UHGV virus genome: UHGV-0124967 | Length of the DNA stretch: 52,734 bases | Reading direction: 5' to 3' (one strand) | DNA from: a virus | In this document: positions 1-52,734 of the stretch, piece after piece | Numbering within the stretch: position 1 is the stretch's first letter | How the letters are laid out: each line of letters begins with the position of its first letter | The notes under the pieces: model-generated | Told to the model about the DNA's origin: nothing | Databases searched by the model: none | The model's input: the letters and a program-made list of their open reading frames with translations, nothing else | Translations under genes and position numbers: made by a program

Positions 1-1646
1 GTTTCGCTGCTTAACTTACCGTTACTGACTACACATGTGGACCGTTCGGACTTTACCCGCATACCAATAAGCATTTTTTCCAGCCCGGCATTTTCATTTA
101 TTCGTCGGTCTGAACCACCTATATCACAATACGGAAAACCGTCGTACCCACCTGATGAACCAAACCCCATTACGATCCCCGCATCTGCCTGATGCCGGTA
201 TGTGTCAAAAACACGCGGTGCTGCATTTGGCGTTTTATACCAGTTCTTATGTACCTCACAAAGAACCGTAAAAGGAAGATTATAAAGGTTATTCTTGATT
301 GGGACTATCACCATATCGCTTGCCCGCGTTGCTGGTGTCGACCCCGTAACAATAAAAGATGATGCGCCTGCACCAGCCTCAATCTGTGGAGTGGTTACAT
401 CGAGACAATCCCCTGATGCCACCATCTGACCTGTATCCGGAGAATACTGGACTAAACCACCAACCGTATTTTCTGTTGTATTTGCTTTTAATGTAGCCTC
501 AAAAAATATCCAGCCAGTTGCATCATCCTTAACAGACCTTGCTGTAACACGGCTTGTCTGACCTGTCTTGCTAATTATGCGGGTGGTAAGGTTCAGGCTT
601 GCTGTTCCTATTGATGTACTTCCCTCCCCATCATAATGTTCAAATAAAATACGAACGGCGATATTATCAACTTCACTTTTTACCCGACAGGATATAGTTA
701 CATACTTTTCGTCCCCTGAAGTATCAACCCCTCCGGCACTCGAATACAGTCCGATAATGGTATGCGCTTTATTTGTACCAACAATCGAATCCCGTACGAC
801 AAACCGGCCATAATTAAACCCAAAACTATCTGTGCCTGTTTCTGTAACGTCCAGTGAATTTGACTTATTCCACTTCGAAGGGTCTGTACTGTTTATTAAC
901 AGGTTTGTGCGCGTCCCCTCAATCAGTAATCCTTCGCGTTCAAAACGTGGCTCATTAATACCAGCCACAGTTAAAACACCTGATTTGTTAATGTAAGTAG
1001 CAGTGCTTACGCGTGAGAAAGAAACAACTTTATCTGATGATATTGTTTTTTCTTCCCCATTAATGGTTACTTTTTTAGTACCAGGGCCGTAGCCCGTGAT
1101 CATATCGAGAGAATCGTTAAACGGTATCCATACGTCCGGCAGCGGTTGCAAAACATACGCGTAAGGCTGTGCGGTCTGATTGGCGTATTCGTGGGCTTCG
1201 TCTCTGTATGTCTTAGCTGAATCGGCTGCGCTTGTCGCTGTTGTTGCAGCGTTGGTTGCAGTGGTAGCTGATTGTGATGCTAATTTTGAGGCTGAAATCA
1301 CATCTTTGTTGTCGCTAAAAAATTCAACTGCGTCCGCTATTTCTGATTCTTTGCCCTGATAGTAACGCAGTGTTTCGGCGACATCCTGAGCAAGACCATC
1401 CACAGAGATCGAATCTGAAAGCAGGATGCTAAATTTAGTTCCAGCCGGAATAGCCGGACTTGCCGCAGGAGTTACCGACAAACTTGTTGCGCTTTTTACC
1501 TTTGTGATTGAAAAAATCTGCACCGGATCGCTAATGGCAATAAGAGTGCAACCCACTCTGATCAGAGATAATGCGGCGTTGAATTCAGTCCCTGCCCCGG
1601 TAACTGTGTTTCCGCTAACAGCTATAGTGCCTGTTGTGTAAATCAT
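1..1646 (-). CDS. tail fibre protein, N-terminal ~548 codons; 3' end beyond window start
   Basis: Minus-strand frame open from ATG 1646..1644 (GGAG complement at 1655-1658) to position 1, absent from ORF track only because it runs off the edge. Begins MIYTTGTIAVSGNTVTGAGTEF. Lies downstream of J. Confidence 0.7.
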   Translation of the reverse strand, partial: MIYTTGTIAVSGNTVTGAGTEFNAALSLIRVGCTLIAISDPVQIFSITKVKSATSLSVTPAASPAIPAGTKFSILLSDSISVDGLAQDVAETLRYYQGKESEIADAVEFFSDNKDVISASKLASQSATTATNAATTATSAADSAKTYRDEAHEYANQTAQPYAYVLQPLPDVWIPFNDSLDMITGYGPGTKKVTINGEEKTISSDKVVSFSRVSTATYINKSGVLTVAGINEPRFEREGLLIEGTRTNLLINSTDPSKWNKSNSLDVTETGTDSFGFNYGRFVVRDSIVGTNKAHTIIGLYSSAGGVDTSGDEKYVTISCRVKSEVDNIAVRILFEHYDGEGSTSIGTASLNLTTRIISKTGQTSRVTARSVKDDATGWIFFEATLKANTTENTVGGLVQYSPDTGQMVASGDCLDVTTPQIEAGAGASSFIVTGSTPATRASDMVIVPIKNNLYNLPFTVLCEVHKNWYKTPNAAPRVFDTYRHQADAGIVMGFGSSGGYDGFPYCDIGGSDRRINENAGLEKMLIGMRVKSERSTCVVSNGKLSSE

Positions 1647-1843
1647 CGCAATAACTCCGTTTTGTTAATTAACTAAACAATTCTACCATTTTGTGATCTG
1701 TGTTACACTTTGGGCTTATACATAATGTGTTTTTTGATCTATATCAACATACGAAATGATAGCTTCTGCGGTGATTTGCTCATCGGATGGGTGGATCATC
1801 ACGAACAACAAATGACAGTAAAACAAACAGTAAGGTGAATACA

Positions 1844-2089
1844 ATGAAAAAACTAATTGTTGCTTGCATCTTATCAGCTCTGTCTTTTGGTGCTTTTGCT
1901 TCTGTAAATTCGACAGATAAGAGTGATGCTGGCACTGCTCAATATGGTGATACTGGCCTTGATAACCAACGTTCGAGTTATTTCAATACTGACTCATGGA
2001 AAGAAAAACAACTACAAGGTAAAATTATTGACAGTGAATGTAATTTACCTATCCATTTTTCTGGTGTAAATGATGGGTGTAAAAAATAA
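1844..2089 (+). CDS. small secreted protein, 81 aa (tail-region moron), function unknown
   Basis: ATG at 1844 with AAGGTGA 8 nt upstream; MKKLIVACILSALSFGAFA looks like a cleavable signal peptide; two Cys in mature part; opposite strand to flanking tail genes. Confidence 0.55.
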   Translation: MKKLIVACILSALSFGAFASVNSTDKSDAGTAQYGDTGLDNQRSSYFNTDSWKEKQLQGKIIDSECNLPIHFSGVNDGCKK

Positions 2090-2100
2090 AAACAATGCAT

Positions 2101-2130
2101 AAAAAAAACGGGGCTTATGCCCCGTTTTTT
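2101..2130. terminator. bidirectional rho-independent terminator
   Basis: A8-CGGGGC-TTAT-GCCCCG-T6: perfect hairpin flanked by A-run and T-run; follows the plus-strand moron and overlaps the J stop codon. Confidence 0.75.
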
Positions 2131-5100
2131 ATGCTGTCGTTGATGTTCTAAATGATCCGGTGCCTCTTGCTACTATCATTGTTGGAGAATACAACGCGGT
2201 ACAATATGCGTATCCTTTAGATGATGATGTTTGAGGACAATATATTTTCCCGATAATATCTGATGCTTCTAAACCAGAAAAAGCGCATTGCACTGTTAAT
2301 GTGCATCCACCATAAGGCACGTAATATGAAATTGTTTTGTTTTTATCTCCGCAACTAAACGTTACGTTATAAATGGATCTATATTCACCAGACATTAATG
2401 AAATAGTCGCCATAAGCATAACTGATTTCGTCAATGCATTATCCGTGCTGTCTTTATATGTGATGGTTGCGCTATAACTTTCGTTATGCCCAAGCACTCG
2501 ATCTGGACCAACCCCCATGTTAGCAACGTCACCGACAAATGACTTTGCCTCTACTGTACCTTTAAACTTCCCGCTTGTGGCCTGAATCTCACCAGTGAAT
2601 TTACCAGATGTTGCGTACACCGTACCGCGTACAGTGACGTTGTTGAACTCCGCATTGCCGTTTTTATTTAGCATCCAGCCATCCGAACCAGCTTTATAGT
2701 TGGTTGACTGAATTTGCTGCGCAATCTTCGCGGTAGTGATTGATGCGTCTCTGATCCACGCATCACGGATGTAGCAAGCACCGTTAGTAACATAGAACGG
2801 GGTCTGATAGGAGCCACCTGCCGCAGTCATAAGCACGAAACTGTCAACGAGGAAAATACACCGCGATTGAACGTTAGTCCCGCTACCAGTAAGGCCGAGC
2901 GACATTCCTGTAGCGTATTTCATACCGTTTTTATCAGTGGCAATCTTAATTGAATATGACGCATCAACGTTACCTTTGAAGTCAGTCAGTGCTTTTGATG
3001 TCGTTTCTATCGCCGTTGTGTTTCCGTTAATAGTTACTTTCAACTGGTCGATTCTGGTTGACAATGCCTCGTCTGCCGTTGCCATAGCCTGTGACCATTC
3101 CGTGATGCTTGAGTTTACATCGTCGAAAGATGCCGAGATCTGGCCAAATTTTTCCGCGCTTGATGTTTCATGCGTAGAAAGTGCAGTTGACACTTCGGAT
3201 ACTTTCGAATTAATCGTACTGGTAAGCGATGAGTTAAGGCTGCTGATTGCGTCAGTGCGTGCATTCTTCTCATCTGCGATCGCTTTATCCATCCTAGTTA
3301 CGTTGCTTGTCACCTTGCTATCGAGCGTGGAAATTGACGCATTAACCCCGCTAATAGCTTCTGCGCGTGTGCTTGATTCGTCAGCGATAGCTTGATCAAG
3401 ACGGCTAACACTGGCATTTGTGTTATTTTCAAGCGTTGTTAAATCAGCTTTAACCTCTGTTATTGCGTCGCTTCTTGCCTGCGTTTCATCTGATATTGCC
3501 TTATCGAGGCGCTTAACACTGGCGTCAGTTTTCTTGTCAAGCGTTGAGATACTTGCGTTCACGTCGCTGATAGCCTGAGTACGCGCACTTGTTTCGTCTG
3601 CAATTGCCCGATCAAGACGGTTTACGCTGGCGTCAGTTTTCTTGTCAAGATTGCTTATTGAGGCATTTACACCGTTAATAGCTTCAGCGCGAGCGCTGGC
3701 CTCGTCAGCTACTGCGCGTTGCACATTAGAGATCTGACCTTTAAGGTTTGTGTCCATCACATTCATTTCTGCCGTGATGGTTTCCAGTGATTCCGCTGTC
3801 GCTTTTTTCTCTTCAGCGATAACGTTGTCAATGCGGTCAATTTCCGCTTTCGTCTCTGTCCTGCCTTTCTTGTACTGAGCGGTAAGAGTTACGCGAGTGT
3901 TAGTCTGTGCAAGCGAGTTATTAATAAGAGCAAGTGAGGCGTTTTGCAGACTTGCTTTTGCTTGCGCCAGTTCGCTGCCAACTTTTTCGCTAGACACCTC
4001 CAGCGAGTCGATTCTCGACTCATGCTGTCCAATATCATCGGAGTTTTCCTTAACTATTTTATAAAGATCTTCCGTTTCTTTTTTGAGCGTATCAGTATCA
4101 GCTTTTATTGATCCTGTTTCTATGGTTAGGTTGTCAGTAGCAGTTTTAAGGTCATTCGTAGCGCTTTCGATAAGATCAGTGCGGTCGCCTAGATCTTTAA
4201 TGTCACCAACCATTTCTTTAAATTGTTCGGAATTCATTACGTCTTTGGTGACGTAATCGGTAATTTCATCAAAGTTTTCTGTTGGCTTACCTGACGCTTC
4301 CACAAAGTCAGACACACCAAAAGCGTTACGCGCGCGCACATAAACGTAATATGTGTGACCTGTATTCATGCCGCCAAACGTCCACTGATGACCACGCCCG
4401 GTATATTGTGCTTTAGTGGTTATTGATGCCGGATCAGTGATCTGCGTTTCACCTGAGTAATAAAACTCGTAACTGGTATCAGTGGTGAGCATTGTTCTGC
4501 TGATCGGGTAAACTGTAGCCTGGAATACACCGGGAACCCAATTAACGCCAACTGGGGCCGCTGGTGCGCCAATAACCAGATCGACAATGCTTTCCGCACC
4601 CTTCATGCCCGTGTCATTTCTGCCACGAATGCCTAATGAGTAGTTGCCAGCATCAATGCCATAAAAATCATAACTGTAATTCGTGGTTTCGTAGCTTTTA
4701 ACTACAGCGCCTTCGGCGTTATACACGCGAATCTCAAAGGTCAGGCGACGCGTTGTCGTCTGTGTTTCCCATGTTGCGCGACATTGAACCGTTTCAGATC
4801 CAACGTTTAACACCTTCAGATTTTCAATGTTCGGCACGCGGAAGTGATTAAGCGTGTCGTTATTGATCTCGAAGATTGCGCCATTATCGACTTCGGCCTG
4901 CTTATGTGGATCATGCTGTGCGGCCTCGATGGTGTATACGCTGTTATTTTCTGTTTCTGCTACACTGGTGATTCGACATAAAACGGGTTTTGCTGCGTTG
5001 GTTGATACAGCAAAAACAGTGCCGTTACGAATCCACGCCGGGGCGGCTGCAAGGGTGATAATGTTCCCGTTAACTCCGATGATCTGGTGTTTTTTAAATT

Positions 5101-6682
5101 TACCATCGCTATCAAGTAAGCTGATGGTGTCGCCAGCCGCGATATATTCAGAATCAACCTTGTCGACCGTGATCGCTCTGCCATTGTTCGCCACGATGCG
5201 ACCGCCTAAACGAGCGCCTGCGCGATTATTATCGAGGATCTCGATTATATCCCCCGGCGTAAAGTGAATGGCGTCACGGGCCATTTTAAATGTGAATTTT
5301 GACGGCTCGCGTTTCGCTGTTTCGATCAGCCATTTACCAGCGCGGTGCGCTTGCCCGCGTGAAGTGCAACCGAACGCCTCCAACGTGGTTTCGTTATAAC
5401 CATCACGGGCGATTAGTTTATCATCTGCGACATATTCTTTTGATTGCTCCCAGCCGTTTTCAGGGTCAGTCCAGGATACGATCACGGCGTTGTAGCATTC
5501 TGCGCGTGCGATACTTGAACGAGTAAACGCGCCATCAACGACGTTTGCATTTGTGATGGTGGCGATTGGATCTTGTGGCGCATCAATCATCACGGTAAGA
5601 CGTTGTCCGTCCCATAACGCGATACCACGGAACATACCTGCGATGTTATCCAGTAGGTCGCGGGCGCTCATTTGCTCCGTAATGTAAGCGTTAAGCGTCA
5701 TGCGAGGTTCAAGGCCACCATAGCCATCATCAACCAACTGATCGCAGTATTGAGAAAGCACGTACAAAGCGCCATCATCAACATCAATGTAACCAGCATG
5801 TCGAGCAAGTCCAAAGCGCTCGTTTTTAACCAGATACCGGAAAAGCCATGCAGGGTTATTGGTATACGCCTTTTTAAATCCACCAAGCCATAAACCTGAA
5901 TATGTGCGCGTTTCAGGGTTGTAGTTGTCAGGCACATCAACAATCAGGCCGCGAAGGTGATAGGTGCGGGTAGGCGTATCAGTATACTGATCATGGTCAA
6001 TTACGGCGCCAGCTACAGCGGTATGAGGATAAGACAGATTATCATCTATTATTTCGCTGTAACTACTCCACCGCGTATCATTCCGCAATAGATCGCTGTT
6101 GCTGTCTGGTGTTGTGCGACGAACGCGAATATCAAACGGTTTTTCATCCGGCGCTTTAATGATGTGAGCTTCCAGGTATTCACCGCTTTGTTTACCAGGG
6201 CCAATGTGTATGTCTTTAATCGGCGACCACGTAGAAGATGATGACGGTTTAACATCAACCATCAACATGACGGATGTATTACATTGATTGCCCTTTTCAT
6301 CTGACTGAACGAGAGCATCAACACCAAGATTCAACCTGACGCGGGTAACGTTTGGATCTGAAACAGTCCTGATTATTGGTGTGTCGTGAGTTACCTTTGC
6401 GTTGACAATAACGGTTGACTCAATGGCGTTAAAACCATTAATCGGCGATTGGTCAGCCGTGCCGTTGCGCCAGGCTATACTAATCCCCGGAATTGATGTA
6501 TTCCCGTTTGCGTCAGTAACAGGAGTGTCATTAAGCATCACGTCATTCAATGGCGCTTTCTGGTTTACCGGACCGTATATCGGCCCTTCGCTGAGAATAT
6601 CTAAAACACGATAAAACTGTTTGTGATACAGGTTATCGTTCAATAATGTTGGTGTTTTGGCTTTGCCGCCGCCGCTACTCAT
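2129..6682 (-). CDS. J: tail tip / host specificity protein J, 1517 aa, with extended C-terminal region
   Basis: Very large ORF after tail assembly genes I/K/L; AGGAG RBS; N-terminal two-thirds reads like lambda J family; C-terminal third has coiled-coil repeats and a distal domain. Confidence 0.9.
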   Translation of the reverse strand: MSSGGGKAKTPTLLNDNLYHKQFYRVLDILSEGPIYGPVNQKAPLNDVMLNDTPVTDANGNTSIPGISIAWRNGTADQSPINGFNAIESTVIVNAKVTHDTPIIRTVSDPNVTRVRLNLGVDALVQSDEKGNQCNTSVMLMVDVKPSSSSTWSPIKDIHIGPGKQSGEYLEAHIIKAPDEKPFDIRVRRTTPDSNSDLLRNDTRWSSYSEIIDDNLSYPHTAVAGAVIDHDQYTDTPTRTYHLRGLIVDVPDNYNPETRTYSGLWLGGFKKAYTNNPAWLFRYLVKNERFGLARHAGYIDVDDGALYVLSQYCDQLVDDGYGGLEPRMTLNAYITEQMSARDLLDNIAGMFRGIALWDGQRLTVMIDAPQDPIATITNANVVDGAFTRSSIARAECYNAVIVSWTDPENGWEQSKEYVADDKLIARDGYNETTLEAFGCTSRGQAHRAGKWLIETAKREPSKFTFKMARDAIHFTPGDIIEILDNNRAGARLGGRIVANNGRAITVDKVDSEYIAAGDTISLLDSDGKFKKHQIIGVNGNIITLAAAPAWIRNGTVFAVSTNAAKPVLCRITSVAETENNSVYTIEAAQHDPHKQAEVDNGAIFEINNDTLNHFRVPNIENLKVLNVGSETVQCRATWETQTTTRRLTFEIRVYNAEGAVVKSYETTNYSYDFYGIDAGNYSLGIRGRNDTGMKGAESIVDLVIGAPAAPVGVNWVPGVFQATVYPISRTMLTTDTSYEFYYSGETQITDPASITTKAQYTGRGHQWTFGGMNTGHTYYVYVRARNAFGVSDFVEASGKPTENFDEITDYVTKDVMNSEQFKEMVGDIKDLGDRTDLIESATNDLKTATDNLTIETGSIKADTDTLKKETEDLYKIVKENSDDIGQHESRIDSLEVSSEKVGSELAQAKASLQNASLALINNSLAQTNTRVTLTAQYKKGRTETKAEIDRIDNVIAEEKKATAESLETITAEMNVMDTNLKGQISNVQRAVADEASARAEAINGVNASISNLDKKTDASVNRLDRAIADETSARTQAISDVNASISTLDKKTDASVKRLDKAISDETQARSDAITEVKADLTTLENNTNASVSRLDQAIADESSTRAEAISGVNASISTLDSKVTSNVTRMDKAIADEKNARTDAISSLNSSLTSTINSKVSEVSTALSTHETSSAEKFGQISASFDDVNSSITEWSQAMATADEALSTRIDQLKVTINGNTTAIETTSKALTDFKGNVDASYSIKIATDKNGMKYATGMSLGLTGSGTNVQSRCIFLVDSFVLMTAAGGSYQTPFYVTNGACYIRDAWIRDASITTAKIAQQIQSTNYKAGSDGWMLNKNGNAEFNNVTVRGTVYATSGKFTGEIQATSGKFKGTVEAKSFVGDVANMGVGPDRVLGHNESYSATITYKDSTDNALTKSVMLMATISLMSGEYRSIYNVTFSCGDKNKTISYYVPYGGCTLTVQCAFSGLEASDIIGKIYCPQTSSSKGYAYCTALYSPTMIVARGTGSFRTSTTA
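3200..3730 (-). repeat. about five tandem ~35-codon coiled-coil repeats inside J
   Basis: Protein repeats AIADETSARTQAISDVNASISTLDKKTDASVKRLDK and variants; the DNA repeats are visible by eye. Coordinates approximate. Confidence 0.6.
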
Positions 6683-6695
6683 GGTTTTTCTCCTG

Positions 6696-7226
6696 TTAAC
6701 TTACAACGTCTAAGGCGTCTTTATTGTTGCTTGTGTCTATGCCTAACGATCCGACGTTTGAACCTATTTTCATTTCACCTAATAGTATTGGCACTGGTCT
6801 ACCCTGGCCCACCTTGTTTTCAATGCTGGTGTAGGTGTTGTTCGTTATGGTGTTATCTTGTGCGCTTTCTGCCGATGTTTTTATCTTCATGTTGCGGGAC
6901 ATAAAGATTGAGAACGCAACGCTAACCACCGAAACACCAATCAGGATCCAGCCTACAACACCAATCCCAGCAATACCGCCTTCAACTACTGGCGCAATAA
7001 TGACGGTAGTTCCGTCAGGGTATTTACTATTAACCGCTGCCGGGGCCGTCTTTTCGTTATAATCTTTCCCGGCAATCCGTAACCGCAAAGGTGTATTTAA
7101 AAAAGCCTTCTTGAACTCCTGATTCTGCGCGGTCAATAGGCTAAGTCCTTGTGCTGGCGTATCAACGTTTAAACACACTTTGCCGTAATATCTTCGAAGA
7201 TTGCCCGTAAATCTAAATTTGAGCAT
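6696..7226 (-). CDS. I: tail assembly protein, lambda I-like
   Basis: 176 aa between K and J; GGAG RBS; central hydrophobic stretch GGIAGIGVVGWILIGVSVVSVAF as in I-family proteins. Confidence 0.6.
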   Translation of the reverse strand: MLKFRFTGNLRRYYGKVCLNVDTPAQGLSLLTAQNQEFKKAFLNTPLRLRIAGKDYNEKTAPAAVNSKYPDGTTVIIAPVVEGGIAGIGVVGWILIGVSVVSVAFSIFMSRNMKIKTSAESAQDNTITNNTYTSIENKVGQGRPVPILLGEMKIGSNVGSLGIDTSNNKDALDVVS

Positions 7227-7900
7227 TTGTCAGATCTCCATATTGAATGCGTTTGTCGAACATACGCGGGCCGCATTTGCTCGCGGCGGCTTAGCAGTCC
7301 GGCATTGTCATGATGCAAAACAGTGTTATCGCCCAGGTAAATCATCGCGTGACATGGGTCAGCACCCTTGAACGGCTGGCGAATAATCACGTCACCAGGC
7401 TGAATGCTTTGCGCATCAACCATGAAAAACCCGTTCAATGGCAGGTTTTTTATGTACAGGTTTTCCCCACGCAGCCACCACCCATCGTGGCGTTCAAAGT
7501 CAGGCAGATCCACGCCGCAAAGGTGATAGGCGTCACGAAAAAGCGAGTAGCAATCTGTTTTCCCGTGTTCAAATTTACGGCCTAACAGGTGCGCCACCGG
7601 GCGGAATTTCCTCACCATGCCACCGGAACATAAAAACCACGGCAGGCCGGAAATAACCTGCTGTTGTCGATCCCGTGCCGACAATACCGGAATATCTTCA
7701 ACGTGAGAGTGGAAAACGGCTGTTATAACGCCCAATTCGTCAGCTTTGATATAATCGTCAGGCGAGATTTTAAAGCTGTTGTGCGGCGTTTCAGACACGT
7801 TAGCGCACGGGTAAAAATAATCGTTATCTATCACCAGCCCGCACACTTCCTCGCGCGGGTGGGCTGCTGCATAGCGAATCATTTTATCTTCAAGTGCCAT
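7169..7900 (-). CDS. K: tail assembly protein K (JAB/MPN-like plus NlpC/P60-like)
   Basis: First ATG with RBS (AAGGTGG) is at 7900, 2 nt after the L stop; track ORF extends to 7996 with a non-ATG start. JAMM-like motif FHSHVEDIPVLSARD. Confidence 0.8.
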   Translation of the reverse strand: MALEDKMIRYAAAHPREEVCGLVIDNDYFYPCANVSETPHNSFKISPDDYIKADELGVITAVFHSHVEDIPVLSARDRQQQVISGLPWFLCSGGMVRKFRPVAHLLGRKFEHGKTDCYSLFRDAYHLCGVDLPDFERHDGWWLRGENLYIKNLPLNGFFMVDAQSIQPGDVIIRQPFKGADPCHAMIYLGDNTVLHHDNAGLLSRREQMRPAYVRQTHSIWRSDKCSNLDLRAIFEDITAKCV

Positions 7901-7902
7901 AA

Positions 7903-8607
7903 TCAACCCACCTTGCTCGATCCTGGGAAACATGAAATTGGTAACGGATTCGGGCGCGGGAAACGTAAACGGCAACCGCTCAGGCGGTGGCTGCATTTAT
8001 CCAGCTTTGGATCGCTGGTCGATTCGTCTTTATCAGTAGCTACAGGGCCGCCACTGTATCCGCAACCGTCGCCGCGATATTGCCATTGGCAAACGTCAGC
8101 AAGGATTGTGCGCCCTGGGATAACCGCCTTGTCAGCATCAATTGGCGTTGACAGCTCATATTGCACCTGGTCGGCTGTTTCTTCGCTCATCGCCTCAACG
8201 ACGTAAAAAGACACCGCCTCGATAGACGGATCTGCATCCGGGTTGCCGTTGGGGAAGTTGATGGCGTCCAGGTATTTTACTTCCACCTGGCGGCGTGTAA
8301 CTTTCATTCCTCGCAGGTCGTTGAAATCGTTATTCATCCCAGTGATTAGGCCGCCAATGTTGGCTACAACCATTTGCGGGCGTGAATAGACACCCTCGTT
8401 TTTCATTTCGAAGCCAGTGGCCTCGATAGGGTAGCTGTTGTAAGCCACCCCCTTCCAGATAACCGGGCCGTAATGGCCATTCACGCCGGAATGGAAGCGG
8501 ATAACCTCGCCACCCAGGGGCGTGAGGTCTAATTCAAACAAGTCAATTACCGCGCCGACTCCGGCATCGACGGAATCAATAATCATTTCTCTCGGAATAT
8601 TGCGCAT
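7903..8607 (-). CDS. L: minor tail protein L
   Basis: 234 aa, AAGGTGAG RBS, position upstream of K; Cys-rich C-terminus typical of L family. Confidence 0.8.
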   Translation of the reverse strand: MRNIPREMIIDSVDAGVGAVIDLFELDLTPLGGEVIRFHSGVNGHYGPVIWKGVAYNSYPIEATGFEMKNEGVYSRPQMVVANIGGLITGMNNDFNDLRGMKVTRRQVEVKYLDAINFPNGNPDADPSIEAVSFYVVEAMSEETADQVQYELSTPIDADKAVIPGRTILADVCQWQYRGDGCGYSGGPVATDKDESTSDPKLDKCSHRLSGCRLRFPRPNPLPISCFPGSSKVG

Positions 8608-8661
8608 TTTCTCACCTTGTCATTCTGTGATCTGCGTCACGCTAAATCATACCAAAATGGA

Positions 8662-8690
8662 TTGATCGCGGTTTTTACAATATGTATATT
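8662..8690 (+). promoter_or_regulatory. putative sigma70 promoter for plus-strand moron operon
   Basis: TTGATC (8662-8667), 17-bp spacer, TATATT (8685-8690) with TG at 8683-8684; about 45 bp upstream of first moron gene. Confidence 0.45.
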
Positions 8691-8736
8691 TTACTCAAAC
8701 GGAAGCATAGTTAACAAAATGGCGCGGAGGTGCGTT

Positions 8737-8901
8737 ATGACTGAAAAGCTATGGAAGTTGACGGTATTCATGACAGACGGTAGGGAAAAGGTTATCGCCC
8801 TGTATGACGACGAGGGTGAAGCATTGGTTGACGCGCTTTTACTTGCTGAGGATGACCGCCTTTTGGGATACCAGATCGAACCTGTCAAATATGAGGGTTA
8901 G
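8737..8901 (+). CDS. hypothetical small acidic protein, 54 aa (moron)
   Basis: ATG 8737 with GGAGG 6 nt upstream; inside longer track ORF 8617..8901. Confidence 0.5.
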   Translation: MTEKLWKLTVFMTDGREKVIALYDDEGEALVDALLLAEDDRLLGYQIEPVKYEG

Positions 8902-8905
8902 CAAA

Positions 8906-9259
8906 ATGCAAAAGTATCGTCTTGATGTCTGGATGGCTGGTAGTGATGATTGGGAAGGTTACGGTTTGCATGACAGTTACGAAATGGCGGTCGAGGAAGG
9001 AGAAAAACTCGTTCGATTCTTCGGTCGCGCCAGAGAATTCAAAATTACTCCAGTACAAATACCGGATAAGGTGGAAGATATGAACCCGAAAGATATTAAT
9101 GGTAGCTTCACTGCTTATTATGCAGATTCTATGGACCAGTCTTGCCCTGGTGAAATACACGCAAAAGGTTTCCCGGCTGACGATCCAGAAGCAAAACGCG
9201 AATACGAAAAAGCGGCGAAAGATTTCTGTATCGATAACCTTTCAGCATTCGATAAATAA
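8906..9259 (+). CDS. hypothetical protein, 117 aa (moron)
   Basis: ATG 8906, 5 nt after previous stop, GAGGGT RBS; loosely resembles the preceding protein. Confidence 0.55.
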   Translation: MQKYRLDVWMAGSDDWEGYGLHDSYEMAVEEGEKLVRFFGRAREFKITPVQIPDKVEDMNPKDINGSFTAYYADSMDQSCPGEIHAKGFPADDPEAKREYEKAAKDFCIDNLSAFDK

Positions 9260-9268
9260 GGCGGCAAC

Positions 9269-9517
9269 ATGGGGCGGCGCAATTACGGTGATTATGTGTA
9301 CACGTTGAAACAGGCCGCCCGCCTCGTCGGTTATCATGAGCACGAATTTATTGATTTGATGATTGAGCGCGGGATACTGTACCAGGTCTGTTTAACGCTG
9401 TACCCAAAAGCGAAATACCTACAGGAAAAGTTATTCATCATCATGACAGATGAAAACCAGGTTAACCATTCATTCGTCACTGATAAGGGCGTTAATTATC
9501 TGCGTGATAACTTATAG
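9269..9517 (+). CDS. hypothetical protein, 82 aa (moron)
   Basis: ATG 9269 following previous gene; same strand and spacing. Confidence 0.5.
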   Translation: MGRRNYGDYVYTLKQAARLVGYHEHEFIDLMIERGILYQVCLTLYPKAKYLQEKLFIIMTDENQVNHSFVTDKGVNYLRDNL

Positions 9518-9527
9518 GTGACAGATT

Positions 9528-9644
9528 ATGAAAATAGAAGTTTTGGCGCTAATAATAATGGGATTGATAGTATTTGGCGTTCATTCTGTAGATCTGGACT
9601 GGAAAACGATAGCAGAAAATATAGCATTAATGGAAATGGAATAA
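9528..9644 (+). CDS. putative small membrane protein, 38 aa
   Basis: ATG 9528 with AGGTGA RBS; MKIEVLALIIMGLIVFGVHS hydrophobic; below ORF-track size cutoff. Confidence 0.35.
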   Translation: MKIEVLALIIMGLIVFGVHSVDLDWKTIAENIALMEME

Positions 9645-9650
9645 TAATAA

Positions 9651-9677
9651 CCCCGCTTCTCGCGGGGTCGTGTTTAT
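9651..9677 (+). terminator. rho-independent terminator ending the plus-strand moron operon
   Basis: CCCCGC-TTCTC-GCGGGG hairpin followed by T-rich TCGTGTTTAT. Confidence 0.6.
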
Positions 9678-9874
9678 ACGCCATCAAGCAAAAACAAAAC
9701 TTCCTTCCCTTCTCTGGATCTGCACCCCACATACCCATCACCAACGTCGTGAAGATACCATATATCGCCATTATCAGCTTTTACAGCAAGGTCGTTGATC
9801 TCATAGTCATCAAACAATGTGAAAGCGTCAGTTTTGTCCACTACACAAGTCCCGTACATATTAACCACCATCAT
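9674..9874 (-). CDS. hypothetical protein, 66 aa, translationally coupled to M
   Basis: ATG at 9874..9872 overlaps the M stop (ATGA). Confidence 0.4.
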   Translation of the reverse strand: MMVVNMYGTCVVDKTDAFTLFDDYEINDLAVKADNGDIWYLHDVGDGYVGCRSREGKEVLFLLDGV

Positions 9875-10224
9875 CTAACAACTTGCTCAAACGTTGCGTT
9901 AAGCGTGTATACATGACCGTCTTTCGTCATACTCCAGCTACGGCAAACAAAAAGCCTTTGCACGCCATCCATCGACGGCGACCAGTAAAAAGCCTCGACA
10001 GCGCCGCGCGCCATCAAGAATGCTTCAGCCTGGATCGCCACGTTTCCACCATCACCGCATCCTGCGCTACTGCCTTTAAAGACCAGGGTGTAGCTGTCAA
10101 GCAATGTGTTGATCCCTTTCGCCTGGCGCTGTTCATAACCATCACCAAGTTTGACAACGGACACATTCGGTTCCCTGGTTACGCTGTAGCTTCGTTGCGG
10201 CGTCCATTTGAACACTTCCGGCAT
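9871..10224 (-). CDS. M: minor tail protein M
   Basis: 117 aa between tape measure and L; G-rich RBS. Confidence 0.75.
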   Translation of the reverse strand: MPEVFKWTPQRSYSVTREPNVSVVKLGDGYEQRQAKGINTLLDSYTLVFKGSSAGCGDGGNVAIQAEAFLMARGAVEAFYWSPSMDGVQRLFVCRSWSMTKDGHVYTLNATFEQVVR

Positions 10225-10285
10225 AAAACCCCCCCATAAGTTACATTTTGTATATATCTTTACGCGCTTCTACGCGAAAAATAAG

Positions 10286-10302
10286 ATCATTGTCACAATG
10301 AT
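10286..10302. promoter_or_regulatory. perfect palindrome ATCATTG-TCA-CAATGAT (possible operator)
   Basis: 7-3-7 inverted repeat between divergent M and plus-strand moron genes. Confidence 0.3.
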
Positions 10303-10324
10303 TATAGCTAGTTTACAAAATGGC

Positions 10325-10353
10325 TTCACATAGTACGCAACAAGATGTATATA
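10325..10353 (+). promoter_or_regulatory. putative promoter for plus-strand moron pair
   Basis: TTCACA (10325-10330), 17 bp, TG-n-TATATA (10346-10353); about 40 bp upstream of ATG 10394. Confidence 0.4.
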
Positions 10354-10393
10354 GAAAGCAAGAAGAAAGTAGTACCAACGAAGGAGGCCCAAA

Positions 10394-10549
10394 ATGAAAC
10401 GCTATGTAGTAGTAATGCTAAATAACGCATTCGAACAAGTGGAAATAGCAATCGTTAAGGGTTTCGACGACGCATTCAAATACGGTCAATTCATGATGAA
10501 TGCGAAAGAAGATGAATACCGGGACTTCTTCCTGAAGGCACTTAACTAA
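10394..10549 (+). CDS. hypothetical small protein, 51 aa (moron)
   Basis: ATG 10394 with AAGGAGG 6 nt upstream; below ORF-track cutoff. Confidence 0.45.
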   Translation: MKRYVVVMLNNAFEQVEIAIVKGFDDAFKYGQFMMNAKEDEYRDFFLKALN

Positions 10550-10566
10550 GGATGATGGGGTGAGTT

Positions 10567-10821
10567 ATGAAACTGGTAGCGATTGACAGAAATCTGAAAG
10601 CACAGAAAAACGCACATGACCGGATCATCAAGAAAGGTAAGGAATTACTTAAAGCCTTTCTGAGAAAAGAAGTTTACCCCAAAAAGTTACGCGACGGTTA
10701 CGGATACAAAATGGATATCAATCTTGATTGGAGGCTGTTTAGCGAAGATTTGAAGGTTTGGTTAATTGTTGAGCACCATGCCTATAACAAGTTATGTGGC
10801 GTGAAAGGCACTCATAAGTGA
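10567..10821 (+). CDS. hypothetical basic protein, 84 aa (moron)
   Basis: Track ORF; same strand directly downstream of 10394 gene. Confidence 0.5.
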   Translation: MKLVAIDRNLKAQKNAHDRIIKKGKELLKAFLRKEVYPKKLRDGYGYKMDINLDWRLFSEDLKVWLIVEHHAYNKLCGVKGTHK

Positions 10822-10874
10822 GTCGAGATATTCGAAAGGGGATATATCGCGCGGAATGGTCGTTTATAAATACG

Positions 10875-10913
10875 AAAAATAACCCCGGCATTGCACCGGG
10901 GTTTAGTTTATTT
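10875..10913. terminator. bidirectional rho-independent terminator
   Basis: CCCCGG-CATTGCA-CCGGGG hairpin (10883-10901) with A-run before and T-rich after; overlaps tape-measure stop. Confidence 0.65.
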
Positions 10914-13250
10914 GCGGCGAGGTTGCAACATTCCGCCTGGTCTTTGAGATTCCCTTGTTATCATTTTCATGGCTACACGTTCCATTGTTAATTCAAGTCT
11001 GCGGCTGTCTTCGTCGCTGAATCCGTTCGTGGTCTGAATGCTGATACTGACAGGCATACTAATACCGCCACCGCCGCCAATATCACGGCCCGGAATAACT
11101 CTGCCGTTCTCGCCAGGAATCATATATTGATTCCCGTTAGATGTCTGGAATAGCTCCGGCCTGTTGTGTTCCCCTACACGGTACATATTGCCACCAATGA
11201 CGCTACCACCATTAAAGCGACCGCCGCCAAAAATTGACGTAGCCAGCGACATGATCGCAGTGAGTGCCGCAGAACCAGCCGCCGCCCATGCGCCGCCAGT
11301 TGACGCCGCTGTTGCCGCCGCCGCCGGGGCCGCCGCCGCAGCAATCTGGCCTTGCGCCGCTACCGCGCCCGCCGTGGTACTTGCCTGAGTCGCTTTGCTT
11401 TGCGTTTCCATCATGATCTGATCTGCTATCCAGTTTGCAGCTATGTCTGAAAGCCTGTTACCGATATTCCCGAGGATATTGCTGCCTAAGTTAGCAAAAA
11501 CATCACTCAATGATTGAGTACCATTTAACAGGCCAACAAGTGCATTGCTCATACCACCTTTAAGGCCATTAACGCAATCACCGATAAGGCTGTTTGTGTC
11601 GCTTTGCGCCTGCCATTGCTCCCACTTCAGATCGCGGATCTGTTGCTCATAGGCTAACAGTTCCTGTTTCTGTTGCGCTTCCGTCACGCCCAGGTCGATA
11701 AGCATTTGCTTACGGACGGCCCATTCATTTTGAACCTGCTGAATAGGGTCTACTTCGCCCTTTAGCTGATCCATCGGGCTTACTATTTGCTCCCATTTGT
11801 CGCGCAATTCCTCTACCGGAATTTGTGCTAATTCTTCCTTTAGTTCCTTACCTATCCCTTTTTGCGCGGCGCGGTACTCAAGGAGAGTGATTTTACCCTG
11901 GGCGAATGCAGCATCAATGGCCTTGCCGCTCTCTAACGCTTTGCGCATAGCGGCGGCGTCTTTGTTGTACTGGTCAGAAACGCTTATACCTTTATCGCCA
12001 AGACGATCAGCTTCAGATTTCTTCTCTTTTTTCTGTTTTTTCGGTTTGTCTACTGGCTTGCCGGATCCGGTAATCGCTCCGTCATTGGCGGCATTCTGTT
12101 CATTTTTCCTTGCTTCTTCTGTAGCCTGGATTGCTGCGGTCAGATCATCCTGTAGTTGCATGACCTTGCCAACGGTCTTACCGTATTTCTTCTCGTAGTT
12201 GCTGTTATATTCGTCGGTTTGCTCTCCTACGACCTCCTTCATCCATTTGTAGGCATCCATTAGTGCCTTGATTGGCGTCACCATTGCGATGATCTTCTCG
12301 GCTACCTCGCCAGCCTTGATTCTGACATCTTCAAACATGTCGATGAATTCGCCACCAGCCGTCTTCAGGGTGTTAAAGCAGGTTTTAGCGAAATCAGCGC
12401 CTTCACTTAAAGCCTTAACACCTTTCGTTACAAGATCGATACCAGCAACAACCGTATCGGATACACCGAAAAGATCATCCAATTGCTCAACAAGTCCCAT
12501 AACCTCGACTTTAAGCTCATTCAGGGCCATGCCGGATGTGCGCGGCAACTGCGCAAACTTCTCGTTTGTTTCCTGCGTAGCCGCCTGGATTGCGTTAACC
12601 ATCCTTTCTGCCGTGATCTTACCGTCCAGCATTTCGGCGCGGAATTGGCCCATTGATAACCCCATCTGGCGTGCCATTGTCTGTACGATGGTCGGGGTGT
12701 TTTCTAACAGGCTGTTGAATTCTTCAGCACGCAACACGCCACCGTCGATAGACTGACGGAATTGACGCATTGAGTTTGACATCTGCTCCGCTGACGCGCC
12801 GCCCAACGCCCCCATTTTCTGAATCGTACCTACCAGGTTAAGCAATTGCCCTTCAGTGGCGGACGTGTTCTTCAGTGAGATAGCTAAGCCTTGCCACAGA
12901 TCCCCGGTATCCTTCATGCTTTGGCCTGTTTCTTTTGATATTGCTTTCAGGCCATCAAAAACCCGTCCGGCGGACTCCGCATCGCCCGTAAGCATTTTGA
13001 TTTTTACGCGAAGCATTTTTGCTTGCTCCGCCATATCCATAAATTGACGCACGGCCTCCGCAGCAATTAGCAAATGGATAACCCTGGTCAGTGCCTTGAT
13101 GGATGTTTTCAGGGTGTTTACCTGGCGGTCAGCCTGTTTTGCGCCGCGCTCTATACGCCCAAAGGCCTGGTCTGCCTGTCGTTGTGCAACGAGAAGTTGA
13201 CCAGTTTTCGCATCAACTTCGTAATAAATTGTACCTACACTGGTAGCCAT
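10908..13250 (-). CDS. H: tail tape measure protein
   Basis: 780 aa; alpha-helical Ala/Gln-rich body, Gly-rich C-terminus; between chaperone and M. Confidence 0.85.
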   Translation of the reverse strand: MATSVGTIYYEVDAKTGQLLVAQRQADQAFGRIERGAKQADRQVNTLKTSIKALTRVIHLLIAAEAVRQFMDMAEQAKMLRVKIKMLTGDAESAGRVFDGLKAISKETGQSMKDTGDLWQGLAISLKNTSATEGQLLNLVGTIQKMGALGGASAEQMSNSMRQFRQSIDGGVLRAEEFNSLLENTPTIVQTMARQMGLSMGQFRAEMLDGKITAERMVNAIQAATQETNEKFAQLPRTSGMALNELKVEVMGLVEQLDDLFGVSDTVVAGIDLVTKGVKALSEGADFAKTCFNTLKTAGGEFIDMFEDVRIKAGEVAEKIIAMVTPIKALMDAYKWMKEVVGEQTDEYNSNYEKKYGKTVGKVMQLQDDLTAAIQATEEARKNEQNAANDGAITGSGKPVDKPKKQKKEKKSEADRLGDKGISVSDQYNKDAAAMRKALESGKAIDAAFAQGKITLLEYRAAQKGIGKELKEELAQIPVEELRDKWEQIVSPMDQLKGEVDPIQQVQNEWAVRKQMLIDLGVTEAQQKQELLAYEQQIRDLKWEQWQAQSDTNSLIGDCVNGLKGGMSNALVGLLNGTQSLSDVFANLGSNILGNIGNRLSDIAANWIADQIMMETQSKATQASTTAGAVAAQGQIAAAAAPAAAATAASTGGAWAAAGSAALTAIMSLATSIFGGGRFNGGSVIGGNMYRVGEHNRPELFQTSNGNQYMIPGENGRVIPGRDIGGGGGISMPVSISIQTTNGFSDEDSRRLELTMERVAMKMITRESQRPGGMLQPRRK

Positions 13251-13303
13251 GATTTAACCTCATGCAAAAATGTGATCTGTGTATCTATTTTATACAAAAT
13301 GGC

Positions 13304-13332
13304 TTTACTTCAACGACTACATTTTGTATAAA
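13304..13332 (+). promoter_or_regulatory. putative promoter for lipoprotein moron
   Basis: TTTACT (13304-13309), 17 bp, TG-n-TATAAA (13324-13332); partner inverted copy at 13291-13302 faces tape measure. Confidence 0.45.
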
Positions 13333-13377
13333 GAAGCCAAAGGGAATGGTCAGTAAATCAAGTTAGCGAGGTGGGTT

Positions 13378-14037
13378 ATGAAACGGTTAGCAAAAGTGGC
13401 AATGATTGCGGCGGTATTGGGTCTGGTTGGTTGCAATGAGGATAATGAAAAAGCGCCTATAGTGACCACTCAAGAACAACAAGCATTAGCAGAGAAAAAT
13501 GCTAAATGGCTTGCAGAACAACAAGCAAAACAAGCCGCATATGAGGCACAGTTAGCAAAAGAAAAAGCTGGTAAACAGTGGCTTGTGGTCGAAAGAAAAG
13601 ATGATATGCAGGACACAAAAAACGTGTTCCTTTTCGTGAAAGCAGAACATTTCAGCGGAAGTCTTGATGCTTTCCCTACACTGAAAGCACGGGATGAAAA
13701 CAAACCTGTATTAACAATCGCTTGCCAGGGTAATAAAACAAAAATGTTCGTAGCATGGTCAAACCATGTAACTGACGCTGGGGACACTACTTATATTAAC
13801 TACCGGATCGGCGATCACAAAGCTGTAGCTACTGAATGGAGTCGGTCAACTAACTATAAAGCTCTTGGATTATGGAACGGCAAAAAAGCCATTCCAATGA
13901 TTAAAAAACTGGTTAACGAAAAACAATTTATCATTGAAGTAGTGCCGGAAGCTGGCGACATTGAGAAAGCAGTGTTTAACATTGATGGTCTTTATAACCA
14001 CATCGACAAAGTGAAAAACGCTTGCAACTGGAATTAA
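13378..14037 (+). CDS. lipoprotein, 219 aa (tail-region moron), function unknown
   Basis: ATG 13378 with GAGGTGG RBS; signal peptide with lipobox LVGC; coiled-coil-like segment; AT-rich compared with neighbours. Confidence 0.7.
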   Translation: MKRLAKVAMIAAVLGLVGCNEDNEKAPIVTTQEQQALAEKNAKWLAEQQAKQAAYEAQLAKEKAGKQWLVVERKDDMQDTKNVFLFVKAEHFSGSLDAFPTLKARDENKPVLTIACQGNKTKMFVAWSNHVTDAGDTTYINYRIGDHKAVATEWSRSTNYKALGLWNGKKAIPMIKKLVNEKQFIIEVVPEAGDIEKAVFNIDGLYNHIDKVKNACNWN

Positions 14038-14046
14038 GGGTGAAAC

Positions 14047-14367
14047 ATGAAACGCGATGAATGGATGAGAAAATGGGAACATAAACAAGTAGCATATAAT
14101 CGCAAGATGAACCGCGAATTTGACTTCGGTGTCGCAGAGCGTGATTGTGGGTATAAAGGAAATCTAAATGGTGCATATGTTCAACATGTTGGCGATAAAC
14201 AGTATTATTACATTGTCAACTTCAACCATGTATTGCACGCAGATCTGGTTGTTATTGATGGGAAAACAAAAATAGTAGCGAATAAACGCATTAATAAGAA
14301 CGCAGCAATCAATATATTAACAGTGATTCGCACCCAGATGAATGTGCTTTACGAAAAAATAGCATAA
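14047..14367 (+). CDS. hypothetical protein, 106 aa, co-transcribed with lipoprotein
   Basis: ATG 14047, 7 nt after lipoprotein stop, AAGGGTGA RBS. Confidence 0.55.
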   Translation: MKRDEWMRKWEHKQVAYNRKMNREFDFGVAERDCGYKGNLNGAYVQHVGDKQYYYIVNFNHVLHADLVVIDGKTKIVANKRINKNAAINILTVIRTQMNVLYEKIA

Positions 14368-14380
14368 GCGAACTTAACAA

Positions 14381-14409
14381 AAACGCCCGGATCTACCGGG
14401 CTTTTTCTT
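14381..14409. terminator. bidirectional rho-independent terminator
   Basis: GCCCGG-ATCTA-CCGGGC followed by T5CTT; the minus-strand chaperone stop sits in the loop. Confidence 0.65.
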
Positions 14410-15070
14410 GCTCGCGATTTTTCATTCTTTTTAGTATCTCCATAGCACCATTCATTCCATCGTCATAAGCCTTTTTATCCAGCAATACATTTGGGCGTTT
14501 TTGTTTGTTTCTTGCTTCTGGCGGCGTTTTAGCGCGTACAGCGGCCCTATATCCGGTCATTGTCATATTCCATGCTTCTGATTCTGATAACCCCAGGTGA
14601 GCTACGGCAGAATAAACGAATTCCAGCACGTTAAAAGTCGGCTTATATTCCCCTTCCCGGATCTCTCCGGCGTCTTCTTCTGGCCCGTCACCGATTAAAC
14701 CGTGGTACATGCAATGTTGTGCCAGCGTGATAACGTCACTGGTCGGCATCAGTCCGGGTTTTAGTCGTAACTTGGCGGAAGAAGTTAACCTACATTCACC
14801 CAATAACGGGGCTATTTCGTCGTCTGAGCAACATTTCAGGATGCGCATTGACGTTTGTACTATCTCACCATAACACCGCGCCATAATGCGATTGCGGAGG
14901 TCTGGATCTGCAGGCAATCGTGATGGGTATTTGCTGCCGTGGATAAGTGCGAAATATTCGACAAGCTCACTATCGTTGCCGATTTTAGCCATCGCAGCAA
15001 AGCAAGGATTAAACTCATAGCGCTTACCGTTCACCACGGCAGCAAATTGTCCTGTACGAACATGGATCAT
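14393..15070 (-). CDS. putative tail assembly chaperone (lambda G/GT position)
   Basis: 225 aa from first ATG (15070, AAGGTGA RBS); track ORF starts at a GTG at 15079. Called by position between major tail and tape measure only. Confidence 0.45.
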   Translation of the reverse strand: MIHVRTGQFAAVVNGKRYEFNPCFAAMAKIGNDSELVEYFALIHGSKYPSRLPADPDLRNRIMARCYGEIVQTSMRILKCCSDDEIAPLLGECRLTSSAKLRLKPGLMPTSDVITLAQHCMYHGLIGDGPEEDAGEIREGEYKPTFNVLEFVYSAVAHLGLSESEAWNMTMTGYRAAVRAKTPPEARNKQKRPNVLLDKKAYDDGMNGAMEILKRMKNREQEKAR

Positions 15071-15082
15071 AGTATTCACCTT

Positions 15083-15107
15083 AAAAGAAAAGGGGCCAAA
15101 TGGCCCC
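15083..15107 (-). terminator. hairpin terminator/attenuator after major tail gene
   Basis: GGGGCC-AAAT-GGCCCC followed on minus strand by T-run. Confidence 0.6.
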
Positions 15108-15125
15108 GATTGTTAATATTGGCTG

Positions 15126-15602
15126 TTATGCTGGCGGAACGTCGCCTACCGTTACCTTGCCAGCGCTTTCGCACTCAATAGACCAGGTGGAAACATCATC
15201 ATGCGGATCTTCTTCTTTAAAGGAAGCGCAAAGGAATGGGCCTTCAGTTACGTCTACAGGAGAAACGATCTTCAGCCATACATAAGGTTGTGATCCGGTG
15301 GTTTCATCTGGCGTAATTACGTGGCGTTTCAGCGCTTTCTGATTATGGATTTCTTCAGTGCGGGACACACCGTCGCCGGAGAAAGAAACGGATTTGTAAG
15401 TAACCATTGATTCTTTCGTGTAATCGGCTGATTTATCGGCGGTGGCGTCAGCGGTTTCCCATTCAACGGAAAGTGTTTTACCACGCATCATGCCTAACGC
15501 TTTGTACGCTCCATCTTCCGGCTTCGCATTTGGACAAGCGATAGCGAAGAATACAGCAACGTCACGGCCTGTAAACGTGCCTTTTTCGCAAGTCTGAGAC
15601 AT
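15126..15602 (-). CDS. major tail protein
   Basis: 158 aa, AGAGGT RBS, followed by attenuator hairpin; position after neck genes. Confidence 0.65.
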   Translation of the reverse strand: MSQTCEKGTFTGRDVAVFFAIACPNAKPEDGAYKALGMMRGKTLSVEWETADATADKSADYTKESMVTYKSVSFSGDGVSRTEEIHNQKALKRHVITPDETTGSQPYVWLKIVSPVDVTEGPFLCASFKEEDPHDDVSTWSIECESAGKVTVGDVPPA

Positions 15603-15615
15603 GTTAATTTACCTC

Positions 15616-16002
15616 TTATCTTGATATGATGGTTTGAAAGGCTACGGTGAAAATAAAGCGCCCTTCTCTTGTCTGTATTGCAGGAATAGCGCCAACTGGC
15701 TTCATGTGTGTAATTTTATCAGTTTTATATTCTGTTAACATACTTTGACGGATGGTATCGGCAAGGTCTTCCACCTCACTGATATTTGCATCATTACGCG
15801 CTGAAATAACCAGGATGCGGAAATAATCACGGGTTATTGCTTCCTCACCAGCCGCGCCGCCGTTTTGCTGGATCACGATGTATCTGTCATTATTCGAATT
15901 ACTTCGCTCATTCCAGAAACGGGCCTGCAAAATATAGCCTTCATCGTATCCGTGGGATTGAATCCAATCCCTTATTTCGTCGTAAACTTCGCTGCGTTTC
16001 AT
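15616..16002 (-). CDS. putative tail terminator / tail completion protein
   Basis: 128 aa immediately upstream of major tail gene. Confidence 0.5.
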   Translation of the reverse strand: MKRSEVYDEIRDWIQSHGYDEGYILQARFWNERSNSNNDRYIVIQQNGGAAGEEAITRDYFRILVISARNDANISEVEDLADTIRQSMLTEYKTDKITHMKPVGAIPAIQTREGRFIFTVAFQTIISR

Positions 16003-16463
16003 ACTTTGTAACCTTCTACAATTTCTTTATAAATATCATCGGCGTGGTTAGGATCTTCGAATGCCTTACGCAAGAATCCAGGCTCCGCATTTGGATCCCA
16101 ATAATTACCCTTTCCAGTACCACCACCAAAACTAATTACCTGTTTCGGTCCGAAATCTGAAAGGTTATTCGTTTTGCCGAAATCTTCGCGCGGCTGGCCT
16201 TTTAATGTACCCGGCATATTGTGCACCCATTCAGCGTAGCGGGCCGTATATCCCAGGCGTAATTGCATACCGTCCGCCGTGTTCCCTATGTACTGGAACT
16301 GACTGTTAATTAAGAAGCCCGTATCGACTGGCGTCATATTAGCCGCGAAGCCACCAGCCAGCATACCGACGCGCCATAAAACTTCGTGCGTCTTTTTATC
16401 GGTGATTTCCTTTAGTTCCTGCTTTAATCTCTCACGGACGCGTTTAACCCCCTTGATAGGCAT
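15999..16463 (-). CDS. neck protein, HK97 gp10-like
   Basis: 154 aa; ATGA overlap with downstream gene; position in neck module. Confidence 0.55.
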   Translation of the reverse strand: MPIKGVKRVRERLKQELKEITDKKTHEVLWRVGMLAGGFAANMTPVDTGFLINSQFQYIGNTADGMQLRLGYTARYAEWVHNMPGTLKGQPREDFGKTNNLSDFGPKQVISFGGGTGKGNYWDPNAEPGFLRKAFEDPNHADDIYKEIVEGYKV

Positions 16464-16465
16464 GA

Positions 16466-16834
16466 TTAACCCCCTGTCACGATCTTATAATCCGGCGTGT
16501 CGTTAAACATGCTCATATCCCATTCAACGATCCCGGTAATAACGTTGGCCCCAGCCACCAGCGGGTCGGAAATATTAGTGGTGTCGCCAGTGGCAATCAT
16601 CCAGCCGTTTTTCGGGCGCTGCACTGGCTGCATATTATGAAGCAGTTCGGTAAATACGGTTATTGTATTGCTAACCTCATTACCGTTTGTGTCTGTTGCA
16701 GTGCCGTCGGTGCGCTCCCATGCGCAGTTAATCAGGTATGGTGCGCCGTATACGTCGGCGTTTGTCCAGTCGTCATGCGTTACGGGGTAGATGGTGGCTA
16801 ATGCCTTGTAACTGAATCGCGCAATCTTACTCAT
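16466..16834 (-). CDS. putative head closure / head-tail joining protein
   Basis: 122 aa in neck module. Confidence 0.5.
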   Translation of the reverse strand: MSKIARFSYKALATIYPVTHDDWTNADVYGAPYLINCAWERTDGTATDTNGNEVSNTITVFTELLHNMQPVQRPKNGWMIATGDTTNISDPLVAGANVITGIVEWDMSMFNDTPDYKIVTGG

Positions 16835-17012
16835 AGCCGTAACTCCAGCTAATGACCTTTGGATGAGTTTTCGCCACGCGCGGGCAAAGAATTACCCATA
16901 AGCCAGCATCATTGAGGTAGGCCGCCACCTGGCGTCCGCTATCCGTTTTAACCCACACGCGGGTAAATGGTTTCGGCAATACTGGATTTGGTAATGTCAG
17001 GTCGTTCCACAT
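16827..17012 (-). CDS. small hypothetical protein, 61 aa
   Basis: First ATG at 17012 with AGGAGG 8 nt upstream; track ORF starts at GTG 17018. Confidence 0.4.
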   Translation of the reverse strand: MWNDLTLPNPVLPKPFTRVWVKTDSGRQVAAYLNDAGLWVILCPRVAKTHPKVISWSYGYE

Positions 17013-17014
17013 TG

Positions 17015-17401
17015 TCACATCCTCCTGCTCTTACCAATCCACAGCCCGGCGTGCGCGGTGTTTTCTGGATCTGGTGGAATTAGTTCGGCTGTACAATGGT
17101 GTTTGTCCAGTGAGTAAAGCAACGAATAGGCCGCCTTCCATCGCTTATTAAAATCGACATAGCGGTAAGACTGGCTTGCACCGTTCGGACCAGTCTGCGA
17201 GGAAACGTATTTATCAGCCTGGCTGAGTCCTAACAGGCCAATGAGATAAAGCTGAATCAATGTTGCAGTGGAGGACGGATAATTGGCATCAAGGCATTCA
17301 TTAACGCTATTTGCCTGCTCCACCAGCAAAGATAAAACCACGTCTGGTATTTCAATCCCCTGGCTTTCGAGATATTCCCGCGCCTGTTGTGTGGTAACCA
17401 T
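17015..17401 (-). CDS. putative head-tail adaptor (gp6-like)
   Basis: ATG 17401 with GGAGAAAAC RBS (track ORF extends to 17437); first gene after capsid terminator. Confidence 0.5.
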   Translation of the reverse strand: MVTTQQAREYLESQGIEIPDVVLSLLVEQANSVNECLDANYPSSTATLIQLYLIGLLGLSQADKYVSSQTGPNGASQSYRYVDFNKRWKAAYSLLYSLDKHHCTAELIPPDPENTAHAGLWIGKSRRM

Positions 17402-17419
17402 TTTGTTTTCTCCACATAC

Positions 17420-17447
17420 AAAAAAAATCCCCGGCATTGCGCCGGGG
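17420..17447 (-). terminator. hairpin terminator/attenuator after major capsid gene
   Basis: CCCCGGC-ATTGC-GCCGGGG followed on minus strand by T8; near-identical stem to 10883-10901. Confidence 0.65.
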
Positions 17448-17466
17448 AGCTACAGAAACATATCAA

Positions 17467-18531
17467 TCAGATATTGCTGCCGTAGACCACTCCTGAACGA
17501 CCTTTCATGTCACGGGTGATTTGCAGACCCTCAGCGGACATGATGCGGAAGTTGTAGTTATCAGTCGGCATCATGCGCGGTAACGGTACAACACCAGTAG
17601 TCATACCAATCAGCGGGGTAATTACGCTACGGCTGCGCTGATAAGCAATGAACTCGTTGCCGGACAATGCATAGCTCTGGCGAATCTCACCAACCGGAGC
17701 GAACGGCATAATGACGCTCAGCACGCTACCAACTACAGCACCATTGACGATGTGCGGACGGGCCAGGTTAGCCATGATCTCAGGCGATACCCACATGACG
17801 TCGTATTTAGCTACGAAGTTGGCGCGAGCCAGCTTGCCGAACTCACCAACGGTGAAGAAGTCAATGATCTTGTCGAAACCCACAGTAGGCAGGTCGACTT
17901 TTGCGACGGTTTTTAGTTTAAGCTGCTGGGTGCTTTTGTGGTTTTTAATACCCATAGCTTTATGACCATCAACCACGATGCGATCGTTACCATTCAGGTA
18001 GAACTGGACGCGTGCTTTGTTGAATTTTTTCAGTTTCAGGCGCTGACTATCCAGGGCAAGGTCGATGCCTACAGTACTCAAGCCCTGAGCGAGACGCCAG
18101 TTAACACCGTAACCAGCCGCGAACATCGGGATCGGGTCGCCATCGCTATCGTATTCGGTGTGATCAAAGCCGTGTGGCGCTTGACCATCCATAGACATCA
18201 CAACTTCATCATTGATGTCACCGGATACGTTGTACATTTTCAGCGTTTTACCGACTGGCAGTACGGTTTGCACACCCATCAGGTCGTTTACGATCTCAAT
18301 ACCGATTTCTTCGGTGTTCAGTTCGATAATCTGGTTATCGATTTCTTTCCAGAATTCTTTTGCGAAGCCGCCGACGGCGTTACAGGCCAACATTTCAGCG
18401 GTCATATTTGCCTGATTTGCTGCAATCATGGCGTTGTGCTGCGCGTTGAAGATATTGCGTTGCGCCCACAGTTCTTTCCAATGGCCCTGCATACGGGCGT
18501 TGGTGGCAAGGTTTTCTTTTGTAAAGTACAT
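17467..18531 (-). CDS. major capsid protein
   Basis: 354 aa between decoration and neck genes, followed by attenuator. Confidence 0.7.
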   Translation of the reverse strand: MYFTKENLATNARMQGHWKELWAQRNIFNAQHNAMIAANQANMTAEMLACNAVGGFAKEFWKEIDNQIIELNTEEIGIEIVNDLMGVQTVLPVGKTLKMYNVSGDINDEVVMSMDGQAPHGFDHTEYDSDGDPIPMFAAGYGVNWRLAQGLSTVGIDLALDSQRLKLKKFNKARVQFYLNGNDRIVVDGHKAMGIKNHKSTQQLKLKTVAKVDLPTVGFDKIIDFFTVGEFGKLARANFVAKYDVMWVSPEIMANLARPHIVNGAVVGSVLSVIMPFAPVGEIRQSYALSGNEFIAYQRSRSVITPLIGMTTGVVPLPRMMPTDNYNFRIMSAEGLQITRDMKGRSGVVYGSNI

Positions 18532-18548
18532 GTTTTTCCCCTTTTAAA

Positions 18549-18977
18549 TTAAGCAACGCGAACGCGGATAAAATCTTCCGCCCCCAGGGTTACGTCTTCC
18601 TGGCAGTATGCGATGATCGGATCTGGCGCTGCCTGTTCACTTGGCACAGCAAACAGTTTCACCCCGTCGGCTGCGAGAGCAATAGCTGCACCCTTAACAT
18701 AAGCGGCTGCAGGAACAAGGAGAGCAAACTCTCGGCCCTGTTCCACATAATCAGCAACAACAGTTTCATTTGCAGCGATTGCATCAGTAATGGTTTTGCC
18801 TTCGTGGAATGCCGGGTTGACGATGTACAACTGAGCTGCACCGACATCAGCACTGGTTGCTTTTGCAAACTTACCTTTGTCCAGTTTTACCAGTTCACCT
18901 GGTTTTACTGCGACCTTAGCAGTGTAGGTTTCGGTAATGGATTTACCATCAATATTTACACGACGAAAACGAGACAT
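18549..18977 (-). CDS. head decoration protein
   Basis: 142 aa, GGAGGG RBS, Ala/Val-rich, directly upstream of capsid. Confidence 0.6.
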   Translation of the reverse strand: MSRFRRVNIDGKSITETYTAKVAVKPGELVKLDKGKFAKATSADVGAAQLYIVNPAFHEGKTITDAIAANETVVADYVEQGREFALLVPAAAYVKGAAIALAADGVKLFAVPSEQAAPDPIIAYCQEDVTLGAEDFIRVRVA

Positions 18978-18991
18978 TGTATTCCCTCCAG

Positions 18992-20281
18992 TTAGAAATA
19001 AGTGTTAAAGTCAGGGACTTCGCCTTTTTTGTTTTCACTTGCTGTGTTGGCGGCTAGCGGAGTTGCTTTACCCAGGGATTTAAACATTGCCTCTAATGCT
19101 TCACCGCTTAATGCGTTAGCAACAATTTCGCCGTGAACTTTTGCTACTGCGGCGCGTTTTTCTGCTACTTCTTTATTTGCGTTTGCTGCAATTTCTTCTT
19201 TAATTGCTTTCTGGTTGGTCTGTAATTCTTCTTGGTTGGTCTGCAATTCTTTTACGCTTGCCTGTACTGGTTTTAATGCCTCTGCTACTGCATTAGCGAT
19301 ATTGGCGGCTAAGCCTTCGTTAATTTCTTTTACCAGTTCGGCGCGTTCTTCTTTTGTCAAAGGCATGGGATCGTCCTCCGATTTATTGGCCTTAATTTTT
19401 TCATTCAGGGAGAAAAGATTAGAAAGGTGTTCAGCGAACTGAGCAAACCATGATTTACTTTCCTCGTTGGTTGCAAGCTCGCCATTATTGATAATAATTT
19501 TATCAGCCTGTTTTTCGTAGTTGTATCTTTCCGCACGGTTTTCATTAGTGGCGATCGTCACCTCTCTATCAGTGAAGTCCACCACGTATACGTAATCAGC
19601 GTCAGGGAACATTTCCCGCGCGGCAGCGGTTAACTGTTTTTCAAGTGTGCGATAGCTATTTTCTTTCATTGCCACCGCCATTAACGGCTTCGCCTGGTCG
19701 GTATTAACCATTAAGCCTACGCCCTGTTCCGGCGAAGCGGCTGGCGGCTCATGCAGCAAGATAGCGTCATGGTCGATCGACATGATTTTCACTACATGGT
19801 CAGCACCCTGGGCTTTCATTTTTTCGGTGGCTGGCATACGCTGGCGATATACAGCGACGGACGACCAGATAGGATCTTTGCTTTCTCCTTTCTCCAGTGC
19901 TTCCAGTCGGGCTAATAATTCGCGGCCCTGGCTTGAATGGCTGGCGGTTTCCACATCCACCCATTTTTCCACATAAACACGGTTGCCGCGTAACTCAACG
20001 TTTCTGTTCCACGCACCACAAAAACCCGTGTTTAATCCTTCCGGGCTAAATGCTGAAACAAATTTACCGTCAACGGTAGGATGGCCCAGCGGGGCAAGCG
20101 TACCCTCCAGTGACTGGTAATTAGCGATAATTTCAGCTTCCGGGTAATATTCCCGGTTCATTACGATGTTAAAGGGTAACGTGTAGGACGGAACAACAAT
20201 ATGTTCCCGCCCGTTATACGTTTCCCGGCGTATGGTATTAGCGGTTAATTTGGTATTAACCTGAATTAATTCTTTACTCAC
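18992..20281 (-). CDS. putative prohead protease / scaffold protein
   Basis: Likely GTG start at 20281 with GGGAG 8 nt upstream (track ORF begins at TTG 20296); C-terminal half is coiled-coil scaffold-like with ELQTNQEELQTNQK repeat. Confidence 0.55.
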   Translation of the reverse strand: MSKELIQVNTKLTANTIRRETYNGREHIVVPSYTLPFNIVMNREYYPEAEIIANYQSLEGTLAPLGHPTVDGKFVSAFSPEGLNTGFCGAWNRNVELRGNRVYVEKWVDVETASHSSQGRELLARLEALEKGESKDPIWSSVAVYRQRMPATEKMKAQGADHVVKIMSIDHDAILLHEPPAASPEQGVGLMVNTDQAKPLMAVAMKENSYRTLEKQLTAAAREMFPDADYVYVVDFTDREVTIATNENRAERYNYEKQADKIIINNGELATNEESKSWFAQFAEHLSNLFSLNEKIKANKSEDDPMPLTKEERAELVKEINEGLAANIANAVAEALKPVQASVKELQTNQEELQTNQKAIKEEIAANANKEVAEKRAAVAKVHGEIVANALSGEALEAMFKSLGKATPLAANTASENKKGEVPDFNTYF

Positions 20282-20286
20282 GGTTT

Positions 20287-21231
20287 TTACTCCCAATCTT
20301 CGCCATATTTAGCGTGCGCAACTTTATAGTTTTCTTGCGCCCGATCTAATATTCGTTCGTTTAATATGTTACCGTCTTCGTCAACTAATACGGTAATCGT
20401 GCTACATTTGCAGTTAATTGAATTAGGGGATCTACTCCACCATTCGCGCTGCTCATCTATGGTGTATGTTTTACCGTGCCGCTGCGCGTGCGATAGCCTG
20501 GTAGTCGGTGATAATGCCGAAATGTGCATTTGCATAGTGCGCAGATTAAATTCTTCTGTCGCCGCTTCTGCCTCATCCATACGCGCTGTGCGTAACGCTG
20601 TGCATATTTCAGTTCGGGCAATACGTTTGCACCTGTATAGCGGTAACCGCGTCTCCTGATTCAATGTGCGCGCTATTTCCAGTGGATTTAAACCGCGTGC
20701 CATACCTTCGGTTAATCTTCTTGCCATATCCTTTTTGATCTGTGCGGTCAGCCCGCGCATTTCCTCAAATACACGGGTACGTACCAGGGCAAGGCGGGTG
20801 CGGTAAGTTGTGCTTGATAACACGGCAGATACATCAGGGTAGGCGCTTGAGTACGTGACAGACTGGTTAGCGAGGTTGGCATATTCCTGTGCCGTGCCGC
20901 GCTGATAGGCCACCTTCACGTAATTCTGCCAGAACCAGAAGTTTTCCGGGTCTGTTAACTCGAATATCTCATCAATCATGTCGCTTGCGTCCTCCAGCAT
21001 GTCGTGAAATTCATCCATGTAAATCTGAAAGGTGTATTTCTTATTAACAGCCAGGCTATATTGGATTCTGTCCAATATGGCGATATATGGATCGGCTACT
21101 TTTTTCAGGCAGGATTTGAAACGCTTAATAGCACCAGACCTTAACTTCCCTGTCATGGTCGGGTCTTCGGTGTTAGATGGCATTATCGCGGCTGGAGGTA
21201 TTCGCCTGATTATCTTCTTCACTTTCATCAT
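20287..21231 (-). CDS. head morphogenesis protein (Mu F / SPP1 gp7-like)
   Basis: 314 aa downstream of portal; start ambiguous (21231, or 21183 which reduces overlap with portal). Confidence 0.7.
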   Translation of the reverse strand: MMKVKKIIRRIPPAAIMPSNTEDPTMTGKLRSGAIKRFKSCLKKVADPYIAILDRIQYSLAVNKKYTFQIYMDEFHDMLEDASDMIDEIFELTDPENFWFWQNYVKVAYQRGTAQEYANLANQSVTYSSAYPDVSAVLSSTTYRTRLALVRTRVFEEMRGLTAQIKKDMARRLTEGMARGLNPLEIARTLNQETRLPLYRCKRIARTEICTALRTARMDEAEAATEEFNLRTMQMHISALSPTTRLSHAQRHGKTYTIDEQREWWSRSPNSINCKCSTITVLVDEDGNILNERILDRAQENYKVAHAKYGEDWE

Positions 21232-22543
21232 CGTTTTCCTCTTCCAGTTCTACCTCACTAGCCGGGCCATTATATCCGGCAGCTTCGCGGATCTCGTCAC
21301 CGCTGAATATTTCCTCACCAGTAGCGAGACATGCCTGATTGATTTGTGCCATTTTGTATGCCGCGTCGAGTAGCTCTGCTTTTGTCATGGCGTTAAGGTC
21401 GTCCCACAGTACAGATACGTCTACTGGCATACTGATAAGGCGGAGATCTGCCATCTTGAGGAATAGCTCCTCAAGCTCGCCTCCTATTTCCTCACGGCGG
21501 GTCATGCAGCGGTTATTGAAGTAGCGGAGGTCTTCGGTTGATGCGCGTTCGCCCTGCTGATTCCCAACCAGGATACGCGTTGGAATATCGATACCAGCGG
21601 CTGCGGTTTGCAGGTTGACGTCATAGGTAGCGGAAGGATCTGCTACGGCAGTAACCAGCGGGCTAACGGTAGCTCCCTGTAATGCCATCATCACATCATT
21701 ACCTTTATTTATATCCTCTGCCGCTTCATTGAATTTTTCGCGTAGCTCTGTAACGTCGCAACCGTATGTTGCAGCCAGAGAACGGAAATCAATTTCTTTA
21801 TCGAACGAGATAGCCAGTTGACGTGCTGCGTTTTTCAGGAATGATTCACCGCTGCCGCCTTCCACTTTCTCCAGCGAAACGAATGCGTTATAGGACGGTT
21901 CAAGGAAGGCGATGGCATCATCAGAATAGTCGCCAAAGATAAATATGCGATCGGGATGTATCTTTCTTGCTATGGCCTTACTGTTAATGCGCTCCTTGTA
22001 TTCCCACCATGTCGGCAGGCCATAGTTTTCATTATCCGGGTTTTCTTCGAAGTCCTTCGGTGTAAGAGCACCAGCCCATACAGGGGTAAATTTGGCAATG
22101 CCTACACCTTTTGTTACTGGCTGATCCCACGGCTTGTTATCCCTGACGTGAATTAACAGTCCAGCATAACGACCGATGAGGCGGCGGCGATCGCATTCAG
22201 CTATGACGCGCCAGAAACGATTATCAAATTGTTTTTTGATTTCTCTTTCCCACGATGTTTCATTTTCCGCTTTCTCGTCTTCCGTACCTTCAATCAGCGT
22301 TGGCCTGGTGCGCCAGCACGTAGTAATGATCTTCTCAATAGCACCGTGAGCGATACCACCGCGACGATACAGTTTGTATAAATCGGCATAGGTGATTTCT
22401 TCTTTGAATCCGTATTCACTCCACGCAGCATCACGTTTTGCATCAATACCCATTGAGAATGGGTTAGCAGCTGCATAGCGGGCAAAGGCCGCCTGGCGTT
22501 GAGACAAGGCAGCATTAACCGCCAATTCTAAATTGGATGGCAT
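21173..22543 (-). CDS. portal protein
   Basis: ATG 22543 with AGGAG RBS (track ORF starts 22564); acidic C-terminus; between TerL and head morphogenesis gene. Confidence 0.7.
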   Translation of the reverse strand: MPSNLELAVNAALSQRQAAFARYAAANPFSMGIDAKRDAAWSEYGFKEEITYADLYKLYRRGGIAHGAIEKIITTCWRTRPTLIEGTEDEKAENETSWEREIKKQFDNRFWRVIAECDRRRLIGRYAGLLIHVRDNKPWDQPVTKGVGIAKFTPVWAGALTPKDFEENPDNENYGLPTWWEYKERINSKAIARKIHPDRIFIFGDYSDDAIAFLEPSYNAFVSLEKVEGGSGESFLKNAARQLAISFDKEIDFRSLAATYGCDVTELREKFNEAAEDINKGNDVMMALQGATVSPLVTAVADPSATYDVNLQTAAAGIDIPTRILVGNQQGERASTEDLRYFNNRCMTRREEIGGELEELFLKMADLRLISMPVDVSVLWDDLNAMTKAELLDAAYKMAQINQACLATGEEIFSGDEIREAAGYNGPASEVELEEENDDESEEDNQANTSSRDNAI

Positions 22544-22691
22544 AATGTTTACTCCTGAATACATGTTTACGCGTTGCTACGCGAAAAATAGAAAAACTTG
22601 TGGGGGATTGTGAGACAGATTTTATGTAGCCAATTGAGAATTATTCTTGTTCATCTTCGAAAATTTTTCGAAGTTGATAATAATCAATAAC

Positions 22692-24206
22692 TTAAAATAC
22701 GCGCAGGCGTTTAGGTAACATAAGACCCATCGCCTGTGGTTGGCTTAATTCAGTGATCCCCCATACCATCGCATCCATACGGTCAGGGGATTTTTTAGCG
22801 GTAGCTGGCACATATTCCATCATTTGATTTTCCAGCGTGTACAGGCTGCCAGTGTGGGCTACCCTACCCTGTGCATACAATGCAGATATTGGTTCGGCGC
22901 GGGCAAATTTACCCTTGCTTGCGTGCACCTTAACAATGCGGCCCTTAAATCCTGCATTGCGTAGTGTGGCCTCTGCCATATCACCACCCTGGTTGGTTTC
23001 GATAACCATCGCGTCAGCTTCATGGATGTTGTAGGCGTTCATTGCTGCTTGCGCCCAGTCATTAGGTGACATGCGGCCTGAATAGTCACCGTCTACTGAA
23101 TACTGAGCATTCTTGCCACCACCATAAGCGGAACAGGCTACAATCCCTGTTTCGTCTGACTCATCAGATGATGTTGTCGCCGGGTCGATGGCTATCACCG
23201 TGCGAATTTTCTCCTGCGTTATCTGCATCCTGTGCGCGGCGGTTATCATCGCTTCAGTCCACAATGCGCCCTCTTGATCGAACTTGCGCGGACACTGCAT
23301 ATATTGAGCTTCGAATGTTCGGCGATGTGATTTAAGAGTTGATTCATCTTTATCACTATGCTTATGCAACCATAGCCAGCCATCCGGCAGGTTGTGAGGA
23401 ACAGGAATAGCAAATTTGTTTTCCGGGTACAGATCCCAATAGTCAAGACTGTTGTCGATCTTCACTGGCAGGCAAAGGTGATGCCATTTCTCACCACTAC
23501 CGCCACGTAACAGGTAGCCGGATAAATCATCGTAGTGGATACGCTGCATGATGACGATCACTGGCGTTGTTTGCACAGCCAGGCGCGAAGAAAGCGTGTC
23601 GTTGTAATTGGTATTAACCTGCTTTCGCACCACATCAGAATAAGCGTCAGCTGGTTTCAGGGGGTCATCAATAATCATTGCGCCGTTAAACCCAGGTTCC
23701 ATGTACCCGGCGCGGAACCCTGTCACCTGTCCAAGCGATGACGTCGCATACACGCCGCCACCCTGAGTGGTCCACCACAGGTTTTTCGCGTTCGAATCGT
23801 TGCGCATTTGCATAGGCCACAATTCCTGATATTGCGGCATCGTGATTATGTTTCTTGTCTCTGAGGAATTAAGCAAGGCGAGTCCGTGTGAATACGATAC
23901 ATGCAGGAATCTGGTGCGGGGTTCTATTGCGAGGCAGCGGGCCATCATGTGAATTGTGGCAATCATTGTTTTGCCATAGCCCGGTGGGATGTTGATTATC
24001 AACCTGGTGATTTCACCATTAATAACTCGTTGTAGCGTATCGGCAATTATTCTGTGATGACGCCCAACCAAAAAGTCCTTGCCAACCTGTTGCTTATAAA
24101 AGTAGGAACTAAAAAACAAAGGTGCTGATATGTCTTTGGGAGCACAACCTTTAACACACAACCCCCTTAGAACCTCTCTGTCAATCTTTGTCGTCGCAGT
24201 CTCCAT
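22692..24206 (-). CDS. terL: terminase large subunit
   Basis: 504 aa; Walker A PPGYGKT; overlaps TerS end by 26 nt. Confidence 0.9.
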   Translation of the reverse strand: METATTKIDREVLRGLCVKGCAPKDISAPLFFSSYFYKQQVGKDFLVGRHHRIIADTLQRVINGEITRLIINIPPGYGKTMIATIHMMARCLAIEPRTRFLHVSYSHGLALLNSSETRNIITMPQYQELWPMQMRNDSNAKNLWWTTQGGGVYATSSLGQVTGFRAGYMEPGFNGAMIIDDPLKPADAYSDVVRKQVNTNYNDTLSSRLAVQTTPVIVIMQRIHYDDLSGYLLRGGSGEKWHHLCLPVKIDNSLDYWDLYPENKFAIPVPHNLPDGWLWLHKHSDKDESTLKSHRRTFEAQYMQCPRKFDQEGALWTEAMITAAHRMQITQEKIRTVIAIDPATTSSDESDETGIVACSAYGGGKNAQYSVDGDYSGRMSPNDWAQAAMNAYNIHEADAMVIETNQGGDMAEATLRNAGFKGRIVKVHASKGKFARAEPISALYAQGRVAHTGSLYTLENQMMEYVPATAKKSPDRMDAMVWGITELSQPQAMGLMLPKRLRVF

Positions 24207-24696
24207 GAGTATTGTACTCCTTATTCAGGTTATCGATTATCTCAAGGACAGTAGTCTGATTTACTTCTACCTGGACGGGTGCTTCTTCCTTGTTACCGAC
24301 GATCTCTTGTGTGACGCGTTCGCCGTATTTGCGCGGCTGGAGTTTTGCCAGTAGCCACTTGCGTGTCTCAATCATCAGTTGATGGCGGCGCAATTGGTCC
24401 TTATCTGCGTTCTCTGCGGCATCAGCCAGATCGATGATTTCATCAGCCAACACCTCGAAGCCGATTTCCTTCGCGCGCGCGTACATGATCGAGAATTCCG
24501 GTACATCCCTAAACCATTTCAGAATTGTGGAACGGGTAGGCATACCAGGCATTTTAGATATTTGGTTAATGCTCTGACCGTCCGCCACCAGTTCGCAGAT
24601 CTCTAACGCTTTTTCTTCTGTATAACCATGCGGACGGCCCACCCTTTTTGCGGCTGGCTTTTTATCGTCAGCATTTGCCTTTTTAGTGCGGGCCAT
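24181..24696 (-). CDS. terS: terminase small subunit (HTH)
   Basis: 171 aa; basic N-terminus and HTH-like segment; GAGAGGTGA RBS; directly upstream of TerL. Confidence 0.7.
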   Translation of the reverse strand: MARTKKANADDKKPAAKRVGRPHGYTEEKALEICELVADGQSINQISKMPGMPTRSTILKWFRDVPEFSIMYARAKEIGFEVLADEIIDLADAAENADKDQLRRHQLMIETRKWLLAKLQPRKYGERVTQEIVGNKEEAPVQVEVNQTTVLEIIDNLNKEYNTHGDCDDKD

Positions 24697-24843
24697 AATT
24701 CACCTCTCAATATTTATTGATGATATATACGCAAGCTACAAAACTTGCGCAGTATGTTAAAACTTCCAACCAGTCGAACAGCTCTTTCATTGTTTACCTT
24801 TATGCGAAGAAAACGATAACGACTAACAACGTGCATTAGGCGT

Positions 24844-24939
24844 TCATAATTTACTCTTTACGGTTATCAGCGCAGCAATGACAAAACACACCAGAAATAC
24901 AGAAACACCGATTAGTCCGGCGATGATGTTCTCATCCAT
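24844..24939 (-). CDS. putative small membrane peptide, 31 aa
   Basis: MDENIIAGLIGVSVFLVCFVIAALITVKSKL; ATG 24939 follows stop of the preceding peptide. Confidence 0.3.
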   Translation of the reverse strand: MDENIIAGLIGVSVFLVCFVIAALITVKSKL

Positions 24940-24943
24940 AATA

Positions 24944-25012
24944 TTAATGCCCGTATATCAAGATCACAGCGGCAGCAATACCAACAAATACGCCTAACAG
25001 AAAAGTAAACAT
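24944..25012 (-). CDS. putative small membrane peptide, 22 aa
   Basis: MFTFLLGVFVGIAAAVILIYGH; ATG 25012 with GAGGG RBS, 2 nt after the stop of the HExxH gene. Confidence 0.3.
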   Translation of the reverse strand: MFTFLLGVFVGIAAAVILIYGH

Positions 25013-25014
25013 AA

Positions 25015-25557
25015 TCACCCTCGTTTAAAGCTCATTACGCGCGGCACATACGCCTCTTTTGATTTCGGCTTACGTTTGCCTTTCTTCGCGGGTTTTTCTT
25101 CTTCCTTCGGCTGTTCTGCCTGGTCCATCGCCTGATCTACTACTTCTGCCGCCTGCATTGCTGCAACCTGTGCTTCGTTTGATTCTGCTAGGATAGGGAA
25201 AAACGCATCGAAGATACGGCCTACCATGTAAGCGTAAGTCTCATTCGCCGGATGGGTAGGATCCGTGGTAGCCACGACGCCTACATCACTTAAAACGTGG
25301 AATGTAGTGTGGGCGCATTCATGGACCAGCGTTCCCAACTCATTGTCGAATACTGCGATCACGTAGAAGTTACCACCATTCTCGCCAGTGCAAGTAAGCG
25401 TTAATCCACCAGCCAACTCGAAATCAGGTTCAATCGGAATTCCTGCCTTTTCGCAAAATTCATAGAACATCTCGCGGGTCGGGCAAAAGAAAACGGTTGT
25501 ATGCTCAAAGAGTGGGATCTTAAATTGAGGCAATTTAATGCCTTTAGCCTTAGCCAT
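25015..25557 (-). CDS. hypothetical protein with HExxH motif and lysine-rich C-terminal tail
   Basis: 180 aa; AGGAG RBS; LVHECAHTTFH suggests a zinc-metallopeptidase-like site; tail KEEEKPAKKGKRKPKSKE. Confidence 0.55.
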   Translation of the reverse strand: MAKAKGIKLPQFKIPLFEHTTVFFCPTREMFYEFCEKAGIPIEPDFELAGGLTLTCTGENGGNFYVIAVFDNELGTLVHECAHTTFHVLSDVGVVATTDPTHPANETYAYMVGRIFDAFFPILAESNEAQVAAMQAAEVVDQAMDQAEQPKEEEKPAKKGKRKPKSKEAYVPRVMSFKRG

Positions 25558-25836
25558 CAGAATAATCTCCTATTCTGAAAAATATAACCCCCGCAAAACT
25601 CGACACCGCAGGGAGTGAAAACAGTTATAAAACACTGAAAACGGCGCTTCATCAGTACCGTTTCCAGAATTTTATAAAATTGGTGAATGGCGCTTTCTTC
25701 TACCCAGGTAGCGCCTGACCTGTTAATGGGACTGTTGATCCGGTATTACGTGTTTTTGACTATTCCGCCGTCGCTCGCGGGAAGGATTGGCCCGGTTATG
25801 GCTGGCTGACAGAAACGGCGACACGTCCACGCGCTG

Positions 25837-26307
25837 CTATTCTTTGCGTAAACACTGAGTTTTGATGTAGTCCTGTAGGCCAGTGATCTGTGCGTCTTTC
25901 TCTTTTAGTTGTTCTCTGAGGGATAGATAAGATTGTCTAGCAGTGGCATCAAGCTCGCAGGTGGCTCCATCAATGCGGCTGGCGGTCGCGGCGGGGTCGG
26001 ACACTCGCACGGGTATTGCGTTGACGCGCAACCGGATAGTACCGTTATCAATGCCAGTGCGCAGATCGGCAATGTCAGATCTGATAGCTTTAATCTCATC
26101 GTGATACCTCTTATCAAGTTTTGACAGTTCGGCGTTTCGCTCCTTCATCTGCTGAATAGTGTTACTTGCCGTTTTCAGTGCGCCTTTCGTTACCGTGACT
26201 TCTTCCTGTAACCTTGCCGCCTCACCATGGTAATAACATGTTACGGCGGTCAGTCCGGCAATAATGCAAACAACAGCGGCGATGATTAACGTCTTCACCT
26301 TGTCCAT
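25837..26307 (-). CDS. Rz: i-spanin Rz
   Basis: 156 aa; N-terminal TM segment then coiled coil; directly downstream of endolysin. Confidence 0.8.
25905..26099 (-). CDS. Rz1: o-spanin Rz1 (lipoprotein embedded in Rz, +1 frame)
   Basis: First ATG 26099; lipobox LSGC; Pro-rich mature part; entirely inside Rz. Confidence 0.7.
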   Translation of the reverse strand: MRLKLSDLTLPICALALITVLSGCASTQYPCECPTPPRPPAALMEPPASLMPLLDNLIYPSENN

Positions 26308-26786
26308 GTTTCACCCCATTCGCAAACGGCATACTCAACATCACGGCGATTAATTAACCCTTGCCACTGCTTACCGCCAGCATATATCCAGCGTTTAAGC
26401 TGTGCGCACGCCTCTGATTTCTTACCGTCATTGAGTAGTTTTAATAAGGTTGATGTTTTGAAGTTGGTAGCGCCTACGTTATAGGCGAATGAATAAAGTG
26501 CTGCGCGGGTAAAATCTGATATTTCGACTTTGATATATGGGTCAATCGCTTTTGCGGTCTTGTGTAGATCTTTATTTAACAAAGCATCGCATTCTGATTG
26601 CGTGTAAGTCTTACCAAGCATGATGTCTTTTCCGACGTGTCCATAACATATCGTGTAAACACCGATGACATCTCTGTATGGCTTATACTCAACGCCTTCA
26701 AGATCTTTTATCATCACCGCCGCAATAGCGATCGCCCCACCAGCCGCCGCCGCAACAATCTTGTTTTTCAGCGATTGGCTAATCAT
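26295..26786 (-). CDS. SAR endolysin (T4-lysozyme-like)
   Basis: 163 aa; N-terminal Gly/Ala-rich weakly hydrophobic SAR segment then catalytic region [22 protein letters not shown]; close to phage 21 R as recalled. Confidence 0.9.
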
Positions 26787-26987
26787 TTACTTATTCCCCA
26801 TTCGCGCGTCGTGTTCCTCTTGCGCCCGCTTGTTCTCCTGTGATTTGAAGTAATAATTAACGGCAAATGTGCCTACGGTTGATAAGATACCAACGAAAAC
26901 AGCGATGTCATTGATGGTTATCGCGCCGAAAAAAGCAGTTACGGCCCCAGTCACATACGCACACGCCTCACGTATTCTGTCGAACAT
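26787..26987 (-). CDS. class II holin (pinholin-like)
   Basis: 66 aa, two hydrophobic segments, charged C-terminus; directly upstream of SAR endolysin. Confidence 0.7.
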   Translation of the reverse strand: MFDRIREACAYVTGAVTAFFGAITINDIAVFVGILSTVGTFAVNYYFKSQENKRAQEEHDARMGNK

Positions 26988-26999
26988 GGATTTTCCTCC

Positions 27000-27028
27000 A
27001 ACAAAGCAAAACCCGGCGCGGGGCCGGG
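27000..27028 (-). terminator. intrinsic terminator in late leader (tR'-like)
   Basis: CCCGGC-GCGGG-GCCGGG hairpin followed on minus strand by T-rich TTTTGCTTTGTT, about 20 nt upstream of holin RBS. Confidence 0.5.
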
Positions 27029-27056
27029 TAATTACAATTTCGCATTGTTAGGAAAT

Positions 27057-27085
27057 ATTTTAATCTGTTTGTTTGCGCTCTACAA
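27057..27085 (-). promoter_or_regulatory. putative late promoter (pR'-like)
   Basis: Minus strand TTGTAG (27085..27080), 17 bp, TAAAAT (27062..27057); leader of about 50 nt ends in the hairpin above. Confidence 0.45.
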
Positions 27086-27093
27086 ATACGGCG

Positions 27094-27321
27094 TTAACGA
27101 TAAGGTCCAAGCAAACGAACAAGCCATTCTTTGTATTTGACGGCAACGTGTTTTGGTGCAAAATATCCTTGCACTTCCTTACCGCCTCGCCACTCCCTTC
27201 TAAATTCGCACTCGTTTTGATACTCCTTTCCGCTTTTACTATCCAGCCAGCAAGCAGGTGAGTAACCTTTTTCACTTCCGAACCGATGCCATATTGATGA
27301 CAGCAAAACCCTTTCTTCCAT
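27094..27321 (-). CDS. hypothetical protein, 75 aa
   Basis: ATG start; preferred over overlapping GTG-start ORF 27060..27275, which would overlap the predicted promoter. Confidence 0.5.
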   Translation of the reverse strand: MEERVLLSSIWHRFGSEKGYSPACWLDSKSGKEYQNECEFRREWRGGKEVQGYFAPKHVAVKYKEWLVRLLGPYR

Positions 27322-27486
27322 ATTACCCCAACAAATACGGCTTTACTGCTTTCTGTATATCAGGCCATTATCAAGCAATGTTTGCATGTGTTCGCGATCC
27401 ATGCCGCTTGATTCCCAATGTGGCCCAGGTATTCGCAACCAATCGTAAACCCAGGGTATTCGCCTTTACACCGGATTTTGTAAAGT

Positions 27487-27810
27487 TTATTTGATGCGCT
27501 CAATTTCCGACCCTCCACTTTCTGCTTCAGTGATTTTGTATTCTGCCGCCAGTTCAGCGCCAAGCAATTCCACTTCCATATTAGCGATACCGTGGAACAT
27601 CAGATAGGCAAAAACTAGGCTTTTAATTCTATCCGGGTCTTCAAGATGGTCTGCATTAAAAGGCGGTTCCGATATGTGGAAGCATTTAACATGCGCATCG
27701 TCTTCAGTGGCTACACGGAAACATGTGCCAGGTTGCCCGGCGAATTCCCCCCATCTTTCTTCGTTCGGTAAAGTACCACGGAAAACTTTAACGCTGATAA
27801 ATTTAGTCAT
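27487..27810 (-). CDS. hypothetical protein, 107 aa
   Basis: Track ORF with ATG start; part of co-directional small-gene array. Confidence 0.5.
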   Translation of the reverse strand: MTKFISVKVFRGTLPNEERWGEFAGQPGTCFRVATEDDAHVKCFHISEPPFNADHLEDPDRIKSLVFAYLMFHGIANMEVELLGAELAAEYKITEAESGGSEIERIK

Positions 27811-27813
27811 TGT

Positions 27814-28095
27814 TTATTCTCCTTCGTAAAGAGTTGCCACCAGTTCGGCATCTGTTAGCGTGTTATAATCTGTATAAAACCCGCAACGCATAAGTGAAGA
27901 AAGGCCAGCCACTTTGCACCACATAGGGGTCGATTCGCTCAAATATTCATTCTCCCTTTTTTCGCTGTATTCCAGTTCATAAAACCGACTATTGTTAACA
28001 CCCTCAATTACACGGCTGTATGTGCCATCAAGCCTACTAACTCCGCGCCATAGTCTGATCACAACCATAATTTCTACTCCGTTTGATGGGGCCAT
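27814..28095 (-). CDS. hypothetical protein, 93 aa (or 84 aa from ATG 28068, which has a GGAG RBS)
   Basis: Track ORF; stop 4 nt before next gene start. Confidence 0.5.
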   Translation of the reverse strand: MAPSNGVEIMVVIRLWRGVSRLDGTYSRVIEGVNNSRFYELEYSEKRENEYLSESTPMWCKVAGLSSLMRCGFYTDYNTLTDAELVATLYEGE

Positions 28096-28107
28096 TCGGC
28101 CCCGTGT

Positions 28108-28248
28108 TTATTCTTCTTCTCCTCCTCTAAATCCTAAGCACTCCGCGTATTCGTCAATGCTTGATGCTTCTTCACCTGGTGCCAATACTTCAAAGTAGCG
28201 GGCGTATAGTTCGAAAACCCAGGCCGGATATTTAGCGTTAGCGTTCAT
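28108..28248 (-). CDS. hypothetical acidic protein, 46 aa
   Basis: ATG 28248 with AAGGGGGAA RBS; fills the gap between two track ORFs. Confidence 0.4.
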   Translation of the reverse strand: MNANAKYPAWVFELYARYFEVLAPGEEASSIDEYAECLGFRGGEEE

Positions 28249-28257
28249 GGTTCCCCC

Positions 28258-28536
28258 TTATGCCATGCGTGCAAATTCAAGTGATTTGCATTCGTAGTCT
28301 TCCTCTGCCTGTTCGATGACTGCCATCATCATTTCGTTTGCGTTGTTGAATGCGTTGCTTTGTGCGAACTTGTCGGCTCCACCTTCTTCTTCGAACTCCG
28401 CGTTGTTTGCTGCAATGTAGTGATATTCGATGTTGTTCAGGTAAGGGCTTGCAGCGTGTGCTGGGTCTTCTTTCTCCACCATCTCCCAAAATGCGTTTAA
28501 GCGAGATTCGACTTCTTTGTTAATCCAGCGTTTCAT
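28258..28536 (-). CDS. hypothetical acidic protein, 92 aa
   Basis: GGAGGG RBS; preceded by 98-bp intergenic region with inverted repeat and CRP-like site. Confidence 0.5.
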   Translation of the reverse strand: MKRWINKEVESRLNAFWEMVEKEDPAHAASPYLNNIEYHYIAANNAEFEEEGGADKFAQSNAFNNANEMMMAVIEQAEEDYECKSLEFARMA

Positions 28537-28617
28537 TTTTCTACCCTCCGCATCGTTCTCTCTTCAGCTTCTTTATAACAAAATGGCACTGCCGAAACAA
28601 TGCCATTTCGTAAACCT

Positions 28618-28633
28618 TGTGATACAGATCACA
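28618..28633. promoter_or_regulatory. CRP-consensus-like palindrome TGTGA-N6-TCACA
   Basis: TGTGATACAGATCACA; adjacent to inverted repeat AAATGGCA...TGCCATTT (28582-28608). Confidence 0.35.
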
Positions 28634-28634
28634 T

Positions 28635-28859
28635 TTACGTTTCTTCCGTAAAAGTAACCTTCATCGCCCCATCCGAACTACGGACAACATAACGACCAAT
28701 ACCGCCTAGCGGCCCTGCATACCATAAGTGACCGTAAGTGTCAGTCACGACGATAAACGGAAATTTAGGAGACAATCCCATCGGTTTTTCAGCCGTATAC
28801 TGTGCGCCTTCTTCAAAACAGCCTAATTTCGATTCGTTACACGTTAAAATCATTTTCAT
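28635..28859 (-). CDS. small protein, paralogue family member A (74 aa)
   Basis: Shares F..G.IY...D..G.LW.F-type pattern with the next three genes. Confidence 0.55.
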   Translation of the reverse strand: MKMILTCNESKLGCFEEGAQYTAEKPMGLSPKFPFIVVTDTYGHLWYAGPLGGIGRYVVRSSDGAMKVTFTEET

Positions 28860-29095
28860 ACCCCTACATACGAAAACGCAGCAAAAGCACCACCACCAGC
28901 ACGCGCATAAACAAGTGCCGTGCCATACCCCATCTTATAAAATCGCCATAACTGACCCTGGTCGTCAGTAATGGCATGAATATATTCCTGATCCTTTGCG
29001 TCAACCAATGCCGCGTCAACCTCGTAGATCTTGCCATTCTTAAAAAACGCGCTGCATCGTGAGTATGTGCACTGGTATCTATGTTTCCGATTCAT
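28856..29095 (-). CDS. small protein, paralogue family member B (79 aa)
   Basis: GTGAGGTG RBS; ATGA overlap with A. Confidence 0.55.
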   Translation of the reverse strand: MNRKHRYQCTYSRCSAFFKNGKIYEVDAALVDAKDQEYIHAITDDQGQLWRFYKMGYGTALVYARAGGGAFAAFSYVGV

Positions 29096-29105
29096 AGCAC
29101 CTCAC

Positions 29106-29363
29106 TTATTCCGGTTTACTGCCTTCGCGGGCGCAAAACTCCGCGATCTCACGGAAATCATGCACTATGCGATAAATATACAAACCAGCGGCGTTATTGA
29201 TATGGCTAACATAAGCGAAATAAACTTTATCATCATCGCCAGTTATCGCCATTGCACCATCACCGCCCGGTGCGCCGTGGAGTTGAACGCCGCAATAGAT
29301 CTTCCCTTCTTCAAAAATATTGCGGTCGCGCGTCTGTAATACCTCAAAATATAAATGTTTCAT
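29106..29363 (-). CDS. small protein, paralogue family member C (85 aa)
   Basis: ATG 29363 with AAAGGGG RBS (track ORF extends to 29399). Confidence 0.55.
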   Translation of the reverse strand: MKHLYFEVLQTRDRNIFEEGKIYCGVQLHGAPGGDGAMAITGDDDKVYFAYVSHINNAAGLYIYRIVHDFREIAEFCAREGSKPE

Positions 29364-29373
29364 TGTTGCCCCT

Positions 29374-29586
29374 TTAATAACGTTCAAAGCTGGCAGCAAA
29401 ACCTACACCGGATATTTCACCGCCTTCATAGCTCGGCCTGAATACCCATATTTCGTCATGATTATCAATCAAGGCAAGGCAATTACTCATTGTGTGTGCT
29501 TCATTGCCATAAACGATGTGAACGTCATAAATACTCCCAATCGTGAAAACACTGTCATTGCTTGAGTATGAGCATTTAACTTGCAT
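29374..29586 (-). CDS. small protein, paralogue family member D (70 aa)
   Basis: Start overlaps upstream stop by 1 nt. Confidence 0.55.
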   Translation of the reverse strand: MQVKCSYSSNDSVFTIGSIYDVHIVYGNEAHTMSNCLALIDNHDEIWVFRPSYEGGEISGVGFAASFERY

Positions 29587-29831
29587 CAGAAAACCCCTTT
29601 ATAATCGACCGTGTATTTTGCTATCAGATTCCAGTCGCAGTAATTAAGCATGTTGCGAGGCTGCCAGCCTTTCATCCCGACCGCCCGCCGCGCAGCGTGA
29701 CGGCGATAATCATCGTTATAGTCAGCTATGCACCACGGCTGGAGAACAAACATATAATTTGCTTCATTAACCAGGATAGCCACCAGCTTTCCTGTTGCCT
29801 TGTCTTTTGCCCTGAAATAATTCACTTTCAT
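29586..29831 (-). CDS. hypothetical protein, 81 aa
   Basis: Track ORF, coupled to neighbours. Confidence 0.5.
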   Translation of the reverse strand: MKVNYFRAKDKATGKLVAILVNEANYMFVLQPWCIADYNDDYRRHAARRAVGMKGWQPRNMLNYCDWNLIAKYTVDYKGVF

Positions 29832-30043
29832 TTTAACACCTCGTCGATCAACATTTCTTCTTCCAGGTTAGCCGGACGTTTACGAAATATCCCGGCAAAA
29901 ACCAGATCTTCGAGTAGGTCTTTACGCTTAAATAACCACTCTTTCATTATCACCCCGTCGTTGCTGCGATATACGACGCCGCTTTTCAGAAAATAAAAAG
30001 TGCGGCTATTGGTCTGTAGGTAGAGATCTTCGTAAACGTCCAT
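29828..30043 (-). CDS. hypothetical protein, 71 aa
   Basis: Track ORF, 4-nt overlap with downstream gene. Confidence 0.5.
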   Translation of the reverse strand: MDVYEDLYLQTNSRTFYFLKSGVVYRSNDGVIMKEWLFKRKDLLEDLVFAGIFRKRPANLEEEMLIDEVLK

Positions 30044-30047
30044 ACCG

Positions 30048-30275
30048 TTAATCCTCTACAATCTCAAGCCCGCGCCCCTTGTCCCCGACGAAATCGCCCA
30101 AGCTGAACGTATACGACCACGCCGGATTGATGTAATGGTCATCAGCACCAGCGGCAATGAGATCAGCACCATTAATCATGCAAGTAATATCATCGCTATG
30201 AACGACATTAACGACCTTACCAACAACCTGTTTCAATGACTGGTATCCGTGATCGTGCAAGAATTTAACTTTCAT
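30048..30275 (-). CDS. hypothetical protein, 75 aa (distant resemblance to the A-D family)
   Basis: Track ORF with ATG. Confidence 0.5.
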   Translation of the reverse strand: MKVKFLHDHGYQSLKQVVGKVVNVVHSDDITCMINGADLIAAGADDHYINPAWSYTFSLGDFVGDKGRGLEIVED

Positions 30276-30505
30276 TCGTCTGCCTCCCAGTGGTCTATGC
30301 TGATTAAAAAGTCCCGGATAGCGTGTCGTTCGTCGCGCGTTGGCTTGCGCTTACGGTAAATCTTAAAGTCAAACCATTCTTTTTCTTGTTCGAAATCCAG
30401 GTTGTAAGCAAGCACCTCAATATATCCACATTCGTGATACTGGTACGCCACGCCAGCACGAACAAAAAAGCGGGTTTTATCCCGCTTGTGTTCATAGATA
30501 CGCAT
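30272..30505 (-). CDS. hypothetical protein, 77 aa
   Basis: Track ORF; ATGA overlap. Confidence 0.5.
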   Translation of the reverse strand: MRIYEHKRDKTRFFVRAGVAYQYHECGYIEVLAYNLDFEQEKEWFDFKIYRKRKPTRDERHAIRDFLISIDHWEADE

Positions 30506-30515
30506 ATTTGCCCCA

Positions 30516-30746
30516 CTATGCAGTCGTGTAACTATCTACCAGCTTTTCATCCTTCATTCTGGCAAGCTGGGAGATATTCATCGTGTAGCCTTCATCAGAG
30601 AAAAGCCACTCCGCAGCCTTGCGACGAAAAGCTATATCATCATGGTTGCGCGTCCATGTAGCGATCACCACGCGCTTTCCATCAGTGGCAAACATGGTTA
30701 ATTCGTTATCAACAACGTCGATAGCCTGCCAGATTTTTAGTTCCAT
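30516..30746 (-). CDS. hypothetical protein, 76 aa
   Basis: Track ORF. Confidence 0.5.
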   Translation of the reverse strand: MELKIWQAIDVVDNELTMFATDGKRVVIATWTRNHDDIAFRRKAAEWLFSDEGYTMNISQLARMKDEKLVDSYTTA

Positions 30747-31102
30747 GATTTATCACCGTAGATCTTGAATAGTTCACACGCTTTCTGATCTTCAAATATA
30801 TTCATATGCAGGTCACGCAGACGGCGCATTGTTCGGAATCGCGGTCTAAACTCCTGGCTCCGTTTAATGTATTTGCCGCCAATTGAATAAATATGCCCGT
30901 ATGAATACCATCTATTCCCTACCCATATTTCATATTCTTTGCCTTCGTAATTGAATTTTATCGTTAGCTCGTCCACTTCAACTATTGACCATTTATCAAT
31001 GATGTCATTAAGCATTTCGTCCCATTCTTTCAGGAATGGATGCTGATAAAAACCGAAAAGCGTATTTGCAGCGTGGCAAAGGTAATCAATGATTATTTGC
31101 AT
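30737..31102 (-). CDS. hypothetical protein, 121 aa
   Basis: Track ORF; Trp/Tyr-rich. Confidence 0.55.
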   Translation of the reverse strand: MQIIIDYLCHAANTLFGFYQHPFLKEWDEMLNDIIDKWSIVEVDELTIKFNYEGKEYEIWVGNRWYSYGHIYSIGGKYIKRSQEFRPRFRTMRRLRDLHMNIFEDQKACELFKIYGDKSWN

Positions 31103-31322
31103 ATTTCCACCTTCTCAATATGTAGTAAATGTTATCGTAAGCTATATTATCCGCATCTTCCTGTGTTATATGTCTGGCATCAAAAAAGAAATCAGCGTCG
31201 TGCCATACATGAAAAAGAAGTCGCGCGAATTATCTGCGGCGGCGCTTACTGCGTGATAGTTCGTTAAATTCTATTAACGCTTTATCATATGCTCTTATCA
31301 TGCGCTTACGGTTACTTTTCAT
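31085..31322 (-). pseudogene. tandem paralogue of 31327..31527 interrupted by an in-frame TAA
   Basis: ATG 31322 gives MKSNRKRMIRAYDKALIEFNELSRSKRRRR, then TAA (31232..31230), then same frame continues FARLLFHVWHDAD...DNIYYI; this matches the upstream gene product on both sides of the stop. Confidence 0.45.
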
Positions 31323-31326
31323 ATTG

Positions 31327-31527
31327 TCACCACATCATATAGTAAACGTTATCATCTGCTAATTCGTCTGCGTCTCTTTGGCAGTCGATTGTCGCATCAT
31401 CTTCGTGCCATTCTTTAGCAAATAAACGCGCCCATTTACGACGCTCACGTTTATTGTGCCGCAGGTCACTAAAAACCATTAAAGCCTTGTCGTAAGCTCT
31501 TACCAGGCGTTTCATTCTACTTTTCAT
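31327..31527 (-). CDS. hypothetical basic protein, 66 aa (intact copy of duplicated gene)
   Basis: MKSRMKRLVRAYDKALMVF...DNVYYMMW. Confidence 0.5.
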   Translation of the reverse strand: MKSRMKRLVRAYDKALMVFSDLRHNKRERRKWARLFAKEWHEDDATIDCQRDADELADDNVYYMMW

Positions 31528-31733
31528 TTTTCACCCTTCCTTAATTCCTTAATTTCAATATTGCGTAACCGGACGTCGCACGGCGTTTCAGATTTACCAG
31601 TAAGCGCCAGCGTCAGGTTTTCAGGTGTCGTGTAAAGAATTATCTCTTTACCAGTGCTAAATTTAATTTCTATGCGGATCTCGTTTTCATCACCGCACAA
31701 TACGCGGCTAATTGACAGGCCAGCTTTTTTCAT
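31524..31733 (-). CDS. hypothetical protein, 69 aa
   Basis: Track ORF; ATGA overlap. Confidence 0.5.
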   Translation of the reverse strand: MKKAGLSISRVLCGDENEIRIEIKFSTGKEIILYTTPENLTLALTGKSETPCDVRLRNIEIKELRKGEK

Positions 31734-31746
31734 TGCTCAACAAACC

Positions 31747-32058
31747 TTAAAATCTGTATTGCCAGTAAATATCACACTTTATTGCGAATACCTTCACCGG
31801 ATCAGGGCCGAATAGTGGATGTTGAATCAACTTGATTTCGTACCCCATGTAAGGCAATACGATAATCCGGTCTTTCTCATCATCCGATGGATAACCCCAT
31901 TTAATGATTAATCTTGTGTACTCCCGCCCCTCCAGGCGTTTACGCCAGTATTCATTGTAAAGCCGGTATTCTTCCACCTTCTTTCCCGCCCGGATGGCGT
32001 GGAAGTATTCACCTTTTAAATTCAAATGTAAGTGTTTATTTGCCATCGCTATGATCAT
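31747..32058 (-). CDS. putative ASCH-domain protein (start 32058 or 32046)
   Basis: HAIRAGKKVEEYRL fits the ASCH GxKxxExR motif. Confidence 0.5.
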   Translation of the reverse strand: MIIAMANKHLHLNLKGEYFHAIRAGKKVEEYRLYNEYWRKRLEGREYTRLIIKWGYPSDDEKDRIIVLPYMGYEIKLIQHPLFGPDPVKVFAIKCDIYWQYRF

Positions 32059-32305
32059 GTAAACAGTCGTTATAGCCTTCGATGTATCCGGTTAATCCTG
32101 TGTTACTTACTGACCAATCAGCCGAACGGCGCTTGATGGCCTTGTCCATAGTCATCTCGTCACCTGGCCCGCCTGGCTCGATGTATTTTCTTAAATCCCT
32201 TACTATCCACGCCCTTAATTGTTGCGTATCACTGCACACACGCGCCGTTAATGTCAGATTATTAACCAGCTTTGCGAATAGATGTTCTTTTAATTTAGGC
32301 TTCAT
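32036..32305 (-). CDS. hypothetical protein, 89 aa
   Basis: GAGGTGA RBS. Confidence 0.5.
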   Translation of the reverse strand: MKPKLKEHLFAKLVNNLTLTARVCSDTQQLRAWIVRDLRKYIEPGGPGDEMTMDKAIKRRSADWSVSNTGLTGYIEGYNDCLHDHSDGK

Positions 32306-32501
32306 CCTTCACCTCGCGACGATAGATTTCTACTGGCTTAACCGGAATAGCGTTAAAATCACCTTCATCCAGTGCGGCAATAAACGTTAGCGCCAACCGT
32401 GCTTCAACACCGCTTAAATACTTGCACCATGCCTCACCGTTATAATCTTTAAAAAGAATAATCACTTTTTCATGTTTATCTCTTGTTGTTTCATTATTCA
32501 C
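32295..32501 (-). CDS. hypothetical protein, 68 aa, non-ATG (GTG) start
   Basis: No in-frame ATG; begins at GTG overlapping the Q stop. Confidence 0.4.
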   Translation of the reverse strand: MNNETTRDKHEKVIILFKDYNGEAWCKYLSGVEARLALTFIAALDEGDFNAIPVKPVEIYRREVKDEA

Positions 32502-33216
32502 CCCGTGTCACTCGTTTAATTTCGTTATCAGCCCGCGCCTCTTCTTTGAACAATTCAGTAATGGCGTCTTCATAGAAAGCACGGTATTTCTTCCACCACG
32601 TTGATCGGCTTACCGGAAATACAAGCTGATTAACCGCACGCCGGACAAGATCTACAGGGAAACGCGAGTACCCGCGCCCGCCGCAATGCTGGCACGTTTT
32701 GAACACTGGCATTTCCGCTGCTTCACTGGCTGCTTTATCCGGTATCTCGCCGCGCCCTTTGCATCGTTTACAATGATTGCGAACTTTTCCATGCCCCTTG
32801 CATTTTTTGCAAAGGTGTTTTTCTCCGTAGTCGTCAAACGTAAATTTATATCCGCCGCAATCCATACAAGTTTTTTCTGTCGCGGCACTCTGGCAGTAAT
32901 CCCGAAACGCGAAAACGGCAACAAGAATAATAAGATCATTGCGTTTGTCCTCGTCCAACTCCATGACGTATTCGTAATCTTTTGCCATAGCTCTTAAACG
33001 CTCTGTAAGCAAAACTACGGCCCTGTGTTTTTCGGCTTGCGATAATTCCATCTTCCCTAAAAAAGCGCTATAACCAAGCTCTACGCGCGATTGCGCCATA
33101 CCTGCTGCGGTTAGTGCATCAGTAGTATTAAGCGAGTCTGGGGACGTGCCCCGGCTTTCATCTGACAAACGCGGTGATTTTGGGAAGTGGAATTTAAGAA
33201 TAGATTCCAAATTCAT
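32494..33216 (-). CDS. Q: late-gene antitermination protein Q (zinc-finger type)
   Basis: 240 aa; four CxxCxGxG repeats; follows RusA and a small gene as in nin regions. Confidence 0.65.
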   Translation of the reverse strand: MNLESILKFHFPKSPRLSDESRGTSPDSLNTTDALTAAGMAQSRVELGYSAFLGKMELSQAEKHRAVVLLTERLRAMAKDYEYVMELDEDKRNDLIILVAVFAFRDYCQSAATEKTCMDCGGYKFTFDDYGEKHLCKKCKGHGKVRNHCKRCKGRGEIPDKAASEAAEMPVFKTCQHCGGRGYSRFPVDLVRRAVNQLVFPVSRSTWWKKYRAFYEDAITELFKEEARADNEIKRVTRGE

Positions 33217-33398
33217 TATTTACCCCCGTAACGTGCAACCAGTCTTTTGCGATCAGATATTGATTGCACTAGCTTTCTTTCAAACTCTTTCAGTGCAAGT
33301 AATTCTCGCATGTGAAAAGCCTGAATTTGTCGGACTGTGGCTAAATCACGCTCGTCGCGCTGAATATCTATTTGCAGATCTTTAATTTCGTTTTTCAT
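33216..33398 (-). CDS. small protein between rusA and Q, 60 aa from first ATG
   Basis: ATG 33398 directly after RusA stop; track ORF extends to GTG 33410. Confidence 0.45.
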   Translation of the reverse strand: MKNEIKDLQIDIQRDERDLATVRQIQAFHMRELLALKEFERKLVQSISDRKRLVARYGGK

Positions 33399-33400
33399 TG

Positions 33401-33802
33401 TTACCACCACATATTAGTCAAGTATTCGTTAATATCCGGTAACAGGTCGCCGCGTTCGCGTACCTTGATAAACAATCGCCCTCTTTTTACCTTCCGGCAG
33501 CGGACAAATTTCATTGCGTCAACCTGGCTATCATCAGCCCAAAAACCGGAATAAGTTATAGCGTCAAATAATGCCTTCCCTACATTGTCAATATCGCGGC
33601 GTCTGTTATCTGGCGGTGCAATATACACCGTTATTGATAGCCTACACTTAAGATTAATTTTCAGATTAAGCAGTTTTATAATGTCTTTTACCTGCTCCCT
33701 GTATTCCTTACCTTCCTTGCTTATATAGTGGAAACCGCGCGAATGCCGGTAATATTTATTGTTCGATGGCGGGTAAGGCAGGCTAAAAGTATATTCATTC
33801 AT
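33401..33802 (-). CDS. rusA: Holliday junction resolvase RusA
   Basis: 133 aa; LPYPPSNNKYYRH...RRRRDIDN...FWADDSQV close to RusA as recalled. Confidence 0.85.
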   Translation of the reverse strand: MNEYTFSLPYPPSNNKYYRHSRGFHYISKEGKEYREQVKDIIKLLNLKINLKCRLSITVYIAPPDNRRRDIDNVGKALFDAITYSGFWADDSQVDAMKFVRCRKVKRGRLFIKVRERGDLLPDINEYLTNMWW

Positions 33803-34404
33803 GCTGCCTTTCTCCTTAAGGCGTCCAATTTAGCCTGATAGACTTTTATGATCTCCTTGCATTCTTCGATCGCCCATTTATGAGTTTCGTTGTTGTTCTC
33901 CAGCGCTTCCACCCTGGCAAGGCCAATTTTCCTAATCAGCGCTGGGCGATATGCTTCTATGTTGCCATCTAATGTCTGGTTGCAGTGCCTGCATTGTTTG
34001 TGGCAATTATCCTCGTTAAAACGAAGGTGCCCGGCGGCGGCAACCGTTCTATAGTGTCCGGCATCTGCTCCGCATTGTTCGTAATAGTAAGTCCCGCATG
34101 ATATGCACGGCTGACCCGCGTCACGTTCGCGGATATAGGCATTAAATACCGCTTGTGCCTGCTTCAACCAATAACTACGCGGATTTAACTGCTTCCGCTT
34201 CCGGTTGCGTTCTTCCCGCTGGCTATCACGGCGTTTCTTCCGTTCCATAGCCTTCATAGCCTTCTCACGGTCGCGGCATAGCTGATCAAACTTCAGCTCT
34301 TCCAGACACTCATCACTGCACCACGTTTGATTGTGATATTTAGGCTCAAAAAAAACGCCGCAGCACTTGCAACGGCGTCTTATTGGTTTTTTAGGGTTCT
34401 GCAT
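33799..34404 (-). CDS. ninG: recombination protein NinG (Rap-like)
   Basis: First ATG 34404 gives MQNPKKPIRRRCKCCGVFFEP...; Cys-rich N-terminus and basic linker (track ORF extends to 34494). Confidence 0.7.
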   Translation of the reverse strand: MQNPKKPIRRRCKCCGVFFEPKYHNQTWCSDECLEELKFDQLCRDREKAMKAMERKKRRDSQREERNRKRKQLNPRSYWLKQAQAVFNAYIRERDAGQPCISCGTYYYEQCGADAGHYRTVAAAGHLRFNEDNCHKQCRHCNQTLDGNIEAYRPALIRKIGLARVEALENNNETHKWAIEECKEIIKVYQAKLDALRRKAA

Positions 34405-34418
34405 AAAAACCACCCCTA

Positions 34419-34595
34419 TTATTTTTGATTCTCTGTTTCGTTCAGCCTTTCGGTGTGTCCGGCCCTTAGCCAATGATCTAAGCATTCGTTGCACTCGTTA
34501 CAGCCTCCTTTCTTTGTGCTGCATACATTGCACATTGCACGCATGACGCTTTCTCGTTCATAGTCGTCATGCCATTGGTAATTATCAAAAGACAT
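34419..34595 (-). CDS. small Cys-rich protein, 58 aa (zinc-ribbon-like)
   Basis: ATG 34595 with AGGGAGGGA RBS; CNVCSTKKGGCNECNEC. Confidence 0.4.
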   Translation of the reverse strand: MSFDNYQWHDDYERESVMRAMCNVCSTKKGGCNECNECLDHWLRAGHTERLNETENQK

Positions 34596-34754
34596 AATGC
34601 TCCCTCCCTTTAAGGTGATTTCTACGCATTTCAGCGCTGCCGGATTTTTAAAGAGCATTTCGTTTGCTTGAAGTATACAAAATGGATACACGTAAACAAG
34701 ACGAAAAGCGCCATTATGTGACCTGTATCACACAATGACGCCATTTTGTAAACT

Positions 34755-35516
34755 TCAGTCCGGTAAAACGCGGTTGAGCGTAGTACGATTGATGGCCCGG
34801 TCGTTAGCCAGGAATACAGCACGGGCAAAGCCACGCGGCGTTAGTGAGCGGATCATCTTAGTGCGTTTCGACTTTCCTCCTAACTTAGCGTGCTGCTTAC
34901 TGTCTTCCCATTCATCAGGCATTGGCACAGGCAGGAATAGCGGCTGATTAAATCCATTCCCGCACCAGATACAAGTTTTCTTCGTGTATGCGTCGCGGTC
35001 GGCGATGTATTCCGGGAAGGCAGGATGTTTGTCATCTTCAGGCAGGTAGCCACCGTAAGCGCACGGGTTGAAGATAAAATCCGGCTTACGCCATAACGTT
35101 GACAGCGCACCTACCGGATTTTCCACCATCCACGGGACGTGGTACATATCAGCAAGCGTTTCTACCAGTTTTGCGTTGTATGCCGCCTTCTGCTGGAAGT
35201 AAGGTTCTTTTTTCCGCTTATCAGCAAACCAGCGAGCGCCGGACACCGCAAGATCGTCGCACGGAGGAAAGCCCAGGATAATGTCAGGATCTGGATAAAC
35301 AGACAATTCAGGGGAGAACATTACCAGGAAATGGCTGTCAATCCATACGTTGATATACTCAATGTTCGGATGAATGATTTTTGACGCCTTCATAATCGCC
35401 GTGATTAGCGCCATCATAGTTGAAGCAATAGCATTTATAACCAGCGTCGGCCCAATCTTTAACGGCGTATCCGCTGCCGTCGTACAGCGACCACACCACC
35501 CAATTTCTAAGTCCAC
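34755..35516 (-). CDS. DNA cytosine-5 methyltransferase-like protein (short, atypical N-terminus)
   Basis: PDPDIILGFPPCDDLAVSG resembles motif IV and WMVENPVG motif VI; no clean motif I, so may be truncated or frameshifted. Confidence 0.5.
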   Translation of the reverse strand: MDLEIGWCGRCTTAADTPLKIGPTLVINAIASTMMALITAIMKASKIIHPNIEYINVWIDSHFLVMFSPELSVYPDPDIILGFPPCDDLAVSGARWFADKRKKEPYFQQKAAYNAKLVETLADMYHVPWMVENPVGALSTLWRKPDFIFNPCAYGGYLPEDDKHPAFPEYIADRDAYTKKTCIWCGNGFNQPLFLPVPMPDEWEDSKQHAKLGGKSKRTKMIRSLTPRGFARAVFLANDRAINRTTLNRVLPD

Positions 35517-36019
35517 TCTTTCCTACCCTCGAACGTAAAGTAGCGGCGCATGATGATAGTGATCACCGTTACCGCCGCCATTTTTGAGATGAATTGCATA
35601 GCTGATATTTCCGGCATGAATGCCATAAACGATAGCGTTGGGAAAATTAACGCATCGCCAATGGCGGACGCTATATTTGCAGGCCAGCGTTTAGAATCGA
35701 AATCACCAGGTAAAACCCGGTAAACGCCGCCAGAAATAAGCGCACCGGAAACAACCGCGACGAATGACGCGATCGCCACCATTCCGGCGTCGTAATTTAT
35801 CAGCACCGTGATTGCGCCAGCGGCGGCGCATGTTGTAGCCGACCATTTAAGGCCGCCGTCATATAACAGAAAATCACGAATCATCATATTGACACACACT
35901 GCGGCTACCGTGGTGATCGGAATTACCCACGGGCCACAGTGGTTAACAATAAGATTGATGATCACGAAAACGGCGACATAAACGCAGGCTAATAACCTGT
36001 CAATTGTCACCCTTTTCAT
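35507..36019 (-). CDS. multi-pass inner membrane protein, 170 aa
   Basis: ATG 36019 with AAGAGGT RBS (track ORF starts at TTG 36061); several hydrophobic helices. Confidence 0.5.
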   Translation of the reverse strand: MKRVTIDRLLACVYVAVFVIINLIVNHCGPWVIPITTVAAVCVNMMIRDFLLYDGGLKWSATTCAAAGAITVLINYDAGMVAIASFVAVVSGALISGGVYRVLPGDFDSKRWPANIASAIGDALIFPTLSFMAFMPEISAMQFISKMAAVTVITIIMRRYFTFEGRKEWT

Positions 36020-36500
36020 TTGGATCGTACCTCTTATCACGAATAGCTTCAGCTCTATCAAACTTCAAATCAAGTCGAGTTGAAATGCAACCACATTGAG
36101 GGTTAAGCATAGAAGGCGGCAATCCCTTACAACTGGTTATAGCTTCATCTTTTATTAATCCACCATTCAGCGGCATATCAAAAACAGCCTGTTTCTTTCT
36201 TTGTTCTTCCTCACGTTCCGTTAATATTTGCTCAGCTTTTAGCGCGTTATAGCTAATTAAATCAATTAGTGTGTCTGTCGGATCGCTGTTATTGCTCAAA
36301 ATAGCCTCTAAACGCGCCTCCTTGAGACAAATTAGCAGATCCCATACATCAAGCGTGGTTAAATCTGCCCCCTTCTTAGCGTTGTAAATAGTGGCTATTT
36401 TTGGCGCTGATTTTTCCTCTTTTTTGTCGTAGCCGTTTTGCTTACCTCTTTGCTCTATGGTTTCTGATGCAAGTCTTAATAAATCTGCTGCCTTAGTCAT
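36000..36500 (-). CDS. hypothetical protein, 166 aa
   Basis: Track ORF; overlaps Dam end by 8 nt. Confidence 0.5.
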   Translation of the reverse strand: MTKAADLLRLASETIEQRGKQNGYDKKEEKSAPKIATIYNAKKGADLTTLDVWDLLICLKEARLEAILSNNSDPTDTLIDLISYNALKAEQILTEREEEQRKKQAVFDMPLNGGLIKDEAITSCKGLPPSMLNPQCGCISTRLDLKFDRAEAIRDKRYDPNEKGDN

Positions 36501-37032
36501 TATTTGCGCCTCTCGCGTATAGCTCTTTACGTGTTATCTGCGTGAAAATACATTCATGTCTGCACCGTGGATGCCAGATCAAGAACAAGCTCCCTTTATT
36601 GTTTCCGCTTGCTGGTTTCCCTGTCGCGGCATTTATAAAAGCCAGCCGCCCGCGCGTAATTAATCGGCATTCGTTTGCCGTCTCCACGCCGTTCATAAAC
36701 CAGTTAACAGAAATGTCAGCGGGCAATAACATTACACAGCCAATGTGATTTCGTTGATGTTCAAGCGCCGCCTTATCAACGAATGGCCCCGGATTAGAAT
36801 ATGGCGGATTCATCCAGACATACTCACCAGGCATCGCCACCGCTCCCCACGGATAATGGAGCGTGTCCATTTCTTCGGTTATATATCGCGGTATTAATGC
36901 GTTTGCCTTGTTTGCCGCCACATCCGCGACGAATTCGAATTCCAGATCCATTCCTCTAAAAACAGGTTTCGGCGTCTGCCATAGGTCTTTTATTTCTTTC
37001 GGCGTGTTGCTGCCGCCGTAATCATTTTTCAT
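36493..37032 (-). CDS. DNA N6-adenine methyltransferase (phage Dam-like)
   Basis: 179 aa; catalytic motif WMNPPYS. Confidence 0.85.
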   Translation of the reverse strand: MKNDYGGSNTPKEIKDLWQTPKPVFRGMDLEFEFVADVAANKANALIPRYITEEMDTLHYPWGAVAMPGEYVWMNPPYSNPGPFVDKAALEHQRNHIGCVMLLPADISVNWFMNGVETANECRLITRGRLAFINAATGKPASGNNKGSLFLIWHPRCRHECIFTQITRKELYARGANND

Positions 37033-37041
37033 TACGCCCCC

Positions 37042-37293
37042 TTAGAAATAATCCTGATCAGTTCCCCATCGGTTGTTTAAATACCCCACCAGCCAGACAA
37101 AACGCTCGATACTGATTAGCGGGGCGACCTTGCGATAATGCTTGTCTAATATCAGCCGCGTGGCTTTATCGCTGTAGCCGTTCTTTTCCACCTCCGCTTT
37201 GCAGGCCGAAAGCGCCGCGCGGGCGGCAGTTTTTACGGCGTTAAATTGCGGCTCTGACATATTGAATAAAGCCATAGGATCACCATGTATCAT
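37042..37293 (-). CDS. hypothetical protein, 83 aa
   Basis: Track ORF with ATG. Confidence 0.5.
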   Translation of the reverse strand: MIHGDPMALFNMSEPQFNAVKTAARAALSACKAEVEKNGYSDKATRLILDKHYRKVAPLISIERFVWLVGYLNNRWGTDQDYF

Positions 37294-37477
37294 CCCAATC
37301 CGGCGCGGCAGTCAAGCAAAAACCAATGAATGCGCTCACAGCCAATAAAGCGCGGGCTGCAAAAAGAATATTCCCAATGTCGTTAAATTCAGGCAGCGAC
37401 CACGTAATAAACATACCCCCCAGCATAATAACACCGATAACAGTCAGGGCCGCCAGGAAAACAAAAAGCGTAGCCAA
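37280..37477 (-). CDS. putative membrane protein; start uncertain (TTG 37477 or ATG 37426)
   Basis: Hydrophobic throughout. Confidence 0.35.
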   Translation of the reverse strand: MATLFVFLAALTVIGVIMLGGMFITWSLPEFNDIGNILFAARALLAVSAFIGFCLTAAPDWDDTW

Positions 37478-37518
37478 AAGCCACGCCCCCCAACCAGTTA
37501 AAAAAGCTCTTAAGCATT

Positions 37519-37722
37519 TTAAACGTCCTCAATTACCCCGCCTTTCACGCGCTCTTTAATATCCCATACGTGAGGCTTGCACATTTCTTGATAGTAGTGA
37601 TCCGGCCTGCTGCCGAAATACCATTTGCCATCCATATAAAAATAAACGCCAGAAAAATTTCCTGGTGCTGCCTTTGTCGCTGCTTCTGGAATTTTCCATT
37701 CTTTATAGTGTTTAAACTTCAT
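37519..37722 (-). CDS. hypothetical protein, 67 aa
   Basis: Track ORF with ATG. Confidence 0.45.
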   Translation of the reverse strand: MKFKHYKEWKIPEAATKAAPGNFSGVYFYMDGKWYFGSRPDHYYQEMCKPHVWDIKERVKGGVIEDV

Positions 37723-37906
37723 GAGCTTTTAAATAACCTCTTCTGAATGCTTTGATGTAAAGTCCTAGCCTTCTTATATGCTGAACGCCATCAATGAGGC
37801 GCACTAAATAAATCGCCCCGTTTGCGTCAGATACAAAACTACAACCAAAACCAATGCCTACTAACTTCAGGTTTTCAGGTATTCTATAATCAGTTTCCTG
37901 TTCCAT
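37712..37906 (-). CDS. hypothetical protein, 64 aa
   Basis: GAGGTGAGG RBS. Confidence 0.45.
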   Translation of the reverse strand: MEQETDYRIPENLKLVGIGFGCSFVSDANGAIYLVRLIDGVQHIRRLGLYIKAFRRGYLKAHEV

Positions 37907-38322
37907 GCCTCACCTCATATGGTATTCAATAAACCACCTAATAAACAGGCATAAGGCAATAAAACACCAGCAACAGCACATATAAAACAATGTGTCGTCC
38001 ATAATTAAGCCTCAATAACACCATAATCAAACGTGCCTAAATACTGTTCGATACTTACAACCTCAATACCATCAATGCACCGTTTCTACACAGACACCCT
38101 GCTTTCATTTTCCCGGAAGTGCATATTAGAAAGCACTTCATCGGCTGGATAGCCTTTCCCAGCGACGTAGGCATCGAGACCTACTCCACCCTCAACACAA
38201 TAAAGCATTAATTCGCTGGCCATCTTGTTTTCCTCCGCGCCGTAAACCTTTTGATTTCAGTTCACAAAACGGATTCGCGATCACAACACAAAATGTATTT
38301 TTATGTGATCGCCATCACTATG

Positions 38323-38943
38323 TTAATGAAGTACGCGTTTTTCATGTTCTGGCATTGGCTGTGCGTCTTTCCGCGCGTCATTAAGCACGGCTACAGCCGC
38401 CTGCACACCGAAATCATTTGCACGCATATCATTGCCAACCATTTCGCCGTAAAATAATGGCATAAGATGTTTAACATCTTCTTCTTCGTAGCCATCATCA
38501 ATGAATTTCTGTAATAAATTAACCTCAAATAGTTTTTTCATAATGCCGCGCATAGAATACAGCGCAACGCTACCCATATGATTTTCATCTAACGGGAAAA
38601 TAACAGCACTTCCGAACGCCAGTGGGTCAACTTCTTCCGGCACTGGTACGCGACCATATTCTTCTTCCATTCGTTTTACGAAAGTAAGGCAGAAGACATA
38701 ACGAGCTACAGCCGTTTTTTCTTCAGCACTTAAAGACACATAATCGCGGATCAACGCATCCATCATAATATCAACAATCTGTAATGCCAGATTCAAATCA
38801 GCGTCATACTTGCCAGCTTCCATATCTTTCAATACTTCGTGATAATCTTTAATTTCCACTTTATGAAAACTTGCGTCTTCAGTGTAGCGAGTGATTAACA
38901 TGCCTTCGCTGTCGAGTGAATAAGCTGTTTTGATGTCGTTCAT
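38323..38943 (-). CDS. hypothetical protein, 206 aa
   Basis: Track ORF; acidic; followed by 416-bp gap. Confidence 0.55.
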   Translation of the reverse strand: MNDIKTAYSLDSEGMLITRYTEDASFHKVEIKDYHEVLKDMEAGKYDADLNLALQIVDIMMDALIRDYVSLSAEEKTAVARYVFCLTFVKRMEEEYGRVPVPEEVDPLAFGSAVIFPLDENHMGSVALYSMRGIMKKLFEVNLLQKFIDDGYEEEDVKHLMPLFYGEMVGNDMRANDFGVQAAVAVLNDARKDAQPMPEHEKRVLH

Positions 38944-38954
38944 GATATTTATCC

Positions 38955-39287
38955 TTATAACGGGTGATGCCAGCGCATTTCAGTTTCTGAATTAAACGGG
39001 ATACCTTCTCTTGAAAGGAATAAATCACGCTCCCGCTTCAGTTCTTCCGGGCTTATTTCTATTTCATCAATCTGACCGAACGATCCCGGCATCATTCGTT
39101 TTAAATCAGATAGCGGACGCATAAGGCAGCAACCACGTAACAGCATATCGACCGCGAATTGTCGCCGACCGCCAGCGTCATTGAATCGCCTCGAATAAGG
39201 CACAACCACGATCCTGCGTTCGAATTCAATAAATAGCGATAGCTTGTTTGTGTTAGCGTCATACGCTTTATAGAATTTAATTTTCAT
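38955..39287 (-). CDS. hypothetical protein, 110 aa
   Basis: Track ORF; ATGA overlap with upstream gene. Confidence 0.5.
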   Translation of the reverse strand: MKIKFYKAYDANTNKLSLFIEFERRIVVVPYSRRFNDAGGRRQFAVDMLLRGCCLMRPLSDLKRMMPGSFGQIDEIEISPEELKRERDLFLSREGIPFNSETEMRWHHPL

Positions 39288-39469
39288 CCCAGCACCTCTA
39301 CATATTGTTCAAGATGCCATTGGCCCACCTCTTCGTAATCTTCATCGAATATTGTTACCTGACCACCAGGGCCGAAATAAAACTCAGTAGCAATAAATTC
39401 ATAACTGAACCACGCGCGGAGTTTTTCGCCGCCTTTCAGGTGCTTTACCTTCACTAATTTTATAGCCAT
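39284..39469 (-). CDS. hypothetical protein, 61 aa
   Basis: Track ORF. Confidence 0.45.
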   Translation of the reverse strand: MAIKLVKVKHLKGGEKLRAWFSYEFIATEFYFGPGGQVTIFDEDYEEVGQWHLEQYVEVLG

Positions 39470-39732
39470 ACGCCAAACATCCCATTCAGACCAGCGAACA
39501 ACCGCCGCCAGTGGTTTTCAACATAAGCCCGGAACGGCTTAACGCGAACATTGCGGGCCTTCAGTTCAATCTTGTCGAAGAAACGCGGCTCTATAATTGT
39601 TCCGTCCAGATATTTAACCAGGATCGGGCGCTCAAGATCGTTATATGTCTTGTTCAGCACAACCAGACCAGGGTCACTACGATATTCAGGCAAAACAACA
39701 AGATCGCCCTCTTTTACATTCCAAGTAACCAT
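39460..39732 (-). CDS. hypothetical protein, 90 aa
   Basis: ATG 39732 overlaps stop of upstream peptide gene by 1 nt. Confidence 0.5.
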   Translation of the reverse strand: MVTWNVKEGDLVVLPEYRSDPGLVVLNKTYNDLERPILVKYLDGTIIEPRFFDKIELKARNVRVKPFRAYVENHWRRLFAGLNGMFGVWL

Positions 39733-39851
39733 CACATCACCACCTTACCAATAAAAGCCAATACCGCAGCAAGTGCTCCGCAAAATACAATCGTAAACAG
39801 GAAACAAATAACGCAAAACGCGACCGTCACAATATCCTTACCGACTTTCAT
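39732..39851 (-). CDS. putative small membrane peptide, 39 aa
   Basis: MKVGKDIVTVAFCVICFLFTIVFCGALAAVLAFIGKVVM; ATG 39851 with TGAGGT RBS. Confidence 0.35.
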   Translation of the reverse strand: MKVGKDIVTVAFCVICFLFTIVFCGALAAVLAFIGKVVM

Positions 39852-39859
39852 GATTAACC

Positions 39860-39973
39860 TCACATATTAGTAATCAGTTTTATGATCGCTACCGCGATAT
39901 AAAGCGAAGCGGCAAGATAAGCAACCGCTATTGCAACCCCTGCGGCTAACGCTGCTATTTTTATCATGTTCAT
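39860..39973 (-). CDS. putative small membrane peptide, 37 aa
   Basis: MNMIKIAALAAGVAIAVAYLAASLYIAVAIIKLITNM; ATG 39973 with GGAGG 9 nt upstream. Confidence 0.35.
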   Translation of the reverse strand: MNMIKIAALAAGVAIAVAYLAASLYIAVAIIKLITNM

Positions 39974-40194
39974 TTTTCAGCCTCCGCAATGAATTTATCC
40001 AGCCATTTGTTATTTGCCAGGCGTTCTGAGTCTTCGCCAAATGATTTACGATCGCTTAATTCCTGGCGCGTTGGGAAATTCCAGTGGTCATGCCATCCAG
40101 CCGATGTTTCGAATTCATACAAGCCGCCGCTAAAAGTAACAAGCTCATCAGCACCGTCCGGCATTTCCTTATCAACTTCTTTACCTTCGATCAT
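39970..40194 (-). CDS. hypothetical acidic protein, 74 aa
   Basis: ATG 40194 with TGAGGT RBS (track ORF extends to 40422 in same frame). Confidence 0.45.
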   Translation of the reverse strand: MIEGKEVDKEMPDGADELVTFSGGLYEFETSAGWHDHWNFPTRQELSDRKSFGEDSERLANNKWLDKFIAEAEK

Positions 40195-40207
40195 GATTAA
40201 TACCTCA

Positions 40208-40486
40208 TTAATCGTTAATAACCTGGCCCATACGCCCGCGATATTTGCGCATACGTGGATCGACATATTCAGGCCAATGCATATCCGGTTTTCTTTGCAG
40301 TGGGTAAAAACTTGCCTGCCAGTTGTCGAACCATATTTGCTTTGCGTACAGGTCACTAAATCTTTTTGCCATCCGATCCGCTGCCGTGCCGCATAAAAAA
40401 AGCCCGCGATCGATTTGATCACGGGCTTCTTTTAATACTTGCTCTTTTGTTCGTGGTTGCGGTGGCGGTTTTAGATAATCACTCAT
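40208..40486 (-). CDS. hypothetical protein, 92 aa
   Basis: First ATG downstream of ssb stop (track ORF extends into ssb). Confidence 0.45.
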   Translation of the reverse strand: MSDYLKPPPQPRTKEQVLKEARDQIDRGLFLCGTAADRMAKRFSDLYAKQIWFDNWQASFYPLQRKPDMHWPEYVDPRMRKYRGRMGQVIND

Positions 40487-40502
40487 CGCTAACACATTGA
40501 TT

Positions 40503-40922
40503 CTAAAAAGGAATATCGTCGTCAAAGTCCATCGGAGGCGGATTATTCCCGTTATTATTCTGCTGCTGCGGCGGCGCTTTCTGCTGCTGTCCTTGCTGCT
40601 GGCCTTGTTGGTTAACATTCATGAATTCAAATTCGTTAACCGCCACTTCTACCGCAGTCCACTTCGTGCCGTCGTTCCGGTCATATTGCCGAACATCCAG
40701 GCGACCGCTTACCACTATTTTTCCACCCTTGCGGATATGTGGCGCTAATTTTTCCGCACGCTCGCCAAATACCAGACAAGTGATCCACATTACCCGCTTA
40801 TTATCACCGTAGCCATTCGTTACAGCTAACGGGAAGCTACCGATCGCTTTACCGCTTTGCGTGTAGCGGACTTCCATGTCATTTCCGATATTCCCGCCCA
40901 GCGTAATTGAATTTAAGCTCAT
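40503..40922 (-). CDS. ssb: single-stranded DNA-binding protein
   Basis: 139 aa; OB-fold-like N-terminus, Gln/Gly/Pro-rich linker, acidic tail ending DDDIPF. Confidence 0.9.
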   Translation of the reverse strand: MSLNSITLGGNIGNDMEVRYTQSGKAIGSFPLAVTNGYGDNKRVMWITCLVFGERAEKLAPHIRKGGKIVVSGRLDVRQYDRNDGTKWTAVEVAVNEFEFMNVNQQGQQQGQQQKAPPQQQNNNGNNPPPMDFDDDIPF

Positions 40923-41563
40923 TAACCCATCTCCCCGTTAAGCTCTGATTTTCTGATCTGGTATACATCGCTCGCTTTCTGTCGTTGCTCTGAGTTTTCA
41001 GGTAATAACTTCCAGCATTTAGCAAAAATATCTTTAAGCGCTTTTTCGTCCTGCGCTTTCGCTGCCGCATCACAGAAACGTGCTAATACTTCATCAGGAT
41101 TTGGCGGCGCTTTCTGCTGCTGCGGTTGTTGTTTTGGTGGGTTTTTCTGTTGTCGCGGCTGCTGGCCTGTCTGCTTCGCGTAATCATCAGTATCAGGATC
41201 GCGAGCATCATCTATGCAGAATAAACCGTTCAAAGCATATTTCCGCGCGTAACTTGATGTTGCTCCTGTTAGCTGGCTGGCGTCCATACCCTTCTTGCTT
41301 TCTTCCTCCCTGGCATAAGCAGTTACCGCTATTACGTCTTCACCGTCGCTTAGCGTCGCCGTGGCTTTCACATAATAGCGATTGCCGATCAGGACAATTT
41401 CATCACTAACAGTCAGTGTGATATTTTGAAGCAGTGGTTTAACCGCCTCTAAAATATCCTCCGCAGACCTGTAATTATAGCCACCGAAGTTATTACGCTG
41501 ATTTTTCGGCGCATTCAGCGTTTGCTGAATCGTCCATAGTTTTTTATGTAACTCTGTTTTCAC
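40922..41563 (-). CDS. erf: Erf-family single-strand annealing protein
   Basis: GTG start with AAGGAG RBS; closely resembles P22 Erf as recalled (LNAPKNQ...KATATLSDGE...ASQLTGATSSYARKYALNGLF). Confidence 0.9.
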   Translation of the reverse strand: MKTELHKKLWTIQQTLNAPKNQRNNFGGYNYRSAEDILEAVKPLLQNITLTVSDEIVLIGNRYYVKATATLSDGEDVIAVTAYAREEESKKGMDASQLTGATSSYARKYALNGLFCIDDARDPDTDDYAKQTGQQPRQQKNPPKQQPQQQKAPPNPDEVLARFCDAAAKAQDEKALKDIFAKCWKLLPENSEQRQKASDVYQIRKSELNGEMG

Positions 41564-41712
41564 CCTTTAATCTCCTTCGCTGTTAACACTATGTATAAGG
41601 CTTTATTCGCGGCGCTCCACATTTCGGCATCATGAAGCATTTCCGCTACCGCCAGTTTGAATTGAAGCGCCAGAATAACCATAATGTCACCTCCGAACGT
41701 TTACATTTTGTA

Positions 41713-42003
41713 TTAATGGTAGCGGACTTTATCCAGGGGTTTTTCCCCTAAATGGCGTGGTTGCGTTGCGTGGTAGTAGCTGCCGCTTTCATTTTCCGTA
41801 TACCATTTTACTGATCCTTTGCGACGTTCTTTAATGCTATTTGGTTTGCATCTTTCCTCGTTTGCAAATCGAATAGCTTTATCCACATTGTCTGTTTTAT
41901 TGATTGCAGGTGATGATTTTCTTTCGTTTTCTCTTTTTATCCTTCTGCGTTCCCTGGCATTCATTTTGCTATCACATTTGCCATATATAATTGTAACGCT
42001 CAT
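41713..42003 (-). CDS. basic protein with arginine-rich motif; possible N-like antiterminator
   Basis: 96 aa; GGAG RBS; NARERRRIKRENERK near N-terminus; first gene of the leftward operon after CI. Confidence 0.5.
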   Translation of the reverse strand: MSVTIIYGKCDSKMNARERRRIKRENERKSSPAINKTDNVDKAIRFANEERCKPNSIKERRKGSVKWYTENESGSYYHATQPRHLGEKPLDKVRYH

Positions 42004-42465
42004 AATCTGATCTCCGTATATCCTTGATAAAAATTAATAAAAATCATCTTCGTTAATTGCCGCACTTCCAGCGGCTGACCAGATTGTTAATGAGCGGCTT
42101 AACATCTTTCAACTAATCCCGCAATCATCGCCGTTCCCGGCGTGACCTTGCTCACTCCAAGCAAGCTGACTCGTCGCCTTGCGTGCGGTTTCGTGGGGGA
42201 TGTAACGCTTTAAACACCCCATGCGCCTTGTTATCAGTGCCGCTTTCGGTCCCCCATCGGGGAGTTACTCCACGGTTGACAAGGTGTTAAGCCTGATTTT
42301 TAAAGTGCCAGGAAGTTGCTTTTGTTACCTGCGACCTTCCTTTGACTCGCAATATACGCCCCGTAAAACATCGAGTCAATCCATTTTGTATACTTTTTTA
42401 AAATATTTTATATGCTATTGATATTTAAACAATAAATAACGTTTTCTGTTTACGTTTTGGCGTTT

Positions 42466-42496
42466 TCCAGGCAAAGAAAAGCCGCCATCCGGCGGC
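42466..42496 (-). terminator. intrinsic terminator after the repressor gene
   Basis: GCCGCC-ATCC-GGCGGC followed on minus strand by TTTTCTTTG, 7 nt after CI stop. Confidence 0.55.
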
Positions 42497-42502
42497 TAAT
42501 GT

Positions 42503-43150
42503 TTATGGCAGGTTTACGATCTTCGCATCAACCACCACGCCTATAATTTTTGATTCTGGATTCATAGGGATTGGCGGATACAGCGGATTGAGCGAACGTA
42601 AAAGCCTTTGACCTCCATCAATAATCAACTGTTTAAACGTCGGTATCTGCCATTCCTCAAGCTGGGCTATAACCAGTTTGCCGTCAATAGCTGGCGCGTG
42701 CGGGTCAACAAGTATCATCGTCCCCGCCGGGATGCTCAACCCCTGCGGCGCGTTCATTGATTCACCTTTGGCAACCAGCCAGTAACTGTCATCTGAACAA
42801 ATAACGCTAGTCGTAACGTGTCGTAATGCTGAACGCCTTGCGTCATCCATATTGTTTACTGTGTCCTTCCAGTCAATAACCGGGTAACTACCTAAATCAC
42901 GCGGCGGCACAGCCTGAAGTGTATTAGAAACAGAATCATCAATGACCATACCATCATGTGTAACAGTGAACTGCCGACGACCAAGCTCTCGCATAATCCG
43001 CGCAATATCTTCAAGATTTGGCTCGCGGCGACCGTTCAGCCAGTGTGACAGGTCGCCTTTAGTTATCCCCATGCGATCCGCTAGTGAATCCTGGCTCATG
43101 CCCTGCGCCCGCATGAGCTGCTTTGCTAAGTCATACCATTTTGTTTTCAT
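42503..43150 (-). CDS. CI-like repressor (HTH plus S24 LexA-like self-cleaving domain)
   Basis: 215 aa; N-terminal HTH (QDSLADRMGITKGDLSHWLNGRR), C-terminal GESM...K pattern. Confidence 0.85.
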   Translation of the reverse strand: MKTKWYDLAKQLMRAQGMSQDSLADRMGITKGDLSHWLNGRREPNLEDIARIMRELGRRQFTVTHDGMVIDDSVSNTLQAVPPRDLGSYPVIDWKDTVNNMDDARRSALRHVTTSVICSDDSYWLVAKGESMNAPQGLSIPAGTMILVDPHAPAIDGKLVIAQLEEWQIPTFKQLIIDGGQRLLRSLNPLYPPIPMNPESKIIGVVVDAKIVNLP

Positions 43151-43210
43151 GTCGCTACCCTATAACCTCAAAAAAGTTTGATGCAAGTCACAAAACGTGT
43201 ATTTTAAGCC

Positions 43211-43238
43211 TTGATCTTAAAATTCCATTTTGTAAACT
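43211..43238 (+). promoter_or_regulatory. putative rightward early promoter (pR-like)
   Basis: TTGATC (43211-43216), 16 bp, TG-n-TAAACT (43231-43238); followed by palindromes. Confidence 0.45.
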
Positions 43239-43275
43239 TGCAGACAAGGTAAGGCCATACTTGCAAAGACGCAAG
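43237..43275. promoter_or_regulatory. candidate operator palindromes
   Basis: CTTGCAGACAAG (43237-43248) and CTTGCAAAGACGCAAG (43260-43275); similar GCAAG/CTTGC half-sites at 42161-42183. Confidence 0.35.
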
Positions 43276-43456
43276 GAAAAAGATAACGGAAGGCACAAAA
43301 AGGCACTTACCTTAAGCTCTTTAAAAATCCGGTGTCGCTGCGAAGCGAAAAACAAATATCACGCAACGGCGGGATCTGTTGAGCGGTCAGTCACTGCTAT
43401 CTAATGCTAATGGGATGCCCGCCCGCGCGTTCACTCTAACCATAGGAGAAAACACG

Positions 43457-43714
43457 ATGAGTATGCACATGATGAATGAAGTATGGAACGTAAAACTTAA
43501 CAGCCCGATTCAAAAACTTGTCTTAATGGCTCTGGCTGAAAAGGCAGATAACAAAGGACGGGTACATGATGCATCACGCAAAGAAGTAGCCGCAATGTGT
43601 GAACTTCCTGTTCATACGGTACATGATGCTTTCGCCGCGTTAATGGATAAAGGATTTGTTTGTCGTCTTGATGCATTCAGTGATGTCTATGTAGTGATGT
43701 TGCCGGAGGGATGA
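43457..43714 (+). CDS. HTH DNA-binding protein, 85 aa (first gene of rightward operon)
   Basis: ATG 43457 with AGGAG RBS (track ORF begins upstream at 43379); could be a Cro-like regulator or N-terminal module of the initiator. Confidence 0.55.
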   Translation: MSMHMMNEVWNVKLNSPIQKLVLMALAEKADNKGRVHDASRKEVAAMCELPVHTVHDAFAALMDKGFVCRLDAFSDVYVVMLPEG

Positions 43715-43717
43715 TCT

Positions 43718-44770
43718 ATGAAGTGGTTTAAGCATGACAGCGATGCGAACCGCGATGAAAAACTTCAAAACGTTTTGTTAGATTATGGCCTGGAAGGGTA
43801 CGGGCTTTATTGGTATTGCCTAGAGCTAATAACTTATGACGTAGATCAGCACAATCTAACTTTTGACCTACGACATGACGCAAGAATAATTGCGCGAAAC
43901 GTCGGATCTACTGAAAAACGTATAGAAGAAATGATGAAATACTTCATCGAAATTGGTTTGTTTGAATGTTCTCAAGGCCACATAACTTGTTTAAAGTTAT
44001 TGAAAAGGCTGGACCAATCAATGACTTCTAAAAGCGCTTACAGGGCCGCCATAAACACAGCGAAGGAGCAATTAAAATTAGAAAAGTTAATCAATCCAAC
44101 ACAAAAAGGTCATGATAGGGTCATGACCGGGTCAGGAAAGGGTCATGAATTAGAATTAGAAGTAGAAAAAGAAAGAGAAAAAGATATATACACTTCGTGT
44201 ATTGTCGAAAATGAACAAAAAATGGTCAATCAGGATGGCGTAAACGAAGCGGCATTGCGTTGCCTTGCCTTCTACAACGACAAGGCAGGATGCAAATGTC
44301 GTGATGCTAAGCCATTCGTAGAACTACTGACAGAAACAAAAACACGTAAAGCGTATACGGAGAATGAGATCACGTTAGTAATTGAGTGGGCTTTAACCCA
44401 ATGGCGTAGCCGTGGTGGAGTACCTAAGCCTATCAACATTTGCCGGGTAACTAAATTTGATGGGTATCTGACTGATGCTGAACAATGGCGCAAACTGTCA
44501 GCCACTGTAAACGCTGCCGACGTGGTGGAAGCATTTAACAGCACGTTTGACGGCCTGTTACCACCTGCCGAACTGGATCGGGATCTTGAACGCAAGATCT
44601 ATGCGTTCACTGACTACCTGAAAGACAAAAGCATTAACGGCTTTGTCGCCTACTTCGAAACGTTCAAAAACACGGCTTCAGATTTTTACTTCGGCGATGG
44701 CTTCACCGCGACACTTGATTTCCTGCTTAAACCAAAAACGCTACGTGATACGCGCGCTGGCGTTCTTTGA
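43718..44770 (+). CDS. putative replication initiator / replisome organiser with internal origin
   Basis: 350 aa; GGAGGG RBS; iteron array lies inside the coding sequence, as in lambda O-type initiators. Confidence 0.6.
   Translation: MKWFKHDSDANRDEKLQNVLLDYGLEGYGLYWYCLELITYDVDQHNLTFDLRHDARIIARNVGSTEKRIEEMMKYFIEIGLFECSQGHITCLKLLKRLDQSMTSKSAYRAAINTAKEQLKLEKLINPTQKGHDRVMTGSGKGHELELEVEKEREKDIYTSCIVENEQKMVNQDGVNEAALRCLAFYNDKAGCKCRDAKPFVELLTETKTRKAYTENEITLVIEWALTQWRSRGGVPKPINICRVTKFDGYLTDAEQWRKLSATVNAADVVEAFNSTFDGLLPPAELDRDLERKIYAFTDYLKDKSINGFVAYFETFKNTASDFYFGDGFTATLDFLLKPKTLRDTRAGVL
44108..44200. repeat. putative origin of replication: four iterons plus AT-rich region
   Basis: GGTCATGA 44108-44115, GGGTCATGA 44118-44126, GGGTCAGGA 44129-44137, GGGTCATGA 44140-44148 (about 11-bp phasing), then an A/T-rich run. 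Confidence 0.55.
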
Positions 44771-44903
44771 CCAATCACGATCCGCAAAAATCCAAAATTA
44801 CCCACAAAACAACCTCACCAGCGAGCTAAATCGCATGTGGTGCTACACTTGCTTACCTTTTTGCGATTAGCTCGTTATAGAGCGTTACAGAGAGGATTTT
44901 AAA

Positions 44904-45005
44904 ATGGACGGTAAACACGTTTTCGCCCTGGCTTTTGCCATCGCTGCGGCAATCGATGTTAACGTCGCCTTGTTCGGCGGTCTGTACCTGCTAATCAATC
45001 CATAA
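44904..45005 (+). CDS. putative small membrane peptide, 33 aa
   Basis: ATG 44904 with GAGGAT RBS; MDGKHVFALAFAIAAAIDVNVALFGGLYLLINP. Confidence 0.3.
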   Translation: MDGKHVFALAFAIAAAIDVNVALFGGLYLLINP

Positions 45006-45145
45006 CCTACCTACCATTCTGTAAATCGAAAATTAGCCACCTGATGGCGCCTCTGACGCAATAAGACACTGCAACCCGTGCAAATGGGTTACGCGGTGGT
45101 TTTTTGCATTGTAGCGCGTCTGAGGCGTTTTAAGGAGTTGGAACG

Positions 45146-45646
45146 ATGCGCAAGTTAACACACGAAGAACACATCACAGATATAGCCAAAGTTAACACTT
45201 ATGTTGAAGTATTGGGAAAAATTAAGAACCATAGAGATAAAGTCCCGTGCCGCTGCAAGATCTGTAGTCATGAGTGGTCTGCCAGGCCTTGCAACCTTAA
45301 AAGCGGGTACGGCTGTCCAAAATGCGCGAAATACGGTTTCCTTCGTCATGAGTATGGCAAACTTTACATCATGGTTGATGATCTGGAAGTGCCTACACAA
45401 ATGAAAATTGGGGTAAGTGTTCAGGAAAATAAACGAAGAAACGAGATATTAAAAAGCGCACATAAAGCAGGCGTTAGAATTCCTAATTTGCATATCGTGA
45501 AAACGTTAGAAGGGCCAACCGAAAATATACATGAACTAGAAAACACGATGCATAAGGCTTTTAGCAATTATAAAATTAACTTTCCTGTAAAATTTGATGG
45601 TAGCAATGAGTTTTTTATTACAGGCCGGAAGTATTCGACATGGTAG
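45146..45646 (+). CDS. zinc-ribbon plus T5orf172-like (GIY-YIG-like) domain protein
   Basis: 166 aa; AAGGAG RBS; CRCKICSHEW...CPKCAKYG, then KLYIMVDD...MKIGVSVQENKRRNEIL...NEFF. Confidence 0.55.
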   Translation: MRKLTHEEHITDIAKVNTYVEVLGKIKNHRDKVPCRCKICSHEWSARPCNLKSGYGCPKCAKYGFLRHEYGKLYIMVDDLEVPTQMKIGVSVQENKRRNEILKSAHKAGVRIPNLHIVKTLEGPTENIHELENTMHKAFSNYKINFPVKFDGSNEFFITGRKYSTW

Positions 45647-45715
45647 AAGAAGCATTTAAAGAGATTGTTTGCTGCCAATGAATATACAAAATGTAAAACC
45701 TGAGGATATAACATT

Positions 45716-46834
45716 ATGTGTCAAAGAAAGATTAGTGATGAACAGCTAATCACTGAACATAACAACGGTCTAACGTATAAACAGATCGCCGAAAAATACG
45801 GAATGGCAAAACGCAACGTCGAACGCCTGGGCGCACGGTTGGCGAAACGCGGTTTAATATCCACGCGTCGCGCGCCGGGTTTTGGCGTCAATGGTGAGTC
45901 ATTGCTCGTCGATAAGGATGGCAATGTGATTATGCGCTGGATTAAAACAGCCCGTGATCGCGATGAAATGGAAAGGCTAATGCAATCTGCTTGTGACGCC
46001 TTCACGGAAGAAATACCCCGCGCGGAGTCCGTGCCAGTGCCGGAAATTGATTTCCAAAAAAGCCTGGCCCTTTATCCGGTATTTGATCTGCATATCGGGG
46101 CGCTTGCTCATAAAGCTGAATGCGGCGATAGCTACGACACCGGGATCGCTGAGCGCGTGCTAAATGATTTCTTCGACTACGCGGTAGGCGCTGCACCGAT
46201 GTCTGAAAAAGCTGTTTTGCTGTTAGGAGGGGATGTGCTCCACACTGACGGACTGTTACCAGTGACGCCATCAAGTAATCACGTTTTGGATTGTGATTCA
46301 CGCTACGCAAAACTTGTTTACGTGGCGATCCGGTCGGTCAGGCGTGCTGTAGGTAAGATGTTGTTGAATCATAAGGATGTAGAAATTCAGGTGTTATCAG
46401 GTAATCACGACCAGTCAGGAATGATCTGGCTACGTGCGGCGCTGAAGGCTTTTTACGAAGATGAACCGCGCGTTACTGTTGATGTGTCACCTGCCATCGT
46501 CCACCACACACAGTACGGCAAAACATTCCTTGCATATCATCACGGTCATACTATCAAAAAACCTGACAATTTGTTGTCTGCCTGCGTCTCTGACTGGCGA
46601 GAAGACTTTGGCAAGTCTGCGGCGGTTTACGCTCATTGCGGGCACTGGCATCATCAACGGCTAATTGAATCATCGTTAGGCGTTGTTGAGTATCACGGCA
46701 CGTTAGCGGGTAAAGACGCTTACTCAACTAATGGCGGCTGGCGGTCACGTCGTATGGCAGCGGTGATTATTTACAGCCAGGATTATGGTGAGATCGGGCG
46801 CTTTGTTTATTACCCTGAATATTCCATTTTGTAA
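45716..46834 (+). CDS. HTH plus calcineurin-like metallophosphoesterase domain protein
   Basis: 372 aa; N-terminal HTH; phosphoesterase motifs DLHIG, GGDVLHTDG, GNHD, HHGH, GHWHH. Confidence 0.6.
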   Translation: MCQRKISDEQLITEHNNGLTYKQIAEKYGMAKRNVERLGARLAKRGLISTRRAPGFGVNGESLLVDKDGNVIMRWIKTARDRDEMERLMQSACDAFTEEIPRAESVPVPEIDFQKSLALYPVFDLHIGALAHKAECGDSYDTGIAERVLNDFFDYAVGAAPMSEKAVLLLGGDVLHTDGLLPVTPSSNHVLDCDSRYAKLVYVAIRSVRRAVGKMLLNHKDVEIQVLSGNHDQSGMIWLRAALKAFYEDEPRVTVDVSPAIVHHTQYGKTFLAYHHGHTIKKPDNLLSACVSDWREDFGKSAAVYAHCGHWHHQRLIESSLGVVEYHGTLAGKDAYSTNGGWRSRRMAAVIIYSQDYGEIGRFVYYPEYSIL

Positions 46835-46852
46835 ACCGGAGGTAATGACATA

Positions 46853-48274
46853 ATGGTAACTGAGCAGATAAACTCACTACTGCAGGAACGTGAAGCGTCA
46901 GTTATCGGCGGGCTGCTATTAGGCGGCCTCACTCCTAACGCGCAAGATGTTCTCGCTACGCTAGATCCTGAAGTGTTCACTATTCCGCTGTATAAGCGGG
47001 CGTTTGAAATTATCCGGGCGCAAGCCAGAAACAGGAATCTTATCGACGCGTTATTGGTTGGTGATGAGATTGGTAATGAAAACTTTGTACCGCTAATGCA
47101 AACGGCGCGATCGTGCCCTTCTGCTGCCAACCTGAAGGGATATGCACAGCTACTACGTGAAGAGCACCAGCGGCGGCAGATGTTGGAACTCATCGACGAT
47201 ATGCGCTACAAACTGGAAACTGGGACACTTGAGGTCGTCAAAGAGACGATGAAAGATTTTGATTCCCGGTATTCAAAATTAAAGGTAACAAAAGATCAGA
47301 TTATCCCGGTGCTGTTGCGCGATGCTGTCCAGGAATACACGGAAGTGCTAAGTAAACGCATGGAGTGTGGCGTGAACTCTGACAACATCAAAACAGGGAT
47401 TGACCCACTCGACGAAATGTTAGGCGGCATTAACGCTACTGATCTGGTGCTTATCGCCGGACGCCCAGGGTCTGGTAAATCGGCGTTGGCGTTGGCAATT
47501 GCCCGCGCGGCTGCTGAACGCCAATACCCTGGCGGAGAAGGTCAGCGGGTCGGCGTTTTGTTGTTCACGCTTGAAATGTCGCTCGATCAGATGACTGAAC
47601 GCGCTATCGCTGGCGCAGGGAACTTGTCAACGGATTGCTTACGTAATCCGGTAAAACTGGATGACGAAGGATGGGCGCACGTTGCCCAGGGAATGAACGC
47701 ACTTGCTGATCTCGATGTGTGGATTGTTGATGCATCACAGTTAACTGTCGAGGAAATACGCGCCACAACTGAACGAATGAAGCAGGATTATCCCAACCTG
47801 GGTATGGTAATGATTGACTACATCGGGTTAATGAAGCTGGCTAAGGCAGAACGTCACGATCTCGCTGTAGGGCAATTGTCATGGTCGTTGAAGATGATGG
47901 CGAAAGAATTGCGCGTACCAGTGTTGGCACTGGCGCAATTATCCCGCCGCGTTGAGGAACGACCAAACAAGCGCCCGAACAATTCTGATCTGCGTGATTC
48001 CGGTAATCTTGAACAGGACGCAGACCGGATCATCATGGTCTACCGCGACGGGTACTATGATGAACAGTCTGTTGCCCGCGAATATATGGAGATCATTGTT
48101 TCGAAAAACCGTCACGGGAAAACGGGGACTGTTTACCAGCGGTTTGACGACAACGGCAACATCTTACCATGCGACCAGGCCCGCGCGGCGTCAGCTTGCA
48201 TCCAGTCAATGCAACAACGTCCGTCTGCAAGCCGATTCTCACCACGAAACAACCAGAATAACGCATCTTTTTAA
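46853..48274 (+). CDS. replicative DNA helicase (DnaB family)
   Basis: 473 aa; Walker A GRPGSGKS, LFTLEMS, VMIDYIGLM, LAQLSRRVEERPNKRPNNSDLRDSGNLEQDADRIIMVYRD. Confidence 0.9.
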   Translation: MVTEQINSLLQEREASVIGGLLLGGLTPNAQDVLATLDPEVFTIPLYKRAFEIIRAQARNRNLIDALLVGDEIGNENFVPLMQTARSCPSAANLKGYAQLLREEHQRRQMLELIDDMRYKLETGTLEVVKETMKDFDSRYSKLKVTKDQIIPVLLRDAVQEYTEVLSKRMECGVNSDNIKTGIDPLDEMLGGINATDLVLIAGRPGSGKSALALAIARAAAERQYPGGEGQRVGVLLFTLEMSLDQMTERAIAGAGNLSTDCLRNPVKLDDEGWAHVAQGMNALADLDVWIVDASQLTVEEIRATTERMKQDYPNLGMVMIDYIGLMKLAKAERHDLAVGQLSWSLKMMAKELRVPVLALAQLSRRVEERPNKRPNNSDLRDSGNLEQDADRIIMVYRDGYYDEQSVAREYMEIIVSKNRHGKTGTVYQRFDDNGNILPCDQARAASACIQSMQQRPSASRFSPRNNQNNASF

Positions 48275-48352
48275 TTAACTTGAGAAACGGCTTACCGGAA
48301 AGTTTACCGCTTTCTGGTGGCTGTTTTCGCGCTTAAATCGAGGCTAGAAACA

Positions 48353-48880
48353 ATGAAAACCATTTATAAAACACAAATAGCGAAATTTTTACAGGATGCC
48401 ACTGTTGCTGGTGAAGCAACAATTATTAAATCTATTCCAGGTCCTGAAATCGAGATCGTTAATAGTTTGCGTGATATGGTTTCTGACGGCGCTATTATTC
48501 CTGTTGAAATGGGAGTGCCGCGATTATCATATTGCTTGAAGTCAGTGCGCGAAATGGCAATAAAAAAAATCATGCCTTTATTTCTGAATAGTAGCGATTA
48601 TTTTTCTGCTGAGGATGTTAAAAAAGAATTAAAACTCGAAATAAAACAGAGGAAAATTTGTCGGGTTTTAAAGATGTTAGGCAGTGAAAATTTATTAACA
48701 GTTAATAAATTTGATGGGAAATACTTTTTTAGATCAGCTCGCTTCTATGGTTGTTCGAGTCCTATCGTATTTGAATTTAACAACCGCCTGAATGAATACC
48801 GGAAAAATAACGGCCTGCTGCCGGATAAACCAGTATTTGAGATCGAAAAACTTAACGGTGAAACGGGGTTGGAATTATGA
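48353..48880 (+). CDS. hypothetical protein, 175 aa, AT-rich gene
   Basis: First ATG 48353 (track ORF starts 48317); conspicuously AT-rich compared with flanking genes. Confidence 0.5.
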   Translation: MKTIYKTQIAKFLQDATVAGEATIIKSIPGPEIEIVNSLRDMVSDGAIIPVEMGVPRLSYCLKSVREMAIKKIMPLFLNSSDYFSAEDVKKELKLEIKQRKICRVLKMLGSENLLTVNKFDGKYFFRSARFYGCSSPIVFEFNNRLNEYRKNNGLLPDKPVFEIEKLNGETGLEL

Positions 48881-49083
48881 GACTGGTAATCTTTTATTCA
48901 GTTGAAACGTTTATTGACGATACGCGCGTTTATTATCCGTGGGAAGGATACGACGCAAAGGTGTATACACCGCCACTGATGCGGAAATATAAACACGTAA
49001 AATTTAACCGGGTTTTTGTACCAATGCGTGATGCACTGCAGGCGCTGCGCGGTGAATTACGAAACACAATGCGTATTGTGTGA
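48877..49083 (+). CDS. hypothetical protein, 68 aa
   Basis: ATGA overlap with previous gene. Confidence 0.45.
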   Translation: MRLVIFYSVETFIDDTRVYYPWEGYDAKVYTPPLMRKYKHVKFNRVFVPMRDALQALRGELRNTMRIV

Positions 49084-49092
49084 GGTGGCGTT

Positions 49093-49218
49093 ATGGATAA
49101 GGAATTAGATTTAACAGTTGAAGACCTGAGCACGATTGCGGAATACATGCGCGACGATGATCCTGATCGTCCTGTCGTCGTTGATATGAAAAAACTAAAA
49201 AAACGACCATATGGCTAG
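49093..49218 (+). CDS. hypothetical acidic protein, 41 aa
   Basis: ATG 49093 with GAGGTGG RBS; below track cutoff. Confidence 0.35.
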   Translation: MDKELDLTVEDLSTIAEYMRDDDPDRPVVVDMKKLKKRPYG

Positions 49219-49287
49219 TTCAAGGCTCATTTCTTTATGGGCGATCATGTATGCGCGGGCGCAATGGAAAAATAGCAACGGTGTATT

Positions 49288-49719
49288 ATGAGGCAAATTA
49301 GATTTGAGATAGTCAACGACGCCGTGAAAGAAAATGCTATCAGGCAGATAAGGGAAATACAGCCTGATAGCAAAAGCCCGCTGATAATCACCATCCAGGA
49401 GAAAACCCGCTCGCTAAGCCAAAATAGCCTTCTATGGGCGTTGCTAACCGACATTAGTGATCAGGTTAATTGGTACGGTAAGAGGCTGTCGCCGGAAGAC
49501 TGGAAGGCGGTATTCACTGCCGGGCTTAAGAAATATGGCGTTGTCCCTAACCTGGACAAATCAGGCTTTGTTGTGCTGGGAACATCAACCAGCCGGATGA
49601 GTAAAGCGGAATTTAGCGAATTAATCGAACTGATCTACTCGTTCGGTGCTGAACATAATGTTCAATGGTCAGGTGATACGAAATTAAACGAGGAATTTAT
49701 AAAACGCTGGGGGCAATAA
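49288..49719 (+). CDS. ninB: recombination protein NinB
   Basis: 143 aa; close to lambda NinB as recalled (TIQEKTRSLSQNSLLWALL...SPEDWKAVFTAGLKK...PNLDKSGFVVLGTSTSRMSKAEFSELIEL). Confidence 0.85.
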   Translation: MRQIRFEIVNDAVKENAIRQIREIQPDSKSPLIITIQEKTRSLSQNSLLWALLTDISDQVNWYGKRLSPEDWKAVFTAGLKKYGVVPNLDKSGFVVLGTSTSRMSKAEFSELIELIYSFGAEHNVQWSGDTKLNEEFIKRWGQ

Positions 49720-49895
49720 TGGCTAGTTATTACATGGCTAAACCTACAGGCATTTTGTATAAGGTTGATGGCGAATACGTTTATTACTTTCACAACCAGG
49801 CGCGTGAGTGGCGATTGTGTCACGCGCACTTTAAGCACGAAATAGAAAATCATCCTGAATATTTTATTAAGGTTGACAATGTAACAGTGGCGTAA
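49719..49895 (+). CDS. hypothetical protein, 58 aa
   Basis: ATG overlaps NinB stop (TAATG). Confidence 0.4.
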   Translation: MASYYMAKPTGILYKVDGEYVYYFHNQAREWRLCHAHFKHEIENHPEYFIKVDNVTVA

Positions 49896-49910
49896 TTGAG
49901 GATAAACAAA

Positions 49911-50573
49911 ATGAGTGAATCAAGAGTAATTGGCATAATTCGTCATCGCACTAACCCTGATGTTTACCCATCGTTTGAGGTAACAACATGCCGCACGGAA
50001 TACAATTTTGGATCATGCTATTTAGTTGGCGTCCGCGCTGATACTCGCGGCACTTATTCAGTTATGGCGGCAAGCTGGAAATTTGATAAATACGCTAATT
50101 TATCTAACAAGGATGATGACGGCATGAATAAAGAAAGTGAAATTATTGATGGATTAATCGAAGATGAACGCCGTGACTGCGAAACACAACAAGAAAAAAC
50201 GGAATGGGTCGTAGGTGATAAGCCTCCTGTTAATGTGTGGCTTGATTGCGTAGGTTTGACAAGTGGAACTATTCTTGATGTCGTCAGGTTTAAATATGTT
50301 GGTGATAAATGGGCTATATGTGAAAGCAAGGAAGATTTTTGTGGCGAGAGGCCGCTATCATGGACAACATGCTCTTTCAAGCTGCATATAGATCCGAAAG
50401 AAAAGGCACTTGCTGAAATCGCGCTTGCACTTGCTGTCAATGTTATGGGTGAAGACGCGGCAAAAGAGATTGACTTTAACCACGACAATGATTTTTCGTG
50501 CGATTATCGCAATATGGCGCAAGCTATTATTGATGGATGTATCGGACACGTTGAATACACGGGGGATAAATAA
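49911..50573 (+). CDS. hypothetical protein, 220 aa
   Basis: ATG 49911 with GAGGAT RBS (track ORF from 49896); Cys-containing, acidic. Confidence 0.5.
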   Translation: MSESRVIGIIRHRTNPDVYPSFEVTTCRTEYNFGSCYLVGVRADTRGTYSVMAASWKFDKYANLSNKDDDGMNKESEIIDGLIEDERRDCETQQEKTEWVVGDKPPVNVWLDCVGLTSGTILDVVRFKYVGDKWAICESKEDFCGERPLSWTTCSFKLHIDPKEKALAEIALALAVNVMGEDAAKEIDFNHDNDFSCDYRNMAQAIIDGCIGHVEYTGDK

Positions 50574-50803
50574 TGGATAAAACCGGGACAATCCTTCTTA
50601 GTCGCCCTGCCATCTGCCGGATGCTTGGGGGAATTAGCAGGGGAACGTTTTACTTATGGCGTAAAAAATGGGAACGGAACGGAACTCCGTTCCCCGACCC
50701 GGTTGACGTACTTGGGACCGGGCGTGGCGTTATGTACCGCTATCAGGACGTAATGCAGTTCTTTGATCGGATTGGTTTAACGTCAGCCAAAGATAACACA
50801 TAA
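50573..50803 (+). CDS. AlpA-family HTH regulator / putative excisionase
   Basis: 76 aa; LGGISRGTFYLWRKKWERNGTPFPDPVDVLGTGRGVMYRYQDVMQFF pattern; convergent with integrase 3' end. Confidence 0.65.
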   Translation: MDKTGTILLSRPAICRMLGGISRGTFYLWRKKWERNGTPFPDPVDVLGTGRGVMYRYQDVMQFFDRIGLTSAKDNT

Positions 50804-51958
50804 TCAGCAAACTTATTTAGTGCCTCCTTTTGTTCATCAAGATAATCATATTTGTCGTACACCGCCAGTATTCCCCTTAATGAATGGCCTAAGATCTTTT
50901 CTGCAATATGTACCGGAACACCTATAGCTGAAAGGTGTGTCCGGCACGTCCTGCGGAGGTCGTGACAGGACCATGATTTACCGCCCATCCTTTTACGCAC
51001 GAATATTGCAGCTACTTTTATCACTGATACGTTTACTGGCCTGTTGCCGCCGTTAATCACTGGCGGGAATACATAATCATACTCATGGGAGGTTAAAACC
51101 TCCCTGAGCATTTTTATCGACAAGTCAGATAATCCCCGCCTGATTTCACTTCTTGTCTTCGCCACCGCCGCCGGAACGGTCCATACACCGTTGTCCAGAT
51201 CTAGGTGTTCCCTTCTCATTTTCTGCAATTCACCAACCCTGCACCCGGTTAGCAATAATAGCTTTAAGGCTATTTTGTTCTGCGGATAGATCTGCGAACT
51301 GTCTACCGTGCGCCAGAAGTGGCCTATCTCCTCACATGAAAGGTAACGCTCCCCCCACCGCATAATGCTCGCCAACGTCAGCTACACGGATATTGTTTAT
51401 CGCCGTGTTAGTCATTAGCCCACGCCTGATTGCGCTGTTAACGATGATTTTCATTCGCTTCAATATCAAACCAGCCGTAACCGCGTGACCCGCCGCAGTG
51501 ATCTCGCCAAATATATCCATCCACTGTTTTGTCGTTACGTCGTCAGCTATGTAGTCGCCGTACTTGTTGACTACGTGGCGCATCAATGCGCTTTTGACTT
51601 CTTTATATGCCACCAGCTTAATGACGTTCGGCAGGGATAGATAGTCTTCCACTACGTCGGATATAGATCGCTTGCCCTGCTCAAAGGCTATGGCCTGCTT
51701 TACGCACAGTGCCGGATTCTTCCCTTTCGTAAGCAACTCCCTGTATTCAGACACCGCATAGCGGGCGTCTTTCAGACTCATTTTCCCGTATTCACCGATC
51801 TTCATTCGCACTGGCTTACCGTTGAATCTGTAACGGTACTGGAAAGTAATTTTCCCTTTTGGGTTTATCCTGGCTGACAGGCCATCACGATCAGCTATCT
51901 CGCTTGGACCGTCGTATGGCTTGTTGGCGATGGCCCTTAACCTGGTATCCGTAAGCAT
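50743..51958 (-). pseudogene. tyrosine integrase disrupted by a frameshift
   Basis: Two overlapping frames (51332..51958 N-terminal, 50743..51375 C-terminal with HDLRR, LGHS, AVYDKYDY motifs). They meet at a C6 run (51351-51356); deleting one base would give continuous ...GEHYAVGERYLSCEEIGHFW.... Could be a real pseudogene or a sequencing error. Confidence 0.7.
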
Positions 51959-51972
51959 GTTGCCCCCCCATT

Positions 51973-52235
51973 TTTGGTCACGTTTTGGTACACAGTTTTT
52001 GTTGTACGGATATTAACAGTATTGTACGGAATTAGAAACGTGATGCCGGGTTTTGGTTACAACTTTATGATTTTTAAGTGATTTTATTGACGTGATTGAA
52101 CGGAGTTAAACGCCTTTAAACATAGTGCGCTGGTCCTGTCTGGAATGATTAGTGTAACGAATAATCATTTATAAAACATAATGTTATGTTGTTTTTGATT
52201 TTAGTTTTTGATATTTGGTCACTATTTGGTACACA
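51973..52235. repeat. two copies of a ~22-bp direct repeat flanking an AT-rich region; candidate integrase arm sites / att region
   Basis: TTTGGTCACGTTTTGGTACACA (51975-51996) and TTTGGTCACTATTTGGTACACA (52214-52235); each is itself a tandem of TTTGGT(C/A)AC. Confidence 0.35.
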
Positions 52236-52263
52236 AAAAGAAACGAGGCGTTAGCCTCGTTTC
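52235..52263 (-). terminator. rho-independent terminator for minus-strand gene 52307..52591
   Basis: GAAACGAGGC-GTTA-GCCTCGTTTC followed on minus strand by T5. Confidence 0.5.
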
Positions 52264-52306
52264 TCGGCGATGCTTTCAACATCACCATGCTATCACTGCC
52301 GCATCA

Positions 52307-52591
52307 TTAAGCCCATGCGCGGACGCCTGGATCTGGAACGATGAAAGGCTCAAGCTGAGAAATATCAACATCGTCACCAGTTATACGCACGTTGACGTAA
52401 TAACCTTTTTTTCCAATAAGTACAGGTGTCTCGCTTTCTGGATCGTCGAATACAAGGACAAAACCGATATCATCAATAAACACGGTTGACCAATTGGCAT
52501 CCAGCCAGCCGCTATTAATCACAATGTCGTTGTATTGCTGTTTGTCAGTAAATTGCAAGCTAACGTCTTTCATGTTAACCACCTTAAACAA
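52307..52591 (-). CDS. hypothetical protein, 94 aa (outside or at edge of prophage)
   Basis: Track ORF with AAGGTGG RBS; followed by terminator. Confidence 0.45.
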   Translation of the reverse strand: MFKVVNMKDVSLQFTDKQQYNDIVINSGWLDANWSTVFIDDIGFVLVFDDPESETPVLIGKKGYYVNVRITGDDVDISQLEPFIVPDPGVRAWA

Positions 52592-52593
52592 TT

Positions 52594-52734
52594 TCGCTTA
52601 ATTGCGCATCAGTTAATGCCTTATGCCATACTCGAAAATTTCTAACATGACCAAATAAATGACGTTGTCCTGTCGTTGTCTGACCACCGATACGAATAGT
52701 TGCGGAGCTTTGAATATAAGTCCAGGTTGTTTTT
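52594..52734 (-). CDS. C-terminal fragment of a protein with a LamG/jelly-roll-like terminus; gene starts beyond window end
   Basis: Open minus frame from window end to TAA at 52594; ends ...GQRHLFGHVRNFRVWHKALTDAQLSEIV. Confidence 0.4.

Follow-up and report, generated by a model that had tools for sequence, protein, structure and literature searches.

The analysed stretch of DNA (the window) comprises 52,734 nucleotides, in which the genes were called with Pfam and PHROGs profile matches. A tail-tip fibre gene of 597 aa bridges the two ends: its 5′ part occupies positions 1–1646 on the minus strand, and it continues in frame at 52584–52734. The window is therefore a circular permutation, and positions 1–51958 are essentially the whole genome. 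The strand distribution is as first described in the initial annotation: Erf, SSB, the methyltransferases, NinG, RusA, Q, and the lysis, head and tail genes are located on the minus strand, and the replication genes and NinB are located on the plus strand, in an arm that runs up to the convergent integrase. The minus arm had been said to run away from CI, but CI itself is its first gene. The GC skew changes its sign at ~43 kb and ~51 kb, as predicted by the two-arm strand layout.

The gene of the CI-type repressor, a Rep021 homologue, is located at 42503–43150 on the minus strand, and its product carries Pfam HTH_3 and Peptidase_S24 domains. It is 93% identical over 198 aa to Rep021, the mEp021 repressor, and shares 57% identity with P22 c2 in its C-terminal domain. 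In the intergenic region between CI and the replication genes, a putative promoter, TTGATC-16 nt-TAAACT, can be read from the sequence (43211–43238, plus strand); its −35 and −10 hexamers are kept in mEp021, mEp554 and the LP-26 prophage, with a partly variable spacer. Downstream lies a candidate nutL site (43316–43348, plus strand), which consists of the boxA GCTCTTTAAAAATCCGG (43316–43332) and the boxB hairpin TCGCT-GCGA-AGCGA (43335–43348). Its sequence is invariant among four genomes, and its position agrees with the published nutL (PMC11893012). The Cro position is occupied by a gene (43457–43714, plus strand) for an 85-aa winged-helix protein, which is similar to the N-terminal domain found in O-like replication initiators, matches phrog_4617 'replication initiation protein' (E=2.9e-22) and is only 32% identical to mEp021 gp14. 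Pfam and PHROGs searches of the window found no Cro/C1-type HTH besides CI, and this gene has no such match, so the earlier observation that no Cro-like gene is evident holds. The phage may have a functional Cro analogue.

The replication arm (43718–50803, plus strand) has the order and strand of mEp021 gp13 to gp02. It contains the genes of the O-like initiator (43718–44770), a Zn-ribbon/T5orf172 protein (45146–45646), a metallophosphoesterase-like protein (45716–46834), DnaB (46853–48274) and NinB (49288–49719), followed by a hypothetical gene (49896–50573) and a small HTH gene (50573–50803), all on the plus strand. The last of these extends into the 3′ end of the integrase gene; the label 'AlpA-like', which it had received, is not borne out, as it matches generic HTH models only (Pfam HTH_23, phrog_4745). 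The tyrosine integrase (50743–51958, minus strand) is convergent with the replication arm and consists of two ORFs, with the arm-binding domain in ORF 51332–51958 and the catalytic domain in ORF 50743–51375. The frameshift corresponds to one extra G in the G run at 51351–51356 (G5 to G6). Apart from this change, the integrase/att region shares 99.7% identity with its counterpart in the E. coli LP-26-E1-261 prophage, which has an intact integrase and is inserted in dgcM (ydaM). The attP region (52030–52266) contains a homology break at ~52144/52145, which appears both against the integrated prophage and against the two ends of the mEp021 record. The integrase/att type of the window thus matches a dgcM-inserted prophage, while the window itself is in the excised form and carries the +1 frameshift. 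The integrases of the group belong to tyrosine types I–IV and direct integration at ydaM (dgcM), abgT or mppA, with dgcM/ydaM as the main site (PMC11893012).

On the minus strand, the CI gene is followed by a terminator hairpin, t1 (42480–42497), which corresponds to mEp021 TERM_1, and by a promoter-like site, TTGACT-17 nt-TATATT (42351–42379), the putative equivalent of lambda PL. This consensus match is the top promoter match in a scan of 26–44 kb, agreeing at 10 of 12 positions, and across four genomes its hexamers are kept and its spacer is variable. Just upstream of gp17 lies a candidate nutR1 site (42059–42095), with the boxA-like sequence GCTCATTAACAATCTGG at 42079–42095 and the hairpin GCCGC-TGGAAGT-GCGGC at 42059–42075. 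It is present in all four compared genomes; a second boxA-like copy at 42292–42308, which is an alternative nutR1, is absent from mEp554, and the site at 42059–42095 is taken as the candidate. The Gp17 homologue (41713–42003, minus strand) is a predicted N-like antiterminator (phrog_271 'N-like') with the arginine-rich motif NARERRRIKRENERK and is 93% identical to mEp021 Gp17. Residues R17, R19, R20, R21 and R24 are present, and arginines 17, 19, 20 and 24 are conserved in the mEpimmI group (PMC11893012).

The early recombination and accessory genes extend over 34755–41682 on the minus strand and include Erf (40922–41563), SSB (40503–40922), an Abc-like gene, small ORFs, Ipe, Dam (36493–37032), a DUF6378 protein, a membrane protein and a second methyltransferase (34755–35516). 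The methyltransferase gene is followed by a long terminator hairpin, t4 (34707–34742, minus strand), by a promoter-like site, TTGTTT-16 nt-TATACT (34672–34699, minus strand), whose hexamers are kept and whose spacer is variable in mEp021 and mEp554, and by a candidate nutR2 site (34624–34656, minus strand). The latter consists of the boxA GCTCTTTAAAAATCCGG at 34640–34656, identical to the nutL copy, and a boxB hairpin at 34624–34637. Three copies of the 17-mer boxA are present in the window (0.03 expected), at the published nut positions. Owing to their small size, the boxB hairpins do not stand out by folding energy (z about 0). Next comes the NinF-NinG-RusA-Q block (32494–34595, minus strand), with NinG at 33799–34494, RusA at 33401–33802 and the Q-like late antiterminator (Pfam Antiterm PF03589) at 32494–33216. 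Q is 34–45% identical to lambda Q and P22 gene 23. A terminator-like site is located inside ninG (34356–34374, minus strand). The nin genes are therefore divided between the arms, as had been recognised earlier, with NinB on the plus strand and NinF, NinG and RusA on the minus strand.

The candidate for the late promoter, TTGTAG-17 nt-TAAAAT, is located at 27057–27085 on the minus strand and is immediately followed by a −10-like TAACAAT; the terminator t5 lies at 27011–27029 (minus strand, hairpin z-score −2.3). This block is conserved from ~−40 onward, the sequence upstream is diverged, and the holin start codon lies at 26987. The lysis, packaging, head and tail genes, from holin to J, occupy 2129–26987 on the minus strand: holin, lysozyme and Rz (25837–26987), TerS, TerL and portal (21173–24696), the major capsid protein (17467–18531), the tape measure protein (10908–13250) and J (2129–6682). 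The plus strand had been described as holding only replication genes, NinB and the AlpA-like gene; this description is too narrow, as four plus-strand accessory islands lie in the tail module, at 1426–2089, at 8737–9517 with a KilAC-like gene, at 10394–10821 with a ParE-like gene, and at 13378–14367 with a VasI-like gene.

A further feature of the window is the strong over-representation of a 13-nt asymmetric motif, CCATTTTGTAWAC, with 11 copies where 0.27 would be expected. The copies are mostly intergenic, some overlap early promoter-like sites, and many form inverted pairs. Examples are the copy at 43225–43237, within the promoter-like site 43211–43238, the copy at 42381–42393, which abuts the −35 hexamer of the PL-like site, and the inverted pair on the flanks of t4 (34741–34753, plus; 34673–34685, minus). 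The 'stoperators' of mycobacteriophage L5 are 13-bp asymmetric repressor sites scattered across the genome. The window motif resembles them in its length, asymmetry, over-representation, mostly intergenic location and presence at early promoter-like sites. It differs in its many inverted pairs and in an orientation bias relative to local transcription of only about 12 to 6; in addition, unlike L5 gp71, the repressor of the window is of the LexA/CI type and presumably dimeric in action.

The whole-genome comparison relates this layout to the mEp021 group. Blastn against mEp021 gives collinearity over the full length in a single orientation, with no inversion, at ~85% nucleotide identity. Matches in the window were found for 73 of the 82 mEp021 proteins, with the order kept and the strands consistently flipped, and the annotations of mEp021 and mEp554 show an identical layout. 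Seven phage isolates of the mEpimmI group (mEp021, mEp010, mEp013, mEp044, mEp515, mEp554 and MagusPhagus) are collinear with the window at ~85–87% identity over 70–84% of the query. Among 5,426 complete E. coli genomes, 35 carry a prophage related to the window, and in 33 of these one collinear place spans at least 80% of window 14.4–39.4 kb.

Negrete-Mendez et al. 2025 described 48 mEpimmI genomes with a 'conserved genome architecture', high synteny, ~50 core genes in synteny and a GC content of ~46% (PMC11893012); that of the window is 45.8%. An N-like antiterminator Gp17, three nut sites and a Q-like protein belong to the described group architecture, and the group repressors, ~96% similar to each other, are of the Rep021 type, with a Cro/C1 HTH and an S24 domain (PMC11893012). 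In mEp021, according to the literature, the repressor gives immunity and Gp17 works at three nut sites together with the Nus factors of the host; the group is reported to depend on these factors, to have siphovirus morphology and not to recombine with lambda. The window shares with the group the gene order and relative strand of the whole genome, a Rep021-type repressor that would confer the corresponding immunity, and three candidate nut sites at conserved positions, kept in mEp021 and mEp554. Also shared are the Q-like protein, Erf/SSB, the split nin genes, the lambda-like J/I/K/L tail tip and accessory islands within the tail module; the att/integrase region resembles that of prophages in dgcM. 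The nut sites of the mEp021 group were reportedly defined by Valencia-Toxqui et al. 2023. Of the mEp021 genes, both HNH genes, gp05 (an N4/N6 methyltransferase) and gp81 (a lipoprotein) are absent from the window. The window further differs from mEp021 in its origin-specificity module at 43451–44249 (the wHTH protein and the initiator N-terminus), in its insertions at 27.1–29.6 kb, 30.75–32.5 kb and 13.35–14.4 kb, and in the frameshifted integrase. The window is thus very probably the complete, excised-form circular genome of a temperate E. coli siphophage of the mEpimmI (mEp021-like) group with the gene order that is normal for it.

The lambda-type order is int-xis-recombination-N-cI on one side and cro-cII-O-P-nin-Q-lysis-structural on the other, where cro is the first gene divergent from cI. 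Comparison by tblastx and protein-level dot plots reveals that Erf, CI, DnaB and NinB have the order and strand of P22, and that, relative to P22 and lambda, the other strand and the other side carry NinG, Q and the late genes. The lambda-type position of Q, downstream of the replication genes, was not found in the window by tblastx. The initial annotation was thus right that the layout departs from canonical lambda and P22, with the late module co-directional with the recombination genes. These comparisons support a formal inversion that covers the entire early block, with the recombination genes, N, CI, the replication genes and NinB, and that has a putative breakpoint inside the nin region, between NinB and NinF. 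Such an inversion would split the nin region and put Q downstream of the N/recombination side, not of the replication side. The regulatory components resemble those of lambdoid phages: a CI/LexA-type repressor between divergent early promoters, N-type and Q-type antitermination suggested by the Gp17 homologue, boxA/boxB nut-like sites and Q, the Nus dependence known from the literature, and a promoter-proximal terminator before the lysis genes. The Erf, DnaB, NinB, NinG, Q, Rz and J/I/K/L proteins are homologous, with 30–60% identity. The differences include three nut sites in the mEp021 group instead of two, no cro between the promoter and the nut site of the replication arm, and the reversed integrase, convergent with this arm.

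Two explanations would make this layout exceptional. An assembly artefact, in the form of a chimeric or inverted join near 42–44 kb or 50.7–52 kb, would be expected where the arms stand head to head (~43.2 kb) and tail to tail (~50.8 kb), and the homopolymer frameshift in the integrase hints at an imperfect sequence. Both junctions are, however, spanned by continuous alignments to mEp021 (window 40689–43451 and 49288–52030) and to an E. coli chromosome (window 40001–52144 at 94.5%), the overlap of the integrase and the small HTH gene is also annotated in mEp021 and the LP-26 prophage, and 33 independent chromosomes are collinear over 14.4–39.4 kb. The junctions are continuous and conserved in mEp021, mEp554 and an E. 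coli prophage, with no sign of misassembly, and the artefact can be given practically no credence. The other explanation, a recent mosaic inversion of a lambda-like ancestor in this phage alone, fits the dot plots against P22 and lambda, where the early block has the reverse orientation with respect to ninG, Q and the late genes, and the identical boxA 17-mers of nutL and nutR2 are consistent with the duplication of a promoter-nut module. It is very improbable, considering that the layout is common to seven isolates, 35 E. coli genomes and the 48 published genomes (PMC11893012), and that the proteins shared with lambda and P22 are only 30–60% identical. Because of this distribution in all relatives examined and this level of identity, any inversion would be old and group-wide. 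Of the mosaic rearrangement proposed in the initial annotation, the formal inversion relative to lambda and P22 is supported, but the layout it called unusual is a common, described architecture, shared by mEp021 and the mEpimmI group.

The CI-controlled immunity region is the starting point of two divergent arms. The plus arm proceeds from nutL through the replication genes and NinB to the small HTH gene, convergent with the integrase. The minus arm follows the order of CI, Gp17, recombination and accessory genes, NinF/NinG/RusA/Q, and the lysis and structural genes; in the proposed transcription model, it is probably a series of co-directional transcription units rather than a single operon. 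The first unit would extend from the PL-like promoter (42351–42379) through nutR1 and gp17 to the methyltransferase gene and terminator t4. The second would begin at the promoter-like site 34672–34699 and continue through nutR2 into ninF-ninG-rusA-Q; a unit with its own promoter would explain nutR2, and hence the third nut site of the group. In the third, Q would be loaded at the lambda-type late promoter with its pause element and t5 (27011–27085), allowing the expression of the lysis and virion genes. The promoter candidates were identified by consensus matches and phylogenetic footprints among only three to four closely related genomes, and the −35 hexamers TTGATC, TTGTTT and TTGTAG are weak. 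Alternatively, a single, very long operon antiterminated by Gp17 could span the minus arm, from the PL-like promoter as far as the tail fibres: the genes of this arm are all co-directional, and Gp17 with nutR1 could in principle take the RNA polymerase past all terminators. Such an operon is unlikely. A Q-type antiterminator is kept, a conserved promoter with a pause-like element and a terminator directly precedes the holin gene, and the tail operon is interrupted by opposite-strand gene islands; moreover, just past the strong terminator t4, a second nut site is accompanied by a conserved promoter-like site, and for a polymerase that had been modified before, this further nut site would be superfluous. 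The statement that Q, lysis and structural genes follow the leftward operon is therefore correct for gene position and probably not for transcription as one unit.

The phage probably represents a species distinct from the mEp021-group isolates, because it shares ~85% nucleotide identity with them and at most ~94.5% with the E. coli prophages found; the intergenomic similarity to mEp021 is 0.68, as a rough blastn estimate. If the integrase frameshift is real, a phage with such a split integrase may be deficient in integration.

The organisation of the window is unusual when compared with lambda, but not when compared with its own group of phages. With each half of the window as query, megablast matches among phage records the Enterobacteria phages mEp021, mEp554, mEp515, mEp044, mEp010 and mEp013 as well as MagusPhagus, and the isolates of the mEp021 group align on the opposite strand with ~85–87% identity over 70–84% of the query. 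The closest sequences found are E. coli prophages, with 92–94.5% identity. The GC content is 45.8%, the intergenomic similarity to mEp021 is roughly estimated at 0.68, and the window is probably a new species-level member of the mEp021/mEpimmI group of temperate E. coli phages. The tRNA and Rfam scans of the window give no matches. The 597-aa tail-tip fibre gene spans both window ends in frame (1–1646 and 52584–52734, minus strand), and at 52144/52145 there is a break in the homology, both with the two termini of the mEp021 record and with an E. coli prophage in its integrated state. Together, the in-frame join and the position of this break identify the window as a complete, circularly permuted phage genome with an intact attP. 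The alternative, an integrated prophage with host flanks, is ruled out by the same join and the intact attP. The C-terminal part of the tail-tip fibre resembles the side tail fibre genes of the unrelated coliphages ev243, PhiR49_2 and Dru_SM1 (90–98% nucleotide identity), which suggests that the receptor-binding module may have been swapped.

The mosaic rearrangement proposed in the initial annotation can be considered at two levels, as an event or assembly artefact specific to this genome and as an older difference from lambda. At the first level, whole-window blastn places positions 1318–52266 on one unbroken anti-parallel diagonal with the complete mEp021 genome, with no inverted or transposed segment. 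By tblastn, 73 of the 82 annotated mEp021 proteins match the window in the same order, with all strands consistently flipped, and the annotations of mEp021 and mEp554 have the same layout. Of 5,426 complete E. coli genomes, 35 carry a relative, and 33 of these cover at least 80% of the 14.4–39.4 kb region in a single collinear place. The two junctions named for an assembly check, at 42–44 kb and 50.7–52 kb, are continuous and conserved in independent assemblies. Misassembly and a window-specific inversion are therefore both ruled out by collinearity with mEp021, mEp554, seven isolates and 33–35 E. coli chromosomes. The mEpimmI group itself was described by Negrete-Mendez et al. 2025 (PMC11893012). 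According to the searched sections of that work, its members have a CI-like repressor (Rep021), a Q-like protein and an N-like antiterminator, Gp17, which works at nutL, nutR1 and nutR2, and their main integration site is ydaM (dgcM). The CI of the window shares 93% identity with Rep021, and its Gp17, which keeps arginines 17, 19, 20, 21 and 24, shares 93% with that of mEp021. Across the integrase and att region, the identity to a prophage seated in dgcM is 99.7%. These identities, together with the architecture described in that work, make the layout a common and already described one, which is the outcome that the initial annotation itself gave as refuting its proposal.

At the second level, protein-level dot plots (tblastx) against P22 and lambda reveal a formal rearrangement. 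Erf, the CI C-terminal domain, DnaB and NinB correspond to erf, c2, gene 12 and ninB of P22, in the same order and on the same strands, but NinG and Q, the counterparts of ninG and gene 23, have the reverse orientation and are found at the other flank of the early block. The same picture is obtained with lambda, where cI and NinB are set against NinG, Q, Rz and J/I/K/L. In formal terms, inverting the entire early block (recombination, N, CI, replication and NinB) of lambda or P22 yields the layout of the window. One breakpoint falls between NinB and NinF, inside the nin region, and the other at the distal end of the PL-type operon; the orientation of the integrase module is independent of the inversion. 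This difference is an old, group-wide feature, since the layout is common to every relative and the shared proteins are only 30–60% identical to their lambda and P22 counterparts. The interpretation given in the initial annotation therefore holds only in this formal, evolutionary sense, and not as a property of this particular genome. The searched sections of PMC11893012 do not describe the layout as an inversion.

The accompanying description of the genes is largely correct, as profile searches confirm the listed identities and strands. The minus strand encodes CI, the N-like Gp17, Erf, SSB, Dam, a second methyltransferase, NinG, RusA, Q, holin, lysozyme and Rz, followed by TerS, TerL, portal, capsid, tail tube, tape measure, M, L, K, I and J. 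The plus strand encodes an O-like initiator, a Zn-ribbon/T5orf172 protein, a metallophosphoesterase-like protein, DnaB, NinB and a small HTH protein. The GC skew is negative to ~43 kb, positive at ~43–51 kb and negative again beyond. Several details require correction. The minus arm does not run away from CI, which is itself the head of that arm, and the plus strand is not limited to the replication genes, NinB and an AlpA-like gene, as four accessory islands also sit inside the tail module. Plus-strand islands in the tail operon (10394–10821, 9269–9517 and 13378–14037) hold ParE-like, KilAC and VasI-like genes; the ParE-like toxin gene has a small ORF upstream, the KilAC-domain protein is short and antirepressor-like, and the VasI-like protein is of the type VI secretion associated kind. 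The label AlpA-like for 50573–50803 is not borne out, as this small HTH gene gives generic HTH matches only; it overlaps the 3′ end of the convergent integrase gene. The integrase gene (50743–51958, minus strand) is not whole. An extra G in a G5 run (51351–51356) splits it into two ORFs; apart from this base, it shares 99.7% identity with the uninterrupted integrase gene of the prophage in E. coli LP-26-E1-261 (the LP-26 prophage). Either a sequencing error in the homopolymer or a genuine pseudogene would account for the frameshift. A further run difference, C7 versus C9, lies just upstream of the integrase start.

Other local differences are found along the minus strand. In the homologue of mEp021 gp26 (38008–38223), codon 46 is an in-frame stop instead of the Trp codon of mEp021. 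A strongly hydrophobic 37-aa ORF, MNMIKIAALAAGVAIAVAYLAASLYIAVAIIKLITNM, lies at 39860–39973, where mEp021 has TERM_2 annotated; the mEp021 terminator t2 is not recognisable at the homologous window position, and there is no clear intrinsic terminator around this ORF. The RefSeq annotation of E. coli prophage regions homologous to 14401–39400 lists an anti-CBASS protein Acb1 family protein, and Pfam scans of the larger unknown ORFs of the window give no match of this type.

In mEp021, the CI-type repressor has been shown to give immunity, and Gp17 to antiterminate at three nut sites together with host Nus factors; promoters and operators are not discussed in the searched sections of PMC11893012. 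The boxA 17-mer GCWCTTTAAAAATCMGG occurs three times in the window against 0.03 expected. The plus-strand copy at 43316 has a GNRA-loop hairpin behind it, with the replication genes next in line, which makes it the nutL candidate; a promoter-like TTGATC-16 nt-TAAACT can be read 5′ of it. An identical boxA at 34656 on the minus strand, followed by a small hairpin and then by ninF-ninG-rusA-Q, is the candidate for nutR2. It lies directly downstream of the strongest terminator hairpin of the region (t4, 34707–34742), and 5′ of it is a promoter-like TTGTTT-16 nt-TATACT on the same strand, whose hexamers are conserved while the spacer bases vary in mEp021 and mEp554. The best sigma-70 match within 26–44 kb is a PL-like TTGACT-17 nt-TATATT (42351–42379, minus strand), located between the post-CI terminator and gp17. 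Downstream of it, a minus-strand boxA-like site with a hairpin (42059–42095), conserved in all four genomes compared, is probably nutR1. A fourth boxA-like 17-mer, GCACTTTAAAAATCAGG, is found at 42292–42308 (minus strand), in the interval that separates the PL-like promoter from the gp16 homologue. mEp021 and the LP-26 prophage also have this copy, and mEp554 has lost it through a ~210-nt deletion.

The late genes have a candidate promoter of their own. Directly 5′ of the holin gene, on the minus strand, TTGTAG-17 nt-TAAAAT is followed by TAACAAT and a hairpin, in a block which is conserved from about −40 onward and whose upstream sequence has diverged. The hairpin (t5, 27011–27029) is strong and has a T run (z = −2.3). 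The TAACAAT is a −10-like element placed as the pause-inducing AACGAT of lambda PR′. In lambda, Q directly precedes PR′; in the window, ~5.4 kb of small ORFs (27100–32490, minus strand) separate Q from the late promoter candidate. Little or no nucleotide similarity to mEp021 is found at 27.1–29.6 kb, where only 27905–28081 aligns, and at 30.75–32.5 kb.

Each nut site thus has a conserved promoter-like sequence upstream, a putative promoter, and judging from these assignments the minus arm would be not a single operon but a series of three or more units read in the same direction. Transcription would lead from the PL-like promoter through nutR1 into gp17 and the genes for recombination and accessory functions, from the second promoter-like site through nutR2 into nin-Q, and from the Q-dependent late promoter into the lysis and then the virion genes. 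On the plus strand, the promoter-like site would lead through nutL into the replication genes. Such promoter-like sequences offer a simple reason for the third nut site of the group, which after the inversion would belong to a separate promoter-nut module before nin-Q.

No Cro-like gene was evident in the initial annotation, and none is recognisable here, although a functional analogue may lie elsewhere in the genome. The small early ORFs give no Pfam/NCBIfam HTH_3/Cro match other than CI, and the stretch from the plus-strand promoter-like site to nutL has no ORF with a ribosome-binding site. Downstream of nutL, the first gene (43457–43714) matches the winged-helix domain at the N-terminus of O-like replication initiators (phrog_4617, E = 2.9e-22) and no Cro/C1 model, and its product shares only 32% amino acid identity with mEp021 gp14. 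The segment 43451–44249, which holds this gene and the initiator N-terminus, is without nucleotide similarity to mEp021, unlike the conserved neighbouring CI gene and intergenic region. This difference argues that the gene would be part of an origin-specificity module, which looks like it has been replaced, rather than a Cro sharing operators with CI. Two CI operator candidates were rejected. The palindrome CTTGC-N6-GCAAG (43260–43275) is conserved but unrepeated in the immunity region and is not enriched (3 matches against 2.0 expected), and the palindrome ATTTTAAG...CTTAAAAT in OR is not conserved in mEp554.

A 13-nt motif, CCATTTTGTAWAC, is over-represented, with 11 copies at no more than one mismatch (six of them perfect) against 0.27 expected. 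The copies lie at 8710–8722, 10311–10323, 10702–10714, 13290–13302, 21349–21361, 28603–28615, 34673–34685, 34741–34753, 42381–42393, 43225–43237 and 46824–46836, nine of them intergenic or at gene ends. mEp021, mEp554 and the LP-26 prophage keep copies at the corresponding positions, with variable flanks, and in lambda there are no more than two weak matches. The promoter-like sites 5′ of nutL and nutR2 each overlap a copy, and one copy abuts the PL-like −35 hexamer. Another lies 17 nt before the dnaB start codon, abutting the ribosome-binding site, and others precede the tape measure, M and L genes or adjoin accessory islands. Inverted pairs 29–68 bp apart are frequent, for example on both sides of t4.

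The role of the motif can be sought in promoters or in protein binding. As a −35 hexamer it fails, since most copies lack a −10 at 16–18 nt, and as a plain −10 element it fits some copies, such as those at nutL and nutR2, but not others. Before M, a perfect TATAAT follows 4 nt after the motif; its position relative to plausible −10 hexamers is not constant, and this variable spacing leaves the choice between a promoter element and a protein-binding site undecided. In a comparison by eye, none of the consensus sequences of the host factors IHF, CRP, LexA, TyrR, CpxR and PhoP fits. An unlikely proposal is that the motif is the site of a phage regulator, possibly the CI-type repressor, acting as a dispersed operator of the 'stoperator' kind that would control early, accessory and tail promoters in a Cro-less coliphage, with the third promoter-nut module compensating for the inverted early region.

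The operon order as originally reported matters little, because it is a hallmark of a group already described experimentally and genomically. Three points are nevertheless worth recording: the whole early block is formally inverted when set against lambda and P22, one breakpoint falling within the nin region; a conserved promoter-like sequence stands before each nut site; and the group seems to operate a lambda-like switch in which no Cro can be recognised. Only the 13-nt motif and the putative promoter-nut modules possibly go beyond the published description, and the motif provides a concrete, testable lead on the regulation of mEpimmI phages.

Follow-up and report, generated by a model that had tools for sequence, protein, structure and literature searches.

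The CI operators of lambdoid phages comprise five to six sites in two clusters, and for a repressor related to the one considered here the operator WTACRAWWTGTAT was predicted in the phage epsilon34 paper (PMC2629481). Two further systems use many dispersed sites: phage P1, with 22 asymmetric 17-bp C1 operators (PMC8546580), and the cluster A mycobacteriophage L5, with more than 20 asymmetric 13-bp gp71 stoperators at promoters and in short intergenic gaps (PMC9283540). The window analysed here (the whole stretch of DNA, 52,734 nt) is a temperate coliphage of the mEpimmI group, a relative of mEp021; immunity is conferred by pRep021 (PMC11893012). A short motif recurs at about 25 sites from 1.6 to 49.8 kb of the window, and we consider it probable that it forms the conserved core of an operator for the phage's own CI-type repressor Rep, the gp15 homologue. 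Binding by Rep is inferred from the position of the sites and from their association with one clade of repressor HTH domains. The unusual feature is the genome-wide spread, with about 25 places instead of the usual two control regions.

The sites share with the CI operators of the phage L/epsilon34 type the TATAC-N5-GTAT sequence family, the OR and OL positions, the arm that doubles as a -10 element, the 24-25 bp spacing of adjacent sites as for cooperative CI binding, and a repressor composed of HTH_3 and S24 domains. They differ from lambdoid operators in number, in one arm that is degenerate with a conserved CC, in the absence of OR3 and of a Cro-type neighbour, and in the common orientation of the repressor and N-like genes. 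The P1 C1 system is similar in that one immunity repressor controls separate operons through many asymmetric sites in both orientations, some of them paired; however, the repressor protein and the sequence are unrelated, P1 is a plasmid prophage, and the sites of the window come from a palindromic lambda-type operator. What the L5 stoperators have in common with the window is the proposed function, silencing the prophage across its genome and also blocking elongation. In contrast, L5 uses a monomeric repressor with two DNA-binding domains, the orientation of its sites strictly follows transcription (mixed in the window, with about 14 copies sense and 6 antisense), and its sites occupy most gene gaps, whereas those of the window lie at unit boundaries. 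The window thus resembles P1 C1 and L5 in mode of action and not in membership, since Rep is neither of the C1 family nor a two-domain monomer. If the assignment to Rep is right, one repressor would silence many independent units, as P1 C1 and gp71 do.

The recurrence of the motif, first proposed from a sequence-only reading, is real. Across the window, CCATTTTGTAWA with at most one mismatch was found 16 times against 1.10 expected, a count reached by 0 of 100 dinucleotide shuffles, and the exact core CATTTTGTA 14 times against 0.93 expected. With low-complexity words excluded, CCATTTTGT is the most over-represented 9-mer, and a PWM scan at 11 bits or more returned 30 hits (4 expected). The non-coding 13% of the window, defined as what a deliberately over-generous ORF map leaves, holds 18 of these 30 hits (binomial P = 2e-9), in agreement with the intergenic bias that had been claimed. 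The copies noted earlier by eye were located within 1-2 bases at 1686, 10243, 10312, 13291, 13319, 28575, 34674, 34741, 41703, 42381, 43225, 45683 and 46824, and the weaker ones at 8649-8660 and 8711-8722; only 27473 turned out to be weak (9.1 bits). That list had overlooked 28603(+), 38261(-), 38285(-), 45014(+), 49750(+), 1657(+), 1717(-) and 8674, as well as the variant copies 43187-43201(-) and 42353-42367.

Extended to 15 bp, with the motif as its core, the site reads nnn-MC-ATTTT-GTAWA, which on its letters is a one-armed form of the palindrome TATAC-N5-GTATA, the ideal full site being TATAC-ATTTT-GTATA. Of this, the phage group keeps GTAWA as one arm, ATTTT as the A/T-rich centre and a single C from the opposite arm, giving (C/A)CATTTTGTAWA. 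Information content is restricted to motif positions 0-12, and CATTTTG is conserved at 90-100% among 21 copies. Near-palindromic copies are few in the window (8674-8688, 42353-42367); the dispersed copies mostly have a single good arm, with a conserved CC where dyad symmetry predicts TA, and position 0 is C in 14/21 copies where symmetry predicts A. A conserved CC arm is unexpected for a symmetric dimer. The inverted pairs noted before are confirmed, and five pairs, counting all orientations, are spaced 24-25 bp centre to centre; each inverted pair necessarily contributes one copy to either orientation class.

The best-scoring copies hold the OR and OL positions known from relatives, in the following arrangement:

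42503-43150, minus strand: repressor gene Rep (gp15 homologue), CI type with Pfam domains HTH_3 and Peptidase_S24, the proposed binding protein
43222-43236, plus strand: OR1-equivalent operator ATTCCATTTTGTAAA, the top PWM score (22.8 bits)
43187-43201, minus strand: OR2-equivalent operator TACACGTTTTGTGAC, at -51 from the repressor start
42378-42392, plus strand: distal OL operator AATCCATTTTGTATA, adjoining the -35 of the promoter of gp17 (N-like)
42353-42367, no strand assigned: proximal OL operator TATACGCCCCGTAAA with palindromic arms, from the palindrome and promoter scans

The OR1 equivalent lies 86 nt upstream of the repressor ATG (OR1 is at -82 to -86 in 14 relatives) and overlaps the -10 (TAAACT) of the early promoter toward nutL and the replication genes, TTGATC-16-TAAACT, which is followed by the nutL boxA at 43315-43327. 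The OR2 equivalent is nearly identical to that of relatives (TATACGTTTTGTGAC in the locus L237), at a similar offset (about -53). On the other side, the two OL sites lie upstream of nutR1 and gp17, 25 bp apart. The gp17 promoter reads TTGACT-17-TATATT (42379-42351, minus strand), and its -10, TATATT, is overlapped by the proximal site. This arrangement matches that of the viral contig L148 (TTGCAT-17-TATATT with AATACATTTTGTATA). The distal site AATCCATTTTGTATA is the longest direct repeat in common with the OR region; the motif is the longest repeat common to both early-promoter regions, which share no other.

We compared these positions with 16 other elements that share the repressor HTH: 14 prophages of other enterobacterial genera, the IMG/VR contig L148 and Salmonella phage L. 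The prophage loci, from 13 other genera, were retrieved via the repressor HTH domain alone. In each of the 14 prophages TATAC-N5-GTAT occurs three times, at about -82, -53 and -23 relative to the start of the repressor gene; these three palindrome copies sit between repressor and cro, and two more, 25 bp apart, precede the N-like gene. A strict two-site pair exactly 25 bp apart downstream of the repressor was found in 9/14, the other five having one or no strict match. L148 is a different phage whose repressor has the same recognition helix; it carries ACATTTTGTATA in its cro-side promoter with the perfect palindrome ATACAATTTGTAT adjacent, and a 25-bp pair ahead of boxA and the N-like gene. 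Phage L, with an HTH domain 53.6% identical, has the same arms at OR and OL. Because the sites occupy canonical OR and OL positions in these 16 elements, the motif can be placed in the CI operator family of the phage's own repressor clade, which supports the earlier suggestion of a shared regulator site. The relatives carry sites essentially only at OR and OL, whereas those of the window are genome-wide: only in mEpimmI phages has the site multiplied, with about 25 conserved copies placed where transcription units begin and at their boundaries. Within this phage group the repressor HTH is invariant, so that no covariation between protein and site is usable.

The dispersed sites are as follows:

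1654-1731, mixed strands: three variant sites, centres 1661(+), 1690(+) and 1724(-), preceding 1787-2089, a plus-strand gene beside the tail-fibre gene
8649-8725, no strand assigned: three-site cluster, centres 8656, 8681 and 8718, the middle site TTTACAATATGTATA nearly palindromic
10240-10326, facing: one site on each strand, 10240-10254(+) and 10312-10326(-), in the gap that separates tail gene M (minus) from a plus-strand island
13291-13330, inverted: two operators centred on 13298 and 13323 (spacing 25 bp), in the gap that separates the minus-strand tape-measure gene from a gene island on the opposite, plus strand
28575-28614, inverted: two operators centred on 28582 and 28607 (spacing 25 bp), ahead of the minus-strand gene 28258-28536, after which come terminator t5 and the lysis genes
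34674-34688, minus strand: site TATCCATTTTGTATA, immediately behind terminator t4, with the nutR2 boxA (34645-34657) 28 nt further on; 44 loci
34738-34752, plus strand: site ACGCCATTTTGTAAA, adjoining the upstream side of the t4 hairpin (34707-34742) and antisense to the local operon; 43 loci
38261-38299, minus strand: AATCCGTTTTGTGAA and AATACATTTTGTGTT in tandem, centred on 38268 and 38292 (spacing 24 bp) and preceding a small minus-strand gene by 49 nt
41700-41714, plus strand: single copy TTTACATTTTGTATT, located at the gp17 stop codon
45011-45025, plus strand: single weaker site CTACCATTCTGTAAA upstream of a T5orf172-type gene
45683-45697, minus strand: single copy TTTACATTTTGTATA, separating the T5orf172-type gene from the gene that follows in the replication operon; mosaic junction
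46821-46835, plus strand: single copy ATTCCATTTTGTAAA that overlaps the stop codon of 45716-46834 and precedes the helicase start by 29 nt; 43 loci
49747-49761, plus strand: single copy CAGGCATTTTGTATA in the gap that separates ninB from the gene after it

The cluster at 8649-8725 lies over predicted divergent promoters of tail gene L (minus) and of a plus-strand island that contains an antirepressor with ANT/KilAC domains (TTGATC-17-TATATT, 8662-8690; TTGTTA-18-TAAAAT, 8717-8688). A perfect TATAAT follows the minus-strand site 10312-10326 after 5 nt, and TATCCATTTTGTATA is likely an operator over the internal promoter TTGTTT-16-TATACT. The spacing of the 13291-13330 pair is that of the relatives' OL pairs. 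TGTGATC or CRP-like elements stand beside many of the site clusters.

The sites are kept in nearly all of about 45 related genomes, with a conservation profile around them that is ascertainment-biased. In the immunity region they occur at matching places in 42-44 of about 46 related loci (42378-42392 in 44) and in the tail region in 23-32 of about 33, the 13291-13330 pair in 30; mEp021 carries an ortholog of the 38261-38299 site at 16566.

In a lysogen, Rep dimers would occupy all of these sites, cooperatively at the 25-bp pairs, and would keep transcription from starting wherever the GTAWA arm also serves as a -10. Such repression may apply to the early promoters, to the one preceding nutR2, to those of the opposite-strand islands (the antirepressor island among them) and to the restart promoters of the tape-measure gene and of tail genes L and M. 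The single intra-operon sites (41700, 46821, 49747) could act as roadblocks. Several sites precede genes possibly needed in the lysogen, such as 1787-2089, which may count against the repressor-operator reading.

It is unlikely that the motif is instead a self-sufficient host sigma-70 promoter element, extended -10-like (TTTTG-TAWAMT), forming some 20 internal promoters and conserved for promoter strength. About 14 of 20 intergenic copies do have a start codon 29-233 nt downstream in the right direction, two lie just upstream of nut sites, and in 6-7 copies TTTTG is followed by TAAACT, TATACT or TATATT. Like the E. coli extended -10 (TGn-TATAAT), the motif has an A/T-rich hexamer after TG, and many copies lack a -35. 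However, TG directly adjoins TAWAMT in all copies where an extended -10 needs one base between, which puts the register one base off; T(-7) is present in 10/21 copies and A(-11) in 16/21, whereas CATTTT is far more conserved than the hexamer and CATTTTG is near-invariant. Moreover, only the 6-7 copies fit TAnnnT, -35-like hexamers are not enriched (mean best match 2.76 vs 2.47 in controls), and six copies are antisense. The site at 46821-46835 is unfit as a helicase promoter because it is too close to the start, and transcription from 46824 would give a leader of only about 9 nt, excluding a ribosome-binding site. The motif core is also absent from 50 loci of phages of the same host range with a 66-70% identical tail protein but without this repressor, although a host-polymerase signal should not be lineage-specific, and the sequence family follows a repressor HTH clade across genera. 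Thus, the TG-n-TAWAMT element put forward by the sequence-only reading finds no support as a unifying explanation. In several copies, however, the -10 of a real-looking promoter is formed by the GTAWA arm plus two bases, for example at 43225 before nutL and 34674 before nutR2, and the relatives likewise have the arm within a -10, as in L148.

A CI operator could also be used by another protein. The window's OR region lacks an OR3 equivalent, and mEpimmI phages have no Cro-type HTH_3 gene beside OR; the switch is therefore not built as in lambda, and the sites could be shared with, or belong to, another protein. We regard it as improbable that a factor other than Rep binds them and coordinates lytic expression, be it the 85-aa gp14 homologue after nutL as a functional Cro analogue or another phage or host protein. 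Such a factor would suit the missing Cro gene, the CC-arm asymmetry unlike the prediction for a symmetric CI dimer, the common operators of Cro and CI in lambda-like switches, and the CRP-like elements nearby. Across the 16 other elements, however, the association is with the repressor HTH, the neighbouring cro genes being of a different type from gp14, and the early promoters that Rep must repress have no other repeat in common. An antagonist that shares the sites of Rep may recognise the motif too.

A role chiefly as recombination junction, with short identical boundary sequences promoting cassette exchange between phages, is very improbable: an invariant motif at 45683 adjoins three unrelated right and two left flanks among relatives, and island contents downstream of 13319 and 28603 vary, but 12-16 bp is very short for homologous exchange, OR, OL, 34674 and 46824 lie in regions collinear across all relatives, the fixed 25-bp pair spacing and OR/OL positions find no rationale, and junctions are expected beside any conserved regulatory site. 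Of the earlier idea of module-boundary recombination there remain, as weak side support, the homology breaks at the motif edges, which are clear at 45683, partial at 13319, 28603 and 10243 (at 45683 and 10243 one flank is wholly divergent beside an invariant motif) and absent at most other sites; taken together, its three interpretations were thus upheld in part. Repeated regulatory sequences at the junctions of variable cassettes are known from T4-type phages, whose module boundaries carry promoter-stem-loop cassettes. Such a unit, a promoter plus a hairpin, is longer, whereas the repeat of the window measures 12-16 bp and its copies lie mostly in collinear regions.

The recurrent motif that the sequence-only reading had described is confirmed. 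Allowing at most one mismatch, CCATTTTGTAWA occurs in 16 copies in the window against 1.1 expected, with no shuffled sequence coming near, and the exact core CATTTTGTA in 14 copies against 0.93 expected, far above the shuffles; repetitive words aside, the motif is the top 9-mer of the window. A position matrix built from 21 motif copies gave 30 matches of at least 11 bits, where 4 were expected. Eighteen of these fall within the 13% of the window that remains non-coding when ORFs are mapped with deliberate generosity (P = 2e-9), in agreement with the claimed intergenic placement. The previously listed coordinates were right apart from 27473, which is a weak copy, and about ten further copies were added to them. 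With respect to transcription, about 14 copies are sense and 6 antisense, so that some do point antisense as had been noted. Across 78 related loci, the motif occupies about 17 conserved places, each in almost every genome covering it, and at 45683 and 10243 it is invariant though one flank is unrelated between genomes. The core was not found in 50 loci (about 0.85 Mb) from phages of other groups that share tail protein M at 66-70% identity.

The window aligns for most of its length, at about 85% identity, with the Escherichia phages mEp021, mEp554, mEp010, mEp013, mEp044, mEp515 and MagusPhagus, and it is inverted with respect to mEp021. These phages make up the mEpimmI group, which are temperate, Nus-dependent, non-lambdoid coliphages whose repressor gives immunity; the 2025 study describing them says of the operator only that it is probably unlike that of lambda, neither identifying it nor mentioning the motif (PMC11893012). 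The layout of the window is as follows.

2129-6682, minus strand: tail fibre J
10908-13250, minus strand: tape measure
Minus strand: head, lysis, Q and nin genes
41713-42003, minus strand, immunity side: N-like antiterminator gp17
42503-43150, minus strand, immunity side: CI-type repressor Rep, with HTH_3 and S24 domains
From about 43457, plus strand: replication genes

The longest direct repeat common to both early-promoter regions is the motif itself (TCCATTTTGTATACTT at 42380, TCCATTTTGTAAACTT at 43224, the latter faced by the inverted variant CACGTTTTGTGACTTGCA), much as lambda has operators common to OL and OR. The 43225 copy overlaps the -10 element TAAACT, with TTGATC 16 nt upstream, in a promoter that reads through a boxA/boxB site (nutL in mEp021 nomenclature) into the replication genes. 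In the interval between repressor and early genes (OR), 43222-43236 and 43187-43201 begin 86 and 51 nt upstream of the repressor ATG on the repressor strand, matching the positions of OR1 and OR2 in relatives, and the second site carries the same GTTTTGTGAC sequence as their OR2. Ahead of the N-like gene (OL), TATACGCCCCGTAAA (42353-42367) overlaps the -10 of the gp17 promoter and lies 25 bp from AATCCATTTTGTATA (42378-42392). The 42381 copy adjoins the -35 of this canonical minus-strand promoter, TTGACT-17-TATATT, which precedes the nut site nutR1 and gp17; it looks antisense because it is the distal member of the OL operator pair. Unlike in all 14 prophages sharing the repressor HTH domain, neither an OR3-like site nor a Cro-type HTH_3 gene next to OR was found at 43151-43456, where mEpimmI phages have a leader of about 230 nt with nutL and then an 85-aa protein without Pfam match.

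These prophages were found by searching one genome per bacterial species with an alignment of the repressor HTH domain alone. Their hosts are Scandinavium, Superficieibacter, Kosakonia, Silvania, Buttiauxella, Yokenella, Erwinia, Proteus, Edwardsiella, Serratia, Providencia, Moellerella and a Candidatus Ignatzschineria metagenome-assembled genome. In all 14, the interval separating the repressor from the cro-like gene contains three TATAC-N5-GTAT(A) sites, placed near -82, -53 and -23 relative to the repressor start. A strict two-site pair with a spacing of exactly 25 bp follows 0.75-2.7 kb downstream in nine, while the remaining five have at most one strict match downstream, or irregular spacing. 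Salmonella phage L, with a c2 repressor 53.6% identical in the HTH domain, carries these arms at both OR and OL, and the operator predicted for a related repressor in the phage epsilon34 genome paper is WTACRAWWTGTAT (PMC2629481). A scan of viral contigs for motif pairs in inverted orientation picked up mainly mEpimmI contigs and chance matches in AT-rich ones, together with the IMG/VR contig L148, a different phage (GC 52%) whose repressor has the N-terminal domain and recognition helix of Rep (ITKGAVSHWLNARREP versus ITKGDLSHWLNGRREP). In L148, ACATTTTGTATA lies over the -10 of the cro-side promoter, 26 bp from the perfect 13-bp palindrome ATACAATTTGTAT, and the inverted copies TATACAAAATGTATT and AATACATTTTGTATA, ten bases apart, stand ahead of boxA and the N-like gene, each overlapping a promoter (TTGCAT-17-TATATT and TTCAAA-17-TATACT). 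From the operators of these HTH-sharing phages it follows that the window motif corresponds to the right arm, the centre and one left-arm base of the family; the commonest OR1 among relatives, TATACATTTTGTAT, includes the motif outright. The Rep HTH is identical across the mEpimmI group, in which no heteroimmune member was found.

The observed sequence family, positions, spacing and association with the repressor HTH clade all point to a shared regulator site, one of the options that the sequence-only reading had offered, and support the motif as the predicted operator of the CI-type repressor, expanded genome-wide. The same matrix gives 2-6 matches per 20 kb in relatives, nearly all at OR and OL, and matches extending from 1.6 to 49.8 kb in the window. 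Outside the immunity region they are placed as follows.

1654-1731: ahead of the plus-strand gene next to the tail fibre
8649-8725, 10240-10326 and 13291-13330: 5' edges of three opposite-strand islands interrupting the tail operon; the next tail gene also follows
28575/28603: ahead of the gene preceding terminator t5 and the lysis genes
34674: after terminator t4, just before the boxA-type site nutR2
34741: other side of terminator t4
41700: end of gp17
45011, 45683, 46821 and 49747: four places within the replication operon

The sites thus mark transcription-unit boundaries, not every gene gap: the contiguous head-tail block at 14.4-28.2 kb has no intergenic site, only lower-scoring matches inside coding sequence (17402, 21353, 22373). 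Beyond OL, pairs spaced by 25 bp occur at 13298/13323, 28582/28607 and 8656/8681, and one spaced by 24 bp at 38268/38292. In lambda, two CI dimers can bind cooperatively to neighbouring operators about 24 bp apart. An ANT/KilAC antirepressor-type gene belongs to the island at 8738-9916, and the near-palindromic site TTTACAATATGTATA overlaps the promoter predicted for this island (TTGATC-17-TATATT). UV has been reported not to induce mEpimmI lysogens (PMC11893012), on which an antirepressor-type gene with an operator-overlapped promoter may have a bearing.

In a lysogen, Rep would occupy all predicted sites and would block initiation wherever the GTAWA arm, together with two bases, makes up the -10, with 43225, 34674, 8674-8690, the gp17 promoter and the L148 promoters as good candidates. 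It would bind cooperatively at the 25-bp pairs and possibly stop read-through at single sites inside operons. It is conceivable, if somewhat short of probable, that a lambda-type CI repressor, normally served by two operator clusters, here acts as a genome-wide silencer in a common human-gut coliphage family, through about 25 one-armed operators at every transcription-unit boundary, by occluding promoters, by cooperative binding at 25-bp pairs and possibly by blocking elongation, with these sites doubling as cassette-swap junctions. The layout is comparable to that of P1, with its 22 dispersed asymmetric C1 operators (PMC8546580), and to the operators and stoperators of mycobacteriophage L5 (PMC9283540), whereas the repressor of the window is an ordinary HTH_3 and S24 CI-type protein. 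The previously undefined operator of the mEpimmI repressor thereby gains a concrete predicted sequence and a map of about 25 predicted sites. If Rep binds them, a classical two-operator switch would have become a distributed silencing network in a phage of E. coli, an arrangement known elsewhere from P1 and from mycobacteriophages, whose repressors are unrelated; this would help explain the lysogen silence of a genome broken by opposite-strand islands, one with an antirepressor-type gene.

Another protein could share the sites with Rep. The dispersed copies are one-armed, with a conserved CC on the weak side that a symmetric dimer does not predict, and the only product encoded beside OR, in the place of a Cro-type protein, is the 85-aa protein without family matches.

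The claim that many copies are extended -10 elements (TG-n-TAWAMT) stands only in so far as operator arms serve as -10 at some sites. Information content is limited to 13 positions, (C/A)CATTTTGTAWA(C/A), and the alignment shows no conservation at -35 distance upstream or -10 distance downstream. With TAWAMT as the hexamer, TG adjoins it directly without the one-base gap, the critical final T is present in only 10/21 copies, and upstream -35 matches are no better than at random positions (best 2.76 versus 2.47 of 6). A plain or extended -10 thus does not account for the conservation of CATTTTG, the most conserved part. The 46824 copy is not a helicase promoter, since only about 9 nt would be left before the start codon.

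Module-boundary recombination, the other option raised earlier, may have a minor role beside the regulator site that the evidence supports. At 45683, the flanks of relatives meet exactly at the motif, with three unrelated sequences on the right and two on the left, which makes it a mosaic junction. Between the copies at 45014 and 45683, the replication operon holds a gene with T5orf172 (GIY-YIG-like) and CapR zinc-finger domains (45146-45646), possibly a mobile endonuclease gene.

By-eye comparison with consensus sequences found no fit to the conserved positions for sigma-54, -32, -28, -24 or -38, nor for IHF, LexA, TyrR, CpxR, PhoP or DnaA sites, and the motif as a -35 with a -10 17 nt downstream fits only at 8711.

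CRP-like elements lie near the sites: the palindrome TGTGA-N6-TCACA has 6 matches against 1.5 expected, all adjoining motif copies, and TGTGATC 11 copies against 6.2. Such elements (1692-1707, 8626-8641, 13271-13277, 28618-28633, 34717-34732, 38279-38285, 38304-38319) stand 18-31 bp outside operator pairs or clusters. One palindrome match is the stem of the t4 hairpin, several are simply the GTG-type operator arm, and the one at the tape-measure site is conserved among relatives in its TGTGATC half only. TGTGATC may represent half of a CRP site, a degenerate operator arm (GTGAT) or a Dam (GATC) element. The operator-like site 38285-38299 lies between the arms of a 9-bp inverted repeat (GCGATCACA ... 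TGTGATCGC; 38276-38312) and would therefore be in the loop of a hairpin.

Residue 33 of Rep, just before the recognition helix, differs by a charged substitution beside this DNA-binding helix: the window reads ITKGDLSHW, and 42/43 IMG/VR relative loci read ITKGGLSHW, the N-terminus not being found in the other one. The ANT/KilAC-domain protein has 82 aa (9269-9517). Neither known RNA families nor tRNAs were found in the window, and a search for phage-encoded transcription factors, sigma factors included, gave no sigma-like protein, only the Q-type antiterminator (32494-33216; Pfam Antiterm, E = 2.6e-30), which also matched a DnaJ-type CXXCXGXG zinc-finger region. One candidate region for its target late promoter is the operator pair 28575-28614, upstream of terminator t5. 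One opposite-strand island, lying between tape-measure and tail genes, has a gene (13378-14037) for a protein with the VasI domain of type VI secretion (E = 1.7e-16), which one would not expect a siphophage to carry. The terminal 126 bases (52610-52734) are 95-98% identical to tail-fibre genes of the unrelated coliphages Dru_SM1 and KurtStettler, so that the end of the window may lie in a shared tail-fibre module or a neighbouring element.

Follow-up and report, generated by a model that had tools for sequence, protein, structure and literature searches.

Morons are extra phage units equipped with their own promoter and terminator (PMC3594210). Among those described in lambdoid phages, the HK97 gene 15 element (Juhala 2000; Cumby 2012; PMC3594210) resembles the locus reported here in that extra DNA is present among the tail genes, differs from its neighbours in GC content, and has a promoter and a terminator of its own. 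The HK97 protein gp15 is a small inner-membrane protein, and the likeness extends to a small peptide encoded by our locus (g4), which is predicted to be a membrane peptide. The PeSL cassettes of T4-type phages (PMC2839356, PMC4122927) appear to share another trait with this locus, namely a repeated promoter motif located next to variable orphan genes, with recombination breakpoints at the motif. Finally, proteins of the AriS/Ant type carry a KilAC domain, a profile of which (PF03374) is matched above its gathering threshold by one of the genes of the locus (g3). In Listeria, expression of the KilAC domain of AriS by itself inhibits the SOS response, probably through RecA (PMC9043618); this inhibition is the only experimental function of a KilAC domain that we found (PMC9043618).

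The phages concerned here belong to mEpimmI, a Nus-dependent, non-lambdoid coliphage family, whose members were reported to be as frequent as lambdoid phages among Nus-dependent coliphages from human faeces, and for which UV induction is absent in most lysogens (PMC11893012). In the published mEpimmI pangenome, a KilAC-like gene is listed among the manually identified core genes (PMC11893012).

We analysed the viral genome UHGV-0124967 (52,734 nucleotides, hereafter "the window"), which was identified by DNA matches to sequenced phages as a temperate, mEp021-like coliphage of the mEpimmI group. The region of interest shares 85-90% DNA identity with seven mEpimmI phages (mEp021, mEp013, mEp010, mEp044, mEp515, mEp554, and MagusPhagus). 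At its right end, the window contains an integrase, together with an attachment region located in dgcM, and its left end falls within a fibre gene. Rfam and tRNA scans of the window gave no match.

Organization of the L-M cassette and its promoter region

Four plus-strand genes (g1 to g4) were found between a promoter match and a hairpin, amid the minus-strand tail genes (Table 1). The opposite-strand four-gene unit that had been predicted between L and M was thus recovered: the open reading frames are present, with Shine-Dalgarno sequences and intergenic gaps of 4, 9, and 10 nt. The unit had been assigned a start at 8617, but this position is merely a mechanical open reading frame start and the g1 ATG is located downstream.

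Table 1. Positions, in window coordinates, of the cassette, its neighbours, and related elements
Feature	Position	Strand	Description
Tail gene J	2129-6682	-	
Tail gene I	6696-7226	-	
Tail gene K	about 7169-7900	-	
Tail gene L	7903-8607	-	
Palindrome TGTGATCTGCGTCACG	8626-8641	.	CRP-consensus-like; 19 bp before the L start codon
Candidate back-to-back extended -10 promoter, CCATTTTGG TATGAT	8646-8660	-	Reads towards L; weak
Box 1, CCAAAATGG	8652-8660	+	Abuts the Pcas -35 hexamer
Pcas, predicted cassette promoter	8662-8690	+	TTGATC-17-TATATT; 9/12 consensus match, sigma-70-type
Box 2, ACAAAATGG	8714-8722	+	In the 5' leader; left recombination boundary of the variable block
g1	8737-8901	+	54 aa, acidic, pI 4.22, orphan, phrog_29559; ATG at 8737 preceded by GGAGGTG
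g2	8906-9259	+	117 aa, acidic, pI 4.57; hypervariable N-domain, conserved C-domain
g3	9269-9517	+	82 aa, predicted stand-alone KilAC (ANT, PF03374), phrog_5689
g4	9528-9644	+	38 aa, one hydrophobic segment and an acidic tail
Bidirectional intrinsic terminator (predicted)	9650-9668	both	dG -14 to -16 kcal/mol, z about -3.7 on each strand
orf66	9674-9874	-	66 aa, acidic, phrog_3249; start overlaps the M stop codon (ATGA)
Tail gene M	9871-10224	-	
g5/g6 unit	10394-10821	opposite to tail genes	ParE-like toxin pair; g6 versus ParE-like, 9e-12
Tape measure gene	10908-13250	-	
VasI-like lipoprotein gene	13378-14037	opposite to tail genes	Same promoter architecture as Pcas
Early PR-like promoter	42372-42344	-	TTGACT-17-TATATT

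Codon-level comparison with 7-11 relatives yielded dN/dS values of 0.24 for g1, 0.18-0.19 for g2, and 0.11 for g3, with values of 0.04-0.12 for the tail genes K, L, and M, used for comparison. Because of these low ratios, g1, g2, and g3 are clearly coding and are real genes. The ratio obtained for g4 (0.33) was derived from few substitutions, and this gene is probably coding. Overall, the ratios indicate purifying selection on all the cassette genes, the case being weaker for g4.

The terminator hairpin is common to the cassette and to the convergent M-orf66 unit. This hairpin, which the original prediction placed at the 3' end of the cassette, is strong on both strands; its stem is conserved among relatives and its loop is variable. 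In the mEp021 record, a terminator is annotated at the equivalent site, also on both strands. The GC content of the cassette is 43.0%, versus 53.2% for L, 52.0% for M, and 50.1% for K, the window mean (45.8%) being near the cassette value.

The 130-bp spacer between L and g1 was better conserved than the adjoining genes. Promoter-like sequences of the Pcas type are not found above chance (10 sites in 3.2 kb versus 6.3 ± 2.2 expected), but the candidate promoter put forward in the original prediction gained support from its conservation, with TTGAT and TATATT invariant in 13 relatives, the dS of the flanking genes being 0.3-1.2. On the minus strand, TATGAT was lost in MFDS and LSU61 and replaced by CATGAT in L013; it was rejected as the main cause of spacer conservation, since it is not invariant, whereas the plus-strand hexamers are. 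Together, these features support the view that the cassette is transcribed separately, as a unit on the opposite strand that has a conserved predicted promoter and a terminator of its own.

The textbook consensus of CRP sites is TGTGA-N6-TCACA, and the palindrome present in the spacer fits it at 9 of the 10 half-site positions. The half-sites were invariant or nearly so in 13 relatives, and the N6 spacer was variable. Throughout the window, TGTGA-N6-TCAC gave 6 strand hits at 4 sites, versus 0.33 expected (0 of 100 shuffles); the further CRP-like sites, at 28618, 34717, and 38304, are all located in minus-strand intergenic gaps, and a weaker copy of the palindrome was observed at 43177, in the immunity region. 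The palindrome is centred at -62.5 to -64.5 relative to the predicted start (1 bp less in mEp021-type relatives). Class I CRP sites are canonically centred near -61.5, or a further helical turn upstream; the palindrome departs from the former position by 1-3 bp, and relatives differ by 1 bp in the spacing between it and the -35 hexamer. An RNA hairpin was also considered at this site and rejected: the palindrome folds weakly (dG -4 to -6, z -1.2 to -1.8), and a DNA-binding site is therefore more likely.

The motif of the two boxes, CCATTTTGK (the ACAAAATGG box), occurs 15 times in the window versus 1.5 times expected. Like the hexamers and the palindrome half-sites, the boxes of the spacer are conserved in the 13 relatives. 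Three loci with an alternative first gene, as well as a deletion in the E. coli MS 21-1 prophage, diverge from the other sequences directly 3' of box 2. Divergence right after this box thus concerned 4 of 12 relatives, as counted at the left boundary of this locus only, and the promoter module would therefore also behave as a recombination junction.

Related promoter modules elsewhere in the window

The best match to Pcas elsewhere in the window was the early PR-like promoter, with a score of 39 versus 16 ± 2.5 for shuffled sequences (0 of 1000). The two promoters can be aligned over approximately 75 bp, including the box, the -35 hexamer, the spacer length, the -10 hexamer, and the leader, and Pcas is, as judged from this alignment, a paralogue of the PR-like promoter. 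Downstream of the latter, we identified a boxA-like sequence and an N-like gene, whose product exhibits an arginine-rich motif (R17, R19, R20, R21, and R24). An 8-bp inverted repeat surrounding PR (TTGACTCG...CGAGTCAA), compared by eye, did not seem to be kept in Pcas. This missing repeat gives only a hint as to expression in the lysogen.

The Box 1 motif is likewise found directly next to the -35 hexamer in the PR-like promoter and in the promoters preceding two further accessory units of the opposite strand, both in the tail region. In front of these two units, the module is arranged in the same order as at the cassette, with a palindrome or half-palindrome, the box, the -35 hexamer, 17 bp, and TATAWW. 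One of the accessory units contains the ParE-like pair g5/g6 and the other the VasI-like lipoprotein gene (Table 1). Toxin-antitoxin-like pairs and lipoproteins are gene types typical of accessory genes expressed in lysogens. The tail operon is thus split by four opposite-strand units, with a related predicted promoter module at each junction.

Cassette products and the variable block

Both g1 and g2 encode acidic proteins, as stated in the original prediction (Table 1). The loose likeness that had been noted between them is weakly supported: BLASTP detected nothing, and hhalign gave P values of 0.017-0.023 with a probability of 2%, 12 of 300 column shuffles scoring as well. Searches with g1 retrieved 19 protein clusters, all from E. 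coli or gut metagenomes, and in some relatives this gene was swapped for an unrelated 52-aa gene. For g2, 59 clusters were obtained, with 16 representatives among 1.8 billion proteins, exclusively from E. coli and gut contigs of the mEpimmI type; a profile built from the g2 alignment, searched against the same 1.8 billion representative proteins, revealed no informative distant relatives. The PHROG families of both proteins are of unknown function, and comparison of the cassette proteins with NCBIfam gave nothing significant. The name "transporter", attached to g1 homologues at NCBI, was not supported by any model in this search. Within the databases searched, g1 and g2 are orphans limited to the mEpimmI phage family, and no horizontal spread among unrelated phages was seen for these two genes, which were confined to E. 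coli and gut contigs of the mEpimmI type.

Two domains were distinguished in g2. The N-domain (residues 1-55), for which six types of sequence were recognised (50% identity on average), was modelled as a strand-strand-helix-strand fold with a pLDDT above 90. The C-domain (residues 75-117), which was predicted with low confidence, exhibited a mean identity of 84%, with C80, H85, and C108 invariant or nearly so. The DNA of the N-domain (about 8897-9070) is exchanged as a module: among 46 pairs of g2 proteins with C-domains at least 95% identical, 38 had N-domains less than 60% identical. In the comparison with E. coli M1/5, a segment of approximately 170 bp was replaced within g2, with 100% DNA identity on both sides. 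Positive selection on the N-domain was considered but not demonstrated, dS being saturated and dN/dS about 0.1-0.2; synonymous sites being saturated in this segment, the variants are old alleles exchanged by recombination. A Foldseek search of viral models matched the N-domain fold only to many small, uncharacterised phage proteins, DUF7336 among them, with E values of 4e-3 to 4e-2 and target TM-scores of 0.7-0.85, and no match was found for the g2 model in the PDB at E<0.05.

The g3 protein matched PF03374 with 28.1 bits (cutoff 25.3; E=2.7e-6) over profile positions 23-105 of 108. AntA/AntB, Bro-N, and Rha N-terminal domains were sought and are absent, the 82 residues corresponding to the KilAC region only; by this profile match, g3 is a stand-alone KilAC domain. 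It was 87-98% identical among relatives. No pairwise similarity was detectable with Listeria phage proteins, the KilAC likeness existing at the profile level only. The g3 model was helical (pLDDT 74), with an HTH-like N-terminal segment; MerR/Xis-like HTH proteins ranked first in a Foldseek search of the PDB, but were not significant (E>2), and the g3 sequence had no match among solved structures.

In g4, we observed a hydrophobic N-terminal stretch (residues 4-20; GRAVY 1.05), which fits a membrane or signal peptide and agrees with the membrane peptide announced for the last gene. All its matches in Pfam and PHROG were above E=0.02, and a tblastn search of ten cassette-bearing relatives that keep g2 and g3 found no match to g4 in three of them. 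A role in defence, one of those that had been suggested for the unit, did not gain support, as PADLOC models produced no hit at E<=0.1 with g1-g4, orf66, g5, or g6. More generally, the sequence and structure searches proposed with the original prediction yielded no function, whether from defence-system, structural, or fold matches.

On the other side of the terminator, orf66 was overlooked in the earlier four-gene description. This gene is conserved among relatives (dN/dS 0.10). In the E. coli MS 21-1 prophage, the site is empty and L and M are adjacent, the sequence corresponding to approximately 8723-9862 of the window being missing. This deletion takes out the four genes, the terminator, and orf66, and leaves a 113-bp promoter region in place; from this comparison, orf66 is part of the insertion/deletion block of the cassette. 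In virulent T1-like phages, homologues of orf66 (40-50% identity) were found in early regions, among small genes next to the helicase. These homologues rule out orf66 as a tail gene and, because they sit among early genes, designate it as a mobile accessory gene. Outside the mEpimmI family, only orf66 and the KilAC domain had relatives.

Screening of 5426 complete E. coli genomes revealed an L gene of the window type in 34. When the intergenic region plus the cassette was used as a query, 35 E. coli genomes were matched, the match reaching the cassette genes in 34 of them and only the promoter region in MS 21-1. The cassette occupies the same L-M slot and keeps its gene order in all seven sequenced phages and in these 34 genomes, and neither feature differs for the most divergent g2 homologue found (49% identity). 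Internal mosaicism was nevertheless observed, in the form of an alternative first gene, a truncated g2, an extra orphan between g2 and g3, and the presence or absence of g4 and orf66. Given the same slot in the seven phages and in 34 of 35 genomes, the cassette is, in terms of its distribution, a family trait with internal mosaicism and not a sporadic insertion.

These results modify the original prediction in several respects. It held L and M to be normally adjacent, with a unit inserted between them; they are adjacent in MS 21-1, but the seven phages and 34 of the 35 genomes carry the block. The comparison of the L-M junction in related prophages thus gave one empty site, every other locus examined being filled. 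The insert does contain four plus-strand genes, but the variable block also holds the minus-strand orf66. As for the term "moron", it is suited to the unit's own promoter and terminator, its distinct GC content, and the single empty site, but not to its fixation in nearly the whole family, where it is not scattered.

Possible roles and comparison with known systems

Our preferred reading, held with only a little more confidence than doubt, is that the L-M gap contains an independently transcribed operon of the moron type, probably expressed in the lysogen and involved in interactions with the host or with other phages. Pcas would drive the four tightly spaced genes, up to the bidirectional hairpin, and transcription would probably take place from the prophage, possibly tuned by cAMP-CRP via the upstream palindrome. 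Late in the cycle, the Q-antiterminated tail transcript may read through the cassette in antisense and silence it. The products would be cytoplasmic protein-binding or regulatory factors and not parts of the virion. Among them, g2 may combine a specificity module and a constant module directed against a variable partner, e.g., a host factor or a phage in competition; the role of g3 would be to modulate host or prophage regulation, possibly by damping RecA/SOS, if the analogy with AriS of Listeria and its KilAC domain is followed; and g4 would be an optional membrane peptide. Expression in the lysogen is favoured by the independent structure of the unit and by a promoter type common with the toxin-like pair and the lipoprotein gene. 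Against the moron reading, the near-universal presence of the cassette is unlike that of a classical, horizontally scattered moron.

The paralogy between Pcas and the PR-like promoter favours early-lytic expression, which is a live alternative. The PR-like promoter must be controlled by the repressor, and the cassette could therefore be silent in lysogens. The unit would then be an operon for host takeover or anti-defence, with Pcas repressed together with PR by the prophage repressor and firing upon infection or induction; g1 and g2 would neutralise host-defence or competitor proteins, the g2 N-domain tracking variable targets. We consider this possible but rather unlikely. The alignment over about 75 bp fits it, as do the small, acidic, fast-diversifying orphans g1 and g2 and the resemblance of the g2 N-domain to a fold that is widespread among small phage proteins such as DUF7336; however, the 8-bp inverted repeat of PR is not kept in Pcas, and promoters of this family are also found ahead of a toxin-antitoxin-like pair and of a lipoprotein gene, both of which usually act in the lysogen. 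It is very improbable that the cassette is a toxin-antitoxin or abortive-infection module in which g4 would be a membrane toxin restrained by g1 and g2, with g3 autoregulating transcription. Such a module would be consistent with the hydrophobic, 38-aa nature of g4, with the HTH-like segment of g3 and its top, non-significant MerR/Xis-like fold hits, and with the ParE-like module next door, but PADLOC gave no hit, tblastn did not detect g4 in 3 of 10 relatives keeping g2 and g3, and its Pfam and PHROG matches were above E=0.02.

Accessory proteins of tail assembly or of the virion, encoded on the other strand by chance, would explain the constant M-L position across the family, and the original prediction had named conserved tail components as the contrary case. 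The genes are indeed conserved in their slot, but the mEp021 virion was analysed by mass spectrometry and gp70-74 were not annotated as virion proteins. The cassette products are absent from the 16 mapped mEp021 virion proteins, on a 10% gel that could miss proteins under 14 kDa. With the opposite strand, the unit's own predicted promoter and terminator, the MS 21-1 prophage devoid of the block, and the orf66 homologues in early regions of virulent phages, this explanation appears highly unlikely.

A broader version of the preferred moron-type reading, which we regard as improbable, would make the L-M cassette a second prophage regulatory region, comparable to P22 immI, with a nutrient-sensing (cAMP-CRP) promoter, an SOS-damping KilAC protein, a modular g2 directed against competing prophages or host defences, and promoter modules shuffling accessory genes. 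If this were true, damping of RecA/SOS by KilAC would help to explain why most mEpimmI lysogens are not UV-inducible, and the copies of the promoter module would also serve as recombination junctions, shuffling accessory genes through the tail operon. More simply, a cassette expressed in the lysogen could explain this UV non-inducibility or competition with other phages. The g2 gene may offer a compact natural case in which recombination exchanges a specificity domain next to a domain that stays constant, and the common promoter modules suggest how a late operon takes in accessory genes without breaking.

The closest counterparts of the cassette are its orthologues gp74-gp71 of mEp021 and gp99-gp96 of mEp013, which are located at the same position and share amino-acid identities of 72% (g1), 67-72% (g2), 94-95% (g3), and 79% (g4); mEp021 differs by an extra orphan, gp72, between g2 and g3. 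In these records, the cassette genes are described only as "hypothetical" or "putative antirepressor". The mEpimmI paper contains no analysis of the unit, and its supplementary files do not mention these genes (PMC11893012). The cassette is thus a conserved unit, so far unstudied, in a common coliphage group.

Compared with the HK97 moron, the cassette consists of four opposite-strand genes and is nearly family-wide and not scattered among phages; unlike in a classical moron, both strands of the block carry genes, and no homologues of g1 and g2 are found beyond the family. Unlike g3, AriS is found in a host of another phylum and has a two-domain form, and since the likeness of g3 exists at the profile level, an SOS role for g3 is proposed by analogy. 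PeSL cassettes differ in sequence and carry a stem-loop terminator where a CRP-like palindrome is found in this temperate, siphovirus-like phage, for which one boundary was examined. The presence of the cassette genes in the GenBank mEp records and the moron concept itself are known already. What is new is the fixation of the cassette throughout the family, the precise exchange of domains in g2, the occurrence of a stand-alone KilAC gene at this site, and the family of predicted promoter modules with CRP-like sites. In the light of these known systems, the cassette is a reasonable experimental lead in a common group of gut phages, and not a categorically new kind of element.

Opposite-strand genes among the tail genes

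A second opposite-strand unit, g5/g6, was observed next to M. It comprises g5 (51 aa), which lies upstream of g6, and the basic protein g6 (84 aa), which matched PF24732, a toxin domain of ParE-like type, with E=9e-12; the two are probably a toxin-antitoxin pair. A hairpin resembling a terminator lies at 10881-10903, and the unit is kept in relatives. The lipoprotein encoded upstream of the tape measure gene (lipobox LVGC) carries a VasI domain, associated with type VI secretion (PF11319, E=1.7e-16; phrog_1848); in mEp021, its slot is occupied by another gene, encoding 138 aa. On the J side, the 81-aa protein exhibits an N-terminus resembling a signal peptide, and its gene lies where the paper on the mEpimmI group (PMC11893012) places exclusion genes of the Lpp/Cor type.

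Coordinates of the features described (window positions, except for rtp57)
Feature	Coordinates	Strand	Remarks
Fibre gene	start 1646	-	extends leftwards past window end
81-aa protein gene	1844-2089	+	convergent with J; phrog_2243, E=1.6e-4
K, mechanical ORF	7169-7996	-	275 aa; 94-nt overlap with L
g2 N-domain segment	8897-9070		
orf66	9674-9874	-	
g5/g6	10394-10549, 10567-10821	+	between M and tape measure gene
g5/g6 hairpin	10881-10903		
Lipoprotein gene	13378-14037	+	
Related promoter modules, nine sites	1686-1707, 8626-8722, 10282-10360, 13271-13335, 28565-28633, 34665-34753, 38304-38319, 42344-42395, 43177-43245		
rtp57 (phage Rtp)	L014 2501-2689		orf66 homologue

A family of promoter modules

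The related promoter modules share the motif CCATTTTGK/ACAAAATGG, found in 15 copies in the window versus 1.5 expected. The motif adjoins -35 or -10 hexamers and is frequently accompanied by a CRP-consensus palindrome. Three early-type promoters have this palindrome centred at a distance of about 60 bp on the upstream side of their predicted start, and in two of the three, boxA-like GCTCTTTAAAAA sequences (nut-like) follow the promoter.

Annotation of K and g1

Because relatives annotate K as 243 aa, its true start probably lies near 7900. Four acidic homologues of g1 (P0062, P0063, P0065, and P0069; 54-66 aa) are named 'transporter' by NCBI, a name without support here from any Pfam, NCBIfam, or PHROG model.

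Comparison with related and virulent phages

Compared with E. coli M1/5, a g2 N-domain segment of about 170 bp was exactly replaced, with flanks 100% identical. In mEp021, an HNH endonuclease gene is inserted between I and J (L001 718-1284), and another adjoins the helicase gene; the window has no HNH endonuclease gene between I and J. Finally, homologues of orf66 with 40-50% identity, including rtp57, were found in virulent T1-like phages (Drexlerviridae), where they sit near the helicase in the company of small early genes.

Follow-up and report, generated by a model that had tools for sequence, protein, structure and literature searches.

The locus considered here raises the question of what two small genes, read against the direction of the late tail operon, are doing between the tape-measure gene and gene M of a phage. 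The window, that is, the whole 52,734-nt stretch of DNA that was analyzed, is a temperate coliphage or prophage of the mEp021-like (mEpimmI) group. The region shows 78 to 87% nucleotide identity to the corresponding DNA of mEp554, mEp010, mEp044, MagusPhagus, mEp021, mEp013, and mEp515, and prophage matches to it were found in 34 of 5,426 complete E. coli genomes. The tail genes of the window lie on the minus strand and comprise the tape-measure gene (H; 10908 to 13250) and the homologue of lambda gpM (M; 9871 to 10224; about 30% identical to lambda M), with L, K, I, and J beyond M. A CI-like repressor gene is located at 42503 to 43150 and a Q-family antiterminator gene at 32494 to 33216.

A plus-strand unit at the tape-measure/M junction

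Between the tape-measure gene and M, a low-GC unit on the plus strand comprises a promoter, an open reading frame (ORF) of 51 amino acids (p51; 10394 to 10549), an ORF of 84 amino acids (p84; 10567 to 10821), and a bidirectional terminator. A preliminary description of this DNA had reported both ORFs and had regarded the unit as an opposite-strand insertion, and on both points our analysis agrees with it. The GC content of the cassette is 39 to 42%, compared to 48 to 60% in the flanks, and the sign of the GC skew is reversed relative to the flanks. In Salmonella phage Oslo, the nearest outgroup (M 66.7% identical), the tape-measure gene adjoins M with a gap of 2 nt, and in lambda-like records (HK630, 434, and Gifsy-2), the M match falls under both the M and the tape-measure annotations. 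Because of the low GC content, the flip in skew, and the abutment of H and M in the outgroups, the cassette is to be considered an insertion relative to the ancestral tail module.

Related loci were collected from annotated phages, E. coli genomes, and IMG/VR (n = 43), and 43 further loci were gathered via p51. Among the relatives examined, the cassette genes were always found at the H-M junction and at no other genome position, so that the comparison suggested in the preliminary description, which had allowed for the same genes sitting elsewhere as core genes, came out in favor of the insertion. The cassette is fixed in the mEp021-like phage family, and its acquisition would be ancestral. Its distal content is variable, with up to four extra small genes after p84 in relatives; the window carries the minimal form, in which the next ORF is present only as a remnant. 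In particular, relatives contain a 30-amino-acid ORF ending in YIARNGRL immediately after p84, of which the window retains the tail only (third-gene 3' remnant at 10840 to 10869, plus strand; by hand translation, GYIARNGRL followed by a stop codon and devoid of a start codon).

This anatomy is that of a phage moron, a kind of element to which lom and bor of lambda belong, as do tail-region morons of the HK97 type; morons are reviewed in "The moron comes of age" (PMC3594210). Like these, the cassette is an independent promoter-gene-terminator unit placed within the late operon on the opposite strand, deviates in composition by its low GC content, and is missing where related phages have this junction. 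Its own promoter, the activity of which is predicted, is marked by blocks kept in 36 unique sequences, and it has its own terminator. Different from other morons, the cassette does not occur sporadically; all family members examined carry it, and it is constrained like a structural gene, with only its distal content varying.

Control signals of the cassette

The rightward promoter module (10314 to 10353, plus strand) reads TACAAAATGG-c-TTCACA-17 nt-TATATA, with the -35 hexamer TTCACA at 10325 to 10330 separated by a 17-nt spacer from the -10 hexamer TATATA at 10348 to 10353, and the predicted start of the transcript is at about 10360. It is missing from the output of a consensus promoter scan, as its -10 hexamer is without the canonical final T. 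Both hexamers and their spacing are kept in 36 unique relatives, which bears out the promoter-like sequence already pointed to in the preliminary description. The alignment of the 36 unique intergenic sequences contains four conserved blocks, namely, the D9 element described below, TCACAA..ATTATA, AGTTTACAAAATGGCTTCAC, which includes the -35 hexamer, and CAAGATGTATAYAG, which includes the -10 hexamer.

The same AAAATGG-N24-TATA geometry occurs exactly at 10317 in the cassette, at 8654 and 13296 on the plus strand, and at 42353 on the minus strand. The promoters at 8654 and 13296 belong to two other opposite-strand tail-region insertions, and the one at 42353 to 42390 (minus strand) is a strong promoter of the same architecture just downstream of the repressor gene. 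In our reinterpretation, TACAAAATGG appears to form the upstream portion of a promoter module that occurs repeatedly. A role as an operator on its own was discarded, since its 24 matches (5.8 expected) are heterogeneous and in several cases coding or in start-codon contexts; an inverted copy upstream, at 10243 to 10252, is not conserved.

Upstream of the promoter, we could recognize a dyad resembling the CRP site, TAAGA-TCATTG-TCACA (TAAGATCATTGTCACA; 10282 to 10297), which matches TGTGA-N6-TCACA at 8 of 10 positions and is centered at about -70.5 from the predicted start. All 36 unique relatives have a dyad at this place in the alignment, with a score of 9/10 (TGAGA-N6-TCACA) in 22 and of 8/10 in 14, and its N6 varies freely among them; for a random 44-mer, the probability of a best CRP-core score of at least 9 is 0.001. 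A TGTGA-N6-TCACG dyad with a variable spacer accompanies the sister promoter at 8.6 kb in all relatives, where it would lie near -63.5, off phase. Over the whole window, six CRP-core matches with at most one mismatch were counted, compared to 1.5 expected. Class I CRP-dependent promoters have sites at -61.5 and -71.5, and that of malT is at -70.5. The cassette shares with them the type of dyad, with kept pentamers and a free spacer, the approximate distance from the start as predicted, and the occurrence of similar dyads upstream of sister promoters, but the dyad of the window reaches only 8/10 owing to its TAAGA half, and the candidate binder may be CRP or a phage factor. Host CRP would be the most economical candidate.

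The preliminary description had instead drawn attention to a perfect 8-1-8 palindrome, ATCATTGTCACAATGAT, at 10286 to 10302, the left part of which overlaps the right half of the dyad. The palindrome is indeed present and perfect in the window, but as a regulatory element it fails, since it is lineage specific. Only six unique sequences, those of the window's sub-lineage, have it in perfect form; in the other 30 unique relatives, 4 to 6 of 8 arm positions match, which is the chance level, and the left arm is variable in the 36-sequence alignment. Perfect 8-1-8 palindromes occur four times in the window, compared to a mean of 0.84 in block-shuffled windows, in which the probability of at least one is 0.57, and the palindrome is not statistically remarkable. 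An operator at this place, through which the cassette would be controlled by the repressor of the prophage, by an antitoxin, or by a factor of the host, is a natural thought for a perfect palindrome upstream of a promoter, the more so as autoregulation via palindromes is common in toxin-antitoxin operons. However, the comparative data have already largely refuted it, through the variation among relatives and the frequency with which such palindromes are expected by chance in a sequence of this size. Furthermore, the palindrome would be located at -74 to -58, away from both the -35 and the -10 hexamers, and the repressor-cro intergenic region has repeats of another kind, of the CTTGC...GCAAG type. 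We thus regard the operator as very improbable; the conserved site here appears to be the overlapping CRP-like dyad rather than the palindrome.

At the other end of the cassette, a bidirectional intrinsic terminator, AACCCCGG-n-CCGGGGTT, is located at 10881 to 10903. On the minus strand it consists of a 9-bp stem followed by AUUUUUCGUAUUU (-16.3 kcal/mol), and on the plus strand of an 8-bp stem followed by UUUAGUUUAUUU, which is the weaker of the two; over 32 nt, it shares 88% identity with a terminator located at 17416 to 17447. The hairpin had been described as overlapping the tape-measure stop codon (10908 to 10910). Its presence and bidirectional character are as described, whereas the stem ends 4 nt before the stop codon, which is overlapped by the plus-strand T-tract alone.

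p84 belongs to the RelE/ParE superfamily

The product of p84, a homologue of mEp021_67, is a small and very basic protein, the toxin-like nature of which had escaped the preliminary description; the Pfam match, the structural model, and Foldseek place it in the RelE/ParE superfamily. In particular, p84 is a member of PF24732 (ParE_like), with an E value of 9e-12 and 45.3 bits against a gathering cutoff of 24.4 over residues 19 to 75. The match spans nearly the whole Pfam model, the same domain is found in all relatives, and close relatives of p84 already bear the RefSeq name "ParE family toxin-like protein." Since an exhaustive profile search with p84 retrieved only 10 representatives at an E value of <1e-3, the family is narrow by sequence. 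Searches of the PDB by sequence (single sequence and profile) gave no credible match for p84, and those of PADLOC and NCBIfam gave none for either p84 or p51. No experimental function was found for PF24732, as the searched literature does not mention it.

The AlphaFold model of p84, built on a deep alignment that included distant members at 26 to 52% identity, has a pLDDT of 86.4 and a beta-beta-alpha-beta-beta-beta-alpha topology. It replaced a shallow model based on close relatives only, which had a pLDDT of 53 and meaningless Foldseek matches. The compact alpha/beta fold of the superfamily, with an antiparallel sheet on the N-terminal helix or helices, is present in the model, and the best Foldseek matches are YoeB (probability of 0.97), YafQ, HP0894, HigB, ParE2, and RelK. 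The name of the family implies a gyrase poison, whereas in the structural ranking HigB, RelE, YafQ, and YoeB come before ParE, and, as modeled, p84 appears nearer to mRNA interferases than to gyrase poisons.

Residues K40, L41, R56, and H70 are invariant in the p84 family down to 26% identity, and Y/F73 and N74 are nearly so. Compared by eye, the KKLR...WRL...H(H)xxYN pattern of p84 presumably corresponds to the segments carrying K52/R61/R81/Y87 in RelE and R65/H83/Y84 in YoeB. Alignment by hhalign of the p84 profile with RelE and YoeB of E. coli gave E values of 0.17 and 0.065, respectively, which are not significant. Since the likeness of the active site lacks statistical support, p84 is taken only as a protein of the RelE/ParE superfamily.

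The type II toxins of this superfamily (YoeB-YefM, RelBE, HigBA, YafQ-DinJ, and ParDE) share with p84 a length of about 84 to 95 amino acids and a strongly basic character, and they provide the best PDB matches of its predicted fold. Also in common is the order of the genes, the toxin gene coming second in the operon, after a small gene; in E. coli K-12, relBE is itself located in the cryptic prophage Qin. Different from these toxins, p84 has no sequence-level match to any solved toxin, and its N-terminal part is formed by a beta-hairpin and one helix instead of two helices.

Relationship between p51 and p84

The 51-amino-acid product of p51, a homologue of mEp021_68, is encoded on the plus strand behind a Shine-Dalgarno sequence, GAAGGAGG (10380 to 10387), that ends 6 nt before the ATG and is kept as AAGGAGG or AAGGGGG in relatives. 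p51 is intact in 41 of 41 loci, with a dN/dS of 0.059, and p84 in 44 of 44, with a dN/dS of 0.065, compared to 0.066 for M. On these sequence comparisons, p51 and p84 are real genes, under selective constraint like the tail gene M. Apart from a match to phrog_29810, the function of which is unknown, p51 has no credible match in Pfam or in the PDB (single sequence and profile). It is an orphan protein, seen in mEp021-like phages only, and database comparison revealed no recognizable antitoxin or DNA-binding fold in it.

The two genes lie 17 nt apart in the order p51-p84, each with its own Shine-Dalgarno sequence, under one promoter and one terminator, and thus present the bicistronic arrangement of a small gene beside a toxin gene that is characteristic of type II toxin-antitoxin systems. 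p51 is always followed by p84 (43 of 43 loci), and the two are adjacent in about 93% of the loci. In one lineage, however, consisting of E. coli UMNK88 (locus L004) and two IMG/VR contigs (L018 and L020), p84 is found without p51, intact and directly behind the promoter, and within this lineage it shows seven synonymous versus two nonsynonymous codon differences. Since an intact and constrained p84 occurs without p51, the cassette departs from a trait by which type II systems are defined, namely, that toxin genes do not persist on their own, and a lethal toxin with an obligatory antitoxin would lead one to expect the opposite.

The evolution of the two genes shows the same looseness. p51 is more conserved than p84, and the two have been shuffled, as p84 shows <85% identity in 65 of 175 locus pairs with identical p51; their coevolution is weak (Spearman coefficient of 0.36). 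Distant members of PF24732 are located in long arrays of small codirectional phage genes or beside a ParA gene, and neither a p51 homologue nor a two-gene module was found near them. Moreover, in contrast to type II systems, p51 has no known antitoxin or DNA-binding fold and is sometimes absent, and the cassette has no conserved operator over its promoter. The missing DNA-binding domain is not decisive, because some antitoxins, such as PaaA2, do not have one. In the PaaR-PaaA-ParE prophage modules of E. coli O157:H7, a toxin of the ParE/RelE fold is combined with a very short partner without a DNA-binding domain. The cassette is likewise prophage borne and combines a protein of this fold with a short partner, and ParE2-PaaA2 is among the structural matches of the p84 model. 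The classical toxin-antitoxin reading is thus weakened; that p84 works like a toxin with p51 as its usual partner is the best available reading, to which we assign a probability of about 50%.

The D9 element and signals on the late strand

The leftmost conserved block, here called D9 (10249 to 10283, minus strand), has its core TTTTTCGCGTAGAAGCGCGTAAA on the late strand (10259 to 10281); the late-strand reading of the core is TTTTTCGCGTAGnnnCGCGTAAA. A second copy is located at 22556 to 22590, upstream of the portal gene. The two copies are 86% identical over 35 nt, and matches to the 23-nt core number exactly two in the window, compared to 0.01 expected. A 25-bp element had been reported as occurring also upstream of the portal gene; the sharing is as reported, but the length is to be corrected to 35 nt at 86% identity, which is much more significant than had been supposed. 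In IMG/VR, many mEp021-like contigs give two D9 stretches, as would be expected if each genome had two copies, and all sampled contigs with D9 resemble mEp021-like phages. In the alignments, D9 is nearly invariant, and by these sequence matches the whole family would have it at two places in each genome, before M and before the portal gene. The two copies have the same orientation, and each precedes a ribosome-binding site by about 25 nt, that of M in one case and that of the portal gene in the other; the portal gene itself probably starts with the ATG at 22542. The portal copy hardly varies, nor do its flanks, in contrast to the adjacent terminase codons.

D9 can form a GC stem of 4 to 5 bp that is capped by an AGnn loop. 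Read as minus-strand RNA, 171 of 175 stem cells are paired, compared to 140 of 175 for the plus strand, and only two stem substitutions occur, for which G-U pairing is retained in the minus-strand RNA alone. As the stem hardly varies, it offers no real covariation, and Rfam gave no match on the whole window or on the region. D9 can also be described as a 10-bp-phased direct repeat of TACGCG. Our leading guess is that D9 is a leader element of late mRNA. The possibility of an additional nut/boxB site was considered and rejected, as D9 is located downstream of the terminator that such a site would have to override, and the three nut sites described in the mEpimmI family are all in early operons (PMC11893012).

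Between D9 and the rightward promoter, the hexamer ATTATA (10303 to 10308) is invariant in the 36 unique sequences. It could belong to the rightward promoter, as an AT-rich element upstream of it, or serve a leftward promoter towards M as its -10 hexamer, which is possible because ATTATA reads TATAAT on the minus strand; the corresponding minus-strand -35 hexamer (GTGAAG) matches at only three of six positions.

Proposed explanation and alternatives

We propose that the cassette is an autonomous accessory transcription unit, a moron, and that the ancestor of the mEp021-like (mEpimmI) coliphages already had it fixed between the tape-measure gene and M. A sigma-70 promoter, which seems to be one of a family of similar promoters in the phage, would drive its transcription in the rightward direction, antisense to the late tail operon. 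Because a conserved CRP-like dyad precedes this promoter, expression probably depends on host cAMP-CRP or on some other dimeric helix-turn-helix factor of that specificity. The p51-p84 transcript would stop at the bidirectional terminator, and the same terminator would halt tape-measure transcripts unless they are antiterminated, for which the Q-family antiterminator is a candidate. The effector would be p84, with a RelE/ParE fold closest to ribosome-dependent mRNA endonucleases, and its most likely action would be a toxin-like inhibition of translation or mRNA exerted from the prophage, with a role, for example, in abortive infection, exclusion, or prophage retention. p51 may be its usual but dispensable neutralizing or modulating partner, should the two proteins interact. 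As a whole, we give this explanation roughly an even chance.

A competing explanation, possible although with clearly less than even odds, is that p84 is a stand-alone RelE-fold phage effector, e.g., a host-takeover or antidefense factor in infection or induction, and that p51 is an unrelated operon-mate. It would account for the retention and constraint of p84 in the lineage without p51, for the weak coevolution of the two genes, and for the distant members of the p84 family, which are found without a paired partner in small-gene arrays resembling lytic-phage early regions; the promoter architecture that the cassette has in common with the strong promoter downstream of the repressor gene also speaks for it. 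It fits less well with p51 never being found without p84 and with their adjacency in most loci. Besides, the cassette has the anatomy of a classical prophage-expressed moron, antisense to the late genes, and the closest structural matches of p84 are bona fide type II toxins. It is also conceivable, but rather unlikely, that the conserved noncoding blocks mainly serve the late minus strand, with a leftward promoter (TATAAT, 10308 to 10303) and with D9 as a hairpin within the M-L-K-I-J mRNA leader, the position that it would also have before the portal gene. Such signals would restart or stabilize late expression past the terminator and are compatible with our main explanation. The invariant minus-strand TATAAT is consistent with them, as are the strong minus-strand terminator immediately after the tape-measure gene, the fixed orientation and distance of D9 before the two ribosome-binding sites, the G-U pairs kept on minus-strand RNA only, and the conservation of the portal copy and its flanks, which exceeds that of the neighboring coding sequence. 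However, the leftward -35 hexamer is poor, and in most relatives, in which the terminase stop codon adjoins it, the portal copy of D9 has no comparable promoter upstream. In addition, a Q-family antiterminator renders restart promoters unnecessary, and covariation and an Rfam match are both missing for D9.

It is possible to combine parts of these readings into a bolder one, in which p84 would represent a class of solo RelE-fold effectors that need no antitoxin and are switched on by host cAMP-CRP, within prophage morons, via the shared promoter module, p51 would be an optional modulator of a new kind, and the D9 hairpin would be a new cis-acting RNA element for the portal and tail-tip genes. 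We consider this combination unlikely. With the moron carrying a toxin-like effector and a dispensable partner under CRP-type control as the preferred explanation, the feature is real but ordinary in kind, namely, a moron with a toxin-like gene that is already labeled as such in public annotation. Modestly new are the tolerance of the toxin-like gene to the loss of its partner, the apparently shared promoter module with CRP-like sites, and the D9 element, which seems to occur twice per genome. The cassette genes, their promoters and control regions, and D9 are absent from the discussion in the only paper on the mEpimmI family, according to which these phages were as prevalent as lambdoid phages in the authors' human fecal sample collection (PMC11893012).

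As for the locus itself, the conspicuous perfect palindrome turns out to be a lineage-specific accident lying over a less obvious conserved site. With a promoter module and CRP-like sites in common, several accessory genes of this phage family may respond jointly to the nutritional state of the host. Furthermore, the natural lineage without p51 offers a ready test of whether phage RelE-fold proteins always need an antitoxin. A toxin-like gene of the tail operon that is strongly constrained throughout the family could plausibly influence the fitness of lysogens, the exclusion of phages, or the retention of the prophage.

Promoters and control regions

The promoter of the cassette, that is, of the plus-strand unit encoding the 51-aa p51 and the 84-aa p84, belongs to a family of similar promoters in the window that share the pattern (T)ACAAAATGG-n-[-35]-17-[-10]. 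Besides the cassette promoter itself (10317-10351, plus strand), we found members on the plus strand at 8654-8688 and 13296-13330 and on the minus strand at 42353-42387, together with weaker matches at 28580-28614 (plus) and 13291-13325 (minus). The pattern is common to all three opposite-strand insertions of the tail region, and a near-consensus promoter of the same family, TTGACT-17-TATATT, lies directly downstream of the CI-like repressor gene.

The control region of the 13.3-kb insertion (13262-13340) and that of a gene near 28.5 kb on the opposite, minus strand (28540-28640, minus strand) show homology across approximately 80 nt, with the common sequence AAATGTGATCTGT...TAC(A/G)AAATGGC...CATTTTGT(A)TATAAAGAAGC, and in each, two copies of the ACAAAATGG motif form an inverted pair at a distance of 26 nt.

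A search for CRP-consensus-like dyads (TGTGA-N6-TCACA, at most one mismatch) returned six in the window, compared to 1.5 expected. The matches at 28618-28633 and 34717-34732 are perfect, all relatives conserve the dyad at 8626-8641, its spacer varying, and the remaining ones, each with at most one mismatch, map to 1692-1707, 38304-38319 and 43177-43192. Among the sites inspected in their sequence context, the dyads fall in non-coding control regions.

The preliminary description had pointed to the perfect palindrome at 10286-10302 as a possible binding site of the prophage repressor and host factors. The intergenic region between the repressor and its divergent gene (43190-43300, minus-strand reading) contains the repeats CTTGCGTCTTTGCAAG, CTTGTCTGCAAG and GACTTGCATC, of a type different from that palindrome, and these repeats are better candidates for CI-like repressor operators.

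Terminators and neighboring insertions

The cassette terminator (10870-10901) shares 88% identity across 32 nt with the one at 17416-17447, which comes after the 354-aa open reading frame (ORF) 17467..18531, presumably the major capsid gene. Further bidirectional terminators, at 9649-9669 and 14385-14401, flank the other insertions. The terminators of this phage look like reused modules.

Two plus-strand genes lie in the insertion located upstream of the tape-measure gene. The first (13378-14037) encodes a 219-aa lipoprotein-like protein with an N-terminal lipobox (...LVGC) and a type VI secretion VasI domain (PF11319; E value, 1.7e-16), and the 106-aa product of the second (14047-14367) has no family match.

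Variability of the junctions

In the related cassette loci (L001 to L043), the content between p84 and the tape-measure stop is mosaic, with spacers from 83 to 1473 nt. Recurrent extras are ORFs of 30 aa (MEDDKFTWREIWNIW...), 56 to 58 aa and 59 to 61 aa and a 95-aa probable membrane protein; mEp021 additionally has a 158-aa zinc-ribbon repeat protein and one other ORF. In one relative (L032), an additional insertion of about 490 nt separates the M start from the conserved element D9, the intergenic region measuring 661 nt versus 172 nt or so; this junction has therefore received insertions on more than one occasion.

At the other copy of D9, the mechanical portal ORF start (22564) falls within the element, and the true start is likely the ATG at 22542, with AGGAG in front of it. 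Within 22542-22692, the window and its closest relatives carry an extra insert of about 70 nt after the terminase stop codon. The insert, absent from most relatives, contains the AT-rich perfect palindrome CTTCGAAAATTTTTCGAAG at 22655-22673.

Distant ParE_like relatives

Distant members of the p84 family, PF24732 (ParE_like), share 26 to 33% identity with p84 (loci L044 to L049) and lie in long series of small same-strand genes, which gave no Pfam hits, on contigs of up to 101 kb; one member adjoins a ParA-like gene. These contexts suggest that PF24732 is widespread as a small effector of phages or plasmids.

What the first reader, a model, noticed from the sequence alone, without database searches (positions are those of the whole stretch)
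10258..22590. Shared 25-bp element upstream of both the M and portal genes
TTTACGCGCTTCTACGCGAAAAATA (10258-10282) and TTTACGCGTTGCTACGCGAAAAATA (22566-22590) lie 30-60 nt upstream of two minus-strand structural genes. Each contains a TACGCG direct repeat. Conservation in two unrelated 5' regions suggests a regulatory or RNA element.
Basis: seen in the sequence. Interest (0 to 1): 0.45.

Follow-up and report, generated by a model that had tools for sequence, protein, structure and literature searches.

The report
Conserved leader stem-loop before portal, M
A 25-35 base sequence that can fold into a small hairpin sits just upstream of the portal gene and the tail gene M in every sampled phage of the mEp021 (mEpimmI) group of E. 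coli phages; it is under strong selection and probably controls expression of these two late genes, but how it works is not yet shown.

Summary
Two near-identical 25-mers, extending to 35 nt at 86% identity, lie at 10259-10283 and 22566-22590. None is expected by chance and the window holds no third copy.

On the gene-sense (minus) strand the element reads TATTTTTCGCGTAG[nnn]CGCGTAAA. It ends 34 nt before the ATG of tail gene M and 22 nt before the ATG of the portal gene.

The window is a temperate mEp021/mEpimmI-type coliphage. The element is present at both positions in:
- all 7 GenBank relatives;
- 49 of 49 portal loci and 30 of 30 M loci in IMG/VR, found through the proteins and not the motif;
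- 22 of 22 metagenome loci.

More distant phages with homologous portal or M genes (ES18-like) lack it.

Outside three loop bases the element is 10-50 times less variable than neighbouring third-codon or spacer positions.

The variants favour a sense-strand RNA stem-loop in the Q-antiterminated late mRNA leader over a double-stranded DNA protein site: two G.U-compatible arm changes, loop substitutions, and a 1-nt loop deletion. There are no compensatory double changes and no identified binding partner.

It is not a sigma-70 promoter, terminator, canonical nut site or Rfam family. I rate it a real, undescribed, group-specific cis element of modest interest.

The parts
10259..10283 (-). Element copy 1 (M leader). 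Sense strand: TATTTTTCGCGTAGAAGCGCGTAAA. The similarity to copy 2 continues to 10249.
   Evidence: (D10)
22566..22590 (-). Element copy 2 (portal leader). Sense strand: TATTTTTCGCGTAGCAACGCGTAAA. The similarity to copy 1 continues to 22556.
   Evidence: (D10)
9871..10224 (-). Lambda M-type minor tail protein gene (117 aa), with a G-run Shine-Dalgarno at 10235-10229.
   Evidence: PF05939, E 6e-29
21173..22543 (-). Portal gene (456 aa from the ATG at 22543), with Shine-Dalgarno AGGAG at 22556-22552. An in-frame upstream ATG at 22564 lies just after the element.
   Evidence: PF06381
22692..24206 (-). Large terminase gene. Its stop codon is followed by the 127-nt spacer that holds copy 2. The spacer is 78 nt in most relatives, which carry a different TerL 3' end.
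10301..10306 (-). Perfect TATAAT 17 nt upstream of copy 1, conserved in all 40 distinct M-locus sequences. It is a possible -10 of a promoter (P_M) that would place the element at about +11 to +35 of the transcript. The -35 is weak and the simple scan did not call it.
10311..10353 (+). Divergent plus-strand promoter region for the antisense toxin-antitoxin insert: GTTTACAAAATGG motif (10311-10323), then TTCACA (10325-10330), 17 nt, TATATA (10348-10353). It has the same layout as pR of this phage.
10394..10821 (+). Antisense insert between the tape-measure gene and M: a 51-aa ORF plus a ParE-like toxin (10567-10821). It uncouples M from the tape-measure gene.
10881..10903 (-). Intrinsic terminator directly after the tape-measure gene (10908-13250).
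   Evidence: (D13)
9649..9874 (-). orf66 (9674-9874, acidic, unknown function) and the terminator (9669-9649) that close the short M unit.

Best explanation
The element most likely works as RNA, as a short stem-loop in the leader of the late mRNA. The phage encodes a lambda-type Q antiterminator, and all late genes lie on the minus strand. Both copies are therefore transcribed in the sense orientation as part of the long late transcript. The M copy may also be transcribed from a conserved TATAAT 17 nt upstream. In RNA the element reads A-UUU-U-CGCG(U)-loop-(R)CGCG-U-AAA, which gives 4-5 G-C/G.U pairs plus 3 A-U pairs, preceded by a U tract and followed by an AU-rich stretch and the Shine-Dalgarno. 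It occurs at two points where the late message resumes translation after an untranslated gap: the TerL-portal spacer, and the antisense toxin-antitoxin insert before M. My inference is that it acts after transcription at these restart points. It may give the downstream cistron a defined, protected 5' structure after cleavage in the U-rich spacer, may insulate the ribosome-binding site from variable upstream RNA, or both. A protein that reads the invariant stem and the UAG of the loop may be involved. Shown: existence, two copies, strict conservation, orientation, position relative to the ribosome-binding site, and pairing potential. Inferred: RNA-level action and the stabiliser or insulator/operator role.
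For: - **Conservation.** The element is present and nearly invariant at both loci in all relatives. Non-loop columns vary 0.003 (portal) and 0.016 (M). Third-codon positions vary 0.16-0.21 and the 30 nt upstream vary 0.11-0.13.
- **Where variation falls.** Changes concentrate in three loop bases: AAG, AGG, AAA, AAT, CAA, CGA, CTA.
- **Arm changes.** The only two arm substitutions seen are C->U in L205 and C->U in L209. Each gives a G.U pair in the sense strand and would be A.C in the antisense strand.
- **Spacing.** Two contigs (L206, L207) have a 5-nt instead of 6-nt centre with intact arms. A hairpin loop tolerates this; a dimer site or helically phased direct repeat would not be expected to.
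- **Pairing.** 98.2% of cells pair in 35 distinct variants.
- **Folding.** The isolated hairpins fold at -10.0 kcal/mol (z -2.4) and -6.1 kcal/mol (z -1.5). Pair probability in +-70 nt context is 0.98 at M.
- **Orientation.** Both copies have a fixed sense orientation and lie close to the Shine-Dalgarno.
- **Read-through.** The lambda-type Q makes read-through transcription of both copies expected.
- **Not a transcription signal.** No sigma-70 promoter or terminator is called at either copy.
- **Loops are interchangeable.** Some portal copies carry the M-type loop and some M copies the portal-type loop, so loop identity is not locus-specific.
- **Tolerates separation from M.** In L112 an HNH endonuclease gene sits between the element and M, so the element does not need to abut the M ribosome-binding site.
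Against: - No pair shows a compensatory change on both sides, and shuffling controls are uninformative. With only two arm changes, both C->T transitions, the G.U argument is weak.
- Strict sequence invariance fits a sequence-specific DNA site equally well.
- In the commonest TerL allele the predicted ensemble favours pairing of the left arm with the TerL 3' end (CUGCGCGGA). Median hairpin probability there is only 0.17. Translating ribosomes may prevent that pairing.
- Whole-leader folds are no better than shuffles.
- The hairpin does not explain the invariant bases outside it: A before the U tract, and T.TAT.CA after it.
- No RNA-binding partner was identified.
- Other untranslated gaps on the late strand, before TerS, the tape-measure gene and L, lack the element.
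Confidence: 0.4

Rival explanations
1. The element is a double-stranded DNA binding site for a phage or host regulator. It could be read as an imperfect palindrome (TTTnCGCG-N6-CGCGnAAA, for a homodimer) or as a 10-bp-phased direct repeat (CGCGTAR twice, for a tandem winged-helix binder). Such a protein would repress or block transcription entering the head module and the M unit, or modulate the adjacent TATAAT at M.
For: - The sequence itself, not just the pairing, is invariant, including T-A-G after the first CGCG and T-A-A after the second. That is what a direct-repeat site predicts.
- Seven of 8 arm positions are symmetric.
- At M the element lies 17 nt downstream of a conserved TATAAT, a typical operator position.
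- The phage encodes candidate DNA binders of unknown target, for example a weak MarR-like ORF at 48317-48880.
- The predicted RNA hairpin is not robust in the common portal context.
Against: - A lineage with a 1-bp shorter centre keeps perfect arms (L206, L207). That changes half-site phasing by about 36 degrees.
- The element has a fixed orientation relative to the genes, and its conserved flanks are asymmetric.
- There are only two sites per genome. Neither lies at a recognisable promoter in the portal locus, where the upstream CACAAT is CACAAC in many genomes.
- The two arm variants are the ones that keep RNA pairing.
- No binding protein has been linked to the site.
Confidence: 0.3
2. The element is a nut-like or other reload site for an elongation or antitermination factor. 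The hairpin, as RNA or as non-template DNA, would recruit the N-like protein Gp17 or another factor at re-entry points of the late operon. RNA polymerase could then pass the terminators after the capsid, tail-tube, tape-measure and M-orf66 genes.
For: - This phage group is Nus-dependent and unusually uses three nut sites, one of them an internal reload site, nutR2 (PMC11893012).
- The window's boxB hairpins are short GC stems with U-purine-rich loops: GCCGC-UGGAAGU-GCGGC, CGC-UGAAAU-GCG and CGC-UGCGAA-GCG (I1, 51, 59). The element, CGCG-UAGAAG-CGCG, looks broadly similar, and two contigs have the loop UGGAAG.
- Strong terminators lie downstream of each copy (D13, 18, 88).
Against: - No boxA lies within 100 nt upstream of either copy.
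- The second loop base is A, where all three nut sites have G.
- The copies lie in the Q-controlled late region, and Q-modified polymerase should not need reloading.
- Match to the RfaH ops sequence, recalled from memory as GGCGGTAGnnTG, is only 5 of 12.
Confidence: 0.1
3. The element is an activator-dependent or otherwise non-canonical late promoter that restarts transcription of portal and M.
For: - It lies in front of two gene blocks that follow a gap or an antisense insert.
- It is preceded by an AT-rich tract.
- At M there is room for a -10-like hexamer (CAAAAT or CAATAT) about 10 nt downstream of the repeats.
- In L112 a homing endonuclease gene has inserted just downstream of it.
Against: - Only 22 nt separate the element from the portal ATG, and the Shine-Dalgarno starts 8 nt after it. 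Any -10 placed at a normal distance from a site centred at -41 to -55 falls on or beyond the start codon (geometry).
- The scan calls no sigma-70 promoter on the gene strand.
- The M locus already has a conserved TATAAT upstream.
- Q antitermination makes internal promoters unnecessary.
Confidence: 0.08
4. The element is a neutral relic: a short duplicated junction sequence left by recombination or insert acquisition, with no function.
For: - Both copies lie at module junctions where alleles and inserts vary: the two TerL 3' ends, and the insert block before M.
- Occasional loop exchange between the copies suggests gene conversion.
Against: - The element is 10-50 times less variable than adjacent spacer and synonymous sites in about 100 independent genomes.
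- Flanking spacer on both sides has diverged while the element has not.
Confidence: 0.05

Closest known systems
Lambda-type nut sites (boxA + boxB), including the three nut sites reported for mEp021 (PMC11893012)
   Same: A short GC-stem hairpin with a purine-rich loop, transcribed in the sense direction, sequence-conserved, and located in a Nus-dependent phage that reuses such sites internally.
   Different: No boxA; a different loop consensus (UAGNNN against UG...); located in the Q-dependent late region just upstream of ribosome-binding sites and not downstream of an early promoter.
5' or intercistronic stabiliser and processing hairpins of polycistronic mRNAs (for example the E. coli ompA 5' stem-loop, RNase E-processed filamentous-phage mRNAs, and T7 intercistronic RNase III sites). 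This rests on general knowledge; the T4 post-transcriptional review PMC3014915 appeared in a literature search and I did not read it.
   Same: A small stable hairpin flanked by AU-rich single strand, placed just upstream of a cistron inside a long phage transcript.
   Different: Much shorter than RNase III sites. No processing has been shown. Sequence is conserved as well as structure. There are only two copies, not one at every junction.
Translational operators bound by phage proteins (MS2 coat hairpin, T4 RegA sites, Mu Com site upstream of mom). From general knowledge.
   Same: A conserved hairpin or sequence within about 10-35 nt of the Shine-Dalgarno, read sequence-specifically, and able to co-regulate more than one gene.
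   Different: No binding protein is known. The hairpin does not include the Shine-Dalgarno or the AUG. In one genome a 480-nt gene sits between it and M.
Operator or 'stoperator'-type DNA sites inside transcription units (mycobacteriophage L5 repressor sites). From general knowledge.
   Same: A short conserved site in intergenic spaces of the structural operon, in one orientation relative to transcription.
   Different: Only two copies instead of dozens, and no similarity to this phage's likely operator or promoter motif (GTWTACAAAATGG). That abundant 13-mer is the closer analogue of stoperators in this genome.

Membership tests
Lambda-type nut site | A boxA (CGCTCTTTA-like) a few nucleotides upstream of the hairpin | tested here: not met
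   GCTCTTTAA with up to 1 mismatch gives no hit within 100 nt upstream of either copy. Clear boxA sequences are at 34656-34648(-), 43316-43324(+) and about 42095(-).
Lambda-type nut site | A boxB hairpin with the group's loop consensus, bound by the N-like protein | tested here: inconclusive
   The stem type is similar, but the loop is UAGAAG/UAGCAA against UGGAAGU, UGAAAU and UGCGAA at the three nut sites. Binding cannot be tested here.
Lambda-type nut site | Location downstream of an early promoter, upstream of early terminators | tested here: not met
   Both copies lie in the structural-gene region downstream of the Q gene and the lysis genes.
Intrinsic terminator | A GC-rich hairpin followed by a U run on the transcribed strand | tested here: not met
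   The T run precedes the hairpin on the gene strand and an A run follows it on the other strand. The scan calls no terminator at either copy.
Sigma-70 promoter | -35 and -10 hexamers 16-18 bp apart, with a start site upstream of the ribosome-binding site | tested here: not met
   No call on the gene strand at either copy. At portal only 8 nt separate the element from the Shine-Dalgarno.
Activator-dependent late promoters (P2 Ogr / Mu C type) | A dyad site centred about -40 to -55 upstream of a -10 hexamer, with the gene's ribosome-binding site downstream of +1 | tested here: not met
   With the dyad centre at -41.5 or -43.5, the -10 would fall at CATTAT, which overlaps the portal ATG, and +1 would fall inside the coding sequence (geometry). 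The family definition comes from general knowledge.
Any Rfam family | A covariance-model match at or near the gathering score | tested here: not met
   No hit at gathering threshold in the whole window. Only chance-level hits (E 2.4-3.7) in the two leaders, and not on the element.
Structured cis-regulatory leader hairpin (generic) | Pairing maintained across homologues | tested here: met
   98.2% of cells paired over 8 pairs in 35 distinct variants; slid controls give 22-84%.
Structured cis-regulatory leader hairpin (generic) | Compensatory covariation | tested here: inconclusive
   No pairs change on both sides. Three pairs change on one side only, all giving G.U or U-A. The set is too little diverged to decide.
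RfaH ops element | The 12-nt GGCGGTAGnnTG in the non-template strand of a leader (consensus from memory) | tested here: not met
   Best ungapped register anchored on TAG matches 5 of 12 (sequence).
Tandem direct-repeat site of winged-helix regulators (for example CpxR GTAAA-N5-GTAAA, from memory) | Two like half-sites at a fixed spacing of 10-11 bp | tested here: inconclusive
   CGCGTAG and CGCGTAA are 10 bp apart in nearly all copies, but 9 bp apart in L206 and L207 with the arms intact. Match to the CpxR box is 8-9 of 10.

The most novel reading that the evidence does not exclude
The two hairpins are dedicated loading or recognition sites for a trans-acting factor that coordinates the late operon at its re-entry points. 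One version is a boxA-less reload site for the N-like antiterminator Gp17 or another elongation factor. The other is a shared operator for an unidentified RNA-binding translational regulator that couples portal and tail-tip protein M synthesis. Either would be a new regulatory layer in a Q-type temperate phage.
Probability: 0.12. Interest if true: 0.6.

Novelty: new member of a known kind. Interest (0 to 1): 0.3.

Why it matters
mEpimmI phages are reported to be as common as lambdoid phages in a collection of Nus-dependent coliphages from human faeces (PMC11893012). Their late-gene control beyond N and Q has not been described.

This element is a sharply defined, easily mutated handle on that control. 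It marks two points where the long late message restarts after a gap, one of them created by an antisense toxin-antitoxin insert. It could show how temperate phages keep structural genes correctly expressed when inserts break up their operons.

If it binds a factor, it would add a regulator to a lambda-like circuit. If it only stabilises or insulates the mRNA, it is an ordinary but useful compact leader module.

Tried and rejected
- **Wrong spacing.** My first degenerate motif searches used 5 N instead of 4 between the TACGCG repeats, so they say nothing about the element. Corrected.
- **More copies in the window.** None found, whether weaker direct copies or inverted ones. This also rules out a complementary trans-RNA gene in the window.
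- **Species-representative genomes.** The portal protein found no relative. The motif gave 11 hits in unrelated taxa, about what chance predicts.
- **Loose motif in IMG/VR.** It also returned about 30 unrelated hits, which I treated as chance.
- **More distant phages.** ES18, S107, KK-2013 and 50 IMG/VR loci with 66-70% identical M have no element. No deep phylogenetic signal or covariation could be obtained.
- **Longer duplicated leader.** A roughly 50-nt duplicated leader reaching the ATG is suggested by eye, but the part beyond the 35-nt core is not significant on its own (p about 0.06-0.1).
- **Upstream ATG.** The ATG immediately after the element is in frame with portal, and in some M loci it opens a 7-codon upstream ORF. 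In many M loci, including this window, it is ATA, so I rejected a conserved start codon or upstream ORF.
- **Stop codon reading.** I rejected the loop TAG as an in-frame stop after TerL, because spacer indels shift the frame.
- **Plus-strand promoter.** A reading of TTTACG-17-TAAGAT is not conserved in the relatives.
- **Trans factor.** Pfam and PHROGs scans of about 50 ORFs found Q, an N-like protein, a CI-like repressor, a weak MarR-like ORF and nothing that can be tied to the element.
- **Literature.** Text searches found no description of the element.


Full report
**1. Observation.**
The two 25-mers are real. TTTACGCGTTGCTACGCGAAAAATA lies at 22566-22590. With up to three mismatches on both strands there are exactly two matches in 52.7 kb, and none in 100 dinucleotide-preserving shuffles. 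Ungapped similarity extends to 35 nt at 86% (D10).

The two TACGCG units are 10 bp apart start to start. My first degenerate searches used the wrong spacing and are void. Corrected searches find no further copies above chance.

**2. Context.**
The window is a temperate siphovirus closely related (83-92% nucleotide identity) to seven GenBank phages: mEp021, mEp010, mEp013, mEp044, mEp515, mEp554 and MagusPhagus. These belong to the Nus-dependent, non-lambdoid 'mEpimmI' group of human-gut coliphages (PMC11893012).

The late genes all lie on the minus strand. The gene downstream of copy 1 is a lambda M-type minor tail protein (9871-10224; PF05939). The gene downstream of copy 2 is the portal (21173-22543; PF06381).

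Read in the gene direction the element is TATTTTTCGCGTAG[A/C]A[G/A]CGCGTAAA. It ends 34 nt before the M ATG and 22 nt before the portal ATG. The portal Shine-Dalgarno, AGGAG, starts 8 nt after the element.

Copy 2 lies in the untranslated spacer between the large terminase and portal genes.

Copy 1 lies at the far side of an antisense insert that separates M from the tape-measure gene. The insert is a 51-aa ORF plus a ParE-like toxin at 10394-10821(+), with a terminator after the tape-measure gene at 10881-10903.

M, a 66-aa acidic ORF and a terminator (9669-9649) form a short unit, which is followed by further antisense inserts before gene L.

The phage encodes:
- a lambda-type Q antiterminator (32494-33216; PF03589; PDB 7UBM, E 9e-40);
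- an N-like protein (41713-42003);
- a CI-like repressor.

With Q present, both copies should be transcribed in the sense orientation as part of one long, terminator-resistant late transcript.

**3. Conservation.**
All seven relatives carry the element at both homologous positions. To avoid circularity I collected loci through the proteins or flanks and not through the motif:
- 49 of 49 IMG/VR loci encoding portal homologues (83-98% identity) have it 22 nt from the ATG.
- 30 of 30 loci encoding M homologues of 82-97% identity have it.
- 22 of 22 metagenome contigs anchored on the portal Shine-Dalgarno/ATG have it.

About 34 of 5,426 complete E. coli genomes carry the portal leader.

The table gives the mean fraction of non-consensus bases per column among distinct sequences.

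| Region | Portal locus (n=56) | M locus (n=40) |
|---|---|---|
| Element, non-loop positions | 0.003 | 0.016 |
| Three variable loop bases | 0.036 | 0.075 |
| 30 nt upstream of the element | 0.107 | 0.128 |
| Third-codon positions of the adjacent gene | 0.164 | 0.209 |

At M the element is a discrete conserved block. A variable 17 nt separates it from a second conserved block, GTGAAGCCATTTTGTAAACTnGnTATAAT.

Phages with more distant homologues of the same genes lack the element. These are ES18, S107 (portal 57-60%), KK-2013 and 50 IMG/VR loci (M 66-70%). In them M follows the tape-measure gene directly, or follows a terminator.

A motif scan of one genome per prokaryotic species returned only chance hits. 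The element is therefore a group-specific feature under strong purifying selection, with two copies per genome.

**4. Anatomy and the RNA-versus-DNA question.**
The core can be read in three ways:
- an RNA or DNA hairpin, UUU-U-CGCG(U)-[AGAA/AGCA]-(G/A)CGCG-U-AAA;
- an imperfect palindrome, TTTnCGCG-N6-CGCGnAAA;
- a 10-bp direct repeat, CGCGTAR twice. CGCG is self-complementary, which is why more than one reading fits.

Thirty-five distinct variants were aligned (A1). Over eight proposed pairs, 98.2% of cells pair. No pair changes on both sides, so covariation is uninformative at this divergence.

The informative variants are few, and all point the same way:
- Substitutions accumulate in the 3' half of the loop (AAG, AGG, AAA, AAT, CAA, CGA, CTA).
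- The two arm substitutions seen (L205, L209) are both C->U and give G.U pairs in the sense strand only.
- L206 and L207 have lost one loop base while keeping perfect arms. This changes the spacing of any DNA half-sites.
- M-type and portal-type loops occasionally swap between the loci.

Points that count against a simple structural reading:
- The invariant UAG in the loop and the invariant bases outside the hairpin (an A before the U tract; T.TAT.CA after it) imply sequence-specific recognition.
- Thermodynamic support is moderate. The isolated hairpins fold at -10.0 and -6.1 kcal/mol (z -2.4 and -1.5).
- In context the pair probability is 0.98 at M. At portal it is only 0.17 in the commonest TerL allele, where the TerL 3' end can pair with the left arm. 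The local hairpin does form in this window's allele.

**5. What it is not.**
- Not a sigma-70 promoter or intrinsic terminator at either copy on the gene strand. The T run precedes the hairpin instead of following it.
- Not a P2- or Mu-type activator-dependent promoter. The portal geometry would put the -10 on the start codon (sequence).
- Not a canonical nut site. Neither copy has a boxA upstream. The window's real nut sites are clear: boxA GCTCTTTAA or CGCTCATTAACAA followed by boxB hairpins at about 34656-34620(-), 43316-43352(+) and 42095-42055(-). Their loops differ from the element's.
- Not any Rfam family.
- Not described in the paper on the group, as far as text search shows.

**6. Most likely mechanism.**
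I favour a post-transcriptional leader element, at about 0.4. It would be a small stem-loop, preceded by a U tract and followed by an AU-rich ribosome-loading region. It would sit at the two places where the Q-antiterminated late message restarts translation after an untranslated or antisense stretch.

It would give the downstream cistron a defined, protected or insulated 5' structure, possibly with a bound protein. At M it would also lie at about +11 to +35 of any transcript from the conserved upstream TATAAT.

Supporting details:
- The element survives unchanged while the ancestral-looking Shine-Dalgarno position in the M leader has decayed.
- One genome tolerates an HNH endonuclease gene between the element and M.

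Rival explanations:
- a double-stranded DNA operator or roadblock site (0.3);
- a boxA-less reload site for the N-like protein or another elongation factor (0.1);
- a non-canonical promoter (0.08);
- a neutral relic (0.05).

Section 4 lists what is shown. RNA-level action and the stabiliser/insulator role are inference.

**7. Novelty and interest.**
This is an undescribed, group-specific cis element of a familiar general kind: a short conserved leader hairpin or site in a phage late operon. It is well defined and easy to test, but nothing so far shows an unusual mechanism.

Interest is 0.3. The most novel reading not excluded is a dedicated factor-loading site or shared translational operator coordinating portal and M. 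I give that about 0.12.

Noticed in passing
window 8710-8722(-), 10311-10323(-), 10702-10714(-), 13290-13302(-), 21349-21361(+), 28603-28615(+), 34673-34685(-), 34741-34753(+), 42381-42393(+), 43225-43237(+), 46824-46836(+): The 13-mer CCATTTTGTAWAC (reverse complement GTWTACAAAATGG) occurs 11 times with up to 1 mismatch, against 0.27 expected. As TACAAAATGG it abuts the -35 of pR (TATACAAAATGG-A-TTGACT-17-TATATT, followed by nutR1) and of the plus-strand insert promoters at 10313 and 13289. It sometimes occurs as inverted pairs 16 bp apart (13289/13319, 28573/28603). It is probably an operator or promoter-associated motif of this phage group, reminiscent of mycobacteriophage stoperators.
   Followed up: partly
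window ~8650(-), 13302-13285(-), 28586-28570(-): On the late strand, after each antisense insert block, the same motif is fused to a -10-like hexamer: CCATTTTG-G-TATGAT before L, CCATTTTGTATAAA before the tape-measure gene, and CCATTTTG-T-TATAAA before ORF 28258-28536. This suggests extended -10-type restart promoters inside the structural operon.
   Followed up: partly
window 34656-34620(-), 43316-43352(+), 42095-42055(-): Three nut-like sites, matching the three-nut architecture reported for mEp021. The first two share 37 nt at 78% as an inverted repeat.
   Followed up: partly
window 10394-10821(+), 13378-14367(+), 8804-9517(+): The tail operon is cut into pieces by antisense inserts: a ParE-like toxin with a small upstream ORF, a VasI-like (type VI secretion-associated) protein, and a KilAC/ANT-domain protein.
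   Followed up: partly
L112 (IMG/VR contig), about 60-540 nt downstream of its element: A 157-aa HNH endonuclease gene is inserted between the element and the M ribosome-binding site. This copy also has a unique loop, TAGAAA.
   Followed up: partly
L002 (mEp021 MH706966) portal start: The archetype mEp021 has ...AACATTATATTGCG where all other genomes have ...AACATTATGCCATCC, so the usual portal ATG is lost. Its record annotates the start at the upstream in-frame ATG that directly follows the element.
   Followed up: no
window 22591-22691; palindrome at 22655-22673: There are two alleles of the TerL 3' end and spacer. This window and some contigs have a longer spacer (127 nt against 78 nt) containing the perfect palindrome CTTCGAAAAATTTTCGAAG. 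The homology breakpoint is at AAATCTG, about 30 nt upstream of the element.
   Followed up: no
E. coli RefSeq prophages (hits H85-H96): RefSeq annotation names the portal homologue 'anti-CBASS protein Acb1 family protein'. Pfam assigns it to PF06381 Phage_portal_3 and it is a virion portal in ES18, so the name looks misleading.
   Followed up: partly
window 10870-10901 and 17416-17447: Two near-identical (88%) intrinsic terminators, CCCCGG(T/C)GCAATGCCGGGG plus a T run, follow the tape-measure gene and the major capsid gene.
   Followed up: no
window 3333-3709: Three copies of a 53-nt direct repeat (64-81% identity) spaced 216 and 108 nt apart inside the 1517-aa tail-fibre (J-like) ORF. This probably reflects repeated protein domains.
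   Followed up: no
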